A stretch of 64,000 nucleotides of DNA, taken from positions 4,471,248-4,535,247 of the forward strand of contig BFEA01000007.1 of assembly GCA_003427395.1 (NCBI GenBank), given 5' to 3'. The position numbers and the translations under genes are program-made. The notes beneath the pieces were generated by a model, which saw nothing but the letters and a program-made list of their open reading frames with translations, had not been told where the DNA came from and searched no databases. This DNA is from Chara braunii (taxonomy: Eukaryota; Plantae; Charophyceae). How positions within the stretch are numbered: position 1 is the first letter of the stretch; the number at the start of each line of letters is the position of its first letter. This document shows, piece after piece, positions 1 to 64,000 of this stretch.

Positions 1-670
1 ACAGTGCCGACTCTGGATCCCAACCAATAAAGGCAAGGAACGCATAACCGGCAAGAAAGACGAAAGGGTCGGTACACGCCCGCAAGAGCGGATCAACCCC
101 TCCCACCCAAAATCCAACTACGAACTTTTTAACTGCAACAACTTAAATATACGCTATTGGAGTTGGAATTACCGCGGCTGGTGACACCAGACTTGTCCTC
201 CAATGGATCCTCATTCAAGGAGTTTACGATTGTTCTCATTCCAATTATCGGACCCGAAAGAGCCCAGTATTGTTATTTATTGTCACTACCTCCCTATGTC
301 AGGATTGTGTAATTTACACGCCTGCTGCCATCCTTGGATGTGGTAGCCATCTCTCAGGCTCCCTCTCCGGAATCGAACCCTAATTCTCCGTCACCCGTTA
401 CCACCATGGTAGGCCTCTATCCTACCATTGAAAGTTGATAGGGCAGAAATTTGAATGGAACATCGCCGGCTCAAANGCCATGCGATTCGACAAGTCACAA
501 TGATTCGCCGCAACAACGGGCAAGCCCGGATCGGCCTTTTATCCAATAAATACATCCGTTCCAGAAGTCGGGATATGCTGCACGTATTAGCTCTAGAATT
601 ACCACGGTTATCCGAGTGGTAAGGAGACCATTAAATAAATGATAACTGATTTAATGAGCCATTCACAGTT
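1..670 (-). rRNA. 18S rRNA: 18S rRNA gene, ~nt 85-750 (to V4), decayed copy
   Basis: Reverse complement contains 18S landmarks (AATGGCTCATTAAATCAG, TAATTCTAGAGCTAATAC, AGGGTTCGATTCCGGAGAGGGAGCCTGAGA, CAGCCGCGGTAATTCCA). Many substitutions fall in invariant positions, so probably a pseudogene. Confidence 0.95.
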
Positions 671-1519
671 CAGTTGTTTAAAGGTTGTACAGGTTGGAGA
701 CAACCTTAGGGGGGTCCTTGTCGCACGGCCATTGAGGGCAGTCTCGCCAGACTGGCTGGCGCGTCGAGCCTTCCTACGCTCTCGGAGCGGGTACTACAGT
801 CGCCAAGCGAGACCCACTCTGACGGCCCTGCCCACAATGGTATCGTATGCTCTACCCGCTCCCCACACCCCCTAACACACACACACTCATTGGACCAGAT
901 GAGACACTCCAAAGACAACACACATCCTCACGTTTGGAAGATGGAAAGGTATCGACCACGTCCGACGCTCCGTGGCCGCATGCAACGCATCAGAGTACCC
1001 ACGAACTCAGACCATGATTGCCCCAGAGGTATTTGTGTCGGGAGGCATATCCCACCCAGTCGCACCCATATCACCGCGGCGCCCATCCCTGCTATGAAAG
1101 AGACCTGTCTGAGCTTGCCCTTCCATAAGGTAGCCTATGTCTACTCCTATCTATATCCCAACACTCCTACCCAGCCATGCGCCTCTACCCAACCACGATG
1201 GACCTGATTTTTTCAAGGTTTTTTTCTTATTTTTTTTCGGTAAAAACCCCCAAGCGGTAATAGCTCCCACAAATCAACGCGGCTCCGCTTTCGCGACCCT
1301 GTATTTTCTGTCAGGGCCCTCAACCCTCGTCGTGCCCGACTATTTTTATGCCCACACGGAAACCACTACATGCGCACAATACATGTGCCATCCCGACTCC
1401 CACCACATTGACAGTGCAAACCACAACCCCAAGGAGCAGACTGCACCCGAGACTCGATCCCCCCAACACCGACTCCAACCCGCAGCAGCCGGTGTGTGAA
1501 TGGTTGTGCGCTATGAGAG
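671..1519. mobile_element. ~850-bp non-coding insertion inside 18S with 7-bp target-site duplication
   Basis: 18S is interrupted. CACAGTT (664-670) and CGCAGTT (1520-1526) duplicate the 18S heptamer. No TIR or convincing ORF. Confidence 0.75.
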
Positions 1520-1610
1520 CGCAGTTTCACAGTGCTAAGTGTTCACACTTAGACGTGCATGGCGTAGTCTTTAAGACAAGCATATGACTACTGGCAGGAC
1601 CAACTAGGTA
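1520..1610 (-). rRNA. 18S rRNA: 18S rRNA 5' terminal ~90 nt
   Basis: Minus strand from 1610 reads TACCTAGTTGGTCCTGCCAGTAGTCATATGCTTGTCT...ACTGTGAAACTGCG, the canonical 18S 5' end. Confidence 0.95.
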
Positions 1611-2976
1611 GCCGGTGTAACGAGCAGCTGCAAGGAGCGATGGCCGAGGCGCACGTAGGCACGTCACGCCGGCCAACTTACCAAAAGAACATCGAACAAT
1701 CGTGGAACGTGCAATGAGCTGCCGAGACGCCGTGAAGTTCGGCTGTTTGAATTGCAGGTGAACCGAGCGTGTTGGATGCGTGGTGCATTCGTTTCTCTCT
1801 TCACTCGCGTTTCTCGATGCAGAGATGAGGCCGTGCACTTCGCTGTCGATACGTTTTGGGCGAGCGGTGGCATCCGGTTACGGGCCGAAGCGGTCAGTGG
1901 TTCCTTCGCGCGCGCCGTTGTTCGGAGAGTGGTTATCTTGCAATCTCAGGGTGTGGTGTGGGTGGGTGTTGTTCGCAGCCAATCTTGTGAGCGGGTGTGG
2001 CGGGTTGTGTTGGATTGTGCGATGCCTTGCCATTGGAGACGGACGAACGGAAAGCCTCCACCTGTGCACGGGGGCGCAAAAGGAACACACCCCTTCCCCC
2101 CTAGATCTACATGCGCCTGTTGCCGCAGGCACCACCAACAGAACTCGACGCAGGCGAAACCCAGGAGACAGAGGATAGTAGCGTTCATAGCCCACAACCT
2201 AAACGCAACGGAACCGCAACGCAACGTGATCCTTCACGGTGTGCAGCATACCGAGACCACAGCATGGGGCACACGACGGGCACAAGCGCACATTCCAACA
2301 AGTCGGGCGGATGACGGGCCCAACCTCGCGCTGCTGTCGGCGGATGGATCGCGCATCCCACAAGTCTCCGCCCTCGCATATGGTAAGCTGCGGGTGCAGG
2401 GCCGATACCACCTGCGCCACTCGGATGGCAAAGGGCGCAGAGCCTCCTCACCAAGTCGTGACACCTCAACATAAACTGAACGAGCCGTTGTGAGTGCGGA
2501 CACGAAGACGACACCACAACAAAGTCGCAGCTGCTCTCCCCAAAACCTACGGGATGAGGGTGCCGAAGTTGAGAGTCGGTCACGGGCACCTCCGCCTCCA
2601 CCAACTACAAACAACCGCCAACCGGACCGCCGTCGGCGATCAAGAGTCAATCATCGCAAGAGGATGAGCGAGGGTGAACGCAACGATCCACAACCCGGCA
2701 CCATGACATAGGAAAGCTCCGACAACTGGGACCGCCTTCAGCGACGAGCGAGCTGTCGTGAAATAAGCCCTTCGAGAAAAACGACCATGGACCTGCACGG
2801 TGCCGCAAAAATGTTCTCTCGACCACCAAAGCACGACTCGCCCATCCCTCGCAAACTGGAAACCACCCAAAGCGTGTGCAGAGGGTCCCTCGTAACTCAA
2901 GTACAAGGTCCAAAAAACCACCCCCGGAACGTCGCCTTCATCGACTGCAAGGGGGCTGCTAAGCACGCAGNCCCCT
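1611..2976 (-). other. Probable 5' external transcribed spacer of rDNA
   Basis: GC-rich non-coding DNA between the 18S 5' end and a Pol I initiation-like motif. Confidence 0.6.
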
Positions 2977-2982
2977 ATAAGA
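2971..2982 (-). promoter_or_regulatory. Putative RNA polymerase I initiation site
   Basis: Minus strand TCTTATAGGGG resembles plant TATATAGGGG; lies 1.37 kb upstream of 18S in the correct orientation. Confidence 0.5.
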
Positions 2983-4428
2983 GTGCAAACGAGACTCCGA
3001 ACCGCTAGCCATCGACTGTTTGGCAGATTCGGAGGGTGCTCACTGAGCCATCCGTCGAGGGACCTGCACATGTTCCTTTCCAGCAGGCTGACTGAACAGA
3101 CCCCAATGCCAATGTTTCGCTCGGGACCTCATCCCTTTCTGCTCTCAATAAAACGCCTCTGGACCTTGGATCTTGGGAGACCCTTTTTCTCAAGGGTGTT
3201 CCTATGCCCGAGTGGCAGTGCGCGGTATCTGCTGCCCCCATAAAATTCGAAATTCAAAAGTTCATCCCATCTCCGTCCCTTCCACACACAAAGGGATAAG
3301 GGGAAGGACCGGTGTAGGCCAAACCCCGGTAGACTTTCGAGCCTTGGTCGACCCCACTACGGGTCCCAAATGGCTCGGCCCGCCCACGCTCATGCTCAGG
3401 GCGCGGGCCGTTCGTCGCAGGGTCACCCCCACCTAGTGCTTTGAGATGGATTGGGGTGGGCCATCGTGCGAGAGGGCTTTGACATTGGGGATGTAGCTCA
3501 GCCCTCACGCCGGGTGGTAGTCTCGCTGGTGATTTTCGCAAGCGCAAGTTTTTTATTCTTGATTATGTTCGCAGGCAATTGCTCCTTCCAATACTCAGGC
3601 AGTCCAAGGGGGTTTATTGAGAATTCCTCTTCTTTATGTACGTAGGCTAAGCGCCATCCTTAGGCCACGCACCATTTTCCTAAACACAGCAGTCCTGCGA
3701 CATCATCGGGGTGCGGTACCGCCGTCTTTCTACTAGCCCCCCGCCTTTTTTTTTTCTTGGTTTGACACATGCATCCCATCCATAGTTTCATTGCCTGCCC
3801 TTAGTCTTTCGGGGCTTTCATGTTGCATGCAAAGAATCACTCCACTCTTTCATCATGCAAGGCCACACCCCTCCCTCGATCCTTTGCCCAAAGCATCATA
3901 AACCAAAACCTGCCGCGGTAGAGTTCACACTGGGGCCTACGGCCCCTCCACTCGTTCATCTCTCCCCCCTTTCGCGTGCGTGTCCCTGACTCAGTCCCGC
4001 TCAAGTCATCCCGAGCTACTCACCTTCACCGTCCCACACAAAGGCAAAGACCGGTACAATCCCCAATTGGGGTCAACACATAGCCCTTCCCGCATGCCTA
4101 CTTTTCTTTCGATGCTTTGTCTTGCCCCATTCCTTTTGTCAAACACAACCAAGCTCTCTTCTTTTCATAGTCATGCGGTGCGGGTTCTATTTGAGTCAAC
4201 TGACCTTGCTTCAAGTTATATTTTTTCCAGAACTTTGTCTCCTCTCAGTCTTTCAAATGTCCTTCCTCTTCCTCCTTGGCGGCACAAGGGACCGACAACC
4301 CTTCCCTTGCCCTCTTTCTCCACCAAGTGAGGACTGTTTTCTTTCATCGTTCGTTCCCTGACAATGAAACAAGGAGAGTGGTGTAGGGTTAGTTATACGC
4401 CAATTGGTGGAGGAGAGACAAAGAGCGA

Positions 4429-4431
<3 letters not shown>

Positions 4432-4503
<72 letters not shown>
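4432..4503 (+). repeat. (GA)n microsatellite in LTR (counterpart ~33806-33862)
   Basis: Visible dinucleotide run. Confidence 0.95.
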
Positions 4504-4507
<4 letters not shown>

Positions 4508-4649
4508 AAGAATAGGTGAGAGAGAAAAAGAATAGGTGAGAGGGAGCAGAGAGGATGAGAGCGAGGGAGAGATAGGAAGAGAGAGAGGGAGAGAAAGATA
4601 AGGAAGGAGAGGGAAAATGGCAACTAGTCCTAATCAAATCATTCGTCCG

Positions 4650-4792
4650 TAATAGCAGCCAAATGTCGGCCACTCATCCCACAGTTGTAGCAGCCAAATG
4701 CCGGTCACCCATCCTGCAGTTTTAACAGCCAAATGTCGGTCACCCATCCCACAGTTGTAGCAGCCGAATGTTGGTCACCCATCCCACAGTTG
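4650..4792 (+). repeat. ~34-bp tandem repeat (GTAGCAGCCAAATGTCGGTCACCCATCCCACAGTT); also ~4998-5100 and ~34005-34145
   Basis: 3-4 adjacent copies at each site. Confidence 0.9.
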
Positions 4793-5328
4793 AAGAACAA
4801 TTAAGTGTGAAACGGAACACTACAACACACATGATTTTGACAAGGTGAAGGTTGAATAGATGAAAGCACATGCTCATGAGTGGAAAAGCAAACAAGTGTG
4901 AAACGGAACACTACCACTCACATGGACTTGAGGGAGAGAAAGAGAAGGAAGGAGAGGGAAAAGAGCAACTAGTCCTAATCAAATCATTCGTCCGTAAGAG
5001 CAGCCAAATTTCGGTCACTCATCCCACAACAGTAGCAGTCAAATGTCGGTCACCCATCCCACAGTTGTAGCAACCAAATGTCGGTCACCCATCCCACAGT
5101 TGAAGAACAATTAAGTGTGAAACGGAACACTACCACACACATGATCTTGACAAGGTGAAGGTTGAATAGATGAAAGCACATGCTCATGACTGGAAGAGCA
5201 AACAAGTGTGAAACGAAACACTATCACCCACATGGACTTGACAAATTGAAGGTCGAACTAGTGAAAGCACATGCTCATGGGTGGAAGAACAAATAAGTGC
5301 GGAACGGAATACTATCACACACATGAAC

Positions 5329-6303
5329 GAGAGATGGTTAACCGGTGCATATATTTTCAGGTCTCCTTTCCAGGCAGTTCAGCCACTGTAGGTTACTACA
5401 CCACTTTCAGATTGTGTGTGAATCTATATATGGGGTTGCCTGAAACCCCCTTCAGGCAGTTCAACCACTTCAGGTTGATACACCACTTTCAGATTCCCTA
5501 CAGATCCATTGCAAATGGTGGGATGGGGGTACCTGAAACCCCTTTCAGAAGCTTCAGCCACTTCAGCGGTTTCAGGTCCCCACCTGAAATTCCTGAAATG
5601 ACCTGAAGTGGCTGAAGCTTTTGAAAGGGGTTTCAGGTACCCCCATCCAACCATTTGGATGGGGGTGCCTGAAACCCCTTTTTAAAAGCTTCACCCACTT
5701 CAGCAGTTTCAGGTCCCCACCTGAAATTCTTGAAATGACCTGACGTGGCTAAAGCTTCTGAAAGGGGTTTCAGGTACCCCCATCCAACCATTTGGATGAT
5801 GGTACTTGAAACCCCTTTCAGAAGTTTCAGCCACTTCAGCGGTTTCAGGTCCCCACCTGAAATTCCTGAAATGACCTGAAGTGGTTGAAGCTTCTGAAAG
5901 GGGTTTCAGGTACCAATTCCAACCATTTGGATGGGGGTACCTGAAACCCCATTTAGAAGCTTAAGCCACTTCAGCGGTTTCAGATTGAAATTCCGGAAAT
6001 GACATGAAGTGGCTGAAACTTTTGAAAGGGGTTTCAGATATCCCCATCCAAGCATTTGGATGCGGGTATCTGAATTCCCATTCAGAAGCTTCAACCACTT
6101 CAGCAGTTTCAGGCCCCCACCTGAAATTCATTAAATGATATGAAGTGGCTGAAAAAACAGACAGGAAAAAAAAAAAAAAACCTTGTCATGCAAACCACCC
6201 GAAACTTTTGAAATGACCTAAGTGTCTTTAGGCTATTTCAGCGGTTTCGGACCACTTCAGAATCTTTCATTCTGAAATTCTACGTGGTCGTTAACCGCGA
6301 GTG
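5329..6303. mobile_element. Non-autonomous DNA transposon (GGTTAAC-end family) with ~136-bp palindromic internal repeats
   Basis: Absent from the 5' LTR copy (34273-34290). GGTTAAC at positions 8-14 from both ends. 8-bp TSD ACATGAAC/ACATGCAT. Confidence 0.85.
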
Positions 6304-6311
6304 ACATGCAT

Positions 6312-7745
6312 TTGGCAAGTGAGAGTGAGAGTAGTGAAAGATCAACATATAAGAAGTTGAACAACTAAATGAGAACCGGAACACTACCGAGACTACAGAC
6401 TTGAAAAGGTGAGAGTAAGCACATACACATGAGAAGTTGAACAACCAAATGAGAACCGGAATATTACAAAGTCATGAACTTGACAAGATGAGATAAAACA
6501 CATACACATGAGAAGGTGAACAGCCAAATGAGAACCGGAACACTACTAAGAGTATGAACTTGACAAGGTGAGGGTGAAAGCACATACATATGAGAAGTTG
6601 AACAGCCAAGTGAGAACCGGAACACTACTAAGTCATGGACTTGACAAGATGAGGGAAAACACATACATATGAGAAGTTGAACAACCAAGTGAGAACCGAA
6701 ACACTACTAAGTCATGAAGTTGACAAGATGAGAGAAAGCACATACATATGAGAAGTTGAACAACCAGGTGAGAACCAGAACACTACCAAGAGTTTGAACT
6801 TGGCAAAGTGAGAGTAAGCACATACACATGAGAAGTTGAACAGCCAAATGAGAACCGAAATACTACTAAGTCATGAACTTCCCAAGATGAGAGAAAACAT
6901 ATACACATGAGAAGTTGAGTAACCAAGTGAGAACCAAAACACTACTAAGTCATGAAGTTGACAAGATCAGAGAAAACACATATATATGAGAAGTTGAACA
7001 AGTAATTGAGAACCGGAACACTACCAAGAGTACGAACCTGACAAGGTGAGAATAAGCACATACACATGAGAAGTTGAACAACCAAATGAGAACCGGAATA
7101 CTACCATGTTATGAGATTGACAAGATAAGAGAACGTACATACACATGAGAAGTTGAACAGCCAAATGAAAACCAGAACACTACTAAGAGTATGAGCTTGA
7201 CAAGGTCAGGGTGAAAACACGTACACATGAGAAGTTTAACAGCCAAGTAAGAACCGGAACACTTCTCAGTCATGAACTTGACAAGATGAGGGAAAACACA
7301 TACATGTGAGAAGTTGAACAGCCAAGTGAAAACCGGAACACTACTAAGTCATGAAGTTGACAAGATGAGAGAAAACACATACATATGAGAAGTTAAACAG
7401 CGAAGTGAGAATCGGAACACTACCAAGAGTTTGAACTTGACAAAGTGAGAGTAAGCACATACACATGAGACGTTGAACAACCAAATAAGAACCGAAATAC
7501 TACTAAGTCATGAATTTGACAAGATGAGAGAAAGCACATACACATGAGAAGTTGAACAGCCGAGTGAGAACCGGAATACTACGAAGTTATGAAGTTGACA
7601 AGATGGGAGAAAGCACATACATATGAGAAGTTGAACAACTAATTGAGAACCGGAACACTACCAAGAGTACGAACCTGACAAGGTGAGAGTAAGCACATAC
7701 ACATGAGAAGTTGAACAGCCAAATGAGAACCGGAATACTACCATG
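6312..7745 (+). repeat. ~80-bp tandem array (~18 monomers) with 8-mer higher-order period of ~637 bp
   Basis: GAGAACCGGAACACTAC recurs every 79-81 bp; variant order repeats at 6371, 7008 and 7644. Confidence 0.9.
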
Positions 7746-8465
7746 AGTTTGATCTTGACAAAGTGAAGATTGAACTAGTGAAAGCACATGTACATGGGTG
7801 AAAGAACAACCAAGTGTGAAACGGAACACTACCACATACATGAACTTGACAAAGTGAAGGTTAAACTAGTGAAAGCACATGCACGTGAGGGGAAGAGTCA
7901 TCAAGCGTGAAACGGAACACTACAACACACATCATCTTGATAAGGCGAAGGTTCAACTAGTGAAAGCACATGCACATGAATGAAAAAGCAACAAAGTGTG
8001 AATCAGAACACTACCACATGCTTGAACTTGACAAAACGAAGGTTGAACTAGTGAAAGCACACGCACATGAACGAAAAAGCAACCAAGTGTGAAACGGAAT
8101 ACTACCACATGCTTGAACTTGACAATATAAAGGTTGAACTATTGAAAGCACACGAACATGAGCGGAAAAGCAACCGAGTGTGAAACGGAACACTACAACA
8201 CACATGAACTTGACAAAGTGAAGATTAAACTAGTGAAAGTACATGCACATGAGTGGAAGGGCAACCAAGTGTGAAACGGAACACTCCAGCACACATGAAC
8301 TTGACAAGGTGAAGGTTGAACTAGTGAAGGCACATGCACATGAGTGGAAGAGCAACCAAGTGTGAAAGGAAACACTACAACACACATGAGCTTGACAAAA
8401 TGAAGGTTGAACTAGTGAAAGCACATGCACATGAGTGGAAGAGTCACCAAGTGTGAAACGGAACA
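7746..8465 (+). repeat. ~91-bp tandem array (also 4793-5328, 34146-34280)
   Basis: AAGTGTGAAACGGAACACTAC...GAACTAGTGAAAGCACATG recurs at ~91 bp. Confidence 0.9.
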
Positions 8466-10405
8466 CGACTTAACTACTATGTGATTGAAAGCATGGGCTA
8501 GACTAGATCAAAACCCAAGATTGGAGCATGACAAGCAATCAAGAATCAATTGGGACATCACGTACTAGTATGTGAATGAATAGTATGAACTAGACTAGAT
8601 CAAAGCACAAGATTGAAGCATGAGATGACCTAAGGAAGAATCGAGACATCACTAATTACTATATGAGTGAAAAACACGAGTTAGACTAGATCAAAACACA
8701 AGTTTGAAGCACGAGATCATCCAAGGAAGAAGCGGAACATCACCTACTGTCATGTGAGTGAAAAACATGAGTTAGACTCAGATCAAATCACAAGATTGAA
8801 GCATTAGATCAACCAAGGAAGAATCGGGACATCACCTACTACTATGTGGAGGAAAAGCATGAGCTAGACTAGAGAAAAACACAAGATTGAAGCATGAGAT
8901 AATCCAAGGAAGAAGCGGAACATCACCTACTATCATGTGAGTGAAAAACATGAGTTAGACTAGATCAAAACACAAGATTGAAGCATGAGATCAACCAAGG
9001 AAGAATCAGGGCATCACCTACTACCATGTGAGTGAAAAACATGAGCTAGACTAGATCAAAACACAAGTTTGAAGCATGAGACCAACCACGGAAAAATCGA
9101 GATATCACCATGTACAATATGAATGAAAAACATAAGTTAGACTAAATCAAAACACAAGTTTGAAGCTTGAGATTAACCAAAGGAAGAATCGGGACATCAC
9201 CTACTATTATATTAAAGAAAAGCATGAGCTAGACTAGATCAAAACACAAGTTTGAAGCATGAGATCAACCAAGGAAGAATGTGAACATCACCAATTACTA
9301 TATGAGTGAAAAGCATGAGCTACACTAGATCAAAACATAAGTTTGAAGCATGAGATCAACCAAGGAAAAATTTGAACATCACCAACTATCATGTGAGTGA
9401 AAAGCATGAGCTAGACCAGATCAAAACACAAGTTTGAGGCATGAGATCAACCAAGGAAGAATCAGAACATCACCAATTACTATATGAGTGGAAAGCATGT
9501 GCTAGACTCGATTAAAACACAAGTTTGAAGCATGAGATCAACCAAGGAAGAATCGGAACATCACCAACTATTATGTGAGTGAAAAGCATGAGCTAGACCA
9601 GATCAAAACACAAGTTTGAAGCATGAGATCAACCAAGGAAGAATCGGGACATCACCTACTACCATGTGAGTGGAAAGCGTGAGCTAGACTAGAGAAAAAC
9701 ACAAGATTGAGGCATGAGATCATCCAAGGAAGAAGCGGAACATCTACTATCATGTGAGTGAAAAGCATGAGTTAGACTAGATCAAAACACAAGATTGAAG
9801 TATGAGATAAACCAAGGAAGAATCGAGACATCATATGTGAAGGAAAAACATGAACTATACTAGAGAAAAACACAAGATTAAAACATGAGATCATCCAAGG
9901 AAGAAGCAGAACATCACCTACTATCGTGTGAGTGAAAAACATGAGTAAGAATAGATCAAAACACAAGATTGAAGCGTGAGATCAACCAGGGAAGAATCGG
10001 GACATCACCTACTACTATGTGAGTGAAAAACATGAGCTAGACTAGAGAAAAATACAAAATTGAAGGATGAGATCATCCAAGGAAGAAGCGGAACATCATC
10101 TACTATCATGTGAGTGAAAAGCATAACTTAGACTAGATCAAAACACAAGATTGAAGCGTGAGATCAACCAAGGAAGAATCGGGACATCACCTACTACTCT
10201 GTGAAGGAAAAGCATGAGCTAGACTAGAGAAAAACGCAAGATTGAAGCATGAGATTATCCAAGGAAAAAGTGGAACATCACCTACTATCATGTTAGTGAA
10301 AAGCATGAGTTAGACTAGATCAAAACACAAGATTGAAGCATGAGATCATCCAAGGAAGAATCGGAACATCACCTACGACTATGTGAGTGAAAAAGCATGA
10401 GCTCG
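8466..10405 (+). repeat. ~88-90-bp tandem array (~22 monomers)
   Basis: TAGACTAGATCAAAACACAAGATTGAAGCATGAGATCAACCAAGGAAGAATCGG recurs regularly. Confidence 0.92.
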
Positions 10406-10419
10406 GCTAGGGTCTCTAG

Positions 10420-10471
10420 GAAGGAGAAGAGGAAGAATAAGAAGAAGAAGATAAAGAAGAAGGAGAAGAAA

Positions 10472-10503
<32 letters not shown>

Positions 10504-10682
10504 GAAGAAGAAGAAGAAGAGAGTCAAGAAGAAGAAAAAGAAGAAGAAAACGAAGAAGAAGAAGAGGAAGAAGAAGAAGAGGAAGAAGGAGAAGCAGAAG
10601 AAGAACAAGAAGAAGAAGAAGAAGAAAAAGAAGAAGAAGGAGGAAAAAGAAAAAGAAGAAGAAGAAGAAGGAGAAGGAGAAA
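10420..10682 (+). repeat. (AAG)n/(AAT)n low-complexity tract
   Basis: Visible trinucleotide runs. Confidence 0.95.
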
Positions 10683-11133
10683 GATCTCCTCCTTTCCACT
10701 TACCTCCTTGAGGTCTTGGAGATGGAGCCCCAACCTTGATGAAGCTTCTTCTCTCTTGCCCAAGTACCACCTTGGCTATGACTCTCTTCTTCATCAAGCC
10801 CTTCGCTCCTTCCTCTCTCAACTCTACCCAAGCTATGACAAATTTCTCCTATTATGGCTATGGAGTCCTCCCCTCTAGAAGGGCTAGTGAGACTCTCTCT
10901 AGCCTCTCTCTCTTCCTCACACCCTGGGGGGCTATGGCGGATCACCTCCCTATGCAAGCCTCACCTCCACTAACCTTTAGAGCTCTCTCTCCTAGCTCAC
11001 AGTCTCCTCTAAGCTCTCCAACTGGTAGGGGTTCCACTCTCCTCTCTCCAAGTGAAAAAGTGTTCTTATGAGCTCACTTGGGCAACATGGGCACTCCTCA
11101 TGCAAATGCGAGTGTGACGGACTGTATCCTCAA

Positions 11134-11143
11134 CTTATATAGG
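11134..11143 (-). promoter_or_regulatory. Putative LTR TATA box (CCTATATAAG)
   Basis: Plant TATA consensus in element orientation within the putative 3' LTR. Confidence 0.4.
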
Positions 11144-12093
11144 TTGAAACCAGCACTCCGGCCAGCCCATGGGCCTCCCCATGTGCCTTGAGGTGAACTG
11201 AGGTACCCCCAAGGCAAAATTTCACCACTAGGCCCTTCCGGAGGTACCTGGGCCTTATTTTGGCCAAGTACATGGAGTCCGAGTGATTGGTAGCAACTCG
11301 GATTGCCTCTTGGTCTCCTTCAGCATCTTTTCTATTTCAAAATGTTGCCCCCCTTGGGTCCTAATGCCCAAGGGGCAACCCTATATGAGAAAAAAAAACC
11401 TAGTGAACCGTTTTCTCAATTTTTTAAGTTTCTACCCCATTTTTAGTAGGCCGAGGTATTTTTTCATTCCTCGGTGCAATTTCAGCATTGCCTTGGATCT
11501 GGTTGAGATCCAATGCCAACAATATTCCGAGTTACCCCCAAGTAACCCTTGCTTCAGATTTGGGCCCCTAAGTTCAATTTTTCAACTTTTGGTACATTTG
11601 GCTCTCTTTTTGGGCCAAATGCACAATTTTATCTCTTTCCCTCTTTTATTTCTTTGCATTTTGGGCTGCCACCTCATTCCGAAGCTGACCATTTTGAGCT
11701 GGCCCACAAAAACGGTTAGTTCCTCTCCACCATGAGATCGGATCTCAGATCTATGACCATTCCATTTGCATTTTCTTTTAGGGTCATATCTCTGTAATCC
11801 GGATTGCCCTCCCCCATTCTAGGAGGGATGAGGTCACAGTTGGGACCTGTCAGTCCCTACTGTGCGGTTCCCAATAGGCCGACACATTCTCCTTTACTCT
11901 TTTCTCCCCTTTGTCTCATTCTTCCTCAATTTTCTTTCATTTTTTTATTTTTTATTTTTATTTTTGATGTGACAAGTGTCAATTAGCCGTTGAGTCTTCT
12001 TCTAGGTGATGGATCTTCATCCATGGCCAGATTCAGATTCAGCAGTTAACCGTTATATCTCGAATTACAATAGTGACACCCCCATGCTCCTAG

Positions 12094-12582
12094 AAGAGAC
12101 GGTTAACGGAGACCTCAATTTTCGGACAACTTGTCAGGTCATTTATAACAAAATCCAAGGGTCATTTTAACCAAACTTGTCATCGATTCAGAGAGTGGAG
12201 ATCATACTAACTACTTACAAAAACAAAATTGAAAAAAAAACTTTAAAAAGTTATAAAATAGCAAGGGAAAAATGTGTTTTCATGCAAAATTCACTCATTT
12301 CGGTTTTCAGGGTTTTCAGGATTTTTCAGGACTAGCCAAAATAGTCAATTCTAGGACCCTAACAAACACCAAACTTGGCACACATAGACCTTGACCAAAA
12401 ATAAAACAGGACAAAAAAAAAAAACAGAAAAAATTAAAAAAAATGATCTTCAATGCACTTTTCAAGGTTGAGGGGGTTAATCAGGGCTGAAAAAAAAAAA
12501 AAAAAATGATCTCCAATACACTTTTCAGGGTTGAGGGGGTTAACCAGGGCTGAAAAGTGGGGGTCCCTGTTAACCGCTTGTG
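12094..12582. mobile_element. MITE of GGTTAAC-end family with perfect 8-bp TSD
   Basis: GCTCCTAG at 12086-12093 and 12583-12590; ends AAGAGACGGTTAAC ... GTTAACCGCTTGTG. Confidence 0.9.
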
Positions 12583-14192
12583 GCTCCTAGGGGGCTTCAT
12601 TTTGTCTCCGTTATTCCTAATTTTCAGCCCCCAATGCTCCGATTTTCTTTGGACAGCCTATTATCTCATGCCTAACTAGTCCGGGATATCTCGGACTGCT
12701 GGGCAGCCCTCCTTGCACCATTATTCCACTTCCTTTTCTCTCATGACTCTCTCACTTGTCCCCACTAGTGGTGCTAATATTTTCTACGGTATAGATCCTC
12801 GATCTTGAAGGCGCCATTTGCTTTGTGCAATTATTTCTTTTGTTGGCTCATGGTTCCCTTTGGACATCTCAAGTCCCCGCCACTTTCCCCGTACTAATCC
12901 CGTTTTCTTCTCCCGCTGGTAGTCCGACCAGTAGTCCCGCCGGCGCATACCCCATTTTTTCACTATTATTATTTGGACCACTTACTCCCCGACAACATCC
13001 CGGATGGTGTCCCATTTTTATTTTGGGACCTCATTGCCCTTGGTGACTCCAATATCCCTTTCTTAGGTGCCACATGTGTGCCGATTTTTCTTTGTCGCGA
13101 GATCTCATCTCATGGTTGTCGTTTACCGTCTTTTCTTGCCCCGTGTCAAAATCACTTATCTCTAGCCTTTTGGGCTTGTCGTGGCCTATTTTCTTTTACC
13201 CTAGGCATCCTTATGCAGTCCGTTATTTCTCGGACTGCAATCGTGGTCATTTCCCTGGTCCCACAACCCCACAACTTGCCCCACACTAAAAGAAAATGAA
13301 ACGTTTAATTCCCAAGTGCATCCGGGCTCAATGTTGATTTCGGATGCACTTAAAACATGTGTTTTCCCTTCCCCATGCAGTCCGTTGCAACTCGGACTGC
13401 AATAGGGGTCAATTCCCTAGCCCCAATGCCCCACAACTAGCCCTCAACAGACAACGTCCAAGTGCATCCAGACTCAATTTTGGCTCCGGATGCACCTAAA
13501 ACATGTGTTTCTCCTTCCCCATGTAATCCGTTGTATTTCGGTTGCATGGGGCCTTAATTTTTCTTGATTTTCTTTGCAAAATCAAAAGAAAATCAAGGTC
13601 CTTTGCAACCACCATATTCCAGGATGAATTTGGTCATGGATGTATCTCTTCAAGTGACTGTTTTGACCGTGAAGGTCTTTTTCTCTTTTCTTTATTTTCT
13701 TTTATTTTCTTTTTCTTTTTCTTCCTTTCTTGGACAGTAGGGACCTGCCGGTCCCTACTTGTGGCAGTCCCCACTGACGGCCAACTCACTCACTCTCTCT
13801 TACTTTTTTTGTCTTATTCTCCCATTTGGTTTTTTTTTTTCTTTTTTTTTTCTTAGCATGCCAAGTGTCAAGTGGTCGTTAAGGCTCTTTTCTAGGCGCT
13901 CCCTCTTAGTTTTGACCCTTCCTATGCCCAAGATGCAGTCCGTTATATCTCGGACTGCAATAATGGCCTCCTCATGCCCATGGGAGCTTCCTTGTACCTT
14001 TATTTTTCTCCCACAGTGGCGCCTCCTACTCCGATTTTCTCCCGGATGCCTATTTTTTACATGGGGACTCTTTTGACTCAATTTTCTCGAGGGAGGATGA
14101 TCCAAGATTTTTCGGATTGCTCTCATGCCTCCCACTTCAAGTTTCTTTACTTTTTCTTTTCATTTTGGCATTCCTGTTCCGCCAGTGGTCTC

Positions 14193-14440
14193 GACACTTT
14201 GTCCCGCCGATGGTCCCCGACACCTTGTCCTATCGGCGGTCCCCAATACTTTTTCCCGTCGGCGGTCCCCGACACTTTGTCCCGTCGGCGGTTCTCGACA
14301 CTTAGTCCCGCCGGTGGTTCCAAACACTTTGTCCCGTCGGCGGTTCTCGACACTTAGTCCCGCCGGCGGTCCCCGACACTTAGTCCCGCCAGTGGTCCCC
14401 GACACTTAGTCCCACCGGTGGTCCCTGACATATTTTGTCC
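14193..14440 (+). repeat. 26-bp GC-rich tandem repeat (~9 copies)
   Basis: GACACTTWGTCCCGYCGGYGGTYCCC recurs every 26 bp. Confidence 0.9.
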
Positions 14441-15214
14441 CAGATACTATTATTTTTTACTTAGTCTCACGTAACCCCTGATGCCTTTCCCCCCAAGGTG
14501 TCCCACGTTCCTTGGGCGTCTGTCGCTCCATGGCGACCCCTTGTCTTTTCTCGGGCTTCGCGGGCGTCGGTTTTCTCCGACCGCGGGGTCTTCAATCCGA
14601 GGCTCCTGCTAATTGTCATGAGCGGTCCCCATGTTGGCCCCTTATTTTCTAGCGTCCCATGGTCACCGGGGCCGTCCACCTCCCGGCTGCCTTATTCTCT
14701 CGTCGTCCGCCGCGCCGCATTTTGAAAGTTGACGGCCCCTCAGCCTTAGTCATGCCGAATTTCAACGGCCCTCCTGGCCTCATGTTATACCCCTATGCGC
14801 CAATGTCCTCGCGCTTACTTGCTTGTCGTCGCTGGTTCTTTCCCCCTGCAGTTCTCAACCCAGGGCACCGTTCCTTCCGGCAGCCTAGTCCATTGTTTTT
14901 TTTTTCTCTCTCGTCTCCTTACGCCATATTTCTCTGTAGTGCAGAAAGTGGCTATATACAGATTCTCGAGTGACGAGATGTTATTCAGGACCCACAGGTC
15001 CCGACACATTCCCCTCACTCATTTGCGATGTTCTCATCGCGCACTAGTCCTTTGTCAGTAGGGAGCGAGGAGGAGAGACGTGATGGGTAGTTAGTTTGTC
15101 AGGGTCCTTTTTGTCTTTTCCTTGTTTCTTTCCCAAGGTCTCTTCTTGTCTTCGCTCCTTGGGGCGGGGAGGGGTGTGTGGAGGGTCGAATTCTCTTTGT
15201 CTTTCGGGTTTCTC

Positions 15215-15410
15215 CCATCTCATTCATCATTCTCATAACATCAAGCATTTTTTCGTCTCATTCATCATCCTCAGAGCATCAAGTTTTTTTTTGTCTCATT
15301 CATCACCCTCAGAGCATCAAGCCTCTTTTCGTCTCATTCATCACCCTCAAAGTATCAAACCTCTTTTCGTCTCATTCATCACCCTCAGAGCATGAAGCCC
15401 CTTTCGTCTC
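15215..15410 (+). repeat. ~38-bp tandem repeat (~5 copies)
   Basis: TTTTCGTCTCATTCATCACCCTCAGAGCATCAAG recurs. Confidence 0.85.
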
Positions 15411-15844
15411 GTTCCTGCGGTCCATCCCTCTTACCCCAGCCTAGTCGTCCGTCCCCCGACTTCTTGGTACATTCCTTCTCTACATCGACTTTTTCGCCCT
15501 TGCAGCTCGTGTACCAAGCCATCTTTTCCCCCCTCTCGAATGCCATATTTCCCCCTTGTCTGACCCTGCGCCCGCTTGAGGCCTCTGGTCAAGTTCGTTT
15601 TTCTTTCATTCAATGTCCTCCGCCTTTTCATAAGCTTTCTTATTCATTCTCATGCTATCTTCCTCTTGCACATTTCATAGTCATTTTGCTAGGCCTTTCT
15701 TAAATTCGGGCTTGGTCGATTCTCCCATACCTCTTTTTCTGTTCTTATATCAAGTTTTTCTCAACCTCAGGCTTAATTACTTTTGCATACCCCCAAGCTC
15801 CAACCTGGTCTTTTTCGCATATATGTCTCACAATTATTTTACCA

Positions 15845-16410
15845 GGTTTTTCTCAACCCGGCTTAGTCTATTTCCATGTACACTCCTTACGGACACCTTG
15901 CCAGACTTTTTCCCAGACTTAGCTCGGTCATTTCCTCATACATTTTTCACGGACATTTTGCCATACTTTTCTCAGGCCTAGCTCAGTCGTTTCTACATAC
16001 ATTTCTCCCGGGCATCTTGCCAGATTTTTTTCAGGCCTAGCTTAGTCATTTTCACAAACATTTCTCACGGGCATCTTGCCAGACTTTTCTCAGGCCTAGC
16101 TTAGTCATTTCCACAACCATCTCTCACGAGCATCTTGCCAGACTTTTCTCAGGCTTAGCTTAGTCATTTCCACAAACATTTCTCACGGATATCTTGCCAG
16201 ACTTTTCTCAGATCTAGCTTAGTCATTTAAAAATACATTTCTCACGGACATCTTGCCAGACTTTTCTCAGACCTAACTTAATCATTTCCAAATACATTTC
16301 TCATGGGCATCTTGCCAGACTTTTTTTTTAGGCCTAGCTTAGTCGTCTCCATATTCATTTCTCACGAGCATCTTGCCAAGCTTTTCTCATGCCTAGCTTA
16401 GTCATTTCCG
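15845..16410 (+). repeat. ~59-60-bp tandem repeat (~9 copies)
   Basis: TTTTCTCAGGCCTAGCTTAGTCATTTCC...GGGCATCTTGCCAGAC recurs. Confidence 0.9.
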
Positions 16411-16467
16411 AATAAAAACATTTGTCTGTTATTTCTTCCGCACGCTTTGTCTTAGGTAGATGACACA

Positions 16468-16481
16468 CCTTCCCCCCACTC
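16468..16481 (-). promoter_or_regulatory. Candidate polypurine tract
   Basis: Minus strand GAGTGGGGGGAAGG followed by TGTGTC, downstream of pol and the 3' ORF. Confidence 0.5.
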
Positions 16482-18467
16482 AATCACGATGTCCCCATCG
16501 CGCAACCGGTTCTCGCTTGGAGGTATGCAGACCTTGCCTGCCAACTAAGTAGACGGATGTCGGCTCATCAACCCCAAAAAGGAAGGGTGAACAGTCCTCC
16601 CCCTGCTGATAACTCACCCCATCCTCTACTCTAGTCCGGCGACCACTTCTTTGGAGATGGGCATCATCATTGAGGTGCCTTCTCGCATCTGTAAGGTAGG
16701 TCCAGTCCATGTCTCCCAGAACCTCATCATACCAAACGTGGCTCCCTCACGAATCGTTCGTCCCGAGTTGTAAGTTTTGTGGATTCGGCCTCTTCCTTCT
16801 CAAGAGAGTTGGGACTCTCTATTAGTTTGCGAGTGCAGTTACGAGGACCTCGCGGTTAGTCATCGGAACGGTTGTAATGCTCCGGCAGGGCGGTGTCAAT
16901 GCCCTATGGTGGTGGCGGACTCCACCCGGTACCTCGCCCTGACCTCCCCTGCGGACAGTGCTGCTTGACTTAGTGCGAGCAGCCTAAGGTCCATCCCAAA
17001 CGGGCAGGTTGCCCCTCAACGACGTGGCGTGTGGTTAGAGAGGGTCGTAAGGACTAGAAGAGCAACTTTCGGTCCATATCAGCGCCTTAGATTTTTTTGG
17101 AACTCAACGCGAGGCGCAATTTGAACCTTTCGGCTAGAGCTCATTGTTGGAGCTGGTTTTGGACGTCGAGTATTGTATTGATACCTTGGTCCTTTAACTT
17201 TGTGCCTTACTTACGAGGGACAGGTCGCGCTTGGACATTTCCCTACAGGGTAGAGGCCCTGGGGTCGTGGTGCATGCATCACTATCCCCCTCATGCTGAG
17301 GCCTGAGACTATAATAAAAGCAAAACCAATTCCAATGCCGTTTCCATATCTTTTCCAAGTTGCCTAGGGTCCCCCAGTTATGCAAATGCAATATCCAATT
17401 CTCAGGCAAATGCTCAATCCAATGCTCTTTCCAACTTTTTCTCAAGGCTGATTCTCATGGCTGAACCGACAACCTTTTTTCAAGAAGACCACTTCTTGTG
17501 GCCGCTCTGGCGGCCGCTTCTCAATAGCCACCTTTCATGACCGACCCATCGACTCATGTCCATCTCTTACTTCTCAATAGCCGGATTAGGGCCATTCCTT
17601 TCCATTATCAAGTCGAACAACTTGGTTAGGGTCATTCCTTTCCATTCTTAAATGCAGGCGCCTAGGGGGTGAGCTTTTGAGGACACGGATCCGATCTTTT
17701 ACTAGGGGGGTTAGGAGGCGGCTATCTCTTAAGTTTTTTCGTGTTGTTTCATCATTTTTCTTAACACATCTTTGCTAGTTCTCACGATTTCATGCATACA
17801 CCCAACTTAGCATCTAGCACTCAAGCGGAGGCTTCCATCCCCCGACAGTACTAGCTCGCTCGGTCGTTCAACCATAGATCCAGGCGGGGGTCCTTCTGTC
17901 CGCTTCACTCTTTACTTTCTCTCACAACTTTTGATTTTTGCGATATGACCTTGACTTAGGTTGAACTCCTAGGGGAGGACATCCTCGTGCCCATAGGTTC
18001 CCTAACCTCTCTGATATTGGACTGACTCTCGATGCTCGTACGCGTAGCCATACGATAAAAAAAAAAAGACTTATAGTCTTTTGTTACCAGTACAACTTGT
18101 CTCGTCACAAAACTCCCTGTCCACCCATCTTAACTAATCTCATGTCTCCTGCCAAAACTCAATTTGAAAGTGGCTCAGAAAAAAAAAGCGCTCGGCGCAC
18201 CCATCCCAACTAGTCTCATGTCCATCTGTCCTTAGCAAAATTCAAGTCCAAAGTGGCCCGTACAAAAAGTTGCTCAGCCTGCCCATCCCAACTAGTCTCA
18301 AGTCCAAGTCTCTTGGTAAAATTCAAATTACAAGCGGCTCATACAAACAGTTGCTCAACATACTGCCTCTCCCTCCTACTTGTGCTAGGTCTCGATCCCC
18401 TGTCCCCTGCAAGGATATCATTCACTTGGGGTTAGGATACTAGCCCTTTTGTCGCGGCCCCCTTGCA

Positions 18468-19352
18468 CTAATCCCTGCTACAAGGGCTGGTCCTTTGTCG
18501 TTTAACCCCCTTTTCATCATTGCTTCTGGGGGATGCTTCGACGCCTAGGCCATAAGTCCGGATTTCGTTCAATTTCCTCATGATCAGCCATAGCTCTTCC
18601 TCGCTGAAAAAGTCTAGTGGTGTGAATGCTTTCCCTGCTGCCATCAACTTTCTAGCCTTGATGATCCATTCATGTTTGGTCACGCTGGCCCACTGCTCGA
18701 ACCAGTGGTTGGGTGTCAGCCCGAACTCATCCTCCCATCTGGAGGGTCCGTTCTTTGGACTGCCTGTCGATGATTGTCCTTCATTCGTAGGCTTTGAGAT
18801 CTCGTCCGCCTCATCCCCACTGCTGATTACAATGACCTCTTGTGCCTCATCCTCGCTCCCATCCTCATCCCTTGGTACTGGACTGAACTCACCCGCAGAG
18901 TTTTCCGGATTAAAGTTATACGGGATATCCATCCTTCTTTCGGGTTCGTCCCCAAAACCCGTATCCCCTCTTTCACAACTGGCATGCTTGCTTCTTTCCC
19001 AATCACGATGCACGCTTTCTCTTCCCGCGTCCCTTCTTTCACGACTGACCGGTTCGATCTGCCTTTCTTCACCCCCTCCCATACCAACGTCACACATACT
19101 TTCTTCCCTTCTTGCCTGTGGCTCTTGCTCCCCCGTCTCCTCCTCGGACAAGGGCTGCAACTTCTCACCTTCCTTAAGAGGCGAGGGTTTGCTAGCCAAC
19201 AACTTTCTCTTTCTTCTTCCCATTGTTCGTCTCCGCTGCGACCCAATGAATAATACCGGTTTTTGCCTGTCTCGTGGCCTCTCGACTCTCTGCCGCTCAT
19301 CTTCCAAGGCGATGTTAGCGTGGCTGACATCATTCTCGTTATTGAATTCCAT
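18468..19352 (-). CDS. Intact 294-aa accessory ORF in env position (NLS-like RRKRK, SIM-like EVIVISSGDE, Trp-rich C-terminal domain)
   Basis: Uninterrupted ORF from MEFNNEND, same strand as pol, preceded by a pyrimidine tract and CAG|G acceptor at 19376. Confidence 0.65.
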   Translation of the reverse strand: MEFNNENDVSHANIALEDERQRVERPRDRQKPVLFIGSQRRRTMGRRKRKLLASKPSPLKEGEKLQPLSEEETGEQEPQARREESMCDVGMGGGEERQIEPVSRERRDAGRESVHRDWERSKHASCERGDTGFGDEPERRMDIPYNFNPENSAGEFSPVPRDEDGSEDEAQEVIVISSGDEADEISKPTNEGQSSTGSPKNGPSRWEDEFGLTPNHWFEQWASVTKHEWIIKARKLMAAGKAFTPLDFFSEEELWLIMRKLNEIRTYGLGVEASPRSNDEKGVKRQRTSPCSRD

Positions 19353-19905
19353 CTTATTTTGTGTTTTCCCTGTGCCTGTCATGAAAAGGGAAACTGAAGC
19401 CCCAGTCCATATCCCCAAGCAGAACCCTCGCCCAAGCAATCGCAAAACCCCAAGTCCCATTCCCTTATGATACCGGAATTGGCCAAATTTTCAAGGGTGC
19501 GCCCCCTTGCCCAGTCTCTGGTCGTGCATCTCCATATGACGAGTCCCTCTATGCCCCATTCGAATCCCATGCGCCTTTTGAAAGGTCATGATATGTCGTT
19601 CCAGGCAGCCACCCCGATACCCTTCATCCCTTACGAAACTATGGTACAATAACCCAGGTTTTCATCCCCGTATCACCCTCCCCCAAAAAACTATGGTACA
19701 ATGCCCCAATCGCATTACCTAAACTCATGCAGTCCGTCCCCATAAGCACAGTCAAAACCCCTCCACACAAAACAAAACACATTGTAGGTAAGATTTCTTC
19801 GGCGCCTCAGTCGACCTGTTCCCTGTTTTCCTTGTCCTGAGTCTCTTGCAACCATTGCTCCACTGGGTTTCGGCTTAGGAATCTGATCAACAGTTGTCCT
19901 GAAAA

Positions 19906-21081
19906 TTACCCTTTTACCCTAGTACCATCCAAATCCTCAAACTCGAAACTGTTCATCCCCAGCCTCTTGGCGACCCGGTAGAGCCCCTTGAATCTTCTCC
20001 CCAGTTGTCCTGACCAGGTACTTTCTAATGCAGAATTTCTGACTAGGACCATTTCCCCCACTTGCAGTGGTTCTTTTCTTATGTTCCGCAACTGGTCCCA
20101 TCTTGCTTTGTCCTTCATTCTGCTATCCAGAACGCAGCTCACCACTTCGTCTGTGGCCTCCTCATTTTGGATAATCTGTTAGCACCTGACCTTAATTAAC
20201 TGTTCCGTCGTCAAGCGCGGGTCATCATTCAGTTTATTCCAAGTCGGTACTAGAGCTTCTATTGGGAAATCGATTTCCCTCTCATACCATAATTCAGCCG
20301 GAATACATCATGTGGTCCATTTTGGAGTCATGTTGTCTTCGAACACTGCTTGCTTAAGGTACTTAGGCCAGTTCCCAAGGTCGTCAGCTGCTAACTTTGC
20401 GATCGTGTTCTTAAGCGTCCGATGCCCTCTCTCCACGGGCACGTTAGCTTCCGGGTGGTACGACTCAATTAACTTGATGGGCACCCCAAGTCTTTTGCAT
20501 GTACTCAACACGTCCTGGTTCACGAATTTTATTACATTATCGGCTATAAATCCTCTGATAAACGGGTGCCTTAGGTAGAAGTCCTCAATCCATTCAGCTA
20601 CTGCCAGTCCCGTTTTCTTCTTAAGAGCTATTGCCTCCACAAATCCACTAAGATTATCCCTGGCGTCAAGTATGTACCTGTATCCTTTTGTATATACTAG
20701 TATAATCACGAGATCGAGGTGGACGAGATGTCCAGGTCCTAGCACTCGCGTTGGTCTCAAAGGCTCGAAGACTTGAGTCGTACGTCGCTCTTGACAGATC
20801 AAGCAGGTTTGGCAATACGTGGCGACCATACTCCCCATTCCAGGCCAGAAGTAAAGTGACACTATTTTTGCGAGGGTCCCTTTTGAGGAGCCCTGTCCTC
20901 CTGCCAACCCGTCATGCATCGCCAGAATTATGTTTACTTGCCTCGATCGTCCACATACCACCCTTCTAGGCATTAGGCCTTTCTCTCTCCTAAACAGGTG
21001 TCCGTTTTTTAGTACATACTTATCGGCTTCCTCTCTGGTCTTGAGGCTAACCTCCTGGGAATCCTTGTTTCCTACTAGCAA
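19906..21081 (-). pseudogene. pol: Integrase (HHCC remnant, DDE core, GPY/F-like C-terminus), disrupted
   Basis: HDGLAGGQG...CQTCLICQ, LVHLDL, FIADN, ERGHRTLK, FKGLYRV; stops and frameshifts; no chromodomain seen. Confidence 0.92.
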
Positions 21082-21256
21082 CAGTCCAATTGCTCTGAAG
21101 ATCCCATCGTATGAATGAATAAGAAAGAACGCCTTTTGATCCTGACAATTTTCTTGTCCATCTTGTGCTTGATTTACTAGGTATTGCTGCCGCTTTTGTT
21201 CTCAAGATTCAACTAAGCTCATAACCGACCCCGTCCTCCTTCTATTGCTAGTGTCA

Positions 21257-21939
21257 TTAGTTCTTCCTGAGGCCCCACAGTGCCACCCCACGAATCCTTC
21301 CTTCCTTTCGATCGGACCTTATAAGTGTTCCTTCCCTAAGTTTTGCCACCACTGTCGGAGATCCTTTCTCCAACGCCCTGATCAAAAACTCGTCGGAGGT
21401 GCAGGCAGGCTCTATCATTTCGTTATCAACCACCAGGTTCCCTCCCTCATAGTCGAGAAATGCATCGATAGGTTTCGCATCCTCTACTCCTTCTGGCATA
21501 ATGCATACTCTGCTCAAGCCATCGGTCATGTTCCTAAGTTCTGCTATGCGCTCGATCTTGTAATCAAACTGCCAAATGAGCCTCACCCATCTCCCCACGG
21601 TAGGGTCTATAGGTTTGTAATTCTTGCAAGCCCCAGCGATGTTTGTTCGATCTATCCTTTGGATGAACCTCCTTCCAAAGGGGTAGGCTTGGAAGGTCGT
21701 GAGGCAGTGAAGGACATCCAACACTTCCTTCTTGAACTGGGAGTAACGACGCTCAGCTGAGTCAGCGTTCTACTCTCGAATCTGATTGACCGCTCCCTTC
21801 CATCTTCCCCTCTTTGGATCAGGACTCCTCCCACAGTCAGTGGTCCCCCATCGGTCTCAAGTACAAACGGGCGACCTACCTCGTTGTTGAAACACGGAGC
21901 GGCCAGGGTGACTTGTTTTGACGTCAGGATGTCTTTCAA
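21257..21939 (-). pseudogene. pol: Ty3-type RNase H, frameshifted
   Basis: PFVLETDGGP-VGGVLIQ, RFESRTL, GRRF..RID, RWV..IWQFDYKIERI, N.TDGLSR. Confidence 0.9.
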
Positions 21940-23072
21940 GGTCTGAACGGCGACTTCTCATTCCTCCGTCCAATCGAGCGAACCCTCTTCGCGAATCATG
22001 GTCCGGATGGGCTCTGCTATCTTAGTGAATCCTTTGATGAAGATCCTCCAGAACCTCACGACCCCTAGGAAGACCCTTACCTCCGTTGTAGTCCGCAAGG
22101 GCGTCGACCATTGAGAAATTTTATCAATCTTCGTTGGGTCGGGCTTTCTTCCATACGACCCGTAACGGCATCCTATGAATCTATGATAGTTACTTTTGGA
22201 ACTGCCAGGATGATCTTGGGGCCACTAGCAGTGATGTTATATTCCAGAAACCTTCCGAAAAGTTCTTTAATATCCTGCTGGTGGTCTCACACAAATTTAC
22301 ATACCCCTGGTTGAATTTTCGTCTCATCCTTGTCTCGCGAACCCTTGATCGGATTGTCATCAATGTATGGCTCGCACTTTGCGGGGAACATATCTCCCGC
22401 AACTGCGAGCATCCTTCTTTGTGCTTTTGCCACGACATTGGTGAAGCCCATATGAGTCACTTGCATTTGCAATTGCCCTACCGAGGTATGCATAGTCGTG
22501 TAAGGTCTATCCCGGGCGCCCAGCGGGAGCTGATCATACCCAGAATAGAGGTCTATCAATGAATAAATGCTTCGTCTGGCGTGAGATTCTGCCAGCAGGT
22601 CTGCTTGAGGCAGTGATCCCGCATCTCGGATGATGACAACATTCAATTTCTGCAGATCCTGGATCCACCTAAGCGACTTGTTAGGTTTCCGGAATACAAA
22701 CCACTTATTTGCATATGGTGAGGCGGTGGACTCTGCAACTAAGGAGTCCATCTTTGCTCCAAGGAGTTTTATTACTTCCCCTGCCACCCCAAAGTCGTAG
22801 GCAGGCCCTTTGTCGTTCCAGCATTCGTGCTCGACTGTGTGGATCTTGACCGGGGGTATCAGCTTCGCATCTAGTCGTCCCTTTTGATGGTCGTTAAAAA
22901 CAAAAGCTAGATGGAATTCATGGCATGCTTCCTTGATCAGGCATGCCTCCCGTTCTGTCAAAAATCCTTCAACCCCTATCTTCATGGTCTTTGCTACCTC
23001 GTCTGGTATTCGATGCCCTTCTGTTGCCATTTTTTCCCTAATCACCCGGAGCACTTCCTCCTCCTTTTCCAT
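21940..23072 (-). pseudogene. pol: Gypsy reverse transcriptase, disrupted
   Basis: SPYANKWFVFRKPNKSLRWIQDLQKLN, YSLIDLYSGYDQ, MGFTN, PYIDD. Confidence 0.95.
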
Positions 23073-23125
23073 GGCTTCTTCCTTTGTTGTTTTTAGCAGG
23101 ACCGAGACAGGCTTGGCTTTCTTTC

Positions 23126-24368
23126 CTACTGGCTTGTACTTGCGAATGCTTCCTTCCAGGATCTTTCTCCTAAAAAATGAACGGCTGGAATTGCCCGTGG
23201 TGTCTCGACCATTCGAGGCTGGATACTGATCAATTTTCCATTTAGGCAGTAACCCCTTTGGACTTCTCCCTCAAACTTGGCGAGTGTGGTCGGGTTCACA
23301 CCCATTTTGTGGTACCTGATGACTTTGATGAGGTGCAGTAGGTCCGGAACTTCCAGTGTTATCCGGGCCTCCTCATCTCGGGCCTCCTTCGGTCTACGCA
23401 ACTTGGCTCCCAATTCGACCTCTGTCTCTTTCTCTACTACCATTACTCCTAGGGCATCGTCCTCATGTCTGCGCTTTTTCTGTGGTAGCCCCATTTTGAT
23501 CCACTCCTTTTTGTTGAATGCTTCTTCGATCATAATTTCTACCCTTTTATCTCATCCCTTTCATCCGCGCGAAGGCCCCCTTTCTTGCGCTCTCTTCAAA
23601 TGATGGTGACCATGTTGCTAATTTTCCCTTTGGCGTGTCCCCGCCTGTTCCAATGAGACGGAGCAGCTCCCCACGTCCTGTCACCGGGTCTTCTATGTCT
23701 ACCATGTATGTCCCATCATGCAGGTGCATTCCTATCATCTTCACATTTGCACACCAAGGTCTCTCAAGGATTACGTCGTGATCCATCTCGTCCATCACGG
23801 TCATCCGCTGGAAGGACCAAATTGACTCCCAGACCCCAGCTTTGACTGCCTACTTAGTAACATACCCAGAGAAGGGAATTTCCCCGCCTGCCCCTCGGAT
23901 GCTTCCAGTTGTTTCCTTATTTATTGGGCATCTCGTAGCCTTTGCAAAATCTTTCCTGATGAGCGTAATCTCAGCCCCGCCGTCTACCAATGTGTCAGTA
24001 TGGTGACGTCCGACCTGGACTTTCAACTTGCCTACAGGTAGTGCATGAAAACTAAGCTTCGTTCCGGGTGGCGCTCTCATAACTTCGCCGCCTTCCTGGT
24101 CGGGCAGGCTTAGTTGGATGTCTGCGAAAACCTTTTCCAGGTCTTCTAGGTCTCTGGGAATCCTTTGAAGGTTGGCGGCCTCTTGCGGTGCCTCTTCCTC
24201 CTTTTCCTCCCCCTGCGGTTGCGGTCCTTCCTCTACTTCTATTCTTTGTCTTGTCAGCAACTGCCTGAGGCCTTTTAGGAGCCTAGGGCTTGCCTGCAAC
24301 ATGGTTTGAAACGAGACCGACACCATGGTTTCTAGCAGTTTGTTAAGGGTGTCGTCGATCTCGAGCAT
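23126..24368 (-). pseudogene. pol: Retropepsin-like aspartic protease and spacer, disrupted
   Basis: LVDGGAEITLI active-site motif, IRGAGG flap, DVILERPW (ILG.PW-like). Confidence 0.88.
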
Positions 24369-24601
24369 AGCCAGAATAGGGATCTGGTACCGAAACTTCT
24401 TTTTCGTCGAGGTTGCTTTGTCTATCGGGGCTTCATCTCTAGGCTTACCGTAAACCCTTTCCTATTTCTGCGCCTCAGTTTCCTGCGGTGCTCCCGGACC
24501 ATCCCCTACATCTTCCATGACTGCGTCCTTACGTTTACCCGGTCTCGGTCGTCGCTTTCTAAGATAAAGTTGACCTGCGGTCCGCGTCCTCGTGCCTGTT
24601 C

Positions 24602-26361
24602 CTAGACAAGATCCGCCACGGTCTCGGCTTCTACCGTGGTGACGTCAAGATTGTTGAGTGCTATTACGACCCGGCGCATTCCTTCCGGGGAGTTCCAATT
24701 TACCTTCTCTCCTTGGGGACCTATGATTTTCCCTCGCAGCGTCCTAGAGCACCTTTTGTGCATGATATCGTGGTTGAGCTTTGGACATGCGCGCACATAG
24801 TGTCCAACCAGCGTGCAATATTTGCACTGCTTATTGGCTGAATCTCTTCTATTGATCCCTCGGCTAACTATTCCTGTCGGAGCCACAACTTCTTGTGGTG
24901 GTAAGGGGGGTCGCACCGCCTGGTTTTGCATCACCTGGGCTTGCATCACCATTAGTGCATTTTCTACCCTCTCGATTTTCCCATCTACCTCATGGACACG
25001 CTCATGCAGGCTTTCAATCCCTTTTTTTACCTTGTCAACCATCTTGCCGGTTAGGTCTATGACCTCTCCCTCCTTCAGCATGGCCAGCGAGTCGGTTACA
25101 ACCATCTTCTCCGCGATATCTGTTATGGTACTGAAGCCAACGTCCCTCGTGTTCAAAAACTTCGTGGTCTGTTGGTAGGCGGACATGATCTTATCCTTAT
25201 CAAATTCGGTGAATTGCCTGAGGAAGTACTTGCTCATTATCTGGTCGGTTACCCCCGGGATGCGCAACGCCATGAGAGTCAATTCCCTCAGGAAATCGTT
25301 ATATGTTGCAAAGTTCTTTCTTTGCACCGCGGCCAGCTCTGTCTCCGTAGCCATTTTCTAGGCCGCCAGATATTTCCGCATCATTATGTCCCTGGCCTCC
25401 TTCCAGGATCCGCTGGTTGCGACAATAAACATTATATCCCTCCCTAGGTTCAATGACACATGTTGCCCTAAGTGTTCCATCTTCTCTTCCTCACTCCACT
25501 TTAGAAGTGCTGCCAAGTTCTCATAGTCTATCAAGAATTTTGTGCGATTGGCCCCATCGAATGTCAGCTTCTTCTTGGCATCCGCCAAGTACCCCTGATT
25601 TTTATTTAGTGCACACGTGAGGAAGAACACCATTTTCTTAAGTCCCCCATCGGTCCCTCTTATTCCACCAGCGTTGTCGGAGCCTTGTTCTTCCTTACCA
25701 GCCCCCGCCCCTTCTCCGGGCTTTGTTGTTCCTTCTTGGTCGAACCATCCTAGCACCCTCTATCTTAAGCTCCAGAGCCCCTCGCACCCCCTTGCGATTA
25801 TCGATGACACCGCTGGCCGGCTTGCCCCGCTATCTATGGCCGGCGGGTAGGTAGTCTTGGAGATTTTGTTTTCTCCTTTCTTTTCTTGGTTGGCGCCTCC
25901 CTATGCTCCCCAGCCGTATCCTTCTTCCTTTTTATGACATCATCTCGGCTTCCCCGCCCCTGGTTTGTTTCTTCATTCGGCCTTTCTCCGGCGAAGTCCC
26001 CCTCTCCTTCGTTCATCATTTCCTCCAAGAGTTTTGCTTTATATTTCGTCGTTCTCCTTTCTATCTCAGCTAGTTTCTTCTGGGTGTCCGTTAGTCTCAC
26101 CTTCTTTGACAGTGCGCCCTCAGATGCCCGCCGCGCCGGATTCCCTTTATTCTTATCTCCTCTAGTTTCCTGAGTTCCTCGTTTACTCCGTCCGACTTTT
26201 TTGGAACTTTCCCCGGTTGTCACGTCCTTTCTTCCCTCTGTAGTCCCTTCTGGATTTGCCGACTCTCGGTCCCTTACGGATCCCTCGTTCTGTTCTACGT
26301 CTTTTTCCATGTCCTGACTTCCTTTGCGCCGCAGGTTCCCAGCCTCTTCCTCTGTCGCCAT
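24602..26361 (-). pseudogene. gag: Gag with CCHC zinc knuckle, split by stops/frameshifts
   Basis: CKYCTLVGHYVRAC (C-x2-C-x4-H-x4-C), FDGAN.TKFL.DYE capsid-like motif, charged N-terminal segment from ATG 26361. Confidence 0.88.
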
Positions 26362-26408
26362 CCTTTTCTAATCCTGCACATAGAATTTTTCTTTTCGAAA
26401 ATGGCCAG

Positions 26409-26525
26409 TTGCTTTCTATGGGAGCCGTATTCGCTCTATTTGCAGGATTCTACTATTGGATAGGCAAATCTCTTGACTTCAATATCCAGAAACCTTAGGT
26501 CAAATTCATTTTTGGATTACTTTTC
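26409..26525 (+). pseudogene. cox1: Mitochondrial cox1 fragment (NUMT), ~117 bp
   Basis: Translates LSMGAVFALFAGFYYWIGK then, after a 1-nt frameshift, LQYPETLGQIHFWITF, matching plant COX1; Trp is TGG. Confidence 0.92.
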
Positions 26526-26942
26526 ACAGCTCTCCAGATTTCCAGACCCTAAGGTTCTCCCTATCTTTGCCATTTCGATATTTTTTTTGTTTTATATTGG
26601 TCGTGGCAGGCTTATCCGTCTCTTCTCACTTTGCGGGGTACCGCTTGTCTTTTCCTGTCGGAAAACCTGCTGCCGAGGTTTGGTGTTTTGTCACTACAGC
26701 GCCTCGGTTCTAAGGTGGTGTGTCCATGGTGGGTGGACCCTCCTTTCGAAAATGACTTTTTGCCTTCCCAACCTTTGGATACCCCTAGCGCCCTTGGTGG
26801 TAATTGCCATCCTAGTCCCTTCCTGGCACACCCTTAGATAGAGTGGGGTCCAGCCACTATTCTCCGCAGGTCGCTATTCTCGCTTTCGTTTTTATCATTT
26901 TCTTGCTAGACTTTACCTCTGCCACCCTCCCCGATATTTTTC

Positions 26943-27726
26943 TCACACCGGTTCCTCAGGCCGGTCCTGTTCGTTAGGTTCTACGAACAGGTTAGCCACC
27001 CCCGCAAGGTAATTTTCCCCCATTCCTATTTCTCTGATAATTATTGACTCGTATTCTTCAAAAGCCAGGCGTGGCGCCCCGAATATCAGGATCTCGATGA
27101 GTTCTAGTAATTCACGGGTCTGGTTTTCCCAAAACGGCCCGTGTCTTACCGACACGTCATAAAACATTCCCGTTGTTTGTGGTTGGAAATGGTGGATCCA
27201 GGTTAGGGTTGAGTACACCAAGTCCCTCGCCCTCGAGAGGCTGCCGAATACCAGATCGATCATGAAGCGGGGTACTTGACACCGCAACCCTGCCATCGGG
27301 ACTCTGAATTCTCGCCATCCTCCTACTTCCCCCCGAGTTCTTAGTCCCACATTTCTTCTCCCCCGGACTTCCTAACCTATCCGATTTAGTGCCCTAGCCG
27401 CCCTCCGAAAGATTCGCAGCAGCCCATGCCCTAGTGCCACCTCGGTACCTAGCATGTGCCATCCAATTTCCGGTAGATACACGGTCCCCGTCACCCTCAG
27501 GTCGGTGCATAAATCGTCTCCTGGTCCCCTGTTGAATCTCATACCGCTCCACATATATTCTACCATCATGAAGGTGGTCCCGCCCTAAGGTCACAACTCT
27601 CCATTCCGTTTCAAGTCCTCAGACTTCATAGCTTGTCGGGAGCGGTACCTCGCATTCGTTACTGCCTTCCGTGGGTGGTCGAGGATGCGTGGGTCGTCGC
27701 GACGTTCGGGTGCGTCTCATCGCCAT
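26943..27726 (-). pseudogene. Accessory paralogue D (unknown family), disrupted
   Basis: MAMRR...EVPLPT; GTVYLPEIGWH; GGWREFRVP; YDVSVRHGPFWEN; EIGMGENYL. Confidence 0.75.
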
Positions 27727-27868
27727 CGCCAGTAGGTGGGTTCCTGCATAGTTCAGACAGAAAGCGAGTTCCCCTTATTCCATCCGCTCCCTCGGTCATT
27801 GCTAGCTATCCTCCTGCTTTCTTACCCCATCCTTTTTGTCACCCTTGGTTTTCTTTTCCTTTCTCTTA

Positions 27869-28641
27869 TCAGCCTACCTCTTCCTCCGGTGACTCGAACA
27901 AATGATAGACATCGTCTAGGTAGGTCATTCCGCGATTTACTTCGTGCCTAATGATTTCCCACATGGTCTCATCACTTATTCGCAAAATCCCTTGTCTAGT
28001 AGTCACGGCCGCCCGTAATATACACAGGACTTCATATCCCGGTTCATCCTCAAAGGGTCCCATTTTTAGGAAGGTCCGATAGTACTCTCGATATACTGAT
28101 ATTTCTTCAAAGCTTAGCCTAGTCAATGCGGCTACCGCCTTCTCAACTCGTTTCGCGCCTCCCATTCGTCTTAGTAGGAAGGTGGCAGGGTCATCCGAAC
28201 GATCTCGGTTGGCAGGTCAAAGGTTCCTGCCATGACAATTCCTACTTCCGCCGTTACATTGTCCCGTTCCAGATCCGTGAACTCAAACCCTTCTCGCCAG
28301 GTTATTTGCCATGCTCCTTTGAACATTCACAAGGGGTCACCTCCGGAGGCCAAGGTGATCCCAAAGGTCTACCATCCTTCCTCTGACAAGTATAGCGATC
28401 CCGCGGCATGCACACGTTCTGGGAGATCCAAATTCACGCCCCCGAATGCCCCTTTCGCACACCATTCCATTTCCACTACTAAGTATACTGTGTCTTCCAC
28501 CAACTCTACCCCTACCCAATCCATTATCGGGTTGCTTACCCCACTTTTTGCTGGCAGACTCATCTCAAACCTGCCGTCCAATGTTCTTGGCGGCAGAATC
28601 CCGCGAGGTCTGTCCTCCCAAAACGTCATTCGCCGAGCCAT
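27869..28641 (-). pseudogene. Accessory paralogue C (unknown family), disrupted
   Basis: MARR...FEMSLP; GSLYLSEEGW; YYRTFLKMGPFEDE; EVNRGMTYL. Confidence 0.75.
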
Positions 28642-28842
28642 CCTCTGATGTCGCTCTTCCTTGCTCTCCTTTGTTCGACTGCTGCATCTACCAAGATTTC
28701 GTATTTTCCTAGTTTAGTCCTTCTGCGTTTCTTACCTATCGTACACTAGTTCTTGCCGCTATTCCCGCCCTGTACACATACAGATCCTTTCCCTCTTGCT
28801 GGTCGTTGACACCTCCTCTTGTCAGCTCGCTGGGCGTTAGGC

Positions 28843-29594
28843 TCATACCCATAGTACCTCGAACAATAGGAACACGTCACCTATATAGGAAGGGGTCGCT
28901 GCCACCTCTCGACGGAGTATTGCATCCCCGGTCTTGTCATCCACTTCGAGCCGGTCTTCCTTGAAAATTTTCAGGATCTCGACTACTTCCTTTGCCCTAT
29001 CTCCAGGGAAGGGTCCTTCCTCTAGCGAAATCCGGTAGTAAGCATCAGCCAATCATGCGAATCCTAAGTCCACCTCATCCAGAGACTTTGCCACCGCGCG
29101 GATATGTTCAAACCCGCCGAACCAATCTGCCACGAAGCGCAGCAACCAAGCTTGGACTAACTGGTACGGCAGCCTAAGCTCCTTCCATCCACCTATCACG
29201 ACCCTACTGTTCACAGCATCCCAACCTTTGTTGGCAAAGTCATAGCCCATGCCCTGAGTCCGGCGCTCGGCCTCCCTTAAGATCCACATCGGGTTTTGCC
29301 CGGATGCTAATGCTACACAGAACAGATGCCAACCCTTCTCCGACAGGTACACCGTTCCGAGGGCTTCCACATTCCCTTCGTCTATGTCATCCCATCCTTC
29401 CTCCTCCCTGACCGGATTCCATACCCTCTCTACCCATAGAATGACAATGCAGGCGCAATCTCCTCCTCTACCCAGTCGCAAACCGTCCCTTGCCATTTGT
29501 TTCTTGTCGGCAAGGTCATTTCTACCCCCCCTTCAAGTCGTCTTGGCGCCCATCCTCTAAACATTCGCTCCCTTACGCTCTGTCCTCTAGCCAT
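28843..29594 (-). pseudogene. Accessory paralogue B (unknown family), disrupted
   Basis: MARG...VEMTLPT; GTVYLSEKGWH; GGWKELRLP; YYRISLEEGPFPGD; EVAATPSYI. Confidence 0.75.
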
Positions 29595-29621
29595 GCCTGT
29601 CCCCTGTACAACGCCAACCAT

Positions 29622-30504
29622 TCACGCCGCCCATGAGCCCATCCCTCGGAAGTCCCAATCCTTAATCGCCTCATCCTCTTCTTCCTCGGTGAGATAGTCT
29701 TCTTCCTCATACCACAGGTCCTTTAGCCCCTCTAGAAATGTTTCCCCGATTGCCACATTCTTGTAGACTATTTTCCAGTGGACGGTGCTTAGGACAAACA
29801 CGTCGTCCGTGCAGAGACAGTTTAGTGTCTCGGCTAGCTCCCTCGCCCAGTTCTCTTCGAAGGGTCCCATCTCGACCGATAGACGGAAGAAGTCATGTCG
29901 GGCACCTTGGTACAGCCCGAGGTTCCTCATGGACTGGCATATCCGCACCAGCCTACTCCGGGTCCCGAAGACAGCATCCACCAAAAAGGGGGGCAACACA
30001 CATCTCATCGTTTTGACGGGACGCCTCACGCTCCCCCTATCCCCGAGTTCCACTCACACGTCTACCCTTTCCATTTCCATTTCTGCCTGTTGACATGCGG
30101 CTCATACAACCTCTCTTTCCTCCTTCCTAAGCCATTCGTCCGGCATAGTTCCTAGTACCAAGTCTATGACTATAGCGTTCTCCCCTTTTTGCGACAAGTA
30201 GAGTCAATTAGTAGACCCACCCTCGGGCTTCCACCGTCCCTCGGAACTCCAAATCCATTAGGCTTGGCGACAACCTTGTCAGACTGACCTTATTCCATAT
30301 CGTTTCTATCCAAAGGAATGCATCCTCCTCGTCCAGCATTACGGTTTGATAGGCTGGCTCTAGATCTGTCCACGTTCCTTCTTTCGAGAGAACGACCGAT
30401 ACCCCATCCTTTACATCTACCGGCATTTTCGGACTGCTGGTATAGATCGGGGATGACAAGTTGACAACCACATCTTGTTTGCAGCACCCGACCCCTGCTT
30501 CCAT
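29622..30504 (-). pseudogene. Accessory paralogue A (unknown family), disrupted
   Basis: LWIETIWN, VEARGWVY; PPFLVDAVFG; FFRLSVEMGPFEENWAREL; NVAIGETFL. Confidence 0.72.
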
Positions 30505-32149
30505 AAAAGAGGCACCGAACGGCCCCTCCCGTTAGGTCAACCCTCGTCCTAGACGAGAATTATTTCAGACCCCTCATCCGGGTCTTCCTACTCTACTTCC
30601 CCATTTTTAAGTACCACCCCTCCATAGTACACTCAGTCGGCCAGCACTATCCAACATTCCTTTCTTTTGGTTCTGTTCCGACTGACCTCTATCCTGCCCC
30701 CTTTCCATCATCTCTCACTCGTGTGGACTGACGTGGGGAGGTGGGAATAGACTAGAATTACAGCCTGCACAACAGTTCGGCCTCAATTAACCTTTACAGA
30801 GGGGGAATACGAAGGAAAAAAATTCAGGCAATCTCACATACGGGTCGGTCATCTCCTCACCGGCCTTCTCCAATATGGTCTCTCCGCTGGTACTTTCGGC
30901 AGAGTTTTATCCCATACCTCAAGCGCAGCTCAACCGTCGCGAGCGAGGTACCAAGGCTCCGGCACAGGGTGTTACCCCTCTCCATTCACCCAAAATACCC
31001 CATCCCGTCTTGCCGCTCTTGCACACCTCGTTGGTACCGGGAATCACCCCGCGCACCCCGTTAGGAGCAAAAGTCAGTCGTCTGGGCATTCACTTTCATC
31101 GGTCCGATAAGAATCAGCCTTTCCCATGCCTTTCCGCGAGAAGCTACTAATCGTCTTCGAGGCTTCCTCCTTGCCTCGCATGCAATGGTCCTCCCCCGCC
31201 AGTCAACAGGCTAAGCCCCGTGTGAGGAAACGTTTCGCACCCCGCCTGGGTAAGGGCATCGATCTATGCTCGGACCGCCCGGGTGAGAATGCTACTAATC
31301 AACCGGCGTGACAGACTCCCGTCCGACAGCTCGGTGGCCTGACCTCCACACACGAAACCCGACGAACTTCAAAGAGAGCGACGTTTCTCACTCCCACACC
31401 AGCTGGTGCAGACCCATCCTTTCCTTCCGAAAGGCAGGACACTCAGTTCCCCACAGGCAGATCACAAGTCCCAAGCGGGACACACATAGAACAAGTGTCT
31501 TTCCCTTAGTGCTCCCAACGCTTTCTACCCATGTCTCACAGTTTTCTCTCAGGACTGTGCGTGCCGCTCTCCCCTAATTTCGATACATATTGGCTGGTTC
31601 CTTTTCGTGAGCATCTTCAAGGGTGAGCTAGTTTTCTTTGGAGTCTAGCAACTCCCTTCATTCCCTTTTTCTTCTTTCGTGTGTCTTTTTATAGGGTAAG
31701 ATTGTTCCTTCTTGATGACCCTTGTGTTCATGTAGGTTCCTTCAAGCATTTCAAGTGTATAGTGCATGAGTCCGCTGGGCTCAAAGAAGAAGAGAGGAGG
31801 GTACCCACTCGGTCGGATCACTCCACCGCGGGATTTTTATTGGACCCCGGCCGAAGCCGAAGGACCAACTGCCTGCCAGGTAACCTGCGACTCGCCCAAG
31901 GCTTCCCGGACTGGCGAACACCAGCACCGAACGAAGGAGGGCTAGAGCCATTCCACAAGGAGATGGTTAATCAAGTGCTCAACATGCATGATATACCTCC
32001 AGGTCTGGCCATGCCATGCGCCCAGCCACTCTCAAGTCTGATTCTTTCAAGGGGTAGAGCAAGCACAAGTCCAATTTCCTCATCCTTAGTTGTGTACACG
32101 GCCAAGCGTAGGACGCCCCCTTCGGAATCGCATGGGTCAGTTTAACCCT

Positions 32150-32168
32150 ATACCCGACATCTCCACCC
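32150..32168 (-). promoter_or_regulatory. Primer-binding site complementary to tRNA-Ala 3' end
   Basis: Plus strand ATACCCGACATCTCCACCC versus recalled plant tRNA-Ala 3' end ATACCCCGCATCTCCACCA; 4 nt inside the LTR edge. Confidence 0.8.
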
Positions 32169-32172
32169 TTTT

Positions 32173-33801
32173 TGTAGGGCCAAACCCCGGTAGACTTTCG
32201 AGCCTTGGTCAACCCCACTGCGGGTCCCAGTTGGCTCGGTCCACCCACGCTCATGCTCAGGGAGCGGGCCGTTCGCCGCAGGGTCACCTCCACCTAGTGT
32301 TTTGAGATGGATGGGGGCGGGTCATCGCGCGAGAGGGCTTTGACATTGGGGATGTAGTTCAACCCTCACGCCGGGTGGTAGTCTCGCTGGTGATTTTCGC
32401 AAAAGCAAATTTTTTATTCTTGATTATGTTTGCAGGCAATTGCTCCTTCTAATACTCAGGCAGTCCAAGAAGGTTTATTCAAAATTTCTCTTCTTTATGT
32501 GCGTAGGCTAAGCGTCATCCTTAGGCCATGCACCATTTTCCTAAACACAACAGTCCTACGACATCATCCGGGTGCGGTACCGCCGTCTTTCCCCTAGCCC
32601 CCCGCCTATTTATTTTTTTTGTTTGACACATGCATCCCGTCCATAGTTCCGTTGCCTGCCCTTCAACGGAAAAATTTCCTAAAATTAAATAATCATTCTA
32701 TCGTAAAATTACCATCTGAATTTTAAAATTTCATTTCATCTTAAAAAATATCATTCAAATTTTAAAATTTTTCATCTGACTTGCAAACTTTCATTCCAAA
32801 AATAGGGTATCCCTTCTTATTTGGACTGCATTTTAGAGATGGAATGAAAGTCTGGATGAGTTCATGAAATATTTTAATTGGGCTGTCATTCTAAGTAAGG
32901 ATTTACAATCATTAATAGGTTAATCCAATCCAAATTAGAAGATATTTGTTGTAGTGGAATGAAAATTTAATTAAAATATTTCATAAACTCGTCCAGGCTT
33001 TCATTCCATCTTGAACAAATAGATGTAGTTGGAATGGAAAGCTCATATTTAGACGGGAATGTATCAGATAAAACTGAAAATTTTAGAGTTGGACAAGCAT
33101 TGGAATGATAATTTATTAATATGAAGGATTTTTTTTATGGAATGTTTTTTCAACTTTCATTTCTTGTGGGAATTTTTCTGTTGTTACTCTTTCCGGGCTT
33201 TCACGTTGCATGCAAAAAATCACTCCACTCTTTCATCATGCAAGGCCACGCCCCTCCTTCGATCCTTTGCCCAAAGCATCTTACACCAAGACCTGTCGCG
33301 GTAGAGTTTACACTGGGGCCTAAGGCCCCTCCACTCCTTCACCTCTCCCCCCTTTCGCCTGCGTGTCCGTGACCCAGTCCCGCTCAAGTCATCCCAAAGA
33401 GCGAAGGCAAAGACCGGTACAATCCTCTATTGGGGTCAACATATAGCCCTTCCCGCATGCCTACTTTTCCTTCGATGCTTTATCTTGCCCCATTCCTTTT
33501 GTCAAACACAACCAAGCTCTCTTCTTTTCATAGTCATGCAGTCCGGGTTCTGGTTGAGTCAACTGACCTTGCTTCAAGTTATACTTTTTCCCGGACTTTG
33601 CCTCCTCTCAGTCTTTCAAATGTCCTTCCTCTTTCCTTCTCTACGGCACAAGGGACCGACAACCCTTCCCTTGCCCTCTTTCTCCACCAAGTGACGACTG
33701 TTTTCTTTCACCGTTCGTTCCCTGTCACTGTAACAAGGTGAGTGGTGTAGGGTTATGTTTACGCCAAAGGGTGTAGGAGAGAGAGAGATAGCGAGATGAG
33801 G

Positions 33802-33873
<72 letters not shown>

Positions 33874-34934
33874 GAGAGAGATAGTAGGTGAGAGGGAGGA
33901 GAGAGGATGAGAGCGAGGAAGAGATAGGAAGAGGGAGAGAGAAAAAAAAAAGAACGAAGGAGAGGGAGAAAGGCAACTAGTCCTAATCAAATCATTCGTC
34001 CGTAGTCGCAGCCAAATGTCGGTCACCCATCCCACAGTTGTAGCAGCCAAATGTCGGTCACCCATCCCTCAGTTGTAGCAGCCAAATGCCGGTCAGCCAT
34101 CCCACAGTTGTAGCAGCCAAATGTCGGTCACCCATCCCACAGTTGAAGAATAAATAAGTGTGAAACGGAACACTACCACTCACATGAACGTGACAAAGTG
34201 AAGGTCGAACTAGTGAAAGCACATGCTTATGGGTGGAAGAACAACTAAGTGCGGAACGGAATACTACCACACACATGAACTTGGCAAGTGAGAGTGACAG
34301 TAGTAAAAGCTCAATACATGAGAAGTTGAACAGCCAAATGAGAACCGGAGCACTACCACGAGTACGAACTTGACAAGGTGAGAATAAGCACATACACATG
34401 AGAAGTTGAACAACCAAATGAGAACCGGAATACTACCAAGTCATGAACTTGACAAGATGAGAGAAAGCACATACACATAAGAAGTTGAACAGCCAAATGA
34501 GAACCGGAACACTACTAAGAGTATGGATTTGACAAGGTGAGGGTGAAAGCACATACACATGAGAAGTTGAACAGCCAAGGGAGAACCGGAACACTACTAA
34601 GTCATGAACTTGACAAGATGAGGGAAAACACATACATATGAGAAGTTGAATAGCCAAGTGAGAACCGGAATACTACTAAGTCATGAAGTTGACAAAATGA
34701 GAGAAAGCACATACATATGAGAAGTTGAACAGCCAAGTGAGGACCGGAACACTACCAAGAGTTTGAACTTGACAAAGTGAGAGTAAGCACATACACATGA
34801 GAAGTTGAACAACCAAAAGAGAACCGGATTACTACTAAGTCATGAACTTGACAAGATGAGAGAAAACACATATACATGAGAAGTTGAACAGCCAGGTGAG
34901 AACCGGAACACTCCTAAGTCATGAAGTTGACAAG
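32173..34934 (-). repeat. 5' LTR remnant (U5 side), truncated at 34934
   Basis: Roughly 90% similar by eye to 3313-6965, with the same repeat arrays. Confidence 0.88.
32664..33183. mobile_element. AT-rich MITE with ~16-bp TIR and 2-bp TSD (TT), possibly CACTA/CMC-like
   Basis: Absent from the 3' LTR at ~3802; ends CAACGGAAAAATTTCC ... GGGAATTTTTCTGTTG. Confidence 0.8.
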
Positions 34935-36237
34935 CACTTCAGGTCATTTCAGAGGTTCAAGTTGCCCCACCCGAAACTCTTGAAATGACATGATGTGGCA
35001 TACAACAACATTGGACAAAAAGAAAACAAGTGACCCCCCCCAATAAAATTTAACATCGAAACCAAACCTGGAACTCTTGAAATGACTTGAAGTGTTTTCA
35101 TGCCATTTCAACGACTTGAGACCTTTGCTAACAAACTTCAGAATCTTCAATTGTGAATTTTCAGTTGGTCATGAACCACTTATGTTTGTGATCCCACGAT
35201 CAATGTTTTATGCATATTTATTGAGGAAAGAAAAAAATTTTAATTCCTCTTCTCTCTTGTGCAAAGGGAGTTTCTTATCAATTTCTTCCCCCCTTGCGTA
35301 TGCCCAATCCCAATGAGGGGCGGGTTCGGCATAAGCCGATAACATTTTCAGTATTTTTCTTTTGTTGAAGTTTGAGCAAGAATCTCAATGGCATAAAAAT
35401 TGTTTCGATTGCGGATGTGTGGAGGGCGTCATGATCACTGATGATTGAATTCACATTTTTTTTTCATAAATTAAACAGTTATTTTTTTCACTATAATTCT
35501 TGTTCAGAAATTTCACACTTATTTTTTTCACAATTGGATCATTTGTCATATGATGGTTGGGAGGCACTTGACCATTATTTATGGGTCTTTCTCCGATTTC
35601 TCTCTTACTATAAAATTGTAGTAAACCTGTCGGACGTGTTGCAAAAATGTTATACACTTTTGGGCATGTGATGTCACATGAAGAGTCGTTGAAAGTGGAA
35701 CCCTGGACCCGGTTTCCGACAGGTGACGCTTACCCACCATCTCGGATAGCAGCCCCGACCCAGCAGTCTGATTGGGAAAAGAAAAGGAAGAAGTTGACTA
35801 TCTCAGCTGGTGAGCAATAAGTGTGCCCTAGGTGGTCATGGGGATCCATGACCTCTTGAATGCTTTACTTGCATGCCTTACCAACTGGGTTTTCCTATTT
35901 TTATAAGTCAAATCTTGACAGAATTTTTTTTCAAGTTTTTTCTATTATTAGTATTACGGGGAACTCCAACCACATCCATGTTCATGCCTCCAACGAAAGG
36001 CACATGCAGAGTTGCTGAGATACTTGCTTCAGCTGGTGGTCGACACTCGTCAGATGTCAGCAAATAGCATCACAAAACCATGCCATCTATTATACAAATG
36101 TGTCTCCCTTCCAGTCCCCTTCCCTTACGAACATCAACAGTCTATTATGAATGTCAATTGGGGGGTACCAACGGGTTACATTTCTATTGCAGACAACAAG
36201 TGTATCCAGGAAGGTATACTACTGTCTTCCCCCGAAC
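34935..36237 (+). repeat. Partial third copy of the downstream duplicated segment
   Basis: Matches ~46346-47655 and ~58660-59706. Confidence 0.85.
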
Positions 36238-36339
36238 CAGAGAGATTATGTTTGTTCATACTGAAAAAATTGATTAACCATCTTATTTATAACGAGAACA
36301 GTATTAGAAACGCAAATTTTGAAACTTCATACCCCTGAC

Positions 36340-37750
36340 CACCTCTCAATGCAAGTTGAAAATCATGAAATGACATGAAGTGGTGAAAACTCTGAATGAT
36401 TTATAAACAACCTTATTAACCACTTCCTAAAGTAGTAAAGAATATGAATGACATGAAATCACCCCTACCGATTACACCCTAATGTAACATGAAAATCATG
36501 ACGATGAAGATCACAAAGAGTATGAAAACACTCTCATCGGTCACCTACTAATTCAACCTGAAAATTATACACGAACCTGAAATGGTGAAGACTATGAATG
36601 GTATGAAACCCCTCCCCGACCATCTCTCAATCCAACCTAAAAATCATGAATAAAGTAGAAGTGACTAAGACCATTAATGTCTTAAAATAACTTCATCTAC
36701 TATCTCCCTATGTATCATAAAAATCATAAACGAGGGGGGGGGATTCTTATCATTTACGGCATTTACCATTGCAATTTCGTTTCTGACTTTCAACTTTCAT
36801 TGGCAGGTAGTTAAGGGAAGCGCTTTCAAACCATTAACTTCTTCTTGTCATTTTATCATTTTCACGATGCATAAAAAATGATTGAGAGGATTGTTTTCAG
36901 ACAATTCATTTTTTGTAACATTTTAAGTCGGTTCACGATTTTCAGGTTTCATAGACAGGTGATGGTATGAAAGCAACCTCTTCCTATATTAGCAACCGCT
37001 ATCTGAAGTCATAAATAAACTTGAAGAGGTGAAAACCATGAACGGTCGCAAAACATCATCGCCGACCACCTACCAATTCAATTGGAAAATCATAAATGAA
37101 CCTGAAGTGATGAAGACCATAAACAGTTTGAAAGCATCACCCGGATCAACTGTTGCTGCAACCTAAACCTTATGAATGAACTTGAATTACTAAAACAATG
37201 AATGGTCTGAAAACACATTCCAGAACATTTGTCAATGCAACCTAAAAATCATGAACGAAGTTGAAGTAGTGAAGATCGTGAATGATATATAAACATTTTT
37301 CTCGCCCACTCGCCAAAGCAACATAAAATAATGAATGAATTTGAGGTAGGAAAAACTATCTATGCTCTCAAACAATCTCATGATCCACTTTTTTATACAT
37401 GAATCGACATTAAGAGGTGAAGACTATAAATCGTCTTAAGTACATCCTCTTGACAGCTGTCAATACAACCTAAAAGTCATGGCTAAACTTGAAGTAATGA
37501 GACAATACATGGTTCGAAAAAAAACCTCCCCCCGACTACCTGTCAATGCAACGTGAAAATTATGATCGGACTTGAGGTGGTGAAGATCATGAATGGTATG
37601 AAATCAAGTTGATCATCCGTCTCTTTATGTATTAAATAAATCATACACGAACTTGAAGTGGTGGACCATGAAATGTATGAAATATCATTTTTATACTTAA
37701 TGCATATCTTCAAAATCATAAATAGGTCCGACGTGGTGAACCTTCCTAAC
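36340..37750 (+). repeat. Degenerate AT-rich ~79-bp tandem array with an inverted block (~36760-36960)
   Basis: CAATGCAACCTRAAAATCATGAA...GAAGTGGTGAAGAC recurs. Confidence 0.65.
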
Positions 37751-37979
37751 AAAGAGAACAATTTATTCAAAATGCATTTGAATTTAGTTAAGGAAAAAAA
37801 ATTGTTATGAGAAACCTGCAACTCTTTAAGGAAGTTACTAATATTTTAAGTTTACGTGTTAAAATTTTTGGGATTACGGAGGTGAAATACGTATATGATA
37901 TGATAAAACATACAAATGTTAACATTTTCTTAGAAAAAAAAACTCAATTATTATAAGTTATTGTTGGTAAAGGTGTTGA

Positions 37980-39550
37980 AAATGTAGAAAGATCAATCAT
38001 GCTTCACACAAAAATATCAATCAATACTACGCAAAACATACATACAACAACGTTTTAAGTATTTTAAAAATTATGAGCAGGTGAATATATTGAAAACATT
38101 GAAACACTCATTGATATTCTATACAACATATATGCAGTAACCCGTCATCTATTCTAAAATTTATGAGTCGGTGCATATATCGAAAACGCTAAATAACTCA
38201 TGAATACGCTAGGCATATCATATGTAAGAACCCTCAATGGTTCTGAATATTTTGAGTTCATTAGTATCCATAAAATACTAAAAAGATTCATAAATACTCT
38301 ACGCAACATGAATATAATAATCCCTCAACTATTTTGAAAACCCAGTTAGTGAAATATCGAGAACATTGAAAATTTTATCAGTAATGTACATAACGTGCAT
38401 CCAATAACCCATTAATTGTTTTGGAGAATATGAGTTTTTGAATATAGAAAAAAACATCGAAAGACTGGTGAATATTTTATACAACATGCATGTCGGGACC
38501 CCTCAGTTATTCTAATGATTCTGGTATAGCGAATATGCAAACAATATTGTAAGTAGCATCAATATTTTACGCAATATACATATAAGGAACTCTCAACTGT
38601 TTTGAAATTTTTAGACATGGTGAATATGAAAAAAATATTGAAAGATTCACAATACTCCACACAATATATATATAATCACCCCTCAAATATTTTTAAAATT
38701 TTAAACTGGTCCATATATCGTAACAATTGAAAAACTTATCAATGTTATAAACAATATTTAAACAATCATTCATTAAGTTTTTCGATACTATAAACGACAT
38801 TTATACAATGATTCGTTAAGTATTCTAAAAAGAGTTCATGATATATCAAAAACGTAGAAAACTAATCAATACTCCATATAACAAATATTAAAAGATGCAT
38901 TAAATATTATAAAAATTTTGAGTCGATAAATATGTTGTAAACGATGACAAATTTATCAATACTTTATACAACATGAATCCAATAAGCGTAAAAAATTTCA
39001 AAAATTATGAGTTTGTAAATATGCGAAAATGAAAAAACACTCATCAATATTTAAAAACCATACATATAATTCTTGAAATATTTTAAAAATTTTAACGTAA
39101 GGAATATATTGAAAAAATTTAAAGACTCATCAATAGTCTTCACAATATGCATACAATAACCCCTCTACCATTTATAAAAATTTTGAGTTTGTTAATATGT
39201 CCAAAACGTTGAAAAAATTATTAAGAATGTACACGACATGCATATAATAACTCATTAACTATTGAAATTGAGTTAGCGAATAGGTTGAAAACGCAGAAGG
39301 ACTTATCAATATTCTACACAAGATTTATATAATGGTCCCTCAAACATTCTGATACTTATAATTTAGTAAATAAGTTAAAAATTAAAAAAAAACATTAATA
39401 TTATACACACCATATATATAATAACCCCTAACTATTCAAAAAAAATTGAGTTAGTAAATATATTCGAAACAGTAAAAGACTTGTCAATACTCTACATAAA
39501 CGCATACAATAACCCCTTGAATTTTTTGAAAATTTTAAACTAGTAAATAT
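37980..39550 (+). repeat. Degenerate AT-rich ~89-bp tandem array
   Basis: ATCAATAYTCTACACAACAT..ATAATAACCC recurs at ~89-90 bp. Confidence 0.65.
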
Positions 39551-40124
39551 AGCTAGGCAGCCTGTCCGAATGTTTGGAAAAATTTTGAACGTCTAGGTTG
39601 TCTTTACGGATGTCACAAACGGGAGTTCATCAAGGTGAGTTGTTGGGTTCAATGCACAAATGTACTAGGTTACAGTTGGGGGGGGGGGGGGGGGGGACGG
39701 TCTTTAAACAAGGCAAAAAAAAAAAAAAATGGAGTCAGACCTCTTCAAGGTCATAAAAGTAAAAAAGAAAAAACGACTCATTGTGAGTCATAAATCTGTT
39801 TCGATTATTTGATTCATATTGAGTGATTTTTAGTAACCATTGACAACAGTGTTATGTGGGAAAAAAGAGTGGTGAGACATACAAGAAAAATATTGTAATT
39901 CATTTTTTTCCCCCCTTGTTGTTGAGCATGTACAGTGTCGGGCCAAGGTTTTTCAATGTCGGACGCTGTCCAACTTTTTTGCTAAATTAAAGGACTTGAT
40001 AAGACTGATGTTTGTCAAAGGTTTATCCAGATCAACCATATAACTGAAAGACCTAAAACCTGAATTCATTGACGTATGACGTCATTGGCGTTCGATCGAA
40101 ACAGGGGGAATCAGCGGTAAAACT

Positions 40125-40728
40125 TGTCGTTCGCGGTTCCCGATAAGGCCGCAGAGGCACGCGGACGTGGGCACGCTAAAGTTAGACCTATTCTACTTAA
40201 AATAATATCGCGTGGTTGCTAAGCCGCGCGATTCAGGGCCTACAAGGCTACTAGGGACTACTGTACGGGGGTTAAAATCACAACGGTGGTCGAGAGACCT
40301 TGCAGCCTGCTCTGTTATGGGCAGGAAACTGCCGTGGTTGATACTCGTGGTCAACCGATGGGACTGGGCCGACTAGCCAGGCTTGCAAAGCCTCAAGCAC
40401 GCGAGGCCTGCAGAGCCGAAGGCAAGCAAGGCCTGTGAGGCCACGACAAGGGGATAGGGTCCGGGTTGAGCTCTTTATATAGAAGAGTTGCTCGTGATAG
40501 GAGCTAGCCCAGTAGGTTACAGCACCAGACTACTACCCGACAGACACCGGGATCGAATATGAAACGTGGCGCCCTGCTGGGCATAGCTCCTTTTGGAGTT
40601 GTCCACTCTACTTGCTACCGGCGCGGTCGATTCTGGTCGTCGATCGTGAAGATCGCGCGACCACGATCGGCCGCGCAGATCAGCATGACCCCTGCGCAAG
40701 GATGACGTGCATAAATCAAGAAATGACA
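40125..40728. mobile_element. Possible solo LTR (~600 bp)
   Basis: TGTCGTT...AATGACA ends, GC-rich, minus-strand CTATATAAAG at ~40480; TSD not convincing. Confidence 0.45.
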
Positions 40729-40740
40729 AAAAAAAAAAAA

Positions 40741-40845
40741 TGATTCTCCTAAGGGAATCGAACCTGGGTCTGTAAATCCGTGGGGTAGGCTGGAATGCCA
40801 GCCAGGCTGGCGCAGTCTACAGTGGCCGTTGACTTATGCCAACGA
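40741..40845 (-). other. tRNA-derived (SINE-like) Pol III remnant
   Basis: Minus strand B-box GGTTCGATTCC followed by a T tract; weak A-box; no clean cloverleaf. Confidence 0.35.
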
Positions 40846-41270
40846 CATTCCTATAAAAAAAAAAAAAAAAAAAAAAAAGGGCAATTTAAACTAAAGCGCC
40901 AGATGGCGCTCAGCGAAGAGAGTGGGGATTTACAGTCCCCATAGCGGACAGTAGGCGCCCGTTTTCAACGGGCAGCTGTTTTGATGTCTGAGGTAAGTTG
41001 TGTTTTTTTTGTTTTTTTTTTAGTTTTTAGTTTTTAGTTTTTTTAGATTCGTTCTTTTATATTTCTTTTATATATATATTTTTTTCTTTTTTTAGTTTCT
41101 CATTTCCACGAGCTTCTGAAAGTGCCCGTTCGTTGAAAACGAAGGGGCTGAGCCTCTACCTAGCAACTGGCCTATGGTACTTCCATTGATAGGTAGAGCA
41201 AAACCGAATGAATCTACCCTATAGCGTGGAACTATACTAACGCGCCTGTGTGTGCGTGTATGTGTGTGTC

Positions 41271-41301
<31 letters not shown>

Positions 41302-42499
41302 AAGAGAGAGGGAGATAGAGAGAACAACCACGCGGCTGGCCACACCACTTCCATCGATAGGAACGGGCGTACAGGTAAGTGGTTGCGATATATTTATTTA
41401 TTTATTTATTTTCTTTATTTTTTTCTTTTTTGTCCTTGTTCTTCCCCCTCCTCTGTCTCGTGGCCGTTGGGGGCGCAGACAGTGTGGAAAAATGGGGAGG
41501 ACAAGTGTGAGCAAACTAGAAACTGGAAAAAAAAAAAAAAAAAAAAACACGAGGCAAACTACCTCGTGGCTGGAAAAGAACATCCTTTTAAGGTTGTGTG
41601 GGAGCAAACCCAGCTTCCCACTCAGAAGAGGCACAAATATTTGTGGTCGCGAGATCTACAATCTCGCGGCTCACGACGTGCGCGTGGGAAAGGAAAAAGA
41701 AGCTTGGGGGGTTGGAGAGAGAGAGGAAGCACGTGAGAGTTGGCAGAGGGAGGACCTACCTCTCCCAACCTGACAACTGTCCTGCCCGTTTTCAAGGGAG
41801 GGCAGCAGAAGAAAAGGAAGGGAAAAAGAAAAAGGCCACGACCACGAATGTGGCCGCGGCTACGGTCAGATACAGGCCAAATTGGCCTGAATGTGACTCA
41901 TGCCAGAGCTTGGGGAGCTGAAGAGGTGGTGAAGGGAACCTGGCTGGAAATTGTCATTTTCCCAGTGCACCTGTGCTCAGCGTGAGGCTGAGTATAAGGA
42001 AAAGTAGGGGAAAAGAGCTGGGCAGTTGAGTATAACTTCCTCCCTAAGTGTGTGGATGAGGTGCGACGATCTCAGACCCTTAATCATGTTGAGATTAAGG
42101 GCCCCAGGCAAGTGACAAATTTTGCCTGGGGGCAGCTGAGGCTGCTAATGCCCTCCTCAGCCACTACAAAAGAGGCAGCTCTCCTCCAACTGCCTCACAA
42201 TTGCCTCCAACAGCCAGTGTGTGACGACACACTTGCCTCATTGCCTGAGTGCTGGAAAGGAGACAGGAGTGCTGCAGACGGAGCTGGAGGACGACAGTGG
42301 AGTGCGGCGAGGAAAAGGAGACAACCATAGCCTCGCTGGAGCATTCCACTTTATCCAATGGCTGGCTCATCTAGGGGGATTTACGACAGCGCCGCGAGGA
42401 GCGGTAGTGGGATGCGACAGGGGGTGACGACGACGCTGCTGCACTGGAAAGGTGTTGTGGCACAGCGTTATCGGCAGCCATAACGACAATACTGGGGAA

Positions 42500-42705
42500 G
42501 TGCTGCTAAATTTGTGGTGCGGCGGCACTTGATTTTCTTTTGGCAGGGAAGTGTTGCCGGATTTGCGGCGAGGCGACACTTGATTTTTCTTTTGGCGAGG
42601 AAGTGCTGCTGGATTTGGGGCGCGACGGCACTTGATGTTTCTTTTCTTTTAGCGGGAAAGCGCTGCCGGATTTATGGCGCAGCGACACGGTTTTTCTTTT
42701 TCTAC
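42500..42705 (+). repeat. ~51-bp tandem repeat (4 copies; also 53765-53890)
   Basis: GCTGCCGGATTTGCGGCG..GCGRCACTTGATTTTTCTTTT recurs. Confidence 0.75.
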
Positions 42706-43678
42706 GGCGCGGCATCTGTTATGTTTGATGAGGTTGTGCTACCAGAATTGGAGTGTGAGGTGGCAACAACTTGACGTGGTGGCAGTTGGCACGCGGCGCA
42801 TTATGAAATCTGCGTGAGGAGTGAATGTTGGTGGCATAGAACCATCAGGGACCACTTGGGACCGGTTGGGATAGACGTGGAACGAGTTGGGACTGTCTTG
42901 GAAACAACATTTTTTTTTTAGGGGGACTCGTGCGACTTGCCGCCGTCGAATCTGGGACTACCGCGTGTGGGACGTGCGAGTCAGGAACAAATTGGGACAA
43001 GCAGTTGATTTGAGACTTACCTTGGGACTGCAGTTTTCTTTGGCGACAAATATATTCTTTCTTGACTTTCTTGAGTGAGCCAGGGCATGTTCGACACCAC
43101 TTCACTCAAGGTCACTCAGTAGACGACTCAGACTCCCTTCACACCTGTGTGCACCCACACATTGCTTGACCCTTTCGCTTTGAATGTTCAGAAGAAAAGG
43201 TTGAGTGGGATTGTGGGCGTCATGCATGAGTGAAAAGGTGGGTCTGATGTGAATAGTGGGACTTTGCTTGTGTTGTGCAGGTAGGTAGAAGGATGCTTGC
43301 AAAGGAGATTGATTATGCCTATTTGAGAAAATGGAAAAGGAGTGTCTTCTCTTGACTTCTCACCTGCCTGTATGCCAAAAAGGGTTGGTTGTTTTGAATT
43401 AATTTTGTGCGCACCGTAAAACGAGTTCGATTGAAATATAGCAGATAAGGTCAGATGGACTTAGCCTTTCCCAAGGATTGACCCTTTCTATCCTGGATGA
43501 CTTTATCCACCTTTACATGTCCAAATGATTCTCATTCTCCATCACCTCTGAACTTTTTTCGTCTAAATTACCTTAGGCACGAGAGGATGAAAACAACTGA
43601 AAATTTCCTTGTGGTGAACACATTCTCTTTCTTCAGGAAGCATATGGGGCGAGGGTTCGTTGCTTTAGGAGCCGACCC

Positions 43679-44513
43679 TGTTATCGACCCAAAATGGACC
43701 GTTCTACGGGGGGCTACTTTGCCGATTCGGTGGAGACGGCCTGACTTCTGAGATCCGAGTCTTGACTTCTGAGATCCGAGTCTTGTGCTCAGGCGAGGAG
43801 GAGGAACACCCCAGACAACTTCCTAGAGGGAGAGACATGCAACACCTCAAGCAATGCCCCTGATCAAGAATCATTCGGAGAACAGCCTGTCATCCAAGAA
43901 GATTGAAGAAACGTATGGAGACGGGCGTGTGCGTGTTCAATCTTAGGTCGGCGGTATGATGGAATGAATAGCTTAGGCAGCGCATGTCATCAAGTCAAAA
44001 CCAAGACAGACCGACTACCTTGTCGGCTGCATTAAGGTTATTGTTGAAAGTCAACTCCTCGTTGGCGGTTGTATGATTTTGTGGAATTCGACCCGGGGTG
44101 GTCGGATTTTATTTTTATATTGTATTGTAGGATGTATCAAATAATGATTTATATTCGTTCGGTTATCATTTCAGATTGGATATATGTTTATGTCGACTAC
44201 GGTCGATTCTTTATTATGTAACTATGTGTGGTTGTTATGTCTTTTTGTTTAACTGGTGACCAAAGGGACTAGGAAAGTGGGTTCTCACACTTGGTTGAGA
44301 CCGTTCTAGTCGACTGGCGTACGCTTCGTACTTAGGAGATCAGTGCCCTAAGGAACGGACGACCTCAGGGTTCAATAGGTGTTTTAACCGCGTGTACCTA
44401 TACTACGGCGAGCGAGCAAATGCCCTCGACTGACCCACCTCTGCAACTGCATGTAAAAACGTTCGCCCGTGGGTCAGTAGCTCGGTAGGGATACGCCCCT
44501 AGGGGTGGTGACA
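43679..44513. mobile_element. Solo LTR, 835 bp
   Basis: TGTTATC...GGTGACA; flanks ACCC/GCCC. Confidence 0.7.
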
Positions 44514-45402
44514 GCCCCTTAAGGAAGCAAACTTATGCCCCACAAGAACCTATCCTGTCATAGGGGACCGCGGGATGTACAGCCGGAGCACTCAGTTAGA
44601 GCGGCGAAGAGACAATGCGACCACGACCGTCTCGGCGGTCTGCGGGATTAATTATGTCGTCGTCCCCGAGTTGTCTCCGCTTTTGTTTTTGTTTTAACTC
44701 CTGCATGGCATGGCCGGGCTGGCTCCCACCTCTTCTCGATAAAAGGCGGGGGCAGATGCGTTCGACAACGGAATATGTATGTCAATGTTCGTGTGTAGTG
44801 TTGAACATATGCAGAATGTGTGTGTGTGTGTGTGTATATATGTGTGCGTGTCCACAAAACTATTTTGCGTGTTTGTTCCTTAGCATGTGCATTATACATG
44901 TATATGTGTGTATTATTACCTTTATATGTTTTAAAGCATATGCAGTGTGTGTGATATAGTAATACAGAGTATTCGTTGTGCGTATATGTGACAAACTTCT
45001 TTAGATTTTTGTGGTTTAGCTGCACAGTATGTGTAAGTGTGAGTATGTGTTGTTTTCTGTGTGTGCAGCGTGTGTATGTATTATAAACCTCTTTACTTGT
45101 GAAGCAACTCGCAATATATGAAAAAAACAAATACGGAAATCAAGCCTGTCAGCGCAATAACCTTGATGAGTAAATCCAATTTCGAAACATCCATAGTTTT
45201 ATACCAAACAACTAAAAACCTAGTAAGTCGAGTAGGTTTAAAATTTGTTGTCAGACGTATCAACCCGGGTGCACATCTGAAGACCTATGTGCACGAGAGT
45301 TTTTCCGACTGTATCACGCATTACATAACTTGGTATGTCACAAACTTTCAAAAGCGGGGTGCCCCTTCGCCCGAGTGTGTCAACTATACTTCTTGCAGAT
45401 CC

Positions 45403-46594
45403 GAGAGAAGGTTAACATCTACGTATCACCGTGTTCACGTTTGGGGGCGAACGTGAACAAGCGTCCAAAACCCTCCGAACGCAAACATAAAAAAAAAAAA
45501 AAAAAACAATTTTAAAAAAAATCTGCAACAAATATATGTTATGTAAAATAATAATAAAAGCAACTTTTGCCTTGGAGTCATGTTCAAATTCATAACCAAT
45601 CATGAGTTAAAAATCAAAAACCAAATATATATATTTTTTATTTTTTATTTTTTTTTTTACGGAAAAAAAATTATGTTCGTCCGAACATGTTCGCGAGCTG
45701 TTCGCGTCAACGCGCAAACAAGTTCGTGCAAAAGTGAAGGGTCGCGAACACATTCGTCGTGCTACGCACGTTAACATATATATTTTTTACGGATCCAATA
45801 GAAGTTTAACAAATATCTATATTTTCATGTAATTTTCAGTCGCTTCTGACTGGTGTCGGGTACTTGGATGGGGAGATTTGAAACCGCTTTTAGAAGCTTC
45901 AACTACTTCAGGTCATTTCAGAGGTTTCATTTCCCCATCTATAATTTATTAAATGACATGAAGTGACCCAACAATTATGAAAACGGTTTCAAGTCCCCTC
46001 ATCCACATATTTGGACGGGGAAACGTGAAACCACGTTCAGAATCTTCAGCCACTTCAGGGCTTTACAGAGGTTTCAGGTCTCCCTACCTGAAACTCATGA
46101 AATAACATAAAGTGGATGAAGCTTCTGAAAGTGGTTTCAAGTCCCTCTATCCAGACATTTGGATTGAGAGACTTGAAACCGCTTTCATAAGCTTCAACTT
46201 CTTCAGGTCATTTCAAAGATGCCATGTCTTCCCATATGAAACTCCTGAAATGACTTGAAGTGGCAGAAAATTTGAAAGTGGTTTCAAATGCGTCGATCCA
46301 AATATTTGGATGGGAGGATACGCAACTGCTTTCAGAAGCTTCAACCACTTCAGGTTATTTCCAAGGTTCAAGTTGCCCCACCTGAAACTCTTGAAATGAC
46401 ATGAAGTGGCATACAACAACGTTGTATTAAAAAAAAAGCAGGTGACCCCCCCAAATAAATTTACCTCGAAACCAAACCTGAAACTCTTGAAACGACTTGA
46501 AGTGTTTTTATGTCATTTCAACTACTTAAGCCCTCTGCTAACAAACTTCAAAATTTTTAATTCTAAATTTTCAGTACGTCATTAACCACTTATG
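45403..46594. mobile_element. GGTTAAC-end family element with nested TAGCAC-TIR MITE (45424-45764)
   Basis: Left end GAGAGAAGGTTAAC, right end ATTAACCACTTATG, internal repeats related to 5329-6303; TSD not clear. Confidence 0.65.
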
Positions 46595-47642
46595 CTTGTG
46601 ATCCCACGATCACTGTTTTATGCATATTTATTGAGAAAAGAACAAACTCTTAATTCCTCTTCTCTCTCGTACAAAGAGAGTTTCTTGCCAATTCCCCACC
46701 TCCTCACGTATGCCCAATCCCAATGAGGAGCGGGTTTGACATAAGCCTATGGGCTATAACATTTTCAATATTTTTCTCTTGTTGAAGTTTGAGCCAGAAT
46801 CTCGATGGCAGAAGAATTATTTCGATGGCGGATGTGTGGAGGGCGTCATGATCACTGATGATTGGATTCACACTTTTTTTCCAGAAATCGAGCAGGTATC
46901 TTTTTCACTATTATTCTTGTTCATAAATTTAGCAGTTATTGTTTTCACCATTGGACTATTTGTGATATGATGGTTGGGAGGCATTGAACCATTATTTATG
47001 GGTCTTTCTTCGATTTTTCTCTTACCATAAAATTGTAGTGAACATGTCCGACGTGTTGCACTAATGTTACACACTTCTGGGCATGTGATGTCACATGAAG
47101 AATTATTGAAAGAGAAACATTGGACCCGGTTTTCGACAGGTGACGCTTACTCACCATCCCGGATAGCAGCCCCGACCCAGCAGTCTGATTGGGAAAAGAA
47201 AAGGAAGAAGCTTATTATCTCAGCTGGTTGGCAACAAGTATGCCCCAGGTGGTCATGGGGATTCATGACCTCCTGAATGCTTTACTTGCATGCCTTGCCA
47301 GCTGAGCTAAGACCTTTTCCTATTTTTATGAGTCAAATCTTAACAGAAAGTTTTTTCAGGTTTTTTCTATTATTAGTATTTTGAGGAACTCCAACCACAT
47401 CCATGTTCATGCCTCCAACGACAGAACATGCAGAGCGGCTGGGATACTTGCTACAGTTGGTGGTCGACACTGATCAGGTGTCAGCAGATAGCATTACAAA
47501 CCATGCCATCTGTTACAATTGCGTCTCCCTTCCAATCCCCTTCCTTTATGAACATCAACAATATATTATGAATGTCAATTGGGGGGGGTCAACGGGTTAC
47601 CTCTCCATTTCATCGAAGAAGTATGTCCAGGAAGGTATACTA

Positions 47643-48108
47643 CCGTCTTCCCCCGAATATAAAGCATATGCGTTGTAAACGAATACAACACATACAATGC
47701 GTTGTATTTGTTTACAACGCATATGCGTTATATTCAAGTCAACGAGACCAACTTTACCTGCACAAGGGGGTCGGGTCCAGTCTGGATCAGTTCTGGACCA
47801 CGACTGGGAGCCTCAAAGCCTTGACAAAAAGGTAAAAGTGAAGCAGTAACGTAGCTTTCTATGTTCTGGGTTGAGTTTCATTCCTTTCCCCTACTTGGTC
47901 CCTTGCTCCACTCCTCAGCAAATATGCAACATGAGAATGGATCTTCTGCTAGAACGTGGACAAAAACAACCCTTTTTTTTTTTGTCTCAGTGACCACGGT
48001 AGTACATCACGACCTTAGTGAGTGGCTTTCTTATTTTTCCACTTTCTGGGCCTCACCACATTCTTGCCTGTCAGAAGCGTCATGTTTTTGGTTGTCAGAA
48101 ACACCTTC

Positions 48109-48176
<68 letters not shown>

Positions 48177-48410
48177 ATGCTACCAAAGTAGGCGTTGACA
48201 TTCAGGAAAAAAAAAGATATATTTGAATACAACAATGTTTCTCTTCCTGAAATTCAAATATAACGCATATGGGTATTATTCGAATAGAACGAATATGCGT
48301 TATATTTGCAGTGCTCTTGTATTCGGAAAAAAAATGTATAACTTTTTAAAAAACGTTTTTTGGGGAAAACTCGAATACAACGTATATGCGTTATGTTCAG
48401 GGGAAGACGG
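47643..48410. mobile_element. Tc1/mariner (pogo-like) MITE, TA TSD
   Basis: ~33-bp TIR CCGTCTTCCCCCGAAYATAA.GCATAT.CGTTG, flanked by TA. Confidence 0.85.
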
Positions 48411-48480
48411 TAGCCAGCAGTGTTGAACCCATGATCTTCTGAATTCCACTTGTGCGCCTTACCATTTGAGGTTGGTGACT
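48411..48480 (-). other. tRNA-like SINE-head remnant (copy at 60430-60499)
   Basis: Minus strand ACCTCARATGGTAAGGCG (A-box-like) and GGGTTCAACAC (B-box-like), ~70 nt. Confidence 0.4.
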
Positions 48481-48970
48481 GAGTAATTCAATGATCTTGT
48501 TTCGCGACAACAAAGTAAAGACTCTTTTACGAAACGAATTGTTCTGTTCCTTTTTTTTTTCTTAACTTAAACCGTTCATCCATTGCATGAAATGATCGAG
48601 GTCGGCATCCTCAGTTTCTACCCGGAATGTTATCGTCTGGGTGCGTTACCCAGTTTCGCTTACAGGGTGTGAACCCTGCAGGGGACCAACCCCCTGATAA
48701 GACAAACAAACTTGCAAAAACCAACACCAGATACATATAGGCTGCAATACTGGATCTTTCGAACTCTTACTGCGAAACCTCTCTGACCCCACCTAGTAAT
48801 TCAACCTGCCTACCTATGTCCAATTCGGCAGGCAACCATACTGTTAACCTTCCTGCTACGGAAGGTTGGAACTTAAACGAGTTCCCGTAGCCAGTGAGCA
48901 CTCATTCCCGCCCCACTTGCCTCAATCTGCTACCTTCCTACTGCAGAACAGAATCGAGCGCTCAGGTACA

Positions 48971-51354
48971 TCAACTGGCGTCGACAAGCCAGTTATCCAA
49001 CACCACTTTTTTTCCCACTACCTTGGCTAGTCTTTCATTCATGGCCCAGGTCTCTTCAAACCAACTAAGACCTCCTGTTCTTTGTCTGGAACTATAAACT
49101 TTCCTTCTCCGGTCACTCAGTATTACCAATCTGATATGTATCTTCACTGATGCTTTAATGACTGAGTCTGCAAGGAACCTCCCTTCAAAAACACATTTGT
49201 TTCTGACTTCCCATACTACCAATGATAGGCAGACTCTCAATGCCTGGGCAATGTAGCCCCAACCTTTATGCAACGAAAATTCCTCTTGGACTCCCCCAAG
49301 AAGGATCCATTGTTCATCCCAAGGGAAAGTTGGACCACTGATGCATTCCCACTGTGCTTTCCACCAGTCCCATATACAAGCAGAGAAGGGGCATGCGAGC
49401 CAGAGGTGCGTGGTTGATTCGTACGGCCCCTTGCATCTGCTACATTGAAGAGAGATCTGCATGCCTCGTTCCGCCAGCTATACCGCGGACAGGGTGGCCA
49501 TCAGAAAGAGGACTCATAGCAGTGAGGCAGCTCTCGGAAATGGGGCCAATTTCAGCTGCTGCCAGCATCTCCTGTAAGACATCGCAAGATCTCAGGTTCC
49601 TCAAAGGCGATGACTTGGGACCAACGACTGACAACTGCCATCTGAGGGGTGCGGCGCAGTGTGGTGAGGTTGTAGCCCACTGTCGAAGTGTAATCCATTA
49701 CCTAGGATCCCTCGAAGATGAGTTGGGAACCTCTCCACAACCACATCCATGGATCCAACTTTAGTTTACGGATCGGAGTGTCATTGGTCCATAGGAAGCA
49801 CGTCAAAGTTTTATCCTCATCACAACTTTCCCGAATTATGATCTGCACCAAATTACCAAGTGGTCTTAAGGGTCCGCTCAGGGAGTCCTCATCCCTTATC
49901 ATCAGTTGTTGAGAGTGGGCTTGCCTTTCCCAGACCGAGAAGAATCTGGTTCCATCTATGTTTGTGTCCAACAACTTCCAGAAGATATGTGGTTTCTCGT
50001 CCGATTCCTGCATAAACCAAGTGTCGGGTGGGGGTCCCATGTGGGCTCAGGATGTCATGCCAGGTTCTTGGGATGACGTTCAGCAAATTAGCGAACCTTG
50101 TGTCGATTTGTCCCAACCTTCCGAGCTTCTCCTTCAGTTCTCGTAGAAAGAGTCATTGACCGATATAGTCATTTCAGATGTCCGCCACTCTAAGAACCCC
50201 TCTTTCGGCCCAATCGCTACCGAAAGCCTCTTTTGCACAGCGTGCTGAGAAGGGTCTCCCAATGAAAGTCAGTATGGCAGGGTTGTCAAATAAAGGTTGG
50301 GAAAACACTTCTTACTTCGTTGTCGGGGCTGTCCAGGTGCGGGGGCCCACTCTCCTCTAGGCCTGTAGGACTCCTTTCCAAAATTTTAACTTGATCCGCC
50401 ATCTCAGGAAGGACTCCATTATACAACAGGTCCATACATCCTCTACTCTTGGCAATTTTCAATCTTCGGCAAACAACTGTTTTCCCAGCATAACCTAGTG
50501 ATTTCCATAATCATTGTATATGGCTCTGGTAACCCATTTTACTAACAATGCATCGTTTTGCCTGCCTAAGTCCAGCATACCTAGGCCACCTCTCGATCAG
50601 TCGCAACAGATTAACTCCCATGCAACTTTCGAAATAAAGCCTGCCTCCTTTTTCCCGAAGGGTTTCCAGATGAACTTTATGGCTACCCTTCGGACAATTT
50701 TGAGTAACTGTCTGCTTAGCACTCTTACGGTGCCTACAAACCATAGCAATGAAAATCGAGCCACATTTGTAACTAACGCTCTCCCAAACAGTGACAAGTG
50801 TTGGGCTGGGCTCCACACTGCTATACGCCTGATAACCTTCTGTTGTAGAAGATCGTTCTGAGCATCTACACGTCTACTGAGTGCGATCTGGACCCCTAAG
50901 TGGCGTTCTGCATTACCGCTGGCAACTTGTTTCATCCCCCACTCAACAGTGAGTGCATACCTGTCCAGAAGGAAGATCACTAATTTGTTTCAATTTACAG
51001 CAGCTTTGGATAACTCGGCGTATTCCACTAGACAGACTTTCAACGCAGTGAGGGATTCAACTGTGTTTTCTGAGACGGCCATTAGGTTGTCCACTAGGGC
51101 CTTGACCCGACACTCCAGGTGTTGTGTAGGTATGCCTCTGATGTGTGGGTGCGTTCTGATGTTATTCACAAGCACTTCAATTGGAGGACGAACAACAGGG
51201 GTGCCAACGGGCACCCTTGCCGTAGGGATCAGGATAGTGCAAAAGGTGAGGAGATACCATTGATGGAGATAAATGTTGTAGAGAGGGTGTAAAGTGCGAA
51301 AACCCATCTGCAAAAAATTGGTCCAAAGTTCATCACATGGAGTGTGGTGAGAAC
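48971..51354 (-). pseudogene. L1/Tx1-like LINE ORF2 remnant (RT C-terminal part and zf-RVT)
   Basis: ERHLGVQI, LSLFGRALVTN, KVAWELIC, CSRC...ESTTHLWLACPFS..IW; runs into the N gap. Confidence 0.88.
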
Positions 51355-51924
51355 NNNNNNNNNNNNNNNNNNNNNNNNNNNNNNNNNNNNNNNNNNNNNN
51401 NNNNNNNNNNNNNNNNNNNNNNNNNNNNNNNNNNNNNNNNNNNNNNNNNNNNNNNNNNNNNNNNNNNNNNNNNNNNNNNNNNNNNNNNNNNNNNNNNNNN
51501 NNNNNNNNNNNNNNNNNNNNNNNNNNNNNNNNNNNNNNNNNNNNNNNNNNNNNNNNNNNNNNNNNNNNNNNNNNNNNNNNNNNNNNNNNNNNNNNNNNNN
51601 NNNNNNNNNNNNNNNNNNNNNNNNNNNNNNNNNNNNNNNNNNNNNNNNNNNNNNNNNNNNNNNNNNNNNNNNNNNNNNNNNNNNNNNNNNNNNNNNNNNN
51701 NNNNNNNNNNNNNNNNNNNNNNNNNNNNNNNNNNNNNNNNNNNNNNNNNNNNNNNNNNNNNNNNNNNNNNNNNNNNNNNNNNNNNNNNNNNNNNNNNNNN
51801 NNNNNNNNNNNNNNNNNNNNNNNNNNNNNNNNNNNNNNNNNNNNNNNNNNNNNNNNNNNNNNNNNNNNNNNNNNNNNNNNNNNNNNNNNNNNNNNNNNNN
51901 NNNNNNNNNNNNNNNNNNNNNNNN
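51355..51924. other. Assembly gap (570 N)
   Basis: Run of n. Confidence 1.
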
Positions 51925-52517
51925 GAACGCATCTACCCAGAAACATAGTCAGTTTCGTTTTTTGTATGTGTTTTGCTTTCTTTTTTTGGTGATCCGCGTT
52001 TAGTGCCCTGCCAACGAGATGCAAGGCGCATTCCACGGGCAACTGACACTTTGCAATGGGGGGCGTATTCTCACTCGTACTCCAGATTCTGTATCCAGTT
52101 GCTTTCACGTCCAAAGTGTTGTTGATTTTTTGTTTTTTTTTGCTTTTTTTTTTTTTTCTTCTGCTGTCGTGATTACAACAGGGTTGCAATGGCCGTTGGG
52201 AGGGCATACTATCACAGGTACTCCAGATTCTGAATCTAGTTGCTTTCACGTCAAAGAGTTGTTGCTGAATTTTTGATTTTTTTCTTTTGTTTTTTCCTGT
52301 TGCCGTGATTTCAGCAAAGTTGTAACGCCCGTTGAAGGTGCATAATCTCACATGTACCCCAGAATCTGCATCCGACTGCTTGCACGTCCCTAGCGTAGTT
52401 GATTTCTTTTTTTTTTTTCTTTTTTTTTTCCATTTCCGAAGAGAAGCATAAAGGAAAACACAATGGAACCCAGGCTCAGGGTTGGGAAAAACAGGCTCGG
52501 AGGTACTAGTGGTTTAA

Positions 52518-52945
52518 ACCACCAGTACTTGGCCCAACTATTGAAGCCGAGCCTGAATTATGCCTGCGTGCCGATTTTCGCCGAGCCTCTGTCAAAAGAA
52601 AGAAAAAGTCGGTACCGGTACTGGTACCGCGTTTCGACATTGCGGCCTCTTTTGTTGGTTTTCTTTGACGGCCATCTTGTAGTCCTTTCGCCAGTACGTG
52701 CACATCAGTTCTGTACAGAGTAGCGTTAGGTTTATTTTTTTTTCCTTTTCGTCTTTTCGGTTTCCGTACAGTCACCGCGTGAGGCCTCAAGGCTGCGTGG
52801 CGATGTTTTTGCTCCGTTCGTTCCCGCCTCCGCCGTCTTCGTGTTCTCCTGCCTGACCGCCATCGCTCCTACACCGTTGCACTGTCAATCGCCCCGCGTG
52901 GCCATCAATGCCACAACTTACACTACATTCATGAAGATGGCAACG

Positions 52946-53025
<80 letters not shown>

Positions 53026-53026
53026 N

Positions 53027-53117
<91 letters not shown>

Positions 53118-53557
53118 GTCTTTCCCCTAACGAAAGGCAGCGCGTTCGACTGTCCCGTCTCTCTTAGAGAGAGAGAGAGAGACTCGTGCACGCGACGGGC
53201 TGGACGTGGAAGCGTGCCGATGGCAGACCGGGCGGACAAGGTCGCACGTGCAAGCACCCACCGGCCACCGCTCGGCGTGAAACCGCCTGTCTGTTGTTTT
53301 TTTTTTTTTTTTTTTTTTTTCCGCCTTTCGGTTCACGACAACTTTCGTCCGTATAGCTCAATGATTTCCGTACGTTGGTTGGCCGGCCAGGCACAAACGG
53401 TCGTAAACCTATGTCCGTTGCCGAACTACCCGCCTTGTCCCGTCTGGGCCCGCGAGGCTTTCACAAATAAAACTGCCGAATCGGCCCCGAGGCCTTGGGG
53501 TCGCGGCGCGTACACGGGAAGGCCCCGAGGCCGATGTACGGGCCAAGTACTGGTGGT
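52518..53557. mobile_element. TTAA-site MITE with 18-bp TIR, containing (CT)n
   Basis: ACCACCAGTACTTGGCCC ... GGGCCAAGTACTGGTGGT; left TTAA, right TTA then a junction. Confidence 0.8.
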
Positions 53558-54892
53558 TTACGAAGGGAGATAGACGTCAATTCCTGATATCGACCTTGTC
53601 TCCTTTCTTGTACAACACTGTGATTATGACATGTGCCATACCTGCAGAGATGTGTCCGCCCGTAAGAATTTCGTTGTAAATGACGACCAAATGAGGGATG
53701 AGAACCCGACCATGTTGTTGGTGCACTTCTACTGGAATACCATCTCTACCGGGGGCTTTGCCCTTGATTTTTCTTTTGGCGAGAAAATGCTGTCGGATTT
53801 GCGGCGAGGCGGCACTTGATGTTTCTTTTCTTTTAGCGGGAAAGCGCTGACGGATTTGCGGCGCAGCGACACGTTTTTTTCTTTTCTACGGCGCTGCGTC
53901 TGTTACATTTGATGAGGTTGTGCTGCCAGAGTTGGAGTGTGCGGCGGCGACAACTTGACGTGGTGGCAGTTGGCACGCGGCGCACTATGAAATTTGCATG
54001 AGGAGTGAATGTTGGTGGTGTAGAACCATCAGAGACCAATTGGGACCGGTTGGGATAGACGTGGAACGAGTTGGGACTGTCTTGGAAACAACAGTTTTTT
54101 GGGGGGGGGACTCGTGCGACTTGCCGTCGTCGAATCTGGGACTACCGCGTGTGAGACTTGCGAGTCGGGAACAAATTGGGACAAACAGTTGGCTTGAGAC
54201 TTGCTTTGGGACTGCAGTTTTCTTTGGCGACAAGTATATTCTTTCTTGGCTTTCTTGAGTGAGTCATGGCGCGTTCGACACCACTTCACTCAAGGTCACT
54301 CAGTGGACGACTCAGACTCCCTTCACACCTGTGTGCACCCACACATTGCTTGACCCTTTTGCTTTGAATGTTCAGAAGAAAAGGTTGAGTGAGATTGTGG
54401 GCGTCATGCATGAGTGAAAAGGTGGGTCTGACGTGAATAGTGGGACTTTGCTTGTCTTCTTTTGATTCTGTTGTCTGTGTGTTGTGCAGGTAGGTAGAAG
54501 GATGCTTGCAAAGAAGATTGATTATGCCTATTTGAGAAAATGGAAAAGGAGTGTCTTCTCTTGACTTCTCACCTCCCTGCATGCCAAGAAGGGTTGGTTG
54601 TTTTGAGAAATGTTAATTTTTTGCGCACCGTAAAACTAATTTGATTGAGATATGGCAGATAAGGTCAAATGGACTTAGCCTTTCCCAAGGATTGACCCTT
54701 TCTATCCTGGATAACTTTATCTACCTTTACCTGTCCAAATGATTCTCATTCTCCATCACCTCTGACTCTTTTTCGTCTGAATTACCTTAGGCAAGAGAAG
54801 ATGAGAACAACTGATAATTTACTTGTGGTGAACACATTCTCTTTCTTCAAGAAGCATCTAGGACGAGGGTTCGTTGCTTTAGGAGCCGACCC

Positions 54893-55707
54893 TGTTATCG
54901 ACCCAGAGTGGACCGTTCTACGGGGGGCTACTTTGCCGATTCGGTGGAGACGGCCTGACTTCTGAGATCCGAGTATTGTGCTCGGGCGAGGAGGAGGAAC
55001 ACCCTAGACCACTTCCTAGAGGGAGAGACATGCAACACCTCAAGCAACACCCCTGATCAAGAATCATCCGCAGAACAACCCGTCATCCAAGAAGATTGAA
55101 GAAACGTATGAAGACGGGCGTGTGCGTGTTCAATCTTACGTCGGCGGTATGATGGAATGAATAAATTTGGCAGCGCATCTCATCAATTCAAAACTAACAC
55201 AGACCGACTACCTTGTCGGCTGCATTGAGGTTATTATTGAAAGCCAACTCCTCGTTGGCGGCTGTATGATTTTGTGGAATTCAACCCGGGGTGGTCGGAT
55301 TTTATTTTTATATTGTGTTATAGGATGTATCTAATAATGATTTATATTCGTTCGTTTATCATTTCAGATTGGATATATATTTATGTCGACTACGGTCGAT
55401 TTTTTTTTATGTAACTATATGTGGCTGTTATGTCTTTCTGTTTAACTGGTGACCAAAGGGACTAGGATAGTGGGGGTCTCACACTTGGTTGAGACCGTTC
55501 TACTCGACCGGCGTACGCTTCGTACTTAGGAGATCAGCGCCCTAAGGAACGGACGACGTCCGGGTTCAATAGGCGTTTTAATCGCATGTACCTATACTAC
55601 AACGAGTGAGCAAATGCCCTCGACTGACCCACCTCTGCAACTGCATGTAAAAACTTTCACTCGTGGGTCAGTAGCTCGGTAGGGATACGCCCCTAGGGGT
55701 GGTGACA
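54893..55707. mobile_element. Solo LTR (duplicate of 43679-44513) with 4-bp TSD ACCC
   Basis: ACCC|TGTTATC...GGTGACA|ACCC. Confidence 0.75.
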
Positions 55708-56880
55708 ACCCCTTAAGGAAGCAAGCTTATGCCCCACGGGAACCTATCATGTCGTAGAGGACCGCGGGATGTACAGCTGGCGCACCCGGCTAGAGCGGTG
55801 AAGGGACGACGCGACCATGATCGTCGTCCCTGAGTTGTCTCCGCTTTTGTTTTTGTTTTAACTCCTACGTGACATGGTCGAGAGGGTTTCCACCTCTTCT
55901 TGATAAAAGGCGGGGGCAGATGCATTCGACAACGGAATATGTATATCAATGTTCATGTCTAGTGTTGAACATATGCAGAATGTGTGTGTGTATGTGTATA
56001 TATATGTGCGAGTCTACAAATTTAGTTTGCTTGTTTGTTCTTTAGCATGTGCATTATACATGTATATGTGTGTATTATTACCTTTATATGTTTTAAAGCA
56101 TATGCAGTGTGTGTGATATAATAATACAGAGTATGTGTTGTGCGTATATGTGATAATTTTTTTTAGATTTTTGTGGTTTAGCTGCACAGTATGAGTAAGT
56201 GTGAGTATGTGTTGTTTTCTGTGTGCGCAGCGTGTGTACCCACCTCTTGCAACTGCATGTAAAAACTTCCGTCCGTGGGTCAGTAGCTCGGTAGGGATTC
56301 ACCCCTAGGGGTGGTGACAACCCCTTAAGGAAGCAAGCTTATGCCCCACGGGAACCTATCCTGTCATAGGGGACAGAGGGATGTACAGTTGGCGTACCCG
56401 GCTAGAGCGGCGAAGGGACGACGCGACCACGACCGTCTCGGTGGTCCGCGGGATTAATTATATCGTCGTCCCCGCGTTGTCTCCGCTTTTGTTTTTGTTT
56501 TAACTCCTGCGTGGCATGGCCGGGAGGGCTCCCTCCTCTTCTCGATAAAAGGCGGGGGCAGATGCGTTCGACAACGGAATATGTATGTCAATGTTCATCT
56601 GTAGTCTTAAACATATGCAAAATGTGTGTGTGTGTGTGTATATATGTGTGCGCGTCTACAAAACTATTTTGCGTGTTTGTTCTTTAGCATGTGCATTATA
56701 CATGTATATGTGTGTATTATTACCTTTTTATGCTTTAAAGCATATGCAGTGTGTATGATATAATAATACAGAGTATGTGTTGTGCGTATATGTGACAAAC
56801 TTCTTTAGATTTTTGTGGTTTAGCTGCACAGTATGTGTAAGTGTGAGTATGTGTTGTTTTCTGTGCGTGCAGCGTGTGTA
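55627..56880 (+). repeat. Local ~610-bp tandem duplication specific to copy B
   Basis: ACCCACCTCT..CAACTGCATGTAAAAAC restarts at ~56237. Confidence 0.8.
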
Positions 56881-57207
56881 TGTATTATAAACCTCTTTAC
56901 TGGTGAAGCAACTCGCAATATATGGGGAAAAAAAAATACGGAAATCAAGCCTGTCAGCGCAATAACCTTGATGAGTAAATCCAAGTTCGAAACATCCGTA
57001 GTTTTATACCAAACAACTAAAAACCTAGTAAGTTGAGTAGGTTTAAAATTTGTTGTCAGACGCATCAACCCGGGTGCACACCTGAAGACCTGTGTGCACG
57101 AGAGTTTTTCCGACTGTATCACGCATTACGTGACTTGGTATGTCACAAACTTTCAAAAGTGGGGTGCCCCTTCGCCCGAGTGCGTCAACTATACTTCTTG
57201 CAGATCC

Positions 57208-58899
57208 GAGAGAAGGTTAGCATCTACGTAGCACCGTGTTCACGTTCGGAGGCGAACATGAACAAGCGCTAAAAACCCTCCGAAAGCAAACATAAAAAAA
57301 AAAAAACAAAAAAAAACGAATTCTTAAAAAAATCCGAAACAAATATATGCTATGTAAAATAACAATAAAAACAACGTTTGCTATGGAGTCATATTCAAAT
57401 TCGTAACCAATCATGAGTTAAAAATAAAAAACCTAGGTTGTTTTATCTGACGTCCGGGACCGTCCGGGATGTCCGACCGGACGTCTGGTCGGACGTCGGA
57501 TCGGACAGGCGTTGTTCAACCTAGCACAAAATATATATATATATATATATATATACATAAAAATCATGTGGTTTCTACCTTGCATAAGGTGTATGCCACC
57601 AAAAGTTTGGCTCATTTGAGCAAGTAGAAAAAAATATAAAAATCTTCAAAGTTTCAAATCCCCACCTATACCCCTCCTATCCCCACCAAAACCCCTCGTA
57701 CCCCCTCCTCCACCCCAAATAGCACTCTATCACCAAATGCTCAGAAAATTCTGAATTTTTTTATGGGGGGTCTCTACGGCATGCGCAACACTGTCCTTTT
57801 TTTTTTTTTTTTTTTTTTGAATGCCAAAAAGTGGTTGTTCAAGATCCCGGACAACCCCCCTACCGGACAGTTGGGGGAGACATCCGGCCGAGACGTCCAG
57901 CCATCGGACGACTGGAAACCTAGTCAAAAACTGATAAATTAATTTTATTTTTTATTTTTTATATTTTTATTTTTTTTACGGAAAAAAAAAATTATGTTCG
58001 CCCGAACATGTTCGCGAGCTGTTCGCGCGAACGCACAAGCACGTTCGCGCGAAAGTGAAGGGTCGCGAACACATTCGTCGTGCTACGCACGTTAAAATAT
58101 ATATTTTTTACGGATCCAATAGAAGTTTAACAAATGCCTATATTTTCATGTAATTTTAAGTCGCTTCAGACTGGTGTTGGGTACTTGGATGGGGAGATCT
58201 GAAACCGCTTTTACAAGCATCAACTACTTCAAGTCGTTTCAGAGGTTTCATTTCCACATCTATAATTTATTAAATGACATGAAGTGACCCAACAATTATG
58301 AAAACGGTTTCAATTCCCCTCATCCACATATTTGGACGGGGAAACCTGAAACCACGTTCAGAATCTTCAGCCACTTCAGGGTTTTACAGAGGTTTCAGGT
58401 CTCCCTACCTGAAACTCATGAAATAACATAAAGTGGATGAAGCTTCTGAAAGTGGTTTCAAGTCCCTCTACCCAGACATTTGGATTGGGAGACTTGAAAC
58501 CGCTTTCATAAGCTTCAACTTCTTCAGGTCATTTCAAAGATGCCATGTCTTCCCATATGAAACTCCTGAAATGACTTGAAGTGGCAGAAAATTTGAAAGT
58601 GGTTTCAAATGCGTCGATCCAAATATTTGGATGGGAGGATACGCAACTGCTTTCAGAAGCTTCATTCAAAGGTTCAAGTTGTCCCACCTGAAACTCTTGA
58701 AATGACATGAAGTGGCATACAACAACGTTGTATAAAAAAAAAACAGGTGACCCCCCCCAATAAATTTACCTCGAAACCAAAACTGAAACTCTTGAAATGA
58801 CTTGAAGTGTTTTCATGTCATTTCAACTACTTAAGACCTCTGCTAACAAACTTCAAAATTTTTAATTCTAAATTTTCAGTACGTCATTAACCACTTATG
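57208..58899. mobile_element. GGTTAAC-end family element (duplicate of 45403-46594) with nested MITEs
   Basis: Same ends and internal repeats as copy A. Confidence 0.65.
57433..57923. mobile_element. hAT-like MITE inserted after the duplication
   Basis: Absent in copy A; TIR CTAGGTT...AACCTAG; 8-bp TSD TAAAAAAC/TCAAAAAC. Confidence 0.8.
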
Positions 58900-59691
58900 T
58901 TTGTGATCCCACGATTCACATTTTTTTTCCAGAAATCGAGCAGATATTTTTTTTCACTATTATTCTTGTTCATAAATTTAGCAGTTAATGTTTTCACCAT
59001 TTAACTATTTGTGATATGATGGTTGGGAGGCACTGAACCATTATTTATAGGTCTTTCTTCGATTTCTCTCTTACCATAAAATTGTAGTGAACCTATCGGA
59101 CGTGTTGCACTAATGTTACACACTTCCGAGCATGTTATGTCACATGAAGAGTTATTGAAAGTGAAACGTTGGACCCGGTTTCCAACAGGTGACACTTACT
59201 CACCATCCCGGATAGCAGACCCGACCCAACAGTCTGATTGGGAAAAGAAAAGGAAGAAGCTGACTATCTCAGCTGGTTGGCAACAAGTGTGCCCCAGGTG
59301 GTCATGGGGATTCATGACCTCCTGAATGCTTTACTTGCATGCCTTGCCAACTGAGCTTAGACCTTTTCCTATTTTTATGAGTCAAATCTTAACAGAAAGT
59401 CTTTTCAGGCCTTTTCTATTATTAGTATTATGAGGAACTCCAACCACATTCATGTTCATGCCTCCAACGACGGAACATGCAGGGCGGCTGGGATACTTGC
59501 TACAGTTGGTGGTCGACACTGGTGAGGTGTCAGCAGATAGCATTACAAACCATGCCATCTGTTACAATTGCGTCTCCCTTCCAGTCCCCTTCCCTTATGA
59601 ACACCAACAATCTATTATGAATGTCAATTGGGGGGGGTCAACGGGTTACCTCTCCATTTCAGACAAGAAGTATTTCAAGGAAGGTATACTA

Positions 59692-60157
59692 TCGTCTTCC
59701 CCCGAATATAAAGCATATGCGTTGTAAACGAATACAACGTATACAATGCGTTGTATTTGTTTACAACGCATATGCGTTATATTCAAGTCAACGAGACCAA
59801 CTTTACCTGCACAAGGAGGTCGGGTCCAGTCTGGATCAGTTCTGGACCACGACTGAGAGCCTCAAAGCCTTGACAAAAAGGTAAAGGTGAAGTAGTGATG
59901 TACCTTTCTATGTTCTGGGTTGAGTTTCATTCCTTTCCCCTACTTGGTCCCTTAATCCACTCCTCAGCAAATATGCAACATAAGAATGAATCTTCCGCTA
60001 GAACGTTGACAAATATAACCCTTTTCTTTTTTGTCTCAAGGACCACGGTAGTGCATCACGACCTTGGTGAGTGGCTTTCTTATTTTTTCACTTTCTTGAT
60101 CGCGCTACATTCTTGCCTGTCAGAAGCGTCACTTTCTTGGTTGTCAGAAACACCTTC

Positions 60158-60209
<52 letters not shown>

Positions 60210-60429
60210 GAATGCTACCAAAGTAGGCATTGACATTCAAGAAAAAAAAAAGGTTATATTTGAATACGACAATGTTTCTCTTCCTGAAATTCAAATATAA
60301 CGCATATGCGTATTATTCGAATAGAACGAATATGCGTTATATTTGAAGTGTTCTTGTATTCGGAAAAAAAAACGTTTTTTGAGGAAAACTCGAATGCAAC
60401 GCATATGCATTATGTTCGGGGGAAGACGG
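59692..60429. mobile_element. Tc1/mariner-like MITE (duplicate of 47643-48410)
   Basis: Same TIR, TA flanks. Confidence 0.85.
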
Positions 60430-60943
60430 TAGCCAGCGGTGTTGAACCCATGATCTTCTGAATTCCACTTATGCGCCTTACCATCTGAGGTCGGTGACTG
60501 AGTAATTCAATGATCTTGTTTTGCGACAACAAAGCAAAGACTCTTTTACGAAAGGAACTCTTCTGTTCCTTTTTTTTTCTCAACTTAAACCGTTCATCCA
60601 TTGCATGAAATGATCGAGGCCGGGTTCCTCACAGTCTACCCGGAACGTAACCGCCTGGGATCGTTACCCAGTTTTGCTTTCAGGGTGTGAACCTTGCAGG
60701 GGACCAACCCGCTGATAAGACAAACAAACTTGCAAAAACCAACACCAGATATATATAGGCTGCAATACTGAACCTTTCGAACTCTTACTGCGAAACCTCT
60801 CTGACCCCACCGAGTAATTCAGCCTGCCTACCCATGTCAAATTCGGCAGGCAACCATACTATTAACCTTCCTGCTACAAAAGGTTGGAACTTAAACGAGT
60901 TCCCGTAGCCAGTTAGCAGTCATTCCCCCCCCTACATCTGGGT

Positions 60944-61705
60944 TGGGCTCCACACTGCTATACGCCTAATAACCTTCTGTTGTAGAAGATCGTTCTGAGC
61001 ATCTGCACGTCTACTGAGTGCGATCTGGACCCCTAAGTGGCATTCTGCATTACCGCTGGTAACTTGTTTCATCCACCACTCAACAGTGAGTGCATACCTG
61101 TCCGGAAGGAAGATCACTAATTTGTTTCAATTTACAGCAGCTTTGGACAACTCGGCGTATTCCACTAGACAGACTTTCAATGCAGTGAGGGATTCAACTG
61201 TGTTTTCTGAGACGGCCATTAGGTTGTCCACTAGGGCCTTGACCCGACACTCCCGGTGTTGTGTAGGTATGCCTCTGATGTGTGGGTGCGTTCGGATGTT
61301 ATTCACAAGCACTTCAATTGGAGGACGAACAACAGGGGTACCAACGAGCACCCTTGCCGTAGGGATCAGGATAGTGCAAAAGGTGAGGAAATACCGTTGA
61401 TGGAGATAAATGTTGTAGAGAGGGTGTAAAGTGCGAAAACCCATCTGCAAAAAATTGGTCCAAAGTTCATCACATGGAGTGTGGTGAGAACGTAGGCCCA
61501 ATTAACTCTATCATAGGCCTTCTCCAGATCCAGCAGCACGACAACAATATATAAATTATTACGTTGAACCTGTTCTAAGACTTTTATTGCAGTTACTATG
61601 TTATCAAAGATTGATCTTCCCTAAACAAAAGCTGCCTGATCATAACCTACCAATTCTGGGAGGAATTTTCCTAACCTCCTAGCTAACACATTTGTCAAAA
61701 TTTTA
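60944..61705 (-). pseudogene. L1-like RT core remnant, 5'-truncated, ~1.9-kb internal deletion versus copy A
   Basis: Manual translation: KILTNVLARRL...DQAAFV*GRSIFDN...LLDLEKAYDRVNW...LRQGC. Confidence 0.9.
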
Positions 61706-61891
61706 TGGGATGCATTACACCACTAGTACCCCCGCCCGTGCTGGGAAATCACGGAAAAGTGAACGTTTTTCAATTTTCCCTAAAGACTTCGGATTATGGA
61801 TTTAGTGAAATATTTAACATTTTCAATGATTCTTTTTCTTTTCGGAGGTACCACAGTCTCGACATCAGTTTTATTTCCTATTACCAAAAAC

Positions 61892-61932
<41 letters not shown>

Positions 61933-62173
61933 ACGTCGGNGAAGNCCGTGAAGGAAATGTGCTCACATCAGAACTCAAAGGAACGCATCTACCCAGAAAC
62001 ATAGTCAGTTTCGTTTTTTGTATGTGTTTTGCTTTCTTTTTTTGGTGATCCGCGTTTAGTGCCCTGCCAACGAGAGGCAAGGCGCATTCCACGGGCAGCT
62101 GACACTTTGCAACGGGGGGCGTATTCTCACTCGTACTCCAGATTTTGTATCCAGCTGCTTTCACGTCCAAAGT

Positions 62174-62212
<39 letters not shown>

Positions 62213-62605
62213 CCTTCTGCTGTCGTGATTACAGCAGGGCTGCAATGGCCGTTGGGAGGGCATACTATCACATGTACTCCAGATTCTCTATCTAGCTGCT
62301 TTCACGTCCAAAGAGTTGTTGCTGAATTTTTGATTTTTTTCTTTTGTTTGTTCCTGCTGCCGTGATTTCAGCAAAGCTATAACGCCCGTTGAAGGTGCAT
62401 AATCTCACATGTACCCCAGAATCTGCATCCGGTTGCTTTCACGGCCCTAGCGTAGTTGATTTCGTTTTTTTTCTTTTTCTTTTTTTTTTCCCATTTCCGA
62501 AGAGAAGTATAAAGGAAAACACAATGGGACCCAGGCTTGGCAACTTTCGGTGCGCAGTGAAATTCAGGGTTGGGAAAAACAGGCTCGGAGGTACTAGTGG
62601 TTTAA

Positions 62606-63033
62606 ACCACCAGCACTTGGCCCAACTATTGAAGCCGAGCCTGAATTATGCCTGCGCGCCGATTTTCGTCGAGCCTCTGTCAAAAGAAAGAAAAAGTCGG
62701 TAGCGGTACTGGTACCGCGTTTCGACACTACGGCCTCTTTTGTTGGTTTTCTTTGACAACCATCTTGTAGTCCTTCCGCAAGTAAGTGCACATCAGTTTC
62801 GTACAGAGTAGCGTTAGGTTTATTTTTTTTTCCTTTTCGTGTTTTCGGTTTCCGTACAGTCACCACATGAGGCCTCAAGGCTGCGTGGCGATGTTTTTGG
62901 TCCGTTCGTTCCCGCCTCCGCCGTCTTCGTGTCCTCCTGCCTAGCCGTCATCGCTCCTACACCGTCGCACTGTCAATCGCCCCGCGTGGCCATCAATGTC
63001 ACAACTTACACTACATTCTTGAAGATGGCAACG

Positions 63034-63076
<43 letters not shown>

Positions 63077-63389
63077 CACGCGATGGACTCTCTCTCTCTC
63101 CCTGTCGATGGCAGACCGTGCGGACAAGGTCGCACGTGCAAGCACCCACCGGCTACTGCGCGGCGTGAAACCGCCTGTCTGTTTTTTTTTTTTTTCCCGC
63201 CTTCGTTTCACGACAACTTTCGTCCGTACAGCTTAATGATTTTCGTATGTGGGCTGGCCGGCCAGGCACAAACGGTCGTAAACCTATGTCCGTTGTCGAA
63301 CTACCGGCCGAATCGGCCCCGAGGCCCTGGGGTCGCGGCGCGTATACGGGAAGGCCCCGCGACCGATGTATGGGCCAAGTACTGGTGGT
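62606..63389. mobile_element. TTAA-site MITE with complete TSD
   Basis: TTAA|ACCACCAGCACTTGGCCC...GGGCCAAGTACTGGTGGT|TTAA. Confidence 0.85.
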
Positions 63390-64000
63390 TTAAACCACAG
63401 GTCCCCCCGCCACCAAAAACCCCCGGTACCGGTGAGTTAGGGGAGGGTTTTTCGGAGGTCCCTGGCAACTGTCCCAAGGCCCCACGGTGTAGAGGGCGGA
63501 TGACGGCGGGGTTGCATCGAGCGGTTGCGAAACGGTCGGGTGGTCCAGTTTTTGGGCCGTCGACAATCTGTACCGGACTTTCTCGCTGTGGCGGGAAATG
63601 AAGGGCCGCACTGAAAATGCAAAACAAAAAAAACGAAAACAGATCCAAAAATTCCGCCGTCGTGCGCCTTTTTTTTTATTGTTGTTGTTTTTGTCATTGT
63701 TACCATTGTCCCTGTACTACCGATATGTACATATGAGACGACGATGTGGAAATGCGTCTCCTTTGTGTAGTCGTCTAGGGTTTGGACGTTGTTGACGCTT
63801 TCCCTCCGTTCGGGGTTGTGACACTCATATCCGCCATCGCCACAAGCCCCCTAACCCGACCCTGCCTCCTTGCTATGTTGTTTCCGTTCGCCGTCCTTGC
63901 CGCCTTGTTTCCGCCAGCCTGAACTTGTTCGAGGCGATGTGTTTGGGGTCGTTTTAGCTTTCCGAGGCCGGCGAGTAGTGCGACGATGTGGCCTTGCTCT

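Follow-up and report, generated by a model that had tools for sequence, protein, structure and literature searches.

A giant, decayed Ty3/Gypsy element of Chara braunii with a probable LTR of about 10 kb and four paralogous accessory ORFs

Organization of the locus

The locus studied here raises the question of whether two distant LTR ends delimit one giant Gypsy element and, if they do, how long its LTR is. We analysed a stretch of 64,000 nucleotides of Chara braunii contig BFEA01000007.1 (hereafter the window, numbered from its first nucleotide) and found a Ty3/Gypsy element that lies on the minus strand and belongs to an abundant Chara family, the reverse transcriptase (RT) of the element being 69-83% identical to the best 40 C. 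braunii proteins. Along the minus strand, the order is LTR end, primer binding site (PBS), four accessory ORFs, gag, pol, an extra ORF, two polypurine tract (PPT) modules, a long non-coding region and LTR end. Taken as a whole, the locus is, in our judgement, probably a decayed copy of this Ty3/Gypsy family, with an LTR that likely runs from 15008 to 3313 (~10.2 kb without MITEs) and an element of ~37.6 kb.

The two LTR ends are 28,860 bp apart (27,380 bp net of two MITEs), and the element measures at least ~30 kb whatever the position of the LTR start, in agreement with the giant Gypsy element proposed in a first-pass annotation. The size of more than 40 kb given there is too high, because the later MITEs were counted in both LTRs; the net size is 37.6 kb from PPT1, which is likely the full length if the LTR starts at 15008, or 39.1 kb from PPT2.

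The LTR edges previously placed at 3313 and 32173 were recovered as a direct repeat (3313-6965 versus 32173-34934) in three colinear BLAST blocks with 87-92% identity, and each copy, read on the minus strand, terminates in CA. The K2P distance between the pair is 0.087-0.090 in all four blocks compared. Of the 5' LTR, the 3' part survives (32173-34934, minus strand; 2.76 kb), interrupted by a 520-bp TIR-bounded insertion (32664-33183) and cut at 34934 inside another repeat; no further copy of the 7-15 kb region was found to the right of this position within the window. The repeat thus directly shows 2.7 kb of LTR and, since the 5' LTR is cut off, we infer the full length from the 3' LTR (3313-15008, minus strand), whose end at 3313 is shown and whose start would be at 15008 or 15006. 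With a rate borrowed from Arabidopsis, this copy would have inserted ~6 My ago, after which three small TIR insertions would have been acquired and the outer part of the 5' LTR then deleted. No target site duplication (TSD; 4-6 bp in this class) is seen for the element, the outer end of the 5' LTR being missing.

Two AATAAA hexamers (3552-3618, minus strand) are kept in both LTRs (32413 and 32474 in the 5' LTR) and are likely poly(A) signals; as they lie 240-300 nt from the LTR end, U5 seems to be short. Most of the LTR would then be U3/R, enlarged by ~4 kb of minisatellite arrays and by old internal duplications. A search of metagenome contigs for the LTR pattern gave no matches.

Coding regions and accessory ORFs

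The gag-pol region previously reported is present but interrupted by frameshifts and stops: gag, with a CCHC zinc knuckle, occupies 24521-26367, and pol (protease, RT, RNase H and integrase, in this order) 19909-24461, both on the minus strand. The absence of a chromodomain and of an extra RNase H, also noted before, held in a Pfam scan and in 120 listed relatives: no chromodomain was matched in 20 window fragments and PF00385 was found in none of those relatives, whereas the RNase H matched was of the RT type only and PF00075 was likewise absent from all 120. An open frame of 340 amino acids follows the integrase (18468-19490, minus strand) and shares 32-51% identity with segments of 18 family proteins, with no Pfam match.

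Upstream of gag, we identified four tandem paralogous ORFs of ~240 amino acids, all broken and on the minus strand (a, 29625-30459; b, 28858-29594; c, 27872-28641; d, 26946-27690), which were found solely in Chara and whose paralogy is detectable at the protein level alone. At least one of them is present in 79 of 304 fetched proteins, and the order a<b<c<d is kept in 15 of the 16 with two or more. The AF2 model of an accessory ORF has a pLDDT of 75 and a pTM of 0.67. Searches for known folds and domains gave no real Pfam match in 22 members, no Foldseek match at E<=0.001 against PDB and viral sets and no usable match in the Atlas search; with VIA, the best Z was 6.1, covering the helical C-terminal part alone, within background, and barely reaching the N-terminal half. 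The four proteins would have arisen by tandem duplication inside the element and would then have been kept by selection. From the position and size of the ORFs, our guess is that they would most likely be host-interaction or anti-silencing factors rather than envelope proteins.

Primer binding by tRNA-Ala

The PBS (32150-32168, minus strand) is separated by 4 nt from the LTR end and corresponds to the 3' end of tRNA-Ala, as claimed earlier. This identity was obtained at 40 of 40 scanned loci, which were picked by the motif itself, so that the result names the tRNA without showing function. No tRNA gene was detected in the window by ARAGORN. Ylt1, a fungal Gypsy element, is said to use tRNA-Ala as primer.

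We also noticed that 15 nt at 3487-3501 (minus strand), 175 nt from the LTR end, are complementary to the 5' end of tRNA-Ala; this site is kept at 13 of 15 positions in the 5' LTR (32348-32362). The duplex energies are -32.1 and -24.2 kcal/mol, whereas none of 113 control windows goes below -21.0 kcal/mol, and this second site, in U5, is predicted from its complementarity to pair with tRNA nucleotides 1-15. Whereas tRNA-Ala would prime at the PBS, its 5' arm would likely also pair with the U5 site, opening the tRNA. Bipartite tRNA binding is known from Ty1, Ty3 and Drosophila gypsy (PMC5371799, PMC1635307), which the Chara element would resemble in that a second element site contacts a region of the primer tRNA other than the one bound by the PBS. 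It would differ from them in the position of this predicted site, within the LTR end and ~180 nt upstream of the PBS, and in the tRNA nucleotides bound (1-15). The U5 site, the four paralogous ORFs and the ORF after the integrase had been missed in the first-pass annotation.

Repeats in the 3' LTR and its inner flank

The ~1.5 kb of later MITEs reported in the 3' LTR correspond to two insertions with TSDs, 1,480 bp in all; these and the following repeats carry no strand. MITE 1 (5329-6303) has GGTTAAC termini, an internal 136-bp palindromic array and an 8-bp TSD matching at 6 of 8 positions, and is absent from the 5' LTR; MITE 2 (12094-12582; 489 bp) has an exact 8-bp TSD and random flanks at other loci. 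Inward from MITE 1 lie tandem arrays of 79-bp and 91-bp(A) units (6345-8466), which we consider native to the LTR because both unit types recur in the 5' LTR (z 10.5 and 16.1), and then a 91-bp(B) array with a GAA microsatellite (8473-10681), with a weak link to 91A (z 3.8) and a z of 0.8 against the 79-bp unit. A very high-copy non-coding segment with old internal duplications follows (10682-14480) and is likely LTR (U3), and arrays of 38 and 59 bp (15218-16409), the latter rare in the family, separate the PPT modules.

Strand composition flips at ~10.7 kb, which, together with the weak link of the 91B array to the LTR units, speaks against an LTR reaching 15008. Gene-model exons are absent from 3.3-18.4 kb. 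As to whether 7-16 kb resolves into nested elements with TSDs of their own, a point raised with the original annotation, the 489-bp MITE alone shows a TSD of its own together with random flanks among the loose ends listed for 10.7-24.5 kb, which gives a partial answer. Poly(A)-like hexamers are also seen at 11.6-14.0 kb, and 11135 has a TATA-like box. Further rDNA in 760-3400 was unconfirmed by Rfam.

Position of the LTR start

PPT-like motifs had been reported solely at 15009-15020 and 16468-16481, a statement that does not hold, since a loose scan of 6966-20000 finds 19 purine tracts followed by TG (including 11036 and 13788), besides an A-rich tract at 11886. Nevertheless, 15009 and 16468 stand out because a module of hairpin, PPT and TGTGTC is common to both (alignment z 7.6). 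PPT1 with its upstream hairpin (15009-15040, minus strand) is the favoured plus-strand primer and would define the LTR start. PPT2, with the homologous hairpin (16468-16502, minus strand) and 1.45 kb upstream of PPT1, is likely a second, internal plus-strand origin, which would shorten the synthesis of a very long cDNA.

An LTR start at 15008 appears the more probable position to us because of a terminal inverted-repeat match, read depth and the LTR-native arrays. The sequence after PPT1 (TGTCGGGACC) matches the LTR end (TGTAGGGCC) imperfectly in inverted orientation; this match is modest (score 10), and TG sites without a PPT score higher elsewhere. At the nearest reported sites, the LTR-side and inner-side depths around PPT1 are 5186/3245 in dataset X1, 6898/2180 in X3 and 45/29 in X6, and those around PPT2 are 1461/3067, 944/2364 and 13/54, respectively. 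The deepest part is 10.7-14.4 kb, with contig depths of 10-33 k versus 0.4-2.4 k in pol (X1) and raw-read depths of 39-100 versus 6-20 (X6), which fits LTRs plus solo LTRs. Among the 24 loose ends listed for this part, the piles with low agreement (0.31-0.45 in X1, X4 and X6) all lie at MITE ends. These depths are not copy numbers; the profile, which covers the element from 10.7 kb inward, is spiky and follows divergence, and X6 reads, equal on both strands and mirroring the DNA profile, were taken as depth alone. The stranded-looking RNA sets gave 152 reads in X5, with a sense bias over 12.1-14.4 kb, and 25 in X7, nearly all from other copies, and both sets are too thin to place a start or end. 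In other copies, no read or gene model was found that joins the LTR end with 10.7-15 kb.

A shorter LTR of 4.2-7.6 kb, with its start somewhere from ~8.5 to ~11.9 kb (for example, following 11036 or 11886), seems unlikely, and it would leave the element at 31.5-35 kb, with 11-18 kb as a long 3' non-coding region common to many non-autonomous copies. It would make use of the purine tracts with TG present at these two sites and is consistent with the sense-strand purine fraction, which is 0.51-0.70 between 18 kb and 10.8 kb and falls to 0.28-0.39 at lower positions. Inner conserved spots are also almost as deep as the putative LTR (18-19 k at 16591 and 16845, with merely 0.75-2.7 k at 14482-14936). 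A pile of loose ends with random flanks is the direct sign of an LTR start, and there is none at 15006-15008 among the 24 loose ends listed around this site, a further 1,165 being outside the listing. However, depth has no step at 11036 or 11886, the loose ends listed near them agree at 0.64-0.84, so that family sequence continues there, and both sites lack the conserved hairpin-PPT module.

We consider it improbable that some of the 7-15 kb region is of foreign or later origin (a separate high-copy repeat, or array growth after insertion), or that the LTR ends come from different, recombined copies, the mobile unit being much smaller than the locus. The two ends may stem from different copies because there is no TSD and the LTR identity of 91% does not exceed that of most reads from the family, as is typical of unrelated copies; array copy numbers are also unequal between the two LTRs. 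Against this, neither a TIR pair, an LTR pair nor a coding relic was found in 10.4-18.4 kb, K2P is uniform along the pair, and the sequence from PBS to PPT1 alone is 17.2 kb of colinear family sequence. An LTR starting at PPT2 (16467; LTR of 11.7 kb net, element of 39 kb) is very improbable, since, despite the more G-rich tract and the highly conserved region upstream of it, depth on the LTR side is lower, not higher (0.24-0.48x), most of 15392-16392 is uncommon among family members, the start has no inverted-repeat match to the LTR end and the TG after the tract is lost in one loose-end pile. Of the 11.7-13.1 kb first proposed for the 3' LTR, a very long LTR, probably from 15008, stands as the best reading, and the upper figure, inflated by MITEs, is disfavoured by depth.

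Relationship to other giant elements

Judged by RT, the nearest named relatives of the element are liverwort and fungal Gypsy elements: among 120 listed neighbours, the named non-Chara ones are 10 Riccia and 6 fungal proteins (30-38% identity), with no seed plants. A quick unrooted tree of 39 rows, from which P0017 was left out and in which labelled references (Ylt1 included) are not among the rows, contains a Chara clade of 17 rows (SH-aLRT 100), its deep order being unsettled. The placement outside Athila/Tat suggested before is supported by the nearest named relatives and by the literature, not by a labelled tree: Tat and Athila were found in none of 40 algal species (PMC10508981). Ogre/Tat and Athila form the OTA superclade, whose elements attain ~24 kb and whose LTRs measure at most ~5 kb (Neumann et al. 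2019, PMC6317226), Ogre LTRs being given as 1.9-6.5 kb (PMC6431247). The Chara element resembles OTA, without this being diagnostic, in being large, in carrying extra ORFs 5' of gag, in its very long LTRs and non-coding tandem arrays and in lacking a chromodomain, and differs in measuring at least 30 kb, lacking an extra RNase H and having four paralogous extra ORFs.

The planarian Burro elements, also Gypsy-like, exceed 30 kb, with thousands of copies and accessory coding capacity, all features that the Chara element shares, but their internal region of up to 25 kb encodes a polyprotein of ~4,900 amino acids (PMC6431247), whereas that of Chara has 17.2 kb with separate small ORFs, the bulk being largely in the LTR; a Burro-type giant polyprotein with MATH, BIR, ankyrin or env-like domains is absent from the Chara element. 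Ylt1 and SN_1006 represent fungal non-chromovirus Gypsy lineages (PMC2864245), which, together with unlabelled Riccia elements, are linked to the Chara element by RT neighbours and by a weak DUF4100 match in the element; Ylt1, at 9.45 kb with LTRs of ~715 bp (PMC5014426), is far shorter, and RT identity is limited to the 30-38% above.

The element is a giant variant of an already known class, what is new being the four-ORF cassette, the tRNA 5'-end site and the duplicated hairpin-PPT module. At ~38 kb with a ~10-kb LTR, it would be among the largest such elements described. We tentatively suggest an undescribed high-copy Chara Gypsy lineage of fungal and liverwort affinity, with a ~38-kb genome and ~10-kb LTR above the sizes in reviews, a tandem cassette of four paralogs with a new fold family, and a length handled through capture of tRNA-Ala at two sites and through a pair of polypurine tracts. 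Nishiyama et al. (2018), in their paper on the C. braunii genome, are said to describe Gypsy-like repeats of 20-30 kb, in the same host genus and a similar size range, and the element may already be mentioned there.

With a genomic RNA of at least 27 kb, and with plus-strand strong-stop DNA that likely measures ~10 kb, the element would stretch the packaging and processivity limits of LTR elements past Ogre (16-25 kb) and as far as or beyond Burro (>30 kb). Such giants escape usual search settings, for example those of the Penium study (maxlenltr 6000, maxdistltr 25000), and the annotation of a major Chara repeat would then be wrong; the element ORFs, in fact, lie within many CBR_g gene models. 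The four-paralog cassette, well-folded in AF2, uncharacterised and seen solely in Chara, offers a testable handle on the extra ORFs of giant elements.

Size and age of the element

The decayed minus-strand Ty3/Gypsy retrotransposon is a real giant of at least 30 kb, likely about 38 kb long, and an LTR of ~10 kb, though unproven, is the reading that we favour. The matching LTR edges at 3313 and 32173 proposed in the first-pass annotation were confirmed by self-BLAST, in which 3313–6965 and 32173–34934 form a direct repeat in three blocks (87–92% identity), and by CA as the minus-strand terminus of both copies. The divergence of the pair (K2P 0.087–0.090 in four of four blocks) corresponds to an age of about 6 My at a borrowed rate, that of Arabidopsis (7e-9, as quoted in the available text of the Penium preprint). 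The 5' LTR breaks off at 34934, inside another repeat, and self-comparison found no recurrence of the 7–15 kb sequence further right in the window, so that there is no TSD and the LTR length is not directly readable.

The later MITEs that had been placed inside the 3' LTR are borne out, as MITE 2 (12094–12582) has an exact 8-bp TSD and MITE 1 (5329–6303) has a TSD matching at 6/8 positions and no counterpart in the 5' LTR, which carries a separate 520-bp TIR-bounded insertion. A local duplication of ~310 bp in the 3' LTR (4585–4931 vs 4930–5241) is missing from the 5' LTR, indicating that LTR arrays change post-insertion. The sequence immediately flanking the LTR end (3260–3312) resembles LTR-internal 4005–4056 (alignment score 27), perhaps by chance or through target bias.

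Total length was taken as the spacing between LTR ends (28,860 bp; 27,380 bp minus the two MITEs, the value used) plus one LTR. The proven minimum is then 30.0 kb. An LTR reaching through the shared arrays up to 8466 would bring the element to 31.6 kb, one starting at 15008 to 37.6 kb and one starting at 16467 to 39.1 kb. Of the earlier claim of a giant above 40 kb, the giant stands and the figure does not.

The C. braunii genome paper reportedly mentions 20–30 kb Gypsy-like repeats, and the element may have been described previously, perhaps in that paper or its supplements. Element sizes of 4.4–24.1 kb and LTRs of up to about 5 kb are given in the accessible text of PMC6317226, and five files of its supplement held no Chara match. 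No description of the element or of a 10-kb LTR was found in the portions available of PMC6431247, PMC10508981, PMC3485330, PMC5014426, PMC8557442, PMC6947507, PMC11341676, bioRxiv 835561 and 2023.02.12.528195.

Start of the LTR

PPT-like motifs had been reported only at 15009–15020 and 16468–16481; with loose criteria, a scan of 6966–20000 turns up 19 purine-tract+TG sites. The modules at 15009 and 16468 are homologous to each other (z 7.6), each with a hairpin upstream, and both are family-wide. The sequence after PPT1 (15009–15040, minus strand) resembles the inverted LTR end, and we consider it probable that the LTR starts at 15008.

Reads were placed at 80% on 10700–24500 and separately on 14300–17000 (X1, X3 and X4 are data sets from one sample), and depth in these data reflects both copy number and divergence. 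X1 contig depth is 10–33 k over 10.7–14.4 kb, 5.8 k and then 2.7 k in the two bins that follow, 0.4–0.7 k over 15.3–16.2 kb, 3–4 k over 16.2–18.1 kb, 30–230 over 18.1–19.9 kb and 0.4–2.4 k in pol, against about 8–13 for single-copy contigs; raw reads of a further data set, X6, give a profile of the same shape. Over 14300–17000 depth is spiky, and for PPT1 the LTR side, compared at the closest sites reported, is 1.6x, 3.2x and 1.6x as deep as the inner side.

An LTR shorter than the 15008 start implies is rather unlikely. Among the 24 loose ends listed for 14300–17000 (1,165 others) there is no random-flank pile at PPT1 or PPT2, and conserved inner spots attain 18–19 k depth, which together count against a start at 15008. 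The 79, 91A and 91B bp arrays and a GAA tract occupy 6345–10681; the 79 and 91A units are mutually related and both present in the 5' LTR (z 10.5, 16.1), and the 91B unit is only weakly related to them (z 3.8 to 91A and 0.8 to the 79-bp unit). Foreign or recombined content in the locus is improbable: 10682–14480 contains old internal duplications, with no TIR pair, LTR pair or coding relic found there, and low-agreement piles over 10700–24500 lie solely at MITE ends among the 24 loose ends listed (6,358 others). A start at 16467, beside PPT2 (16468–16502, minus strand), is very improbable, since depth is lower on the LTR side (0.48x, 0.40x and 0.24x) and the following sequence is unlike the inverted LTR end.

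Coding region and lineage

Gag (with a zinc knuckle), PR, RT, RNase H and integrase follow in Gypsy order, disrupted by frameshifts and stops, and a 340-aa frame after integrase is family-wide. The RT frame (22290–23270, minus strand) has 126 protein matches (116 of the 120 listed named Chara braunii; 69–83% identity to the best 40 of the 126), which points to a stonewort, likely C. braunii, as the host, and the family is abundant in Chara. Neither a chromodomain nor an extra RNase H was found in the element proteins or listed relatives, in agreement with the first-pass annotation. When the closest relative outside Chara (37% identity) served as query, the named entries among 120 listed matches comprised 10 proteins from Riccia, 6 from fungi, 7 from Chara and none from seed plants. 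In a quick, unrooted 39-row tree the window RT sits inside a Chara-only clade (SH-aLRT 100), deeper order being without support. The RT neighbours and this tree, which has no labelled reference and from which no assignment is made, would fit the side of the fungal Ylt1/SN_1006 Gypsy lineages (PMC2864245, available text). Either ancient lineage sorting or transfer may explain why this RT group occurs in Chara, Riccia and fungi. Riccia sorocarpa has many near-identical Gypsy copies (fetched proteins P0150–P0201) of the same fungal-type RT group.

Accessory reading frames

Four broken ORFs (a–d) lie between the PBS and gag, paralogs with about 22–37% protein identity and no DNA-level match to one another; this four-paralog cassette is apparently unreported. 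Each has orthologs at 45–90% in other copies, at least one occurs in 79 of 304 fetched proteins, and the order a<b<c<d is kept in 15 of the 16 proteins with two or more. Of 1.84 billion proteins searched with a profile, 66 matched, and all 10 of these that were checked, including the eight most distant picks, are from C. braunii. The structure model is confident (pLDDT 75, pTM 0.67) and has a beta-sheet followed by helices, with no family or fold match found; as a guess, we propose a putative host-interaction or anti-silencing role. Other C. braunii gene models (P0294, P0297, P0298, P0300–P0304) contain distant homologs of the accessory ORF, some ahead of gag-like sequence, suggesting that the domain is older than the element family.

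tRNA primer

The tRNA-Ala PBS noted earlier holds: a pattern of the PBS core plus the 15-mer at 3487–3501, which equals the tRNA-Ala 5' end, matched at least 120 loci, all 40 scanned being tRNA-Ala genes, and a eukaryote-type tRNA-Ala(AGC) fits core and 15-mer alike. As the tRNAs were selected by the motif itself, the match identifies the partner, not function. When the first 490 nt were shuffled 500 times, no match to the tRNA was longer than 11 nt. The predicted 15-mer/tRNA duplex is -32.1 in the 3' LTR and -24.2 in the 5' LTR (13/15 kept), where 113 control windows give -15.5 +/- 2.1 and reach -21.0 at their lowest. Without the CCA tail, the PBS duplex is predicted at -29.3. Two AATAAA hexamers, 240 and 300 nt from the LTR end, are retained in both LTRs, so the 15-mer site would fall in a short U5. 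In Ty1 and Ty3 (PMC5371799) and in Drosophila gypsy (PMC1635307) the tRNA is known to bind at two sites; here the second site is predicted from sequence.

Surrounding sequence

A decayed 18S rRNA fragment occupies 1–758 (minus strand; Rfam 428 bits), and ~1520–1610, which had no Rfam confirmation, resembles the 18S 5' end; the element may lie within a dead rDNA unit. The truncated 5' LTR adjoins a fragment of a repeat with 147-bp palindromic arrays (34931–36236, 45864–47657 and 58185–59706), related to the 136-bp array of MITE 1. A tandem duplication of ~11 kb (42579–53560 vs 53763–63392; 86–97% identity, internal indels) includes a frame with a weak zf-RVT match (48974–49477), and an assembly gap of 570 N (51355–51924) falls within its region. 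Degenerate tandem arrays with a period of about 80–90 bp, very AT-rich (GC 27–37%), extend over 36300–39550.

Follow-up and report, generated by a model that had tools for sequence, protein, structure and literature searches.

A candidate second primer-binding site for tRNA-Ala in the U5 of a giant Ty3/gypsy element of Chara braunii

Introduction

The primer activation signal of HIV-1 is a U5 motif upstream of the primer-binding site (PBS) that is masked by structure and pairs with the tRNA strand freed by annealing to the PBS; the pairing involves about 8 nt and the T arm of tRNA-Lys3. Extra contacts with the primer, involving its T, D or anticodon arms, are documented by experiment for Ty1 (PMC3592414), Ty3 (PMC5371799) and the gypsy element of the fly (PMC1635307). 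The second site of Drosophila gypsy binds the tRNA, yet it is dispensable for cDNA synthesis (PMC1635307). Priming by tRNA-Ala is described in one survey as rare in plant gypsy lineages, with the exception of Selgy (90% of 114 elements) and Athila (4%) (PMC6317226). In the literature that we covered, which lies mostly outside subscription papers, we found no plant or algal element with an extended primer contact, and no such contact made with the first 15 nt of a tRNA. A review notes that Tca3 seems to use a distinct minus-strand mechanism, and a similar arrangement might already be in print for that element.

Here we analyse a stretch of 64,000 nucleotides from contig BFEA01000007.1 of Chara braunii (hereafter the window), for which an original prediction, made from the letters alone, had proposed that the U5 of an LTR element pairs with tRNA-Ala at two blocks besides the PBS. 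The precedents for pairing outside the PBS on which that proposal drew, Ty1, Ty3 and HIV, are established cases, and so is the fly gypsy element.

Results

The element and its LTRs

The window holds a giant Ty3/gypsy LTR retrotransposon on the minus strand with broken reading frames. Its broken pol (20308..24461, minus strand) gives domain matches to protease, RT, RNase H and integrase in Ty3/gypsy order; the integrase profile scores above its curated cut-off and the protease, RT and RNase H profiles below theirs, the frames being broken. The closest relatives come from the same alga, since 11 of the 14 integrase matches are named Chara braunii (66-81% identity; the remaining three are metagenome proteins at 55-59%), as are all 105 of the 105 RT matches. 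LTR A (3313..7857, minus strand), which is the 3' LTR or a solo LTR, has its CA terminus (element strand) at 3313, and LTR B (32173..34934, minus strand), which is the 5' LTR with the PBS next to it, is split by a 520-nt insertion. The two form a direct repeat that starts from 3313 and 32173 and is 91% identical across the first 490 nt, the far ends being unplaced; at the located end, the direct LTRs end CA and the PBS lies just inside the 5' LTR. The element RNA corresponds to the minus strand and therefore has complementarity to the tRNA in the block described below as well as in the PBS. On the element strand, an AAUAAA-like signal (3552..3557, minus strand) precedes the block by about 50 nt, which suggests from sequence that the block sits at the start of U5. 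Ten reads of one RNA run overlap the stretch in part and are not taken as evidence.

Assignment to a known lineage was approached from several sides. Tat/Ogre/Retand was ruled out, as the window segments and the close Chara polyproteins are without an aRH domain and the PBS is of the Ala type, the PBS of those lineages being mostly Arg or Lys in the lineage table of the survey (PMC6317226). Troyka was also ruled out, its termini being CG...CG and the LTR of this element ending CA. The Atlas cluster nearest to a family polyprotein (score 0.97) is mostly from Basidiomycota, the phylum being known for five members; of ten relatives at 30-41% identity, nine are unnamed and the tenth is a 'hypothetical protein'. 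We regard this Basidiomycota-type cluster as a lead to a possible kinship with Ylt1-like elements. The LTR-end 25-mer had 0 matches in metagenomes, and no integrase or polyprotein relative with flanking DNA was confirmed in viral contigs or prokaryote genomes; one weak match of 28 residues (L170) came from a further search of this kind. One family copy was recovered from a metagenome (L166) and is 80% identical to the window over 1142 nt.

Several other features of the window were recorded. At positions 1-758 (minus strand) Rfam finds a eukaryotic 18S rRNA gene that is truncated by the start of the window, so that a decayed 5' part is present. The 520-nt insertion (32664-33183), found in LTR B only, is AT-rich and MITE-like; its terminal inverted repeats are imperfect, some 15 nt long and begin with CAAC, and there may be a TT duplication. 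Tandem arrays (79/80, 91, 137, 26 and 59 nt) occupy 4900-10500 and 14163-16383, in and beside LTR A and in the 3' internal region. Two tandem copies of a unit of about 10 kb, 83-97% identical in pieces, lie at 42579-53560 and 53763-63392; the unit has 137-148-nt repeats in common with LTR A and a 1.3-kb stretch in common with 34931-36236. The U5 block and PBS of the Chara gypsy family were not found in 42579-53560 or 53763-63392.

The PBS and the identity of the primer

The PBS (32151..32168, minus strand) is an 18-nt sequence of the tRNA-Ala 3' end type, which reads as tRNA nt 59-76 and lies 4 nt from the LTR end. It had been predicted to match the 3' end of tRNA-Ala some 180 nt from the block; the match is confirmed, and the distance is indeed 180 nt. 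The window copy is without the first PBS base; in family depth drawn from three runs of one sample, and among the rows listed (40 of 189), A is present at 32168 in ~100%, which gives the full CCA. Among the same rows, position 32160, corresponding to tRNA position 68, is C in 87-88% of depth and T in the rest, a polymorphism that suggests two primer isodecoders or subfamilies. By inspection, the PBS of L166 differs at 3 of 19 positions from the Arabidopsis AGC 3' end plus CCA, two of the differences being compatible with G-U wobble and one being a mismatch (the 3' end is from a primer table in PMC6152437). To judge by sequence, the differences may reflect either a host isodecoder with G5-C68 or, as in Ty3, a PBS that is not copied anew from the primer; with a G5-C68 primer, block position 5 becomes a wobble.

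Block and PBS hold both halves of one acceptor stem, including G3:U70, which we take to be the identity pair of tRNA-Ala. Self-pairing of block and PBS would give a C-A mismatch at G3:U70, so a tRNA partner fits better. In viral contigs the PBS-type 16-mer occurs at 40 loci, none of which is a eukaryotic tRNA-Ala. The family PBS 16-mer with CCA was seen in T-arm contexts in viral contigs at L121, L124, L126, L128, L129, L156 and L159; by eye, these contexts resemble tmRNA 3' ends, ARAGORN having been run in tRNA mode.

A U5 block complementary to the tRNA-Ala 5' end

The block, which on the element RNA is complementary to tRNA-Ala nt 1-15, is present in both LTRs, as the original prediction had stated. 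In LTR A it is an exact match, GGGGATGTAGCTCAG (3487..3501, minus strand), and in LTR B, GGGGATGTAGTTCAA (32348..32362, minus strand), it has two changes with respect to the exact 15-mer: one at 32358 that is private to this copy (99.8% of family depth has C, among the rows listed), and one at 32362 that is the common A15 form. At up to three mismatches, these are the only places in the window that match the 15-mer. The claimed identity with the 5' end of plant tRNA-Ala holds against published sequences, the reference here in place of the host's own tRNA: the 15-mer equals the 5' end of wheat tRF-Ala-AGC, and the A15 form equals that of UGC, which has A at position 15 (PMC8722339). The match begins precisely at G1 of the tRNA, on the pairing-competent strand, and runs through nt 1-15; nt 16-19 do not pair. 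A collinear extension to nt 16-34 was considered and is unsupported (p 0.08 and 0.17, or 0.24 and 0.42 with the block kept).

A plant-like viral-contig locus (L094), identical to wheat AGC in its first 25 nt, served as proxy tRNA-Ala. Motif loci in viral contigs (A or G at position 5) number 120, at 88 of which ARAGORN calls a tRNA that starts with the motif, 54 of these 88 being Ala; L094 belongs to this set of loci. When the proxy was compared with either strand of 500 shuffled LTR bases in 3000 trials, with position and strand free, the longest exact match reached 15 nt in 0/3000 and 14 nt in 1/3000. Complementarity to a primer-type tRNA outside the PBS (to plant and proxy tRNA-Ala, the host's own being represented by these) is present and non-random, and at the level of sequence the 15-nt block is a genuine, non-random feature.

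The case is different for the further block that had been claimed, GCGAGAGG. It does occur at 3468..3475 (minus strand) and 32329-32336, exactly where it had been placed. However, the proxy tRNA-Ala finds matches of at least 8 nt in 1578/3000 shuffles, so an 8-mer by itself is not informative; moreover, the last G of GCGAGAGG (3475) reads A in 99% of family depth, which leaves 7 nt in the family, the copy L166 breaks it, and it forms the 3' arm of the outer stem of a local predicted hairpin. It is better read as a hairpin arm, and is likely derived from chance or from the hairpin. The proposal of three tRNA blocks in permuted order is consequently not upheld; judged from sequence, the well-supported blocks are two, the 15-nt block and the PBS.

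Conservation across the family

Conservation was assessed over 3420-3545 in 1035 and 1213 contigs of one sample, in which the contigs drop rare variants. Another letter is present at 2% or more at 13 sites, and 3452 and 3475 are near-fixed differences of the window copy. Within the block, 14 of 15 positions are below 2% variant across more than 1000 family contigs; the single polymorphism, 3501 G>A at 29-31%, alternates as the AGC and UGC isoacceptors do, and the A form, which is the UGC form, still pairs with G15. No site between 3478 and 3500 is polymorphic at 2% or more, and the nine block positions that are unpaired in the predicted fold (3487-3490 and 3495-3499) are all invariant. The original prediction had asked for conservation relative to the flanking U5, and here the outcome is mixed: the block is near-invariant, but it does not rise above most of its flank, with polymorphic sites (at least 2%) at 1/15 positions of the block against 9/90 of the rest of the well-covered 3425-3529. 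The polymorphic sites in 3425-3529 are mostly at or beside CpG, and the block contains no CpG. We conclude that the block is conserved, but not demonstrably above background. Past 3530 the depth drops from ~45,000 to ~200, which implies that the subfamily of the window leaves the majority there and that the terminal 220 nt are common to both.

In L166 the block is intact in the A15 form, a retention to be read with the fact that this copy was retrieved by a pattern containing the block. Its identity to the window is 0.95-0.97 in the 40-nt windows that hold the block (highest or tied-highest), compared with 0.82-0.95 elsewhere in the terminal domain, 0.68-0.95 in the leader and 0.50-0.90 deeper in the LTR. 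The pattern of PBS plus block was found 0 times in viral contigs and gave nine matches in the whole metagenome collection, one being this family copy and eight unrelated. A second family was not found in viral contigs, metagenomes or prokaryote genomes. Over 32345-32436, a few contigs of low depth skip or replace the block region, and rare copies without the block may exist.

Predicted RNA structure and energies

The block is held in a predicted hairpin at 3465..3512 (minus strand) in LTR A (z -3.8, 0/200 shuffles) and at 32326..32373 (minus strand) in LTR B (z -3.15, 1/200 shuffles); in L166 the hairpin has z -0.8. It is predicted to consist of the outer stem with the GCGAGAGG arm, a 4-bp inner stem (3491-3494), an internal loop (3495-3499) and an apical loop of 5 nt (3486-3490), in which four C's (3487-3490) are complementary to G1-G4 of the tRNA. 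In 48 of 50 fold windows this CCCC loop is unpaired at 0.6 or more. It could also pair with GGGG runs in other parts of U5. The family change at 3475 and the polymorphism at 3501 each turn a G-C pair into G-U and keep the stem; two-sided covariation was seen in 0 of 61 pairs in the consensus fold of three copies. According to these models, the local hairpin could itself maintain the block sequence. For a conserved 8-nt segment next to it (3513..3520, minus strand; 32374-32381 in LTR B), fold windows of the RNA without primer predict pairing with the PBS; a weak pairing with the tRNA D loop is the alternative. The pairing with the PBS reaches at least 0.5 in 16 of 25 windows for L166 and in 5 of 25 for LTR B, so masking of the PBS is window-dependent, and the pairing with the D loop is not significant.

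Predicted duplexes with tRNA nt 1-15 amount to -31.0, -29.2 and -22.5 kcal/mol, which become -14.2, -13.5 and -8.3 kcal/mol net of the opening costs on both sides; these energies refer to the proxy tRNA and ignore modifications, tertiary structure, loop closure and crossing topology. The modelled cost to free nt 1-15 is 8.1 in the intact tRNA and 8.4 after annealing to the PBS, and with costs so nearly equal the model sets no order of events.

Discussion

The arrangement of sequence and predicted fold leads us to suggest that the U5 block probably works as a second primer-binding site, one that would capture the tRNA strand freed by annealing to the PBS. The original prediction centred on a second pairing that captures the acceptor/D strand once it is displaced, and this core is favoured by the orientation, the tRNA identity, the predicted net binding of -8 to -14 kcal/mol and the exposed CCCC; the version with three blocks is the part that fell away. 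The process may be pictured as follows. Nucleotides 59-76 of the tRNA would anneal to the PBS and free the 5' strand of the acceptor, whose G1-G4 could then dock on the CCCC loop; from there the pairing would run on as far as nt 15 and open both the weak inner stem and the D stem. The two ends of the tRNA would in this way be held either side of a folded U5 domain of 180 nt. Such a clamp would prevent the acceptor stem from closing again, stabilise the loading of the primer and perhaps also gate initiation; it would last until a late stage of strong-stop synthesis, when RT displaces the 5' helix.

Other origins for the block have to be weighed against this one. A chance match is refuted for the 15-nt block: loose matches, at up to three mismatches, are expected 1.5 times per window, and eight of the nine metagenome matches to the combined pattern proved unrelated, but the exact 15-mer never arose in the shuffles, even with position and strand free. 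More serious, although we consider it distinctly the less probable, is that the block is a captured relic, a piece of tRNA-Ala copied once into U5 by read-through of RT into its own primer or by a template switch, and kept ever since by the U5 fold or by expansion of a master copy, with no binding of primer. Read-through would be expected to yield precisely this orientation and tRNA identity, the block is no more conspicuous than the rest of the terminal 220 nt, all of which is conserved, part of the block pairs inside a significant hairpin, and tRNA nt 17-22 and 27-32 each have a collinear 6-nt echo after the block, such as a longer, decayed capture might leave. However, these echoes are not significant (p 0.08-0.42), the nine block positions that have no partner in the predicted fold are invariant as well, and the match starts at G1, in an exposed loop.

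The original prediction had offered, as its own alternative, that the block is a target for 5' tRNA-Ala fragments. In this reading, fragments made by the host would lead Argonaute to the element RNA, which would be cut or repressed. Fragments of this kind exist, since 5' tRF-Ala(AGC) is abundant, DCL1-made and AGO1-bound in Arabidopsis, and Athila6A is cleaved by a 5' tRF (PMC13390833); nt 1-15 pair perfectly with the block. We nevertheless think it improbable as the main function: the pairing ends at nt 15 of a fragment of 19-25 nt, a family of high copy number should lose a site that serves silencing alone, yet the site is fixed, and the use of the same tRNA at the PBS would be left unexplained. 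Targeting by such fragments is possible as a side effect of a second primer-binding site, but it gives no account of why the site is retained. Least plausible of the readings that involve a tRNA, and largely refuted, is that the LTR retains what is left of a tRNA-derived Pol III promoter or SINE head, of the kind seen in Helenus and TRIMp3. The block holds the first half of an A box, and tRNA-like sequences, Ala types included, are known in LTRs (PMC10886601), but in LTR A and L166 the ~200 nt downstream contain neither a full A box nor a B box, LTR B has a single B-like motif that arises from its private mutation inside the block, and neither ARAGORN nor Rfam calls a tRNA. The block is, moreover, antisense to an element that is large and coding, and Kojima saw no complementarity between the tRNA-like parts of Helenus and their PBS (PMC10886601).

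We therefore retain the second primer-binding site as the best reading of the block. An extra primer contact through tRNA nt 1-15 in U5 is one that we did not find described, and it is best seen as a new variant of the multipartite PBS of Ty1, Ty3 and gypsy. A fuller scheme can be drawn from the models, which we put forward tentatively and with appreciably less conviction: the U5 leader may be an undescribed toehold switch that masks the PBS with the adjacent strand and shows the CCCC loop, so that tRNA-Ala would be loaded by both ends, its D loop perhaps resting on the masking strand once this is released, and U5 would stay clamped until RT removes the 5' end; the design may run through Ala-primed Selgy and Ylt1-like elements. 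If the second site is real, it shows the fate of the displaced acceptor strand during priming and gives a rule that can be scanned for in any LTR library, namely that U5 contains a complement of the primer 5' end. A further prediction is that such an element would be vulnerable to 5' tRFs, much as the PBS is to 3' tRFs.

The HIV-1 primer activation signal, as it is generally understood, resembles the Chara block in lying in U5 upstream of the PBS, and differs from it in that the Chara block matches 15 nt of the acceptor/D strand and has a predicted loop as toehold. The extended PBS of Ty1 (box 0, 1 and 2.1) and the bipartite PBS of Ty3 likewise pair with the primer tRNA outside the PBS, D arm included (PMC3592414, PMC5371799), the pairing in Chara being predicted; in these elements, too, the PBS need not copy the tRNA perfectly, and that of Ty3 is not re-copied from the primer (PMC3592414, PMC5371799). 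The geometry is different in each case. The Ty1 boxes adjoin the PBS (PMC3592414), whereas the Chara block is 180 nt off, and the second part of the Ty3 site is ~4800 nt away in U3 (PMC5371799), whereas the Chara block is in the LTR end upstream of the PBS. Ty1 and Ty3 use the T and D arms of tRNAiMet (PMC3592414, PMC5371799), and Chara would use an unbroken 15 nt against nt 1-15 of tRNA-Ala, the displaced acceptor strand; the freed 5' end of the Ty3 primer, unlike that proposed here, is described as self-dimerising (PMC5371799).

The Drosophila gypsy element also has a second site for its own primer tRNA, which was likewise spotted by sequence complementarity, but that site is 11 nt long, lies at the 3' end of the genome and addresses the anticodon and T stems, where the Chara block is 15 nt long, lies in the LTR end and addresses the 5' end of the tRNA (PMC1635307). 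Helenus and TRIMp3 share with Chara a tRNA-like sequence within the LTR; however, they are small and non-autonomous, carry A and B boxes and show no connection with the PBS (PMC10886601), whereas the Chara element is giant and coding, without promoter boxes, and has an antisense block and a PBS for the same tRNA. Among the non-chromovirus gypsy elements, Selgy is similar in its Ala PBS (PMC6317226), and a possible likeness to the Ylt1-like group is indicated by the nearest cluster being mostly from Basidiomycota, where Ylt1-like elements occur (PMC2864245).

Follow-up and report, generated by a model that had tools for sequence, protein, structure and literature searches.

Candidate splice sites before tandem accessory genes, gag and a 3' gene in a decayed giant Ty3/Gypsy retrotransposon of Chara braunii

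In retroviruses gag-pol is translated from unspliced RNA, and most accessory genes are located downstream of pol; complex retroviruses (lentiviruses, deltaretroviruses and epsilonretroviruses) use one major leader donor with alternative acceptors just before the accessory genes, and have duplicated accessory genes. Epsilonretroviruses carry an ORF that separates the LTR from gag, and Ogre retrotransposons have an ORF1 as well as an intron that is spliced out of pol. Polycistronic translation of the caulimovirus type operates on closely packed cistrons of one pregenomic RNA, with abutting stop and start codons.

Additional ORFs upstream or downstream of gag-pol are described for plant elements (PMC7264820), and the same source, citing Vicient et al. 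2001, describes an env-like additional ORF of barley Bagy-2 as expressed via a spliced subgenomic RNA. In the Ty3/Gypsy element Cer1 of C. elegans, according to PMC10309623, the CERV protein is made from a spliced mRNA and the unspliced genomic RNA is handled in a retrovirus-like way.

The retrotransposon described here, from a 64,000-nt stretch of Chara braunii DNA (the window), carries a tandem array of four paralogous accessory genes, placed after the 5' LTR and ahead of gag, and has a fifth such gene 3' of pol, an architecture that is new for Gypsy elements. It resembles Bagy-2 in having additional sense ORFs inside an LTR retrotransposon, the one of Bagy-2 becoming accessible when the LTR transcript is spliced; however, Bagy-2 has one ORF 3' of pol and one splice, whereas the Chara element has four paralogues before gag and one after pol, none of them env-like, and its splice sites are candidates. 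With Cer1 it shares the combination of a Gypsy element and an accessory gene, but the single accessory gene of Cer1 has been demonstrated by experiment, while the Chara sites are candidates derived from sequence, and the Cer1 gene is unrelated in sequence to the Chara units. As in Ogre, there is extra coding sequence between the 5' LTR and gag; Ogre has one such ORF, whereas the Chara array consists of four paralogues in tandem, matching no Pfam family. Compared to complex retroviruses, the Chara element is without env, and even gag would have to be translated from a spliced mRNA.

A dead Ty3/Gypsy element and its accessory genes

What lies on the minus strand is a dead copy, disrupted by frameshifts, of a giant Ty3/Gypsy retrotransposon specific to Chara (all features below are on the minus strand, unless marked otherwise). 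The preliminary description had called it a Gypsy element, and the LTR pair, the PR-RT-RNase H-INT order and the gag zinc knuckle bear this out. The present copy is a relic in which all four units A–D are broken and gag-pol, no longer open, falls into 12 stop-to-stop pieces; its Ty3/Gypsy membership is unaffected by this.

The part of the 5' LTR that is present (32173..34934) is truncated at ~34931 by a different repeat and interrupted by an AT-rich 521-bp insertion (32664-33183). The outer part of the 3' LTR, identified by self-BLAST, occupies 3313..7761, with tandem repeats running on to ~10500. Three blocks (32173-32663 vs 3313-3802, 33184-34283 vs 3801-4930 and 34273-34934 vs 6304-6965) are 88-92% identical by self-BLAST, so direct terminal repeats are present. 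The LTR terminus on the element strand is ...CA at 32173, and it is at 32173-32175 that DNA contigs from other copies break. Reading from 32172 downwards and over 17400-18500 revealed no clear PBS or PPT, and ARAGORN found no tRNA genes in the window.

The gag gene (24602..26361) is in three pieces, 69-77% identical to the Chara proteins P0007 and P0008; translation of the piece 24602-25357 contains the CX2CX4HX4C zinc knuckle CKYCTLVGHYVRAC, and no Pfam gag family is matched at E = 0.01. Nine pieces make up pol (19906..24461), with PR (23850-24461), RVT_1 (22287-23270), RT_RNaseH (21257-21957), and Integrase_H2C2 and rve (20308-21201) as Pfam matches in this order. The sole long open frame of the copy is the 3' accessory ORF (18468..19460), which has a mostly disordered predicted structure and five Chara relatives, their alignment showing 37 invariant columns in its C-terminal half.

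A–D had been described as ORFs and, with gag and the 3' ORF, as six cistrons; they are actually fragments of four broken units, which can be aligned both among themselves and to P0001, an intact protein of 226 aa, and are paralogues of one orphan gene. B, C and D, and probably A, descend from one gene, and because of this paralogy some acceptor-like sites before them may be shared by descent and not independent. Unit A (29622..30473), with 13 A-type Chara proteins as relatives, changes frame right after its ATG at 30473 and again before 30053, and has a stop at 30208-30210. Unit B (28843..29594), 60% identical to P0001, is disrupted once by a frameshift near 29440 and once by an in-frame TGA (29053-29055). 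Unit C (27869..28641), 74% and 62% identical to residues 1-252 of P0018, has two in-frame stops and one frameshift, and in unit D (26943..27726) the frame shifts near 27585 and is interrupted by an in-frame TAG (27372-27374).

A search with the unit profile yielded 59 representative proteins, nine of the ten looked up being from Chara braunii; the relatives identified for the element are C. braunii proteins. The predicted structure of the unit is confident (pLDDT 77). Neither the units nor the 3' ORF show homology to an aORF or env-like family (Pfam, E = 0.01). As to a factor that would export unspliced genomic RNA, the accessory proteins, that of the 3' ORF among them, belong to no recognisable family and have no recognisable fold. 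Both the units and the 3' ORF are sense-orientation extra ORFs conserved among Chara copies; their proteins may act in the life cycle of the element.

One may ask whether the array belongs to the element at all, as an origin by nested insertion or by capture of host genes would make its signals uninformative on element expression. Such a foreign origin would suit the units in that they match no Pfam family at E = 0.01 and no known fold, and the present copy did capture a mitochondrial cox1 fragment (26412..26523, plus strand, in antisense to the element and 38 nt 5' of the gag site), which matches plant COX1 7jro_a (E = 5e-7) and is missing from a DNA contig of another copy. However, it is highly improbable: the order unit(s)-gag-pol is found again in gene models on at least eight other Chara scaffolds, base and strand skews are unbroken over 12 to 32 kb, and self-BLAST finds no repeats flanking the array inside the element. 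Moreover, in many proteins found with the unit profile, gag and pol domains come after one or more units, and hence the array belongs to the element.

Donor-like and acceptor-like sites

The gag ATG is preceded by 5,811 nt from the LTR, containing 136 ATGs, so some bypass is needed. We tentatively regard the CAG/G strings (the slash marks the putative splice point) found 10–24 nt 5' of five of the six starts, together with a strongly conserved GT in the leader, as splice sites that may well be genuine in intact relatives. There splicing of the LTR transcript would bring the chosen gene, be it an accessory gene or gag-pol, to the front of its mRNA, the donor-acceptor pairs being putative. The possibility given nearly as much weight, though on balance doubtful, is that no splicing occurs, the AG and GT strings being due to chance in a purine-rich strand and partly inherited by unit duplication, and that intact copies rely on termination-reinitiation, internal ribosome entry, internal promoters, or proteins supplied in trans.

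The leader, from the LTR end to unit A (30496..32172), is high-copy and well conserved, with a DNA depth in run X1 of ~5,600-6,000, compared to 15-900 over the genes, and 70-83% identity to a second DNA copy, L001. Its donor-like site TTGAG/GTATGG (30912..30920, GT at 30917-30916) lies in the best-conserved block of this alignment, 35 of the 37 flanking bases being identical, which argues against chance; it is also an exon end in three of the 13 A-type gene models (P0026, P0075 and P0072). A second site, CCG/GTGAGG (30856..30863), retains its GT at 30860 in L001 and is used by no gene model. Two others are TAG/GTAAGA at 28735, between two acceptor-like sites of C, and GAG/GTAAAG at 26916, 27 nt 3' of the D stop. 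These four donor-like strings and all seven acceptor-like strings of the preliminary description are on the minus strand where it placed them, and its acceptor-to-ATG distances are right to within 1 nt.

As for the frequency of such strings, CAGG is not enriched (70 in 12.8 kb, 73.3 +/- 8.4 in 200 dinucleotide shuffles), no exact k-mer beyond chance is common to the regions upstream of the ATGs, and alignment of the spacers yields no more than short motifs, all of which would be expected if there were no splicing. Their placement argues the other way. T[GA]CAGG occurs eight times in 13.8 kb, five of these preceding units A to D and gag. CAG/G is found within 30 nt upstream of four of the six ATGs if the previously proposed ATG of A is used (P = 0.0066), and of five of six with the ATG at 30473 seen in relatives (P = 4.3e-4 relative to randomly chosen places and 1.3e-4 relative to the full set of 309 ATGs), these P values being uncorrected because the hypothesis arose from the same sequence. 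Non-random placement holds for the acceptor-like sites of B, D, gag and the 3' ORF.

Exon borders in the public Chara gene models, which come from other copies and are cited for the sites below, are predictions, and the predictor must choose an AG just 5' of an open frame. The acceptor claimed for A, GTTGTGCAG/G (TGTGCAG/G, 30765..30772), is present in the window but lost in L001, which is 41% identical over this part and does not retain the AG context, as might be expected of a chance string. The CAG/G of GAAGCAG/G (30495..30501), 21 nt 5' of the unit A ATG of the relatives, is a better candidate for unit A: CAGG is retained in L001, and an exon of P0075 begins about there.

The B site, GTTGTACAG/G (TGTACAG/G, 29604..29611), is 10 nt 5' of the ATG at 29594 and reads TGTGCAG/G in L001, though the flanking spacer is merely 38-57% identical there; persistence of the motif in so diverged a spacer counts against the absence of splicing, and an exon of P0008 opens at the codon immediately 3' of it. 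L001 covers three acceptor-like sites, with 30495 and the B site kept and 30765 lost. The C sites, GTGTACAG/G at 28770 and ATGCAG/C at 28682 (28682..28777), are present as strings, but neither is supported by outside copies or models, and no CAG/G lies within 30 nt of the C ATG (28641).

The D site, CTATGCAG/G (TATGCAG/G, 27744..27751), 17 nt 5' of the ATG at 27726, has 65% pyrimidines upstream, is among the best nine of 137 YAG/G sites, and coincides with the junction FE/GTANQQMAM of P0007 and P0013. For the gag site, ATGTGCAG/G (26374..26381), 12 nt 5' of the ATG at 26361, an exon begins 2–4 codons before the gag Met in eight models (P0007, P0018, P0028, P0029, P0033, P0041, P0048 and P0051), and a DNA contig of another copy has T11CCTT immediately 5' of its TGTGCAG/G; both the models and the T11 tract count against the absence of splicing. 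The 3' ORF site, TTTCCCTTTTCATGACAG/G (ATGACAG/G, 19376..19395), 23 nt 5' of the ATG at 19352, is used by no gene model and has the highest upstream pyrimidine content among the 137 YAG/G sites, D ranking 4th-9th and 30495 10th-16th; the present copy has weak pyrimidine tracts ahead of units A to C and of gag. The AGs of B and the 3' ORF had been described as upstream of the start, but the first in-frame ATGs (29621 and 19460, respectively) precede them.

RNA reads and modes of expression

The splicing proposed in the preliminary description has no counterpart among the RNA reads, no donor-acceptor joint being seen in runs X5, X6 and X7 (6-13% of each run read, with sparse reads). In X6 the depth at 30869 is 77 reads and remains flat across 30917 and 30765. 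The sole joint listed in 14 kb (RNA runs, 80% likeness) is an indel variant at 31885, also present in DNA contigs. RNA depth over the genes is 1-27 and tracks DNA copy number, and read ends at the LTR border enter many different flanks. The cox1 fragment has 41-42 RNA reads with loose ends on each side, and, calibrating library strandedness by these, the leader reads are likely mostly antisense (~3/4). While absent joints and flat leader coverage agree with no splicing, the RNA test is weak, given sparse and likely mostly antisense reads and a dead copy.

Translation without splicing also draws on the border between A and B, where the A stop and a B-frame ATG directly adjoin as TGAATG (29624-29619), as in coupled translation and in the caulimovirus type, the comparison that underlies this explanation. 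However, just one of the five Chara borders abuts (the A-B spacer is 27 nt, the others 142-581 nt), and no homologue of a transactivator was found.

Splicing might, on the other hand, serve to remove stop-containing introns between units and before gag, yielding leader-unit-gag-pol polyproteins, which is how the public gene models depict it, and not one mRNA per cistron from a common leader. GTs just 5' of the stops of B (28857 and 28848), C (27877) and D (26948), as well as 26916 after the D stop, would allow this; P0007, P0008, P0018 and P0029 are in-frame fusions of units with one another and with gag, and in P0026, P0072 and P0075 the leader frame runs in frame into unit A. Nevertheless, we consider polyproteins quite improbable, as other copies have a separate ATG and stop per unit (P0001 ends at the B stop, ten of the 13 A-type models terminate at WDF, and in L001 a TAA immediately follows WDF), the A-B spacer is too short for an intron, the gene models disagree on donors, using several different ones, and RNA joints are not seen.

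Returning to splicing that places each gene first on its own mRNA, the parallel with complex retroviruses drawn in the preliminary description holds in part: non-random placement, the conserved 30917 GT and B site, and exon borders of models favour it, while the loss of 30765 in L001, the C sites and the absence of RNA joints do not. In its strictest form, in which a single conserved donor at 30917 would be joined to the acceptors of the four paralogues, gag-pol and the 3' gene, and only unspliced RNA would serve as the genome, it is unlikely. If true, it would mean that a streptophyte alga hosts a "complex" LTR retroelement, every translated RNA of which is spliced.

Architecture of the element and its accessory genes

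On the minus strand, ~32.2 kb to 18.4 kb makes up the internal part of an LTR retrotransposon of the Ty3/Gypsy type. The LTR pair (32173-34934 and 3313-6965) was identified by self-comparison and aligns in three blocks with 88-92% identity; on the element strand the 5' LTR terminates with CA at 32173, exactly where the DNA contigs of other copies break. The pol domains follow in the order protease, reverse transcriptase, RNase H, integrase between 24461 and 20308 (Pfam), and a CX2CX4HX4C zinc knuckle is found within the gag piece 24602-25357. A weak DUF4100 match (Pfam, E = 7.9e-4, below the curated cut-off) is observed just upstream of the protease, at 24236-24419, spanning residues 15-76 of the protein piece 23850-24461. 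The copy in the window is a relic, with gag-pol split into 12 stop-to-stop pieces and ~10% divergence between the two LTRs. No primer binding site, polypurine tract or inner LTR borders were identified in the window, and tblastn of eight Chara proteins against it yielded no matches outside 18-31.5 kb.

The 5' LTR carries an AT-rich 521-bp insertion (32664-33183), absent from the 3' LTR, with repeated TTCATTCC/GGAATGAA motifs; it is MITE-like and has DNA depth of ~110,000, compared to 7-8 for single-copy contigs, and RNA depth of ~4. Tandem arrays with periods of ~10, 79-80 and 91 bp occupy 4426-10497, in or beside the 3' LTR, and another array (59 bp x 7) is located at 15849-16383. Near 17648 DNA depth drops from ~2,800 to ~50, and this step may mark a border of an element or LTR. 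A pair of ~10-11 kb direct repeats (42579-52985 and 53763-63073, 90-97% identical) shows no similarity to pol or the accessory units of the Gypsy family, and a related repeat piece, 34931-36236, adjoins the truncated 5' LTR at 34931.

The four frames ahead of gag, A to D, initially described as ORFs, are not different genes: a single gene of ~230-300 codons is present here four times in tandem, in diverged copies. Units A (30473-29622), B (29594-28843), C (28641-27869) and D (27726-26943), all on the minus strand, align with each other and with the intact 226-residue Chara protein P0001, and in the window copy all four are broken by frameshifts and in-frame stops. In other copies unit A ends nine codons earlier, directly after WDF. 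A profile search with the unit retrieved 59 representative proteins, nine of the ten looked up being from Chara braunii, and one A-type protein used as a query gave 14 matches, all from this species; the window accordingly derives from Chara braunii or a near relative. Many of the matched proteins are long gene models that carry one to three units and, after them, gag and pol domains. As the units recur ahead of gag-pol in these models, the array is a regular part of the element family. Nested foreign or chance insertion of the array was rejected given the regular unit-gag-pol order across Chara gene models, and a foreign insertion is highly improbable.

A folded structure is predicted for the unit (pLDDT 77), and no solved fold was matched by the unit model in Foldseek (best E = 0.018, TM 0.16) or in VIA (best Z = 5.5, generic helical bundles). 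Pfam has no family for any unit piece, and all unit scores in the protein atlas were at the chance level (0.83 or below). No match was found to unit A or the 3' ORF in viral contig collections, nor to P0018, a Chara gene-model protein, in public genome contigs.

The accessory gene after pol, the 3' ORF (19460-18468, minus strand), is the only long open frame of the window copy. It has five Chara relatives with a strongly conserved C-terminal half and no Pfam family, and its structure model is mostly disordered (pLDDT 42). All six relatives share, without variation, the motif E-[VI]-I-x-I-S-S-G-D-E-x-D-E-I (window 18800-18850; the frame has 340 residues, and the motif occupies 218-231), and we take it to resemble a SUMO-interaction motif.

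Expression problem and splice-like sites

Between the LTR and the gag ATG there are 5,811 nt and 136 other ATGs, and hence cap scanning cannot reach the gag start. We tentatively predict, as the most likely solution, that intact relatives splice their LTR transcript: it would be cut at a conserved leader donor, and the leader would be joined at acceptors just before the cistrons. The preliminary description had proposed such alternative splicing of a common leader, with candidate donors at 30917 and 30860, to an acceptor before each ORF, gag-pol included. All its seven acceptor-like and four donor-like strings are indeed present on the minus strand, with the site-to-ATG distances correct to within one base.

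The frequency of CAGG is not unusual (70 in 12.8 kb, compared to 73.3 +/- 8.4 in shuffled controls; the strand is purine-rich), while T[GA]CAGG is found eight times over 13.8 kb, five of them ahead of A, B, C, D and gag. CAG/G occurs <=30 nt upstream of four of the six ATGs initially listed (P = 0.0066), and with the unit A start taken at 30473, the ATG of its relatives, it precedes five of six starts (P = 4.3e-4 against random places and 1.3e-4 against all 309 ATGs). None of these P values is corrected, and common descent links B, C, D and probably A. Ranked by pyrimidine content, the sites of the 3' ORF (19376), D (27744) and A (30495) fall within the top 16 of 137 YAG/G sites; B, C and gag are preceded by weak pyrimidine tracts in the window copy. 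Exact k-mers common to the regions upstream of the ATGs did not exceed chance, and an alignment of five spacers revealed only short common motifs. Site placement is non-random, which is suggestive, and is not compelling evidence for real sites.

We further considered other copies. L001, a second DNA copy of the element, is one locus from a metagenome scan (2,358 nt, spanning the leader, A and B). In the alignment with it, the best-conserved block holds the donor-like GT at 30917, with 35 of 37 surrounding bases identical in L001, and the GT at 30860 is also present. The acceptor originally assigned to A (30765) is not conserved in L001; the CAG/G at 30495, which precedes the start of A by 21 nt, is, as is TGTRCAG/G before B (29604), within a spacer that is just 38-57% identical. 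In the DNA contig of a further copy, T11CCTT directly precedes the gag TGTGCAG/G (26374 in the window), and the cox1 fragment is absent. In the window this ~110 nt mitochondrial fragment (SMGAVFALFAGFYYW..., 26412-26523 on the plus strand) lies antisense in the D-gag spacer; it was recognized as COX1 by PDB sequence search, the piece being too short for Pfam, which gave nothing.

Mapped to the window, Chara gene models have exon borders at the donor and at the B, D and gag sites: the donor 30917 in P0026, P0075 and P0072 (three of 13 A-type models), the B site in P0008, the D site in P0007 and P0013, and the gag site in six of 60 junction rows (from 63 proteins) and, on reading, in P0018 and P0029; these models are predictions with varying donors, made by a predictor forced to pick an AG near the open-frame start. 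As the models are drawn, splicing would remove stop-containing introns and yield fusion polyproteins. GT dinucleotides shortly ahead of the B, C and D stop codons agree with this reading, which is nevertheless unlikely. Absence of splicing, with the genes expressed in another way, is quite conceivable; it is in keeping with the A-B border, where the unit A stop abuts an ATG in the unit B frame as TGAATG (29619-29624). Splicing of a common leader to separate cistrons is the reading preferred here, as a prediction.

RNA reads

Three oligo-dT RNA-seq runs with the same species label were available. At 90% likeness X5, X6 and X7 yielded 21, 1,462 and 11 reads, respectively, and at 80% likeness, for the RNA runs only, 16, 2,899 and 19. 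X6 contains ~100 times as many reads of the element family (window 16500-33700) as either X5 or X7, the amounts of sequence read being similar. No donor-acceptor joints were seen. This joint test is weak: 6-13% of each run was read, gene depth is 1-27, RNA depth tracks DNA copy number, reads that stop at the LTR border continue into many different flanks, and most leader reads would be antisense by the calibration given below. Over 14 kb a single joint is listed, an insertion variant (31885) that is also found in DNA contigs. Position 30869 is covered by 77 reads of X6, and no change in depth is seen at 30917 or 30765.

Plain DNA contamination was not accepted as the source of the X6 signal, since the top DNA segment (32572-33145, depth 110,856) has RNA depth of ~4. 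RNA reads over 26412-26523 originate from cox1 mRNA; their first mates map to the minus strand where the RNA is plus-strand, which calibrates the strand. On that basis some three quarters of the reads from the leader would be antisense to the element, and first mates there are split 30:11 in favor of this would-be antisense RNA.

Relation to known elements

Gypsy elements are known to have additional ORFs and single splice events. Extra ORFs upstream of gag have been described (PMC7264820), as have spliced mRNAs that serve the extra ORF in plant Gypsy elements such as Bagy-2 (PMC7264820). Similarly, Cer1 of C. elegans uses a spliced mRNA for its accessory protein (PMC10309623). In the literature searched we found neither four paralogous accessory genes in tandem ahead of gag nor an account of such an element in Chara.

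The complex-retrovirus reading is an attractive hypothesis, and as a published genome with RNA data contains the family in abundance, the splicing question is directly testable; DNA depth in run X1 points to about ten to a hundred copies at 90% identity. Use of the conserved GT and AG sites would mean that retrovirus-style multi-splice expression arose independently in an algal lineage near land plants, and the family would then add five orphan proteins that probably serve the life cycle of the element.

Follow-up and report, generated by a model that had tools for sequence, protein, structure and literature searches.

Four diverged paralogous reading frames form a cassette upstream of gag in a Ty3/Gypsy retrotransposon family of Chara braunii

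Ogre elements, members of the Tat lineage of plant Ty3/gypsy retrotransposons, carry a single extra ORF at their 5' side, termed ORF1. Multi-ORF genomes are also found in complex retroviruses and Caulimoviridae, with polycistronic pregenomic RNA that is read by reinitiation. Upstream aORFs are mentioned in PMC7264820, which cites Steinbauerova 2011; the same paper describes conserved extra ORFs downstream of pol, which are env-like in Athila and Bagy2 and antisense in Grande, RIRE2 and Retand. In green algae, according to PMC11291117, polycistronic nuclear transcripts are translated by leaky scanning. A literature search for extra ORFs in Chara retrotransposons found no paper; the report of the Chara genome (Nishiyama et al. 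2018) or its supplements may cover the family described here.

The window analysed in this work is a stretch of 64,000 nucleotides of Chara braunii DNA (contig BFEA01000007.1, positions 4,471,248 to 4,535,247). It contains an old and broken Ty3/Gypsy element on the minus strand, and all features given below lie on this strand unless stated otherwise. The 5' LTR (32173..34934) and the 3' LTR (3313..8470) are in direct orientation, both end with ...CTACA, and they are 87-92% identical in a blastn comparison with each other. The 5' LTR ends with ...GGCCCTACA at 32173, a boundary that is also marked by loose ends of RNA reads at 32172/32173. At its other, upstream end the 5' LTR may be truncated or is uncertain, and about 520 nt of it (32663-33184) are absent from the 3' LTR. 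The 3' LTR ends with ...GGCCTACA at 3313, and its tandem arrays may extend to about 10700.

Downstream of the 5' LTR follow a leader (5' UTR; 30505..32172) of 1.66 kb with 33 ATGs in the window copy, a cassette of four tandem units named U1 to U4 (30504 to 26943), a purine-rich spacer (26365..26942) and gag (24602..26364). The latter starts with MATEEE at 26364, opens with an N-terminal extension rich in K/E/R (26364-25858) and continues with the core, whose CCHC knuckle is visible in the ORF at 24602-25357; one frameshift and one stop interrupt this gene. Broken as well is pol (20308..24461), in which Pfam matches were obtained for protease (24461-23850; gag-asp_proteas, E 1.5e-4), RT (23270-22287; RVT_1, E 1.8e-5), RNase H (21769-21257; RT_RNaseH, E 4.2e-5) and integrase (21201-20308; Integrase_H2C2, E 6.9e-13, and rve, E 9.4e-6). 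Individual pol domain scores were under the Pfam cut-offs because the window copy is broken. The order gag (CCHC), protease, RT, RNase H, integrase is that of Ty3/Gypsy elements. No chromodomain, the mark of the chromovirus branch of Ty3/Gypsy, was detected at the integrase C-terminus (0 Pfam families at E<=0.01 in the three minus-strand frames of 19298-20400), a degraded region in which a decayed chromodomain is possible. A mitochondrial cox1-like fragment was seen on the opposite strand inside the spacer between U4 and gag.

All four units are broken in the window copy, and their lengths were counted with an X placed at each break. U1 (29622..30504; 289 aa) encodes an acidic protein with an acidic tail and is interrupted by a frameshift near 30204-30220 and in-frame stops at 30104-30102 and 30056-30054; its terminal stop (29624-29622) adjoins an in-frame ATG at 29621, which gives the sequence TGAATG at the U1/U2 junction. 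U2 (28843..29621; 259 aa), which is 60% identical to C. braunii protein P0002, has a frameshift at about 29439, an in-frame TGA at 29055-29053 and its terminal TGA at 28845-28843. U3 (27869..28641; 257 aa) starts with MARRMTFW and shows in-frame stops at 28371-28369 and 28329-28327 and a frameshift near 28210; in other copies, the stop at 28329 is replaced by a sense codon (17 of 17 RNA reads). U4 (26943..27726; 261 aa) is disrupted by a stop at 27621-27619, a frameshift near 27585 and a stop at 27374-27372, and ends with a stop at 26945-26943.

A preliminary description, made from the DNA letters alone, had proposed that these units are old paralogues of an unrecognised family, each of about 260-290 aa with colinear motifs, arrayed ahead of gag in a Gypsy element and kept at the protein level while likeness of their DNA is no longer evident. 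Each of these points held. All the motifs were found, in the same order; they include GTVYLSEKGWH, GSLYLSEEGW and GTVYLPEIGWH, further GGW[KR]E..P, and GPFEEN, GPFPGD, GPFEDE and GPFWEN. The 'ARGWVY' of U1 is the first of these motifs cut by the frameshift, as intact U1 relatives read ...ARGWVYLSQDGE. In blastp, six of six unit pairs were significant at 22-31% identity: U2-U3 (31% over 251 aa, E 8e-27), U2-U4 (27% over 226 aa, E 2e-21), U1-U2 (27% over 232 aa, E 4e-17), U1-U4 (24% over 250 aa, E 9e-15), U3-U4 (26-27%, E 3e-12 to 7e-16) and U1-U3 (22% over 187 aa, E 1e-7). In Smith-Waterman alignments of every pair, the real score was reached by none of 200 shuffles (z 14.7-37.9). No likeness was detected between units at the DNA level, the best blastn match being 37 nt long with an E value of 0.008. 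The same four types recur with unchanged order in further copies, and the units gave 0 Pfam matches. None of three outcomes named beforehand as contrary to the proposal (insignificant pairwise alignments, absence from other copies, a match to a known domain) was observed.

Among 1.84 billion proteins, a profile search identified 61 relatives; ten of them were looked up, and all came from C. braunii. In a second search, Chara braunii gene models accounted for 45 of 46 named relatives. Beyond the TE contexts of Chara, these 1.84 billion proteins yielded no unit homologue, with species checked for the named or looked-up matches. Each window unit fell into a clade of its own, comprising 27 sequences for U1 (SH-aLRT 100), 12 for U2 (SH-aLRT 99), 12 for U3 (SH-aLRT 91) and two for U4 (SH-aLRT 99), i.e. 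orthologues by type are present in other copies. The order U1<U2<U3<U4<gag<PR<RT<RH<INT was followed by 82 of 91 gene models, and 17 of the 18 models with at least two unit types were ascending; a fixed cassette order is thus seen across diverged subfamilies. None of the mapped gene models, which are automatic and often chimeric, has all four units, and no intact full-length copy was seen. In one subfamily a divergent U3-like type apparently lies directly after U1, and four units may therefore not be universal. Searches of the ESM Atlas gave a best value of 0.83 for the U2 type and values of 0.92-0.93 for the U1 type to unnamed clusters from Basidiomycota that have no Pfam family; this is a lead at most, and HMMER found no such relative.

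Like Ogre ORF1, the cassette is extra sense-strand coding sequence that separates gag from the 5' LTR in a giant Gypsy element of the green lineage, and it is conserved family-wide. It differs from the one ORF of Ogre by its four paralogous cistrons over 3.6 kb. No land-plant protein was named among the checked matches of the profile search in 1.84 billion proteins, and homology to Ogre ORF1 was not detected by this search. With the post-pol aORFs, as they are presented in PMC7264820, the cassette shares its presence in most copies, conservation about equal to that of other element proteins and the lack of a non-TE homologue; the former, however, are one ORF located 3' of pol, whereas the Chara cassette is a four-member array 5' of gag. 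The Chara element additionally has a post-pol ORF of its own (18468..19490; 340 aa, without a Pfam family), which also follows integrase in other copies and is matched by nine gene models at 33-56% identity.

An AlphaFold model of a unit (pLDDT 80.8, pTM 0.75) predicted a two-domain fold, which combines an alpha/beta domain with a bundle of five helices and has a short arm at its N-terminus. No significant structural match to this prediction was obtained: the best Foldseek match in the PDB was NurA (E 9e-3, TM 0.14), which does not recur among the top VIA rows, and viral protein models (BFVD) yielded a best E of 0.047 (TM 0.12) and no row at E<=0.001. Chimallin, which forms the shell of the phage nucleus, is counted among the closest known systems together with GNAT-like alpha/beta domains and lid-like helical bundles of AAA+ proteins, at a similarity below significance. 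Unit columns conserved to at least 75% consist of P/G/W/L/F/A/V plus E57, E204 and R230-E231, of which the last three either belong to the helical domain or differ from type to type. The survey of conserved columns thus revealed no conserved catalytic residues. The following candidates were not supported: (i) an RNase H-like nuclease such as NurA or terminase nuclease, given that no conserved acidic triad is present on the central sheet; (ii) a duplicated gag domain, since hhalign of the unit profile gave a probability of 0.0 with gagN and of 0.1 with the gag core; (iii) the designed 'Pizza' propellers, matched by sequence in the PDB at E 1e-6 with a 7-row profile of which 0 stretches passed alone, and only at E 0.19 with a 31-row profile, which was taken as a chance match to a short repeated motif. 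Pfam searches gave 0 families for eight window fragments (E<=0.01) and 0 families for five single-unit proteins (E<=1), while all matches in 29 longer relatives lay outside the unit and belonged to RT, RNase H, integrase, zinc-knuckle or Macro. The isoelectric points of the U1 to U3 types are 4.2-5.6, and U4 relatives are basic (9.3-9.6).

From this we infer a non-enzymatic accessory role of the unit proteins. The region is best read as the four-cistron accessory cassette of a Chara-specific Ty3/Gypsy family, present in the window as an old, dead copy, whose proteins are likely to be non-enzymatic helpers of the element's replication cycle; we put the probability of this reading at about three in four. 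The four proteins would act in trans for the element. Joint action of the three acidic proteins and the single basic one appears most likely, with a role as scaffold or adaptor around Gag-RNA particles or around partners from the host.

Median identities to the window were 71% (U1), 56% (U2), 54% (U3) and 62% (U4) for the units, and 70% (gagC), 46% (gagN), 74% (PR), 80% (RT), 70% (RH) and 71% (INT) for gag-pol. Judged by these sequence identities, conservation of the cassette lies within the gag-pol range, with U2 and U3 less conserved than the gag core (56 and 54 vs 70). When the small number of listed variants was sorted by codon position, 11 of 26 fell on third positions in the units (p 0.22) and 4 of 13 in gag, an outcome that is not informative. 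Conservation also bears on the alternative put forward in the preliminary description, a diversified effector family with an anti-silencing or repeat-binding function, in which the paralogues would be host-defence antagonists, e.g. silencing suppressors, each with a different host target. Counter-defence roles of TE accessory proteins are conceivable, four paralogues were all retained after diverging to 22-31% identity, and U2 and U3 have changed more quickly than the core of gag. We nevertheless regard this explanation as unlikely: U1 and U4 are conserved about as gag-pol, unlike arms-race turnover, no likeness to viral protein models was detected (BFVD, best E 0.047), and orthologue conservation like that of gag-pol (U1 median 71%, gagC 70%) does not suggest an arms-race antagonist.

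In the four-cistron reading, the units are separate cistrons. Met-Ala-Arg (MAR) starts are conserved in all four unit types, and each type has its own stop. Of the 17 short single-unit gene models, 13 are of the U1 type, nine of which end with ...WDF. Multi-unit gene models omit the unit C-terminus and stop and re-enter a few codons ahead of the next MAR. The spacers contain several stops, with six in-frame stops in the U2-U3 spacer of the window copy. These features argue against four repeats of one readthrough polyprotein cut by the element protease; this arrangement is very unlikely, even though the U1 stop adjoins an in-frame ATG in the window (TGAATG) and units are fused in several gene models. 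It is extremely improbable that the cassette consists of host genes captured by transduction and useless to the element, for although LTR retrotransposons are able to take up host genes, as stated in PMC7264820, and a captured cox1 fragment is present in this very element, no homologue was detected beyond Chara TE contexts in the 1.84 billion proteins, and the fixed-order cassette across diverged subfamilies contrasts with transduced genes, which that paper describes in one or few copies.

Raw oligo-dT RNA-seq reads were mapped at 90% and 80% likeness (6-13% of each run). Reads over the cassette were sparse, and their depth followed DNA copy number. These reads showed no splicing within the cassette and none that connects the leader with a unit or with gag, at a depth too low for exclusion; the sole joints of the RNA runs belong to the leader itself, namely a contig that skips 110 nt and a 3-nt back-step. 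The splice acceptors put forward in the preliminary description were not borne out, as the spacers are purine-rich (purine fraction 0.58-0.63) and not pyrimidine-rich, and the low-depth reads contained no such joint. Leaky scanning to the next cistron is implausible because of the 20-27 ATGs in each upstream unit. The four proteins would thus be made from the element transcript by another route, for which reinitiation, internal entry or undetected splicing are candidates.

In that it would have more than one ORF per transcript and belongs to the green lineage, the element resembles the green-algal polycistrons described in PMC11291117; it differs from them by its 20-27 ATGs per upstream unit, and Chara belongs to the streptophytes and not to the chlorophytes. 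As in complex retroviruses and Caulimoviridae, several small accessory cistrons would share one transcript with gag-pol relatives, and stop and start are tightly spaced at U1/U2 (TGAATG). Unlike there, the cassette lies ahead of gag, homology is absent, and no transactivator is known for the Chara element. A more far-reaching proposal would be a streptophyte-alga Gypsy lineage with a 'complex' genome, in which the four-cistron module encodes a fold without precedent and is translated from one RNA by a non-canonical polycistronic route, and in which the three acidic proteins and the basic one form a hetero-oligomeric shell or scaffold required for replication; we consider it rather improbable.

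Extra ORFs in LTR retrotransposons are known, mostly single and unexplained. New in this family are four retained paralogues that occupy 3.6 kb ahead of gag and are conserved about as gag-pol. Within the 1.84 billion proteins searched, their products are confined to Chara, and they have a confidently predicted fold with no recognisable relative. The cassette raises the question of how four long upstream cistrons plus gag are expressed in a eukaryotic retroelement, and which activity merited quadruplication. For the annotation of Chara braunii it means that more than 90 'hypothetical protein' models carry a unit or the element's gag-pol, several of them fused to host-like domains.

The four tandem units U1 to U4 ahead of gag were rebuilt from stop-to-stop ORFs on the minus strand (30531-26943), every frameshift or stop being written as X. 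Including X at the breaks, U1 (30504-29622) comprises 289 aa and is interrupted by two in-frame stops and a single frameshift, U2 (29621-28843) 259 aa with one frameshift and one TGA, and U3 (28641-27869) and U4 (27726-26943) 257 aa and 261 aa, respectively, with two stops and one frameshift each; all four units of the window copy are broken. When raw fragments were compared with the whole window by tblastn, sister units were matched (e.g. E 3.8e-13, 3.8e-12 and 6.2e-8) and nothing else noteworthy was found. All six pairs of rebuilt units were significant in blastp (22-31% identity over 182-259 aa; E 1e-7 to 8e-27). Smith-Waterman scores of unit pairs exceeded those of 200 shuffles by 14.7-37.9 standard deviations; for no pair did any of the 200 shuffles reach the observed score. 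The paralogy of U1 to U4 exceeds chance, as the preliminary description had claimed for four diverged tandem paralogues; the colinear motifs listed there are present and colinear in the rebuilt units. The lack of evident DNA similarity noted there was likewise confirmed, with likeness at the protein level only: blastn among the units detected no shared DNA (top match 37 nt at E 0.008).

U1 to U4 are contained in a minus-strand Ty3/Gypsy element. Its LTRs (32173-34934, and 3313 to ~8470 or beyond; minus strand) are 87-92% identical and both end in ...CTACA. This identity indicates an old insertion, which fits the many breaks in the units. The LTRs (3313-10700; 32173-34934) are very long and packed with tandem arrays (units of 79-80, 91, 9-15 and 10 nt) whose copies are far more numerous in the 3' LTR than in the 5' LTR; ~520 nt of the 5' LTR (32663-33184) are absent from the 3' LTR. 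Downstream of the cassette, gag (26364-24602, minus strand) starts with MATEEE, contains a CCHC knuckle and is followed by protease (PR), RT and RNase H (RH), and by integrase (INT), as identified with Pfam. Just ahead of the protease, 23850-24461 (minus strand) resembles the C-terminal end of Pfam DUF4100, a retroelement-linked family in fungi, but the match (E 7.9e-4) falls short of the cut-off. No chromodomain was found 3' of integrase. A conserved post-pol ORF of 340 aa (18468-19490, minus strand) without a Pfam family is located there, and since it recurs after INT in nine C. braunii gene models (33-56% identity) it represents a second conserved extra ORF of the element family. The long region from pol to the 3' LTR contains two tandem repeats: eight copies of a 26-nt unit at 14163-14448 and seven copies of a 59-nt unit at 15849-16383.

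Further features of the window were recorded. A mitochondrial cox1-like fragment of ~110 nt (26412-26523, plus strand; ...SMGAVFALFAGFYYWIGK...) lies antisense in the U4-gag spacer and matches plant COX1 chains (E 2.8e-6). RNA and DNA depth spiked precisely at this fragment, and loose read ends fell on positions 26412 and 26523, which is what reads from the real mitochondrial gene would give. The region 36000-40000 is very AT-rich (GC 0.29-0.35), unlike the remaining window, and holds six copies of a diverged repeat of ~90-100 nt that are 65-73% identical. Long direct repeats with 83-97% identity, ~10-12 kb apart (44400-47200 and 55600-59250; 50802-51101 and 60939-61238), have the appearance of a further repetitive element, or else of a segmental duplication, lying downstream of this Gypsy copy.

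An hmmsearch identified 121 unit occurrences across 92 proteins. In two trees (36 and 65 sequences), every window unit grouped with C. braunii sequences in a separate and well-supported clade (clade sizes, with SH-aLRT in brackets: U1, 27 [100]; U2, 12 [99]; U3, 12 [91]; U4, 2 [99]); a U3-like sister clade of nine sequences and a divergent pair of relatives, P0055 and P0059, were also resolved. Absence of the ORFs from other family copies had been considered beforehand as a point against the cassette. The units recur in other models, and of 91 gene models placed on the units and gag-pol pieces of the window, 82 were colinear with the order U1, U2, U3, U4, gag N-extension, gag core, PR, RT, RH, INT and post-pol ORF; the other nine look nested or chimeric. 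Units were in ascending order in 17 of 18 models with at least two unit types, and the neighbour pairs U1-U2, U2-U3, U3-U4 and U4-gag were each observed; none of the 91 mapped models carried all four units. As some models pass directly from U1 to the U3-like type, a three-unit subfamily of the element is possible. Judged from these gene models, the cassette is a feature of the family and not a peculiarity of the window copy.

Median identity of relatives to the window units (HSPs of at least 80 aa) was 71% for U1, 56% for U2, 54% for U3 and 62% for U4, and by the same measure 70% for the gag core, 46% for the gag N-extension, 74% for PR, 80% for RT, 70% for RH and 71% for INT. The units are thus kept about as well as the known proteins of the element, and this comparable conservation is the best stand-in available for a measure of purifying selection. 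Position 28329, a stop in the window's U3, is a sense codon in all 17 RNA reads from other copies, which makes this stop private to the window copy.

The domain had been described as unrecognised, and Pfam returned no family for eight window fragments or, even at E<=1, for five single-unit proteins; in 29 longer models only pol and zinc-knuckle domains were found, elsewhere than in the unit. Structure prediction and fold comparison, as proposed in the preliminary description, were performed on P0024, a relative of the units. AlphaFold2 with a 31-row alignment yielded a confident model (pLDDT 80.8, pTM 0.75). In it, a disordered arm at the N-terminus precedes an alpha/beta domain (strands 19-21, 24-29, 38-46, 52-61, 76-85, 128-135 and 148-153; helices 87-98 and 104-122), and a bundle of five helices (162-247) follows; folded by itself, the N-domain was less confident (pLDDT 64.5). 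Foldseek found nothing at E<=0.001 in PDB (best: NurA, E 9e-3, TM 0.14) or BFVD (best E 0.047). The unit showed no relationship to the element's own gag (hhalign probability <=0.1).

Conserved columns of the unit are mostly P, G, W, L and F; the four types have neither an acidic triad nor any further catalytic signature in common. U1 to U3 types are acidic (pI 4.2-5.6), with a strongly acidic tail on U1, and U4 is basic (pI 9.3-9.6). The cassette most probably represents a family-specific accessory module, with products that would serve the element without being enzymes. That four differentiated types, complementary in charge, were retained for long and in a fixed order suggests joint action, and the U1 to U4 proteins may cooperate with Gag-RNA particles or with partners from the host, as scaffold or adaptor. 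Alternatively, the four paralogues might be counter-defence effectors.

According to another explanation, the units would be captured host genes. The longest U2 frame matched one protein, a C. braunii hypothetical protein of 226 aa (60% identity). A HMMER profile built from this protein and window fragments retrieved 61 of 1.84 billion representative proteins at E<=1e-3, 40 of them at E<=1e-30; the ten looked up were all C. braunii gene models. A second, word-indexed search gave 46 matches: all were from C. braunii except P0024 (252 aa), which comes from a 1349-nt Logan contig. The matches with an identified source (10 of 61 from HMMER; 45 of 46 word-indexed) included no land plants, fungi or viruses and no further alga.

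That the units are parts of a single polyprotein is disfavoured by Met-Ala-Arg starts conserved in all types (MARRMTFW, MARRRTF, MAIRRARMS, MARELEL, MARWLSP), by a shared end and by spacers with several stops. Among 17 short single-unit gene models, 13 are of the U1 type, and nine of these 13 share the end ...WDF, eight codons short of where U1 stops in the window. Models with several units exit a unit early and resume a few codons ahead of the next MAR, as a predictor must do if stops intervene, and never read through from a unit C-terminus into the next unit. The spacers (27-200 nt) are purine-rich (0.58-0.63) and contain several stops. These sequence features favour four separate genes over one polyprotein. 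Translation of four cistrons and then gag by leaky scanning is implausible because each unit contains 20-27 ATGs. In low-depth C. braunii poly(A) RNA-seq, no splice joints were detected within the cassette or from the leader (the 5' UTR between 5' LTR and U1) to a unit or gag at 90% or 80% likeness; the sole joints were inside the leader, where one contig skipped 110 nt and a back-step of 3 nt occurred. RNA depth at 80% likeness was 15-37x for the leader (45-67x summed over both mate orientations), 9-22x for U1, 0-3x for U2, 2-7x for U3 and 4-6x for U4. This depth is low and tracks DNA copy number, which limits the bearing of the reads on splicing and translation.

Ogre elements carry a single ORF1, whereas the Chara element has a four-paralogue array ahead of gag. 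Extra ORFs are an established class in plant LTR retrotransposons, most being 3' of pol and upstream ones being mentioned (PMC7264820). The literature searched yielded no account of several paralogues arrayed ahead of gag and none of extra ORFs in elements of Chara; the published Chara genome description may cover the family. The cassette, which the window shows only in a dead copy, is real, conserved and without significant structural match, and is a variant within the extra-ORF class. Separately, in four public C. braunii gene models (P0053, P0039, P0022 and P0078) a unit or pol is fused with domains that resemble host ones (protein kinase, WD40 propeller, Macro, DUF659). The genome is rich in TEs, and the fusions are probably chimeras of gene prediction; such chimeric TE-host models constitute an annotation hazard.
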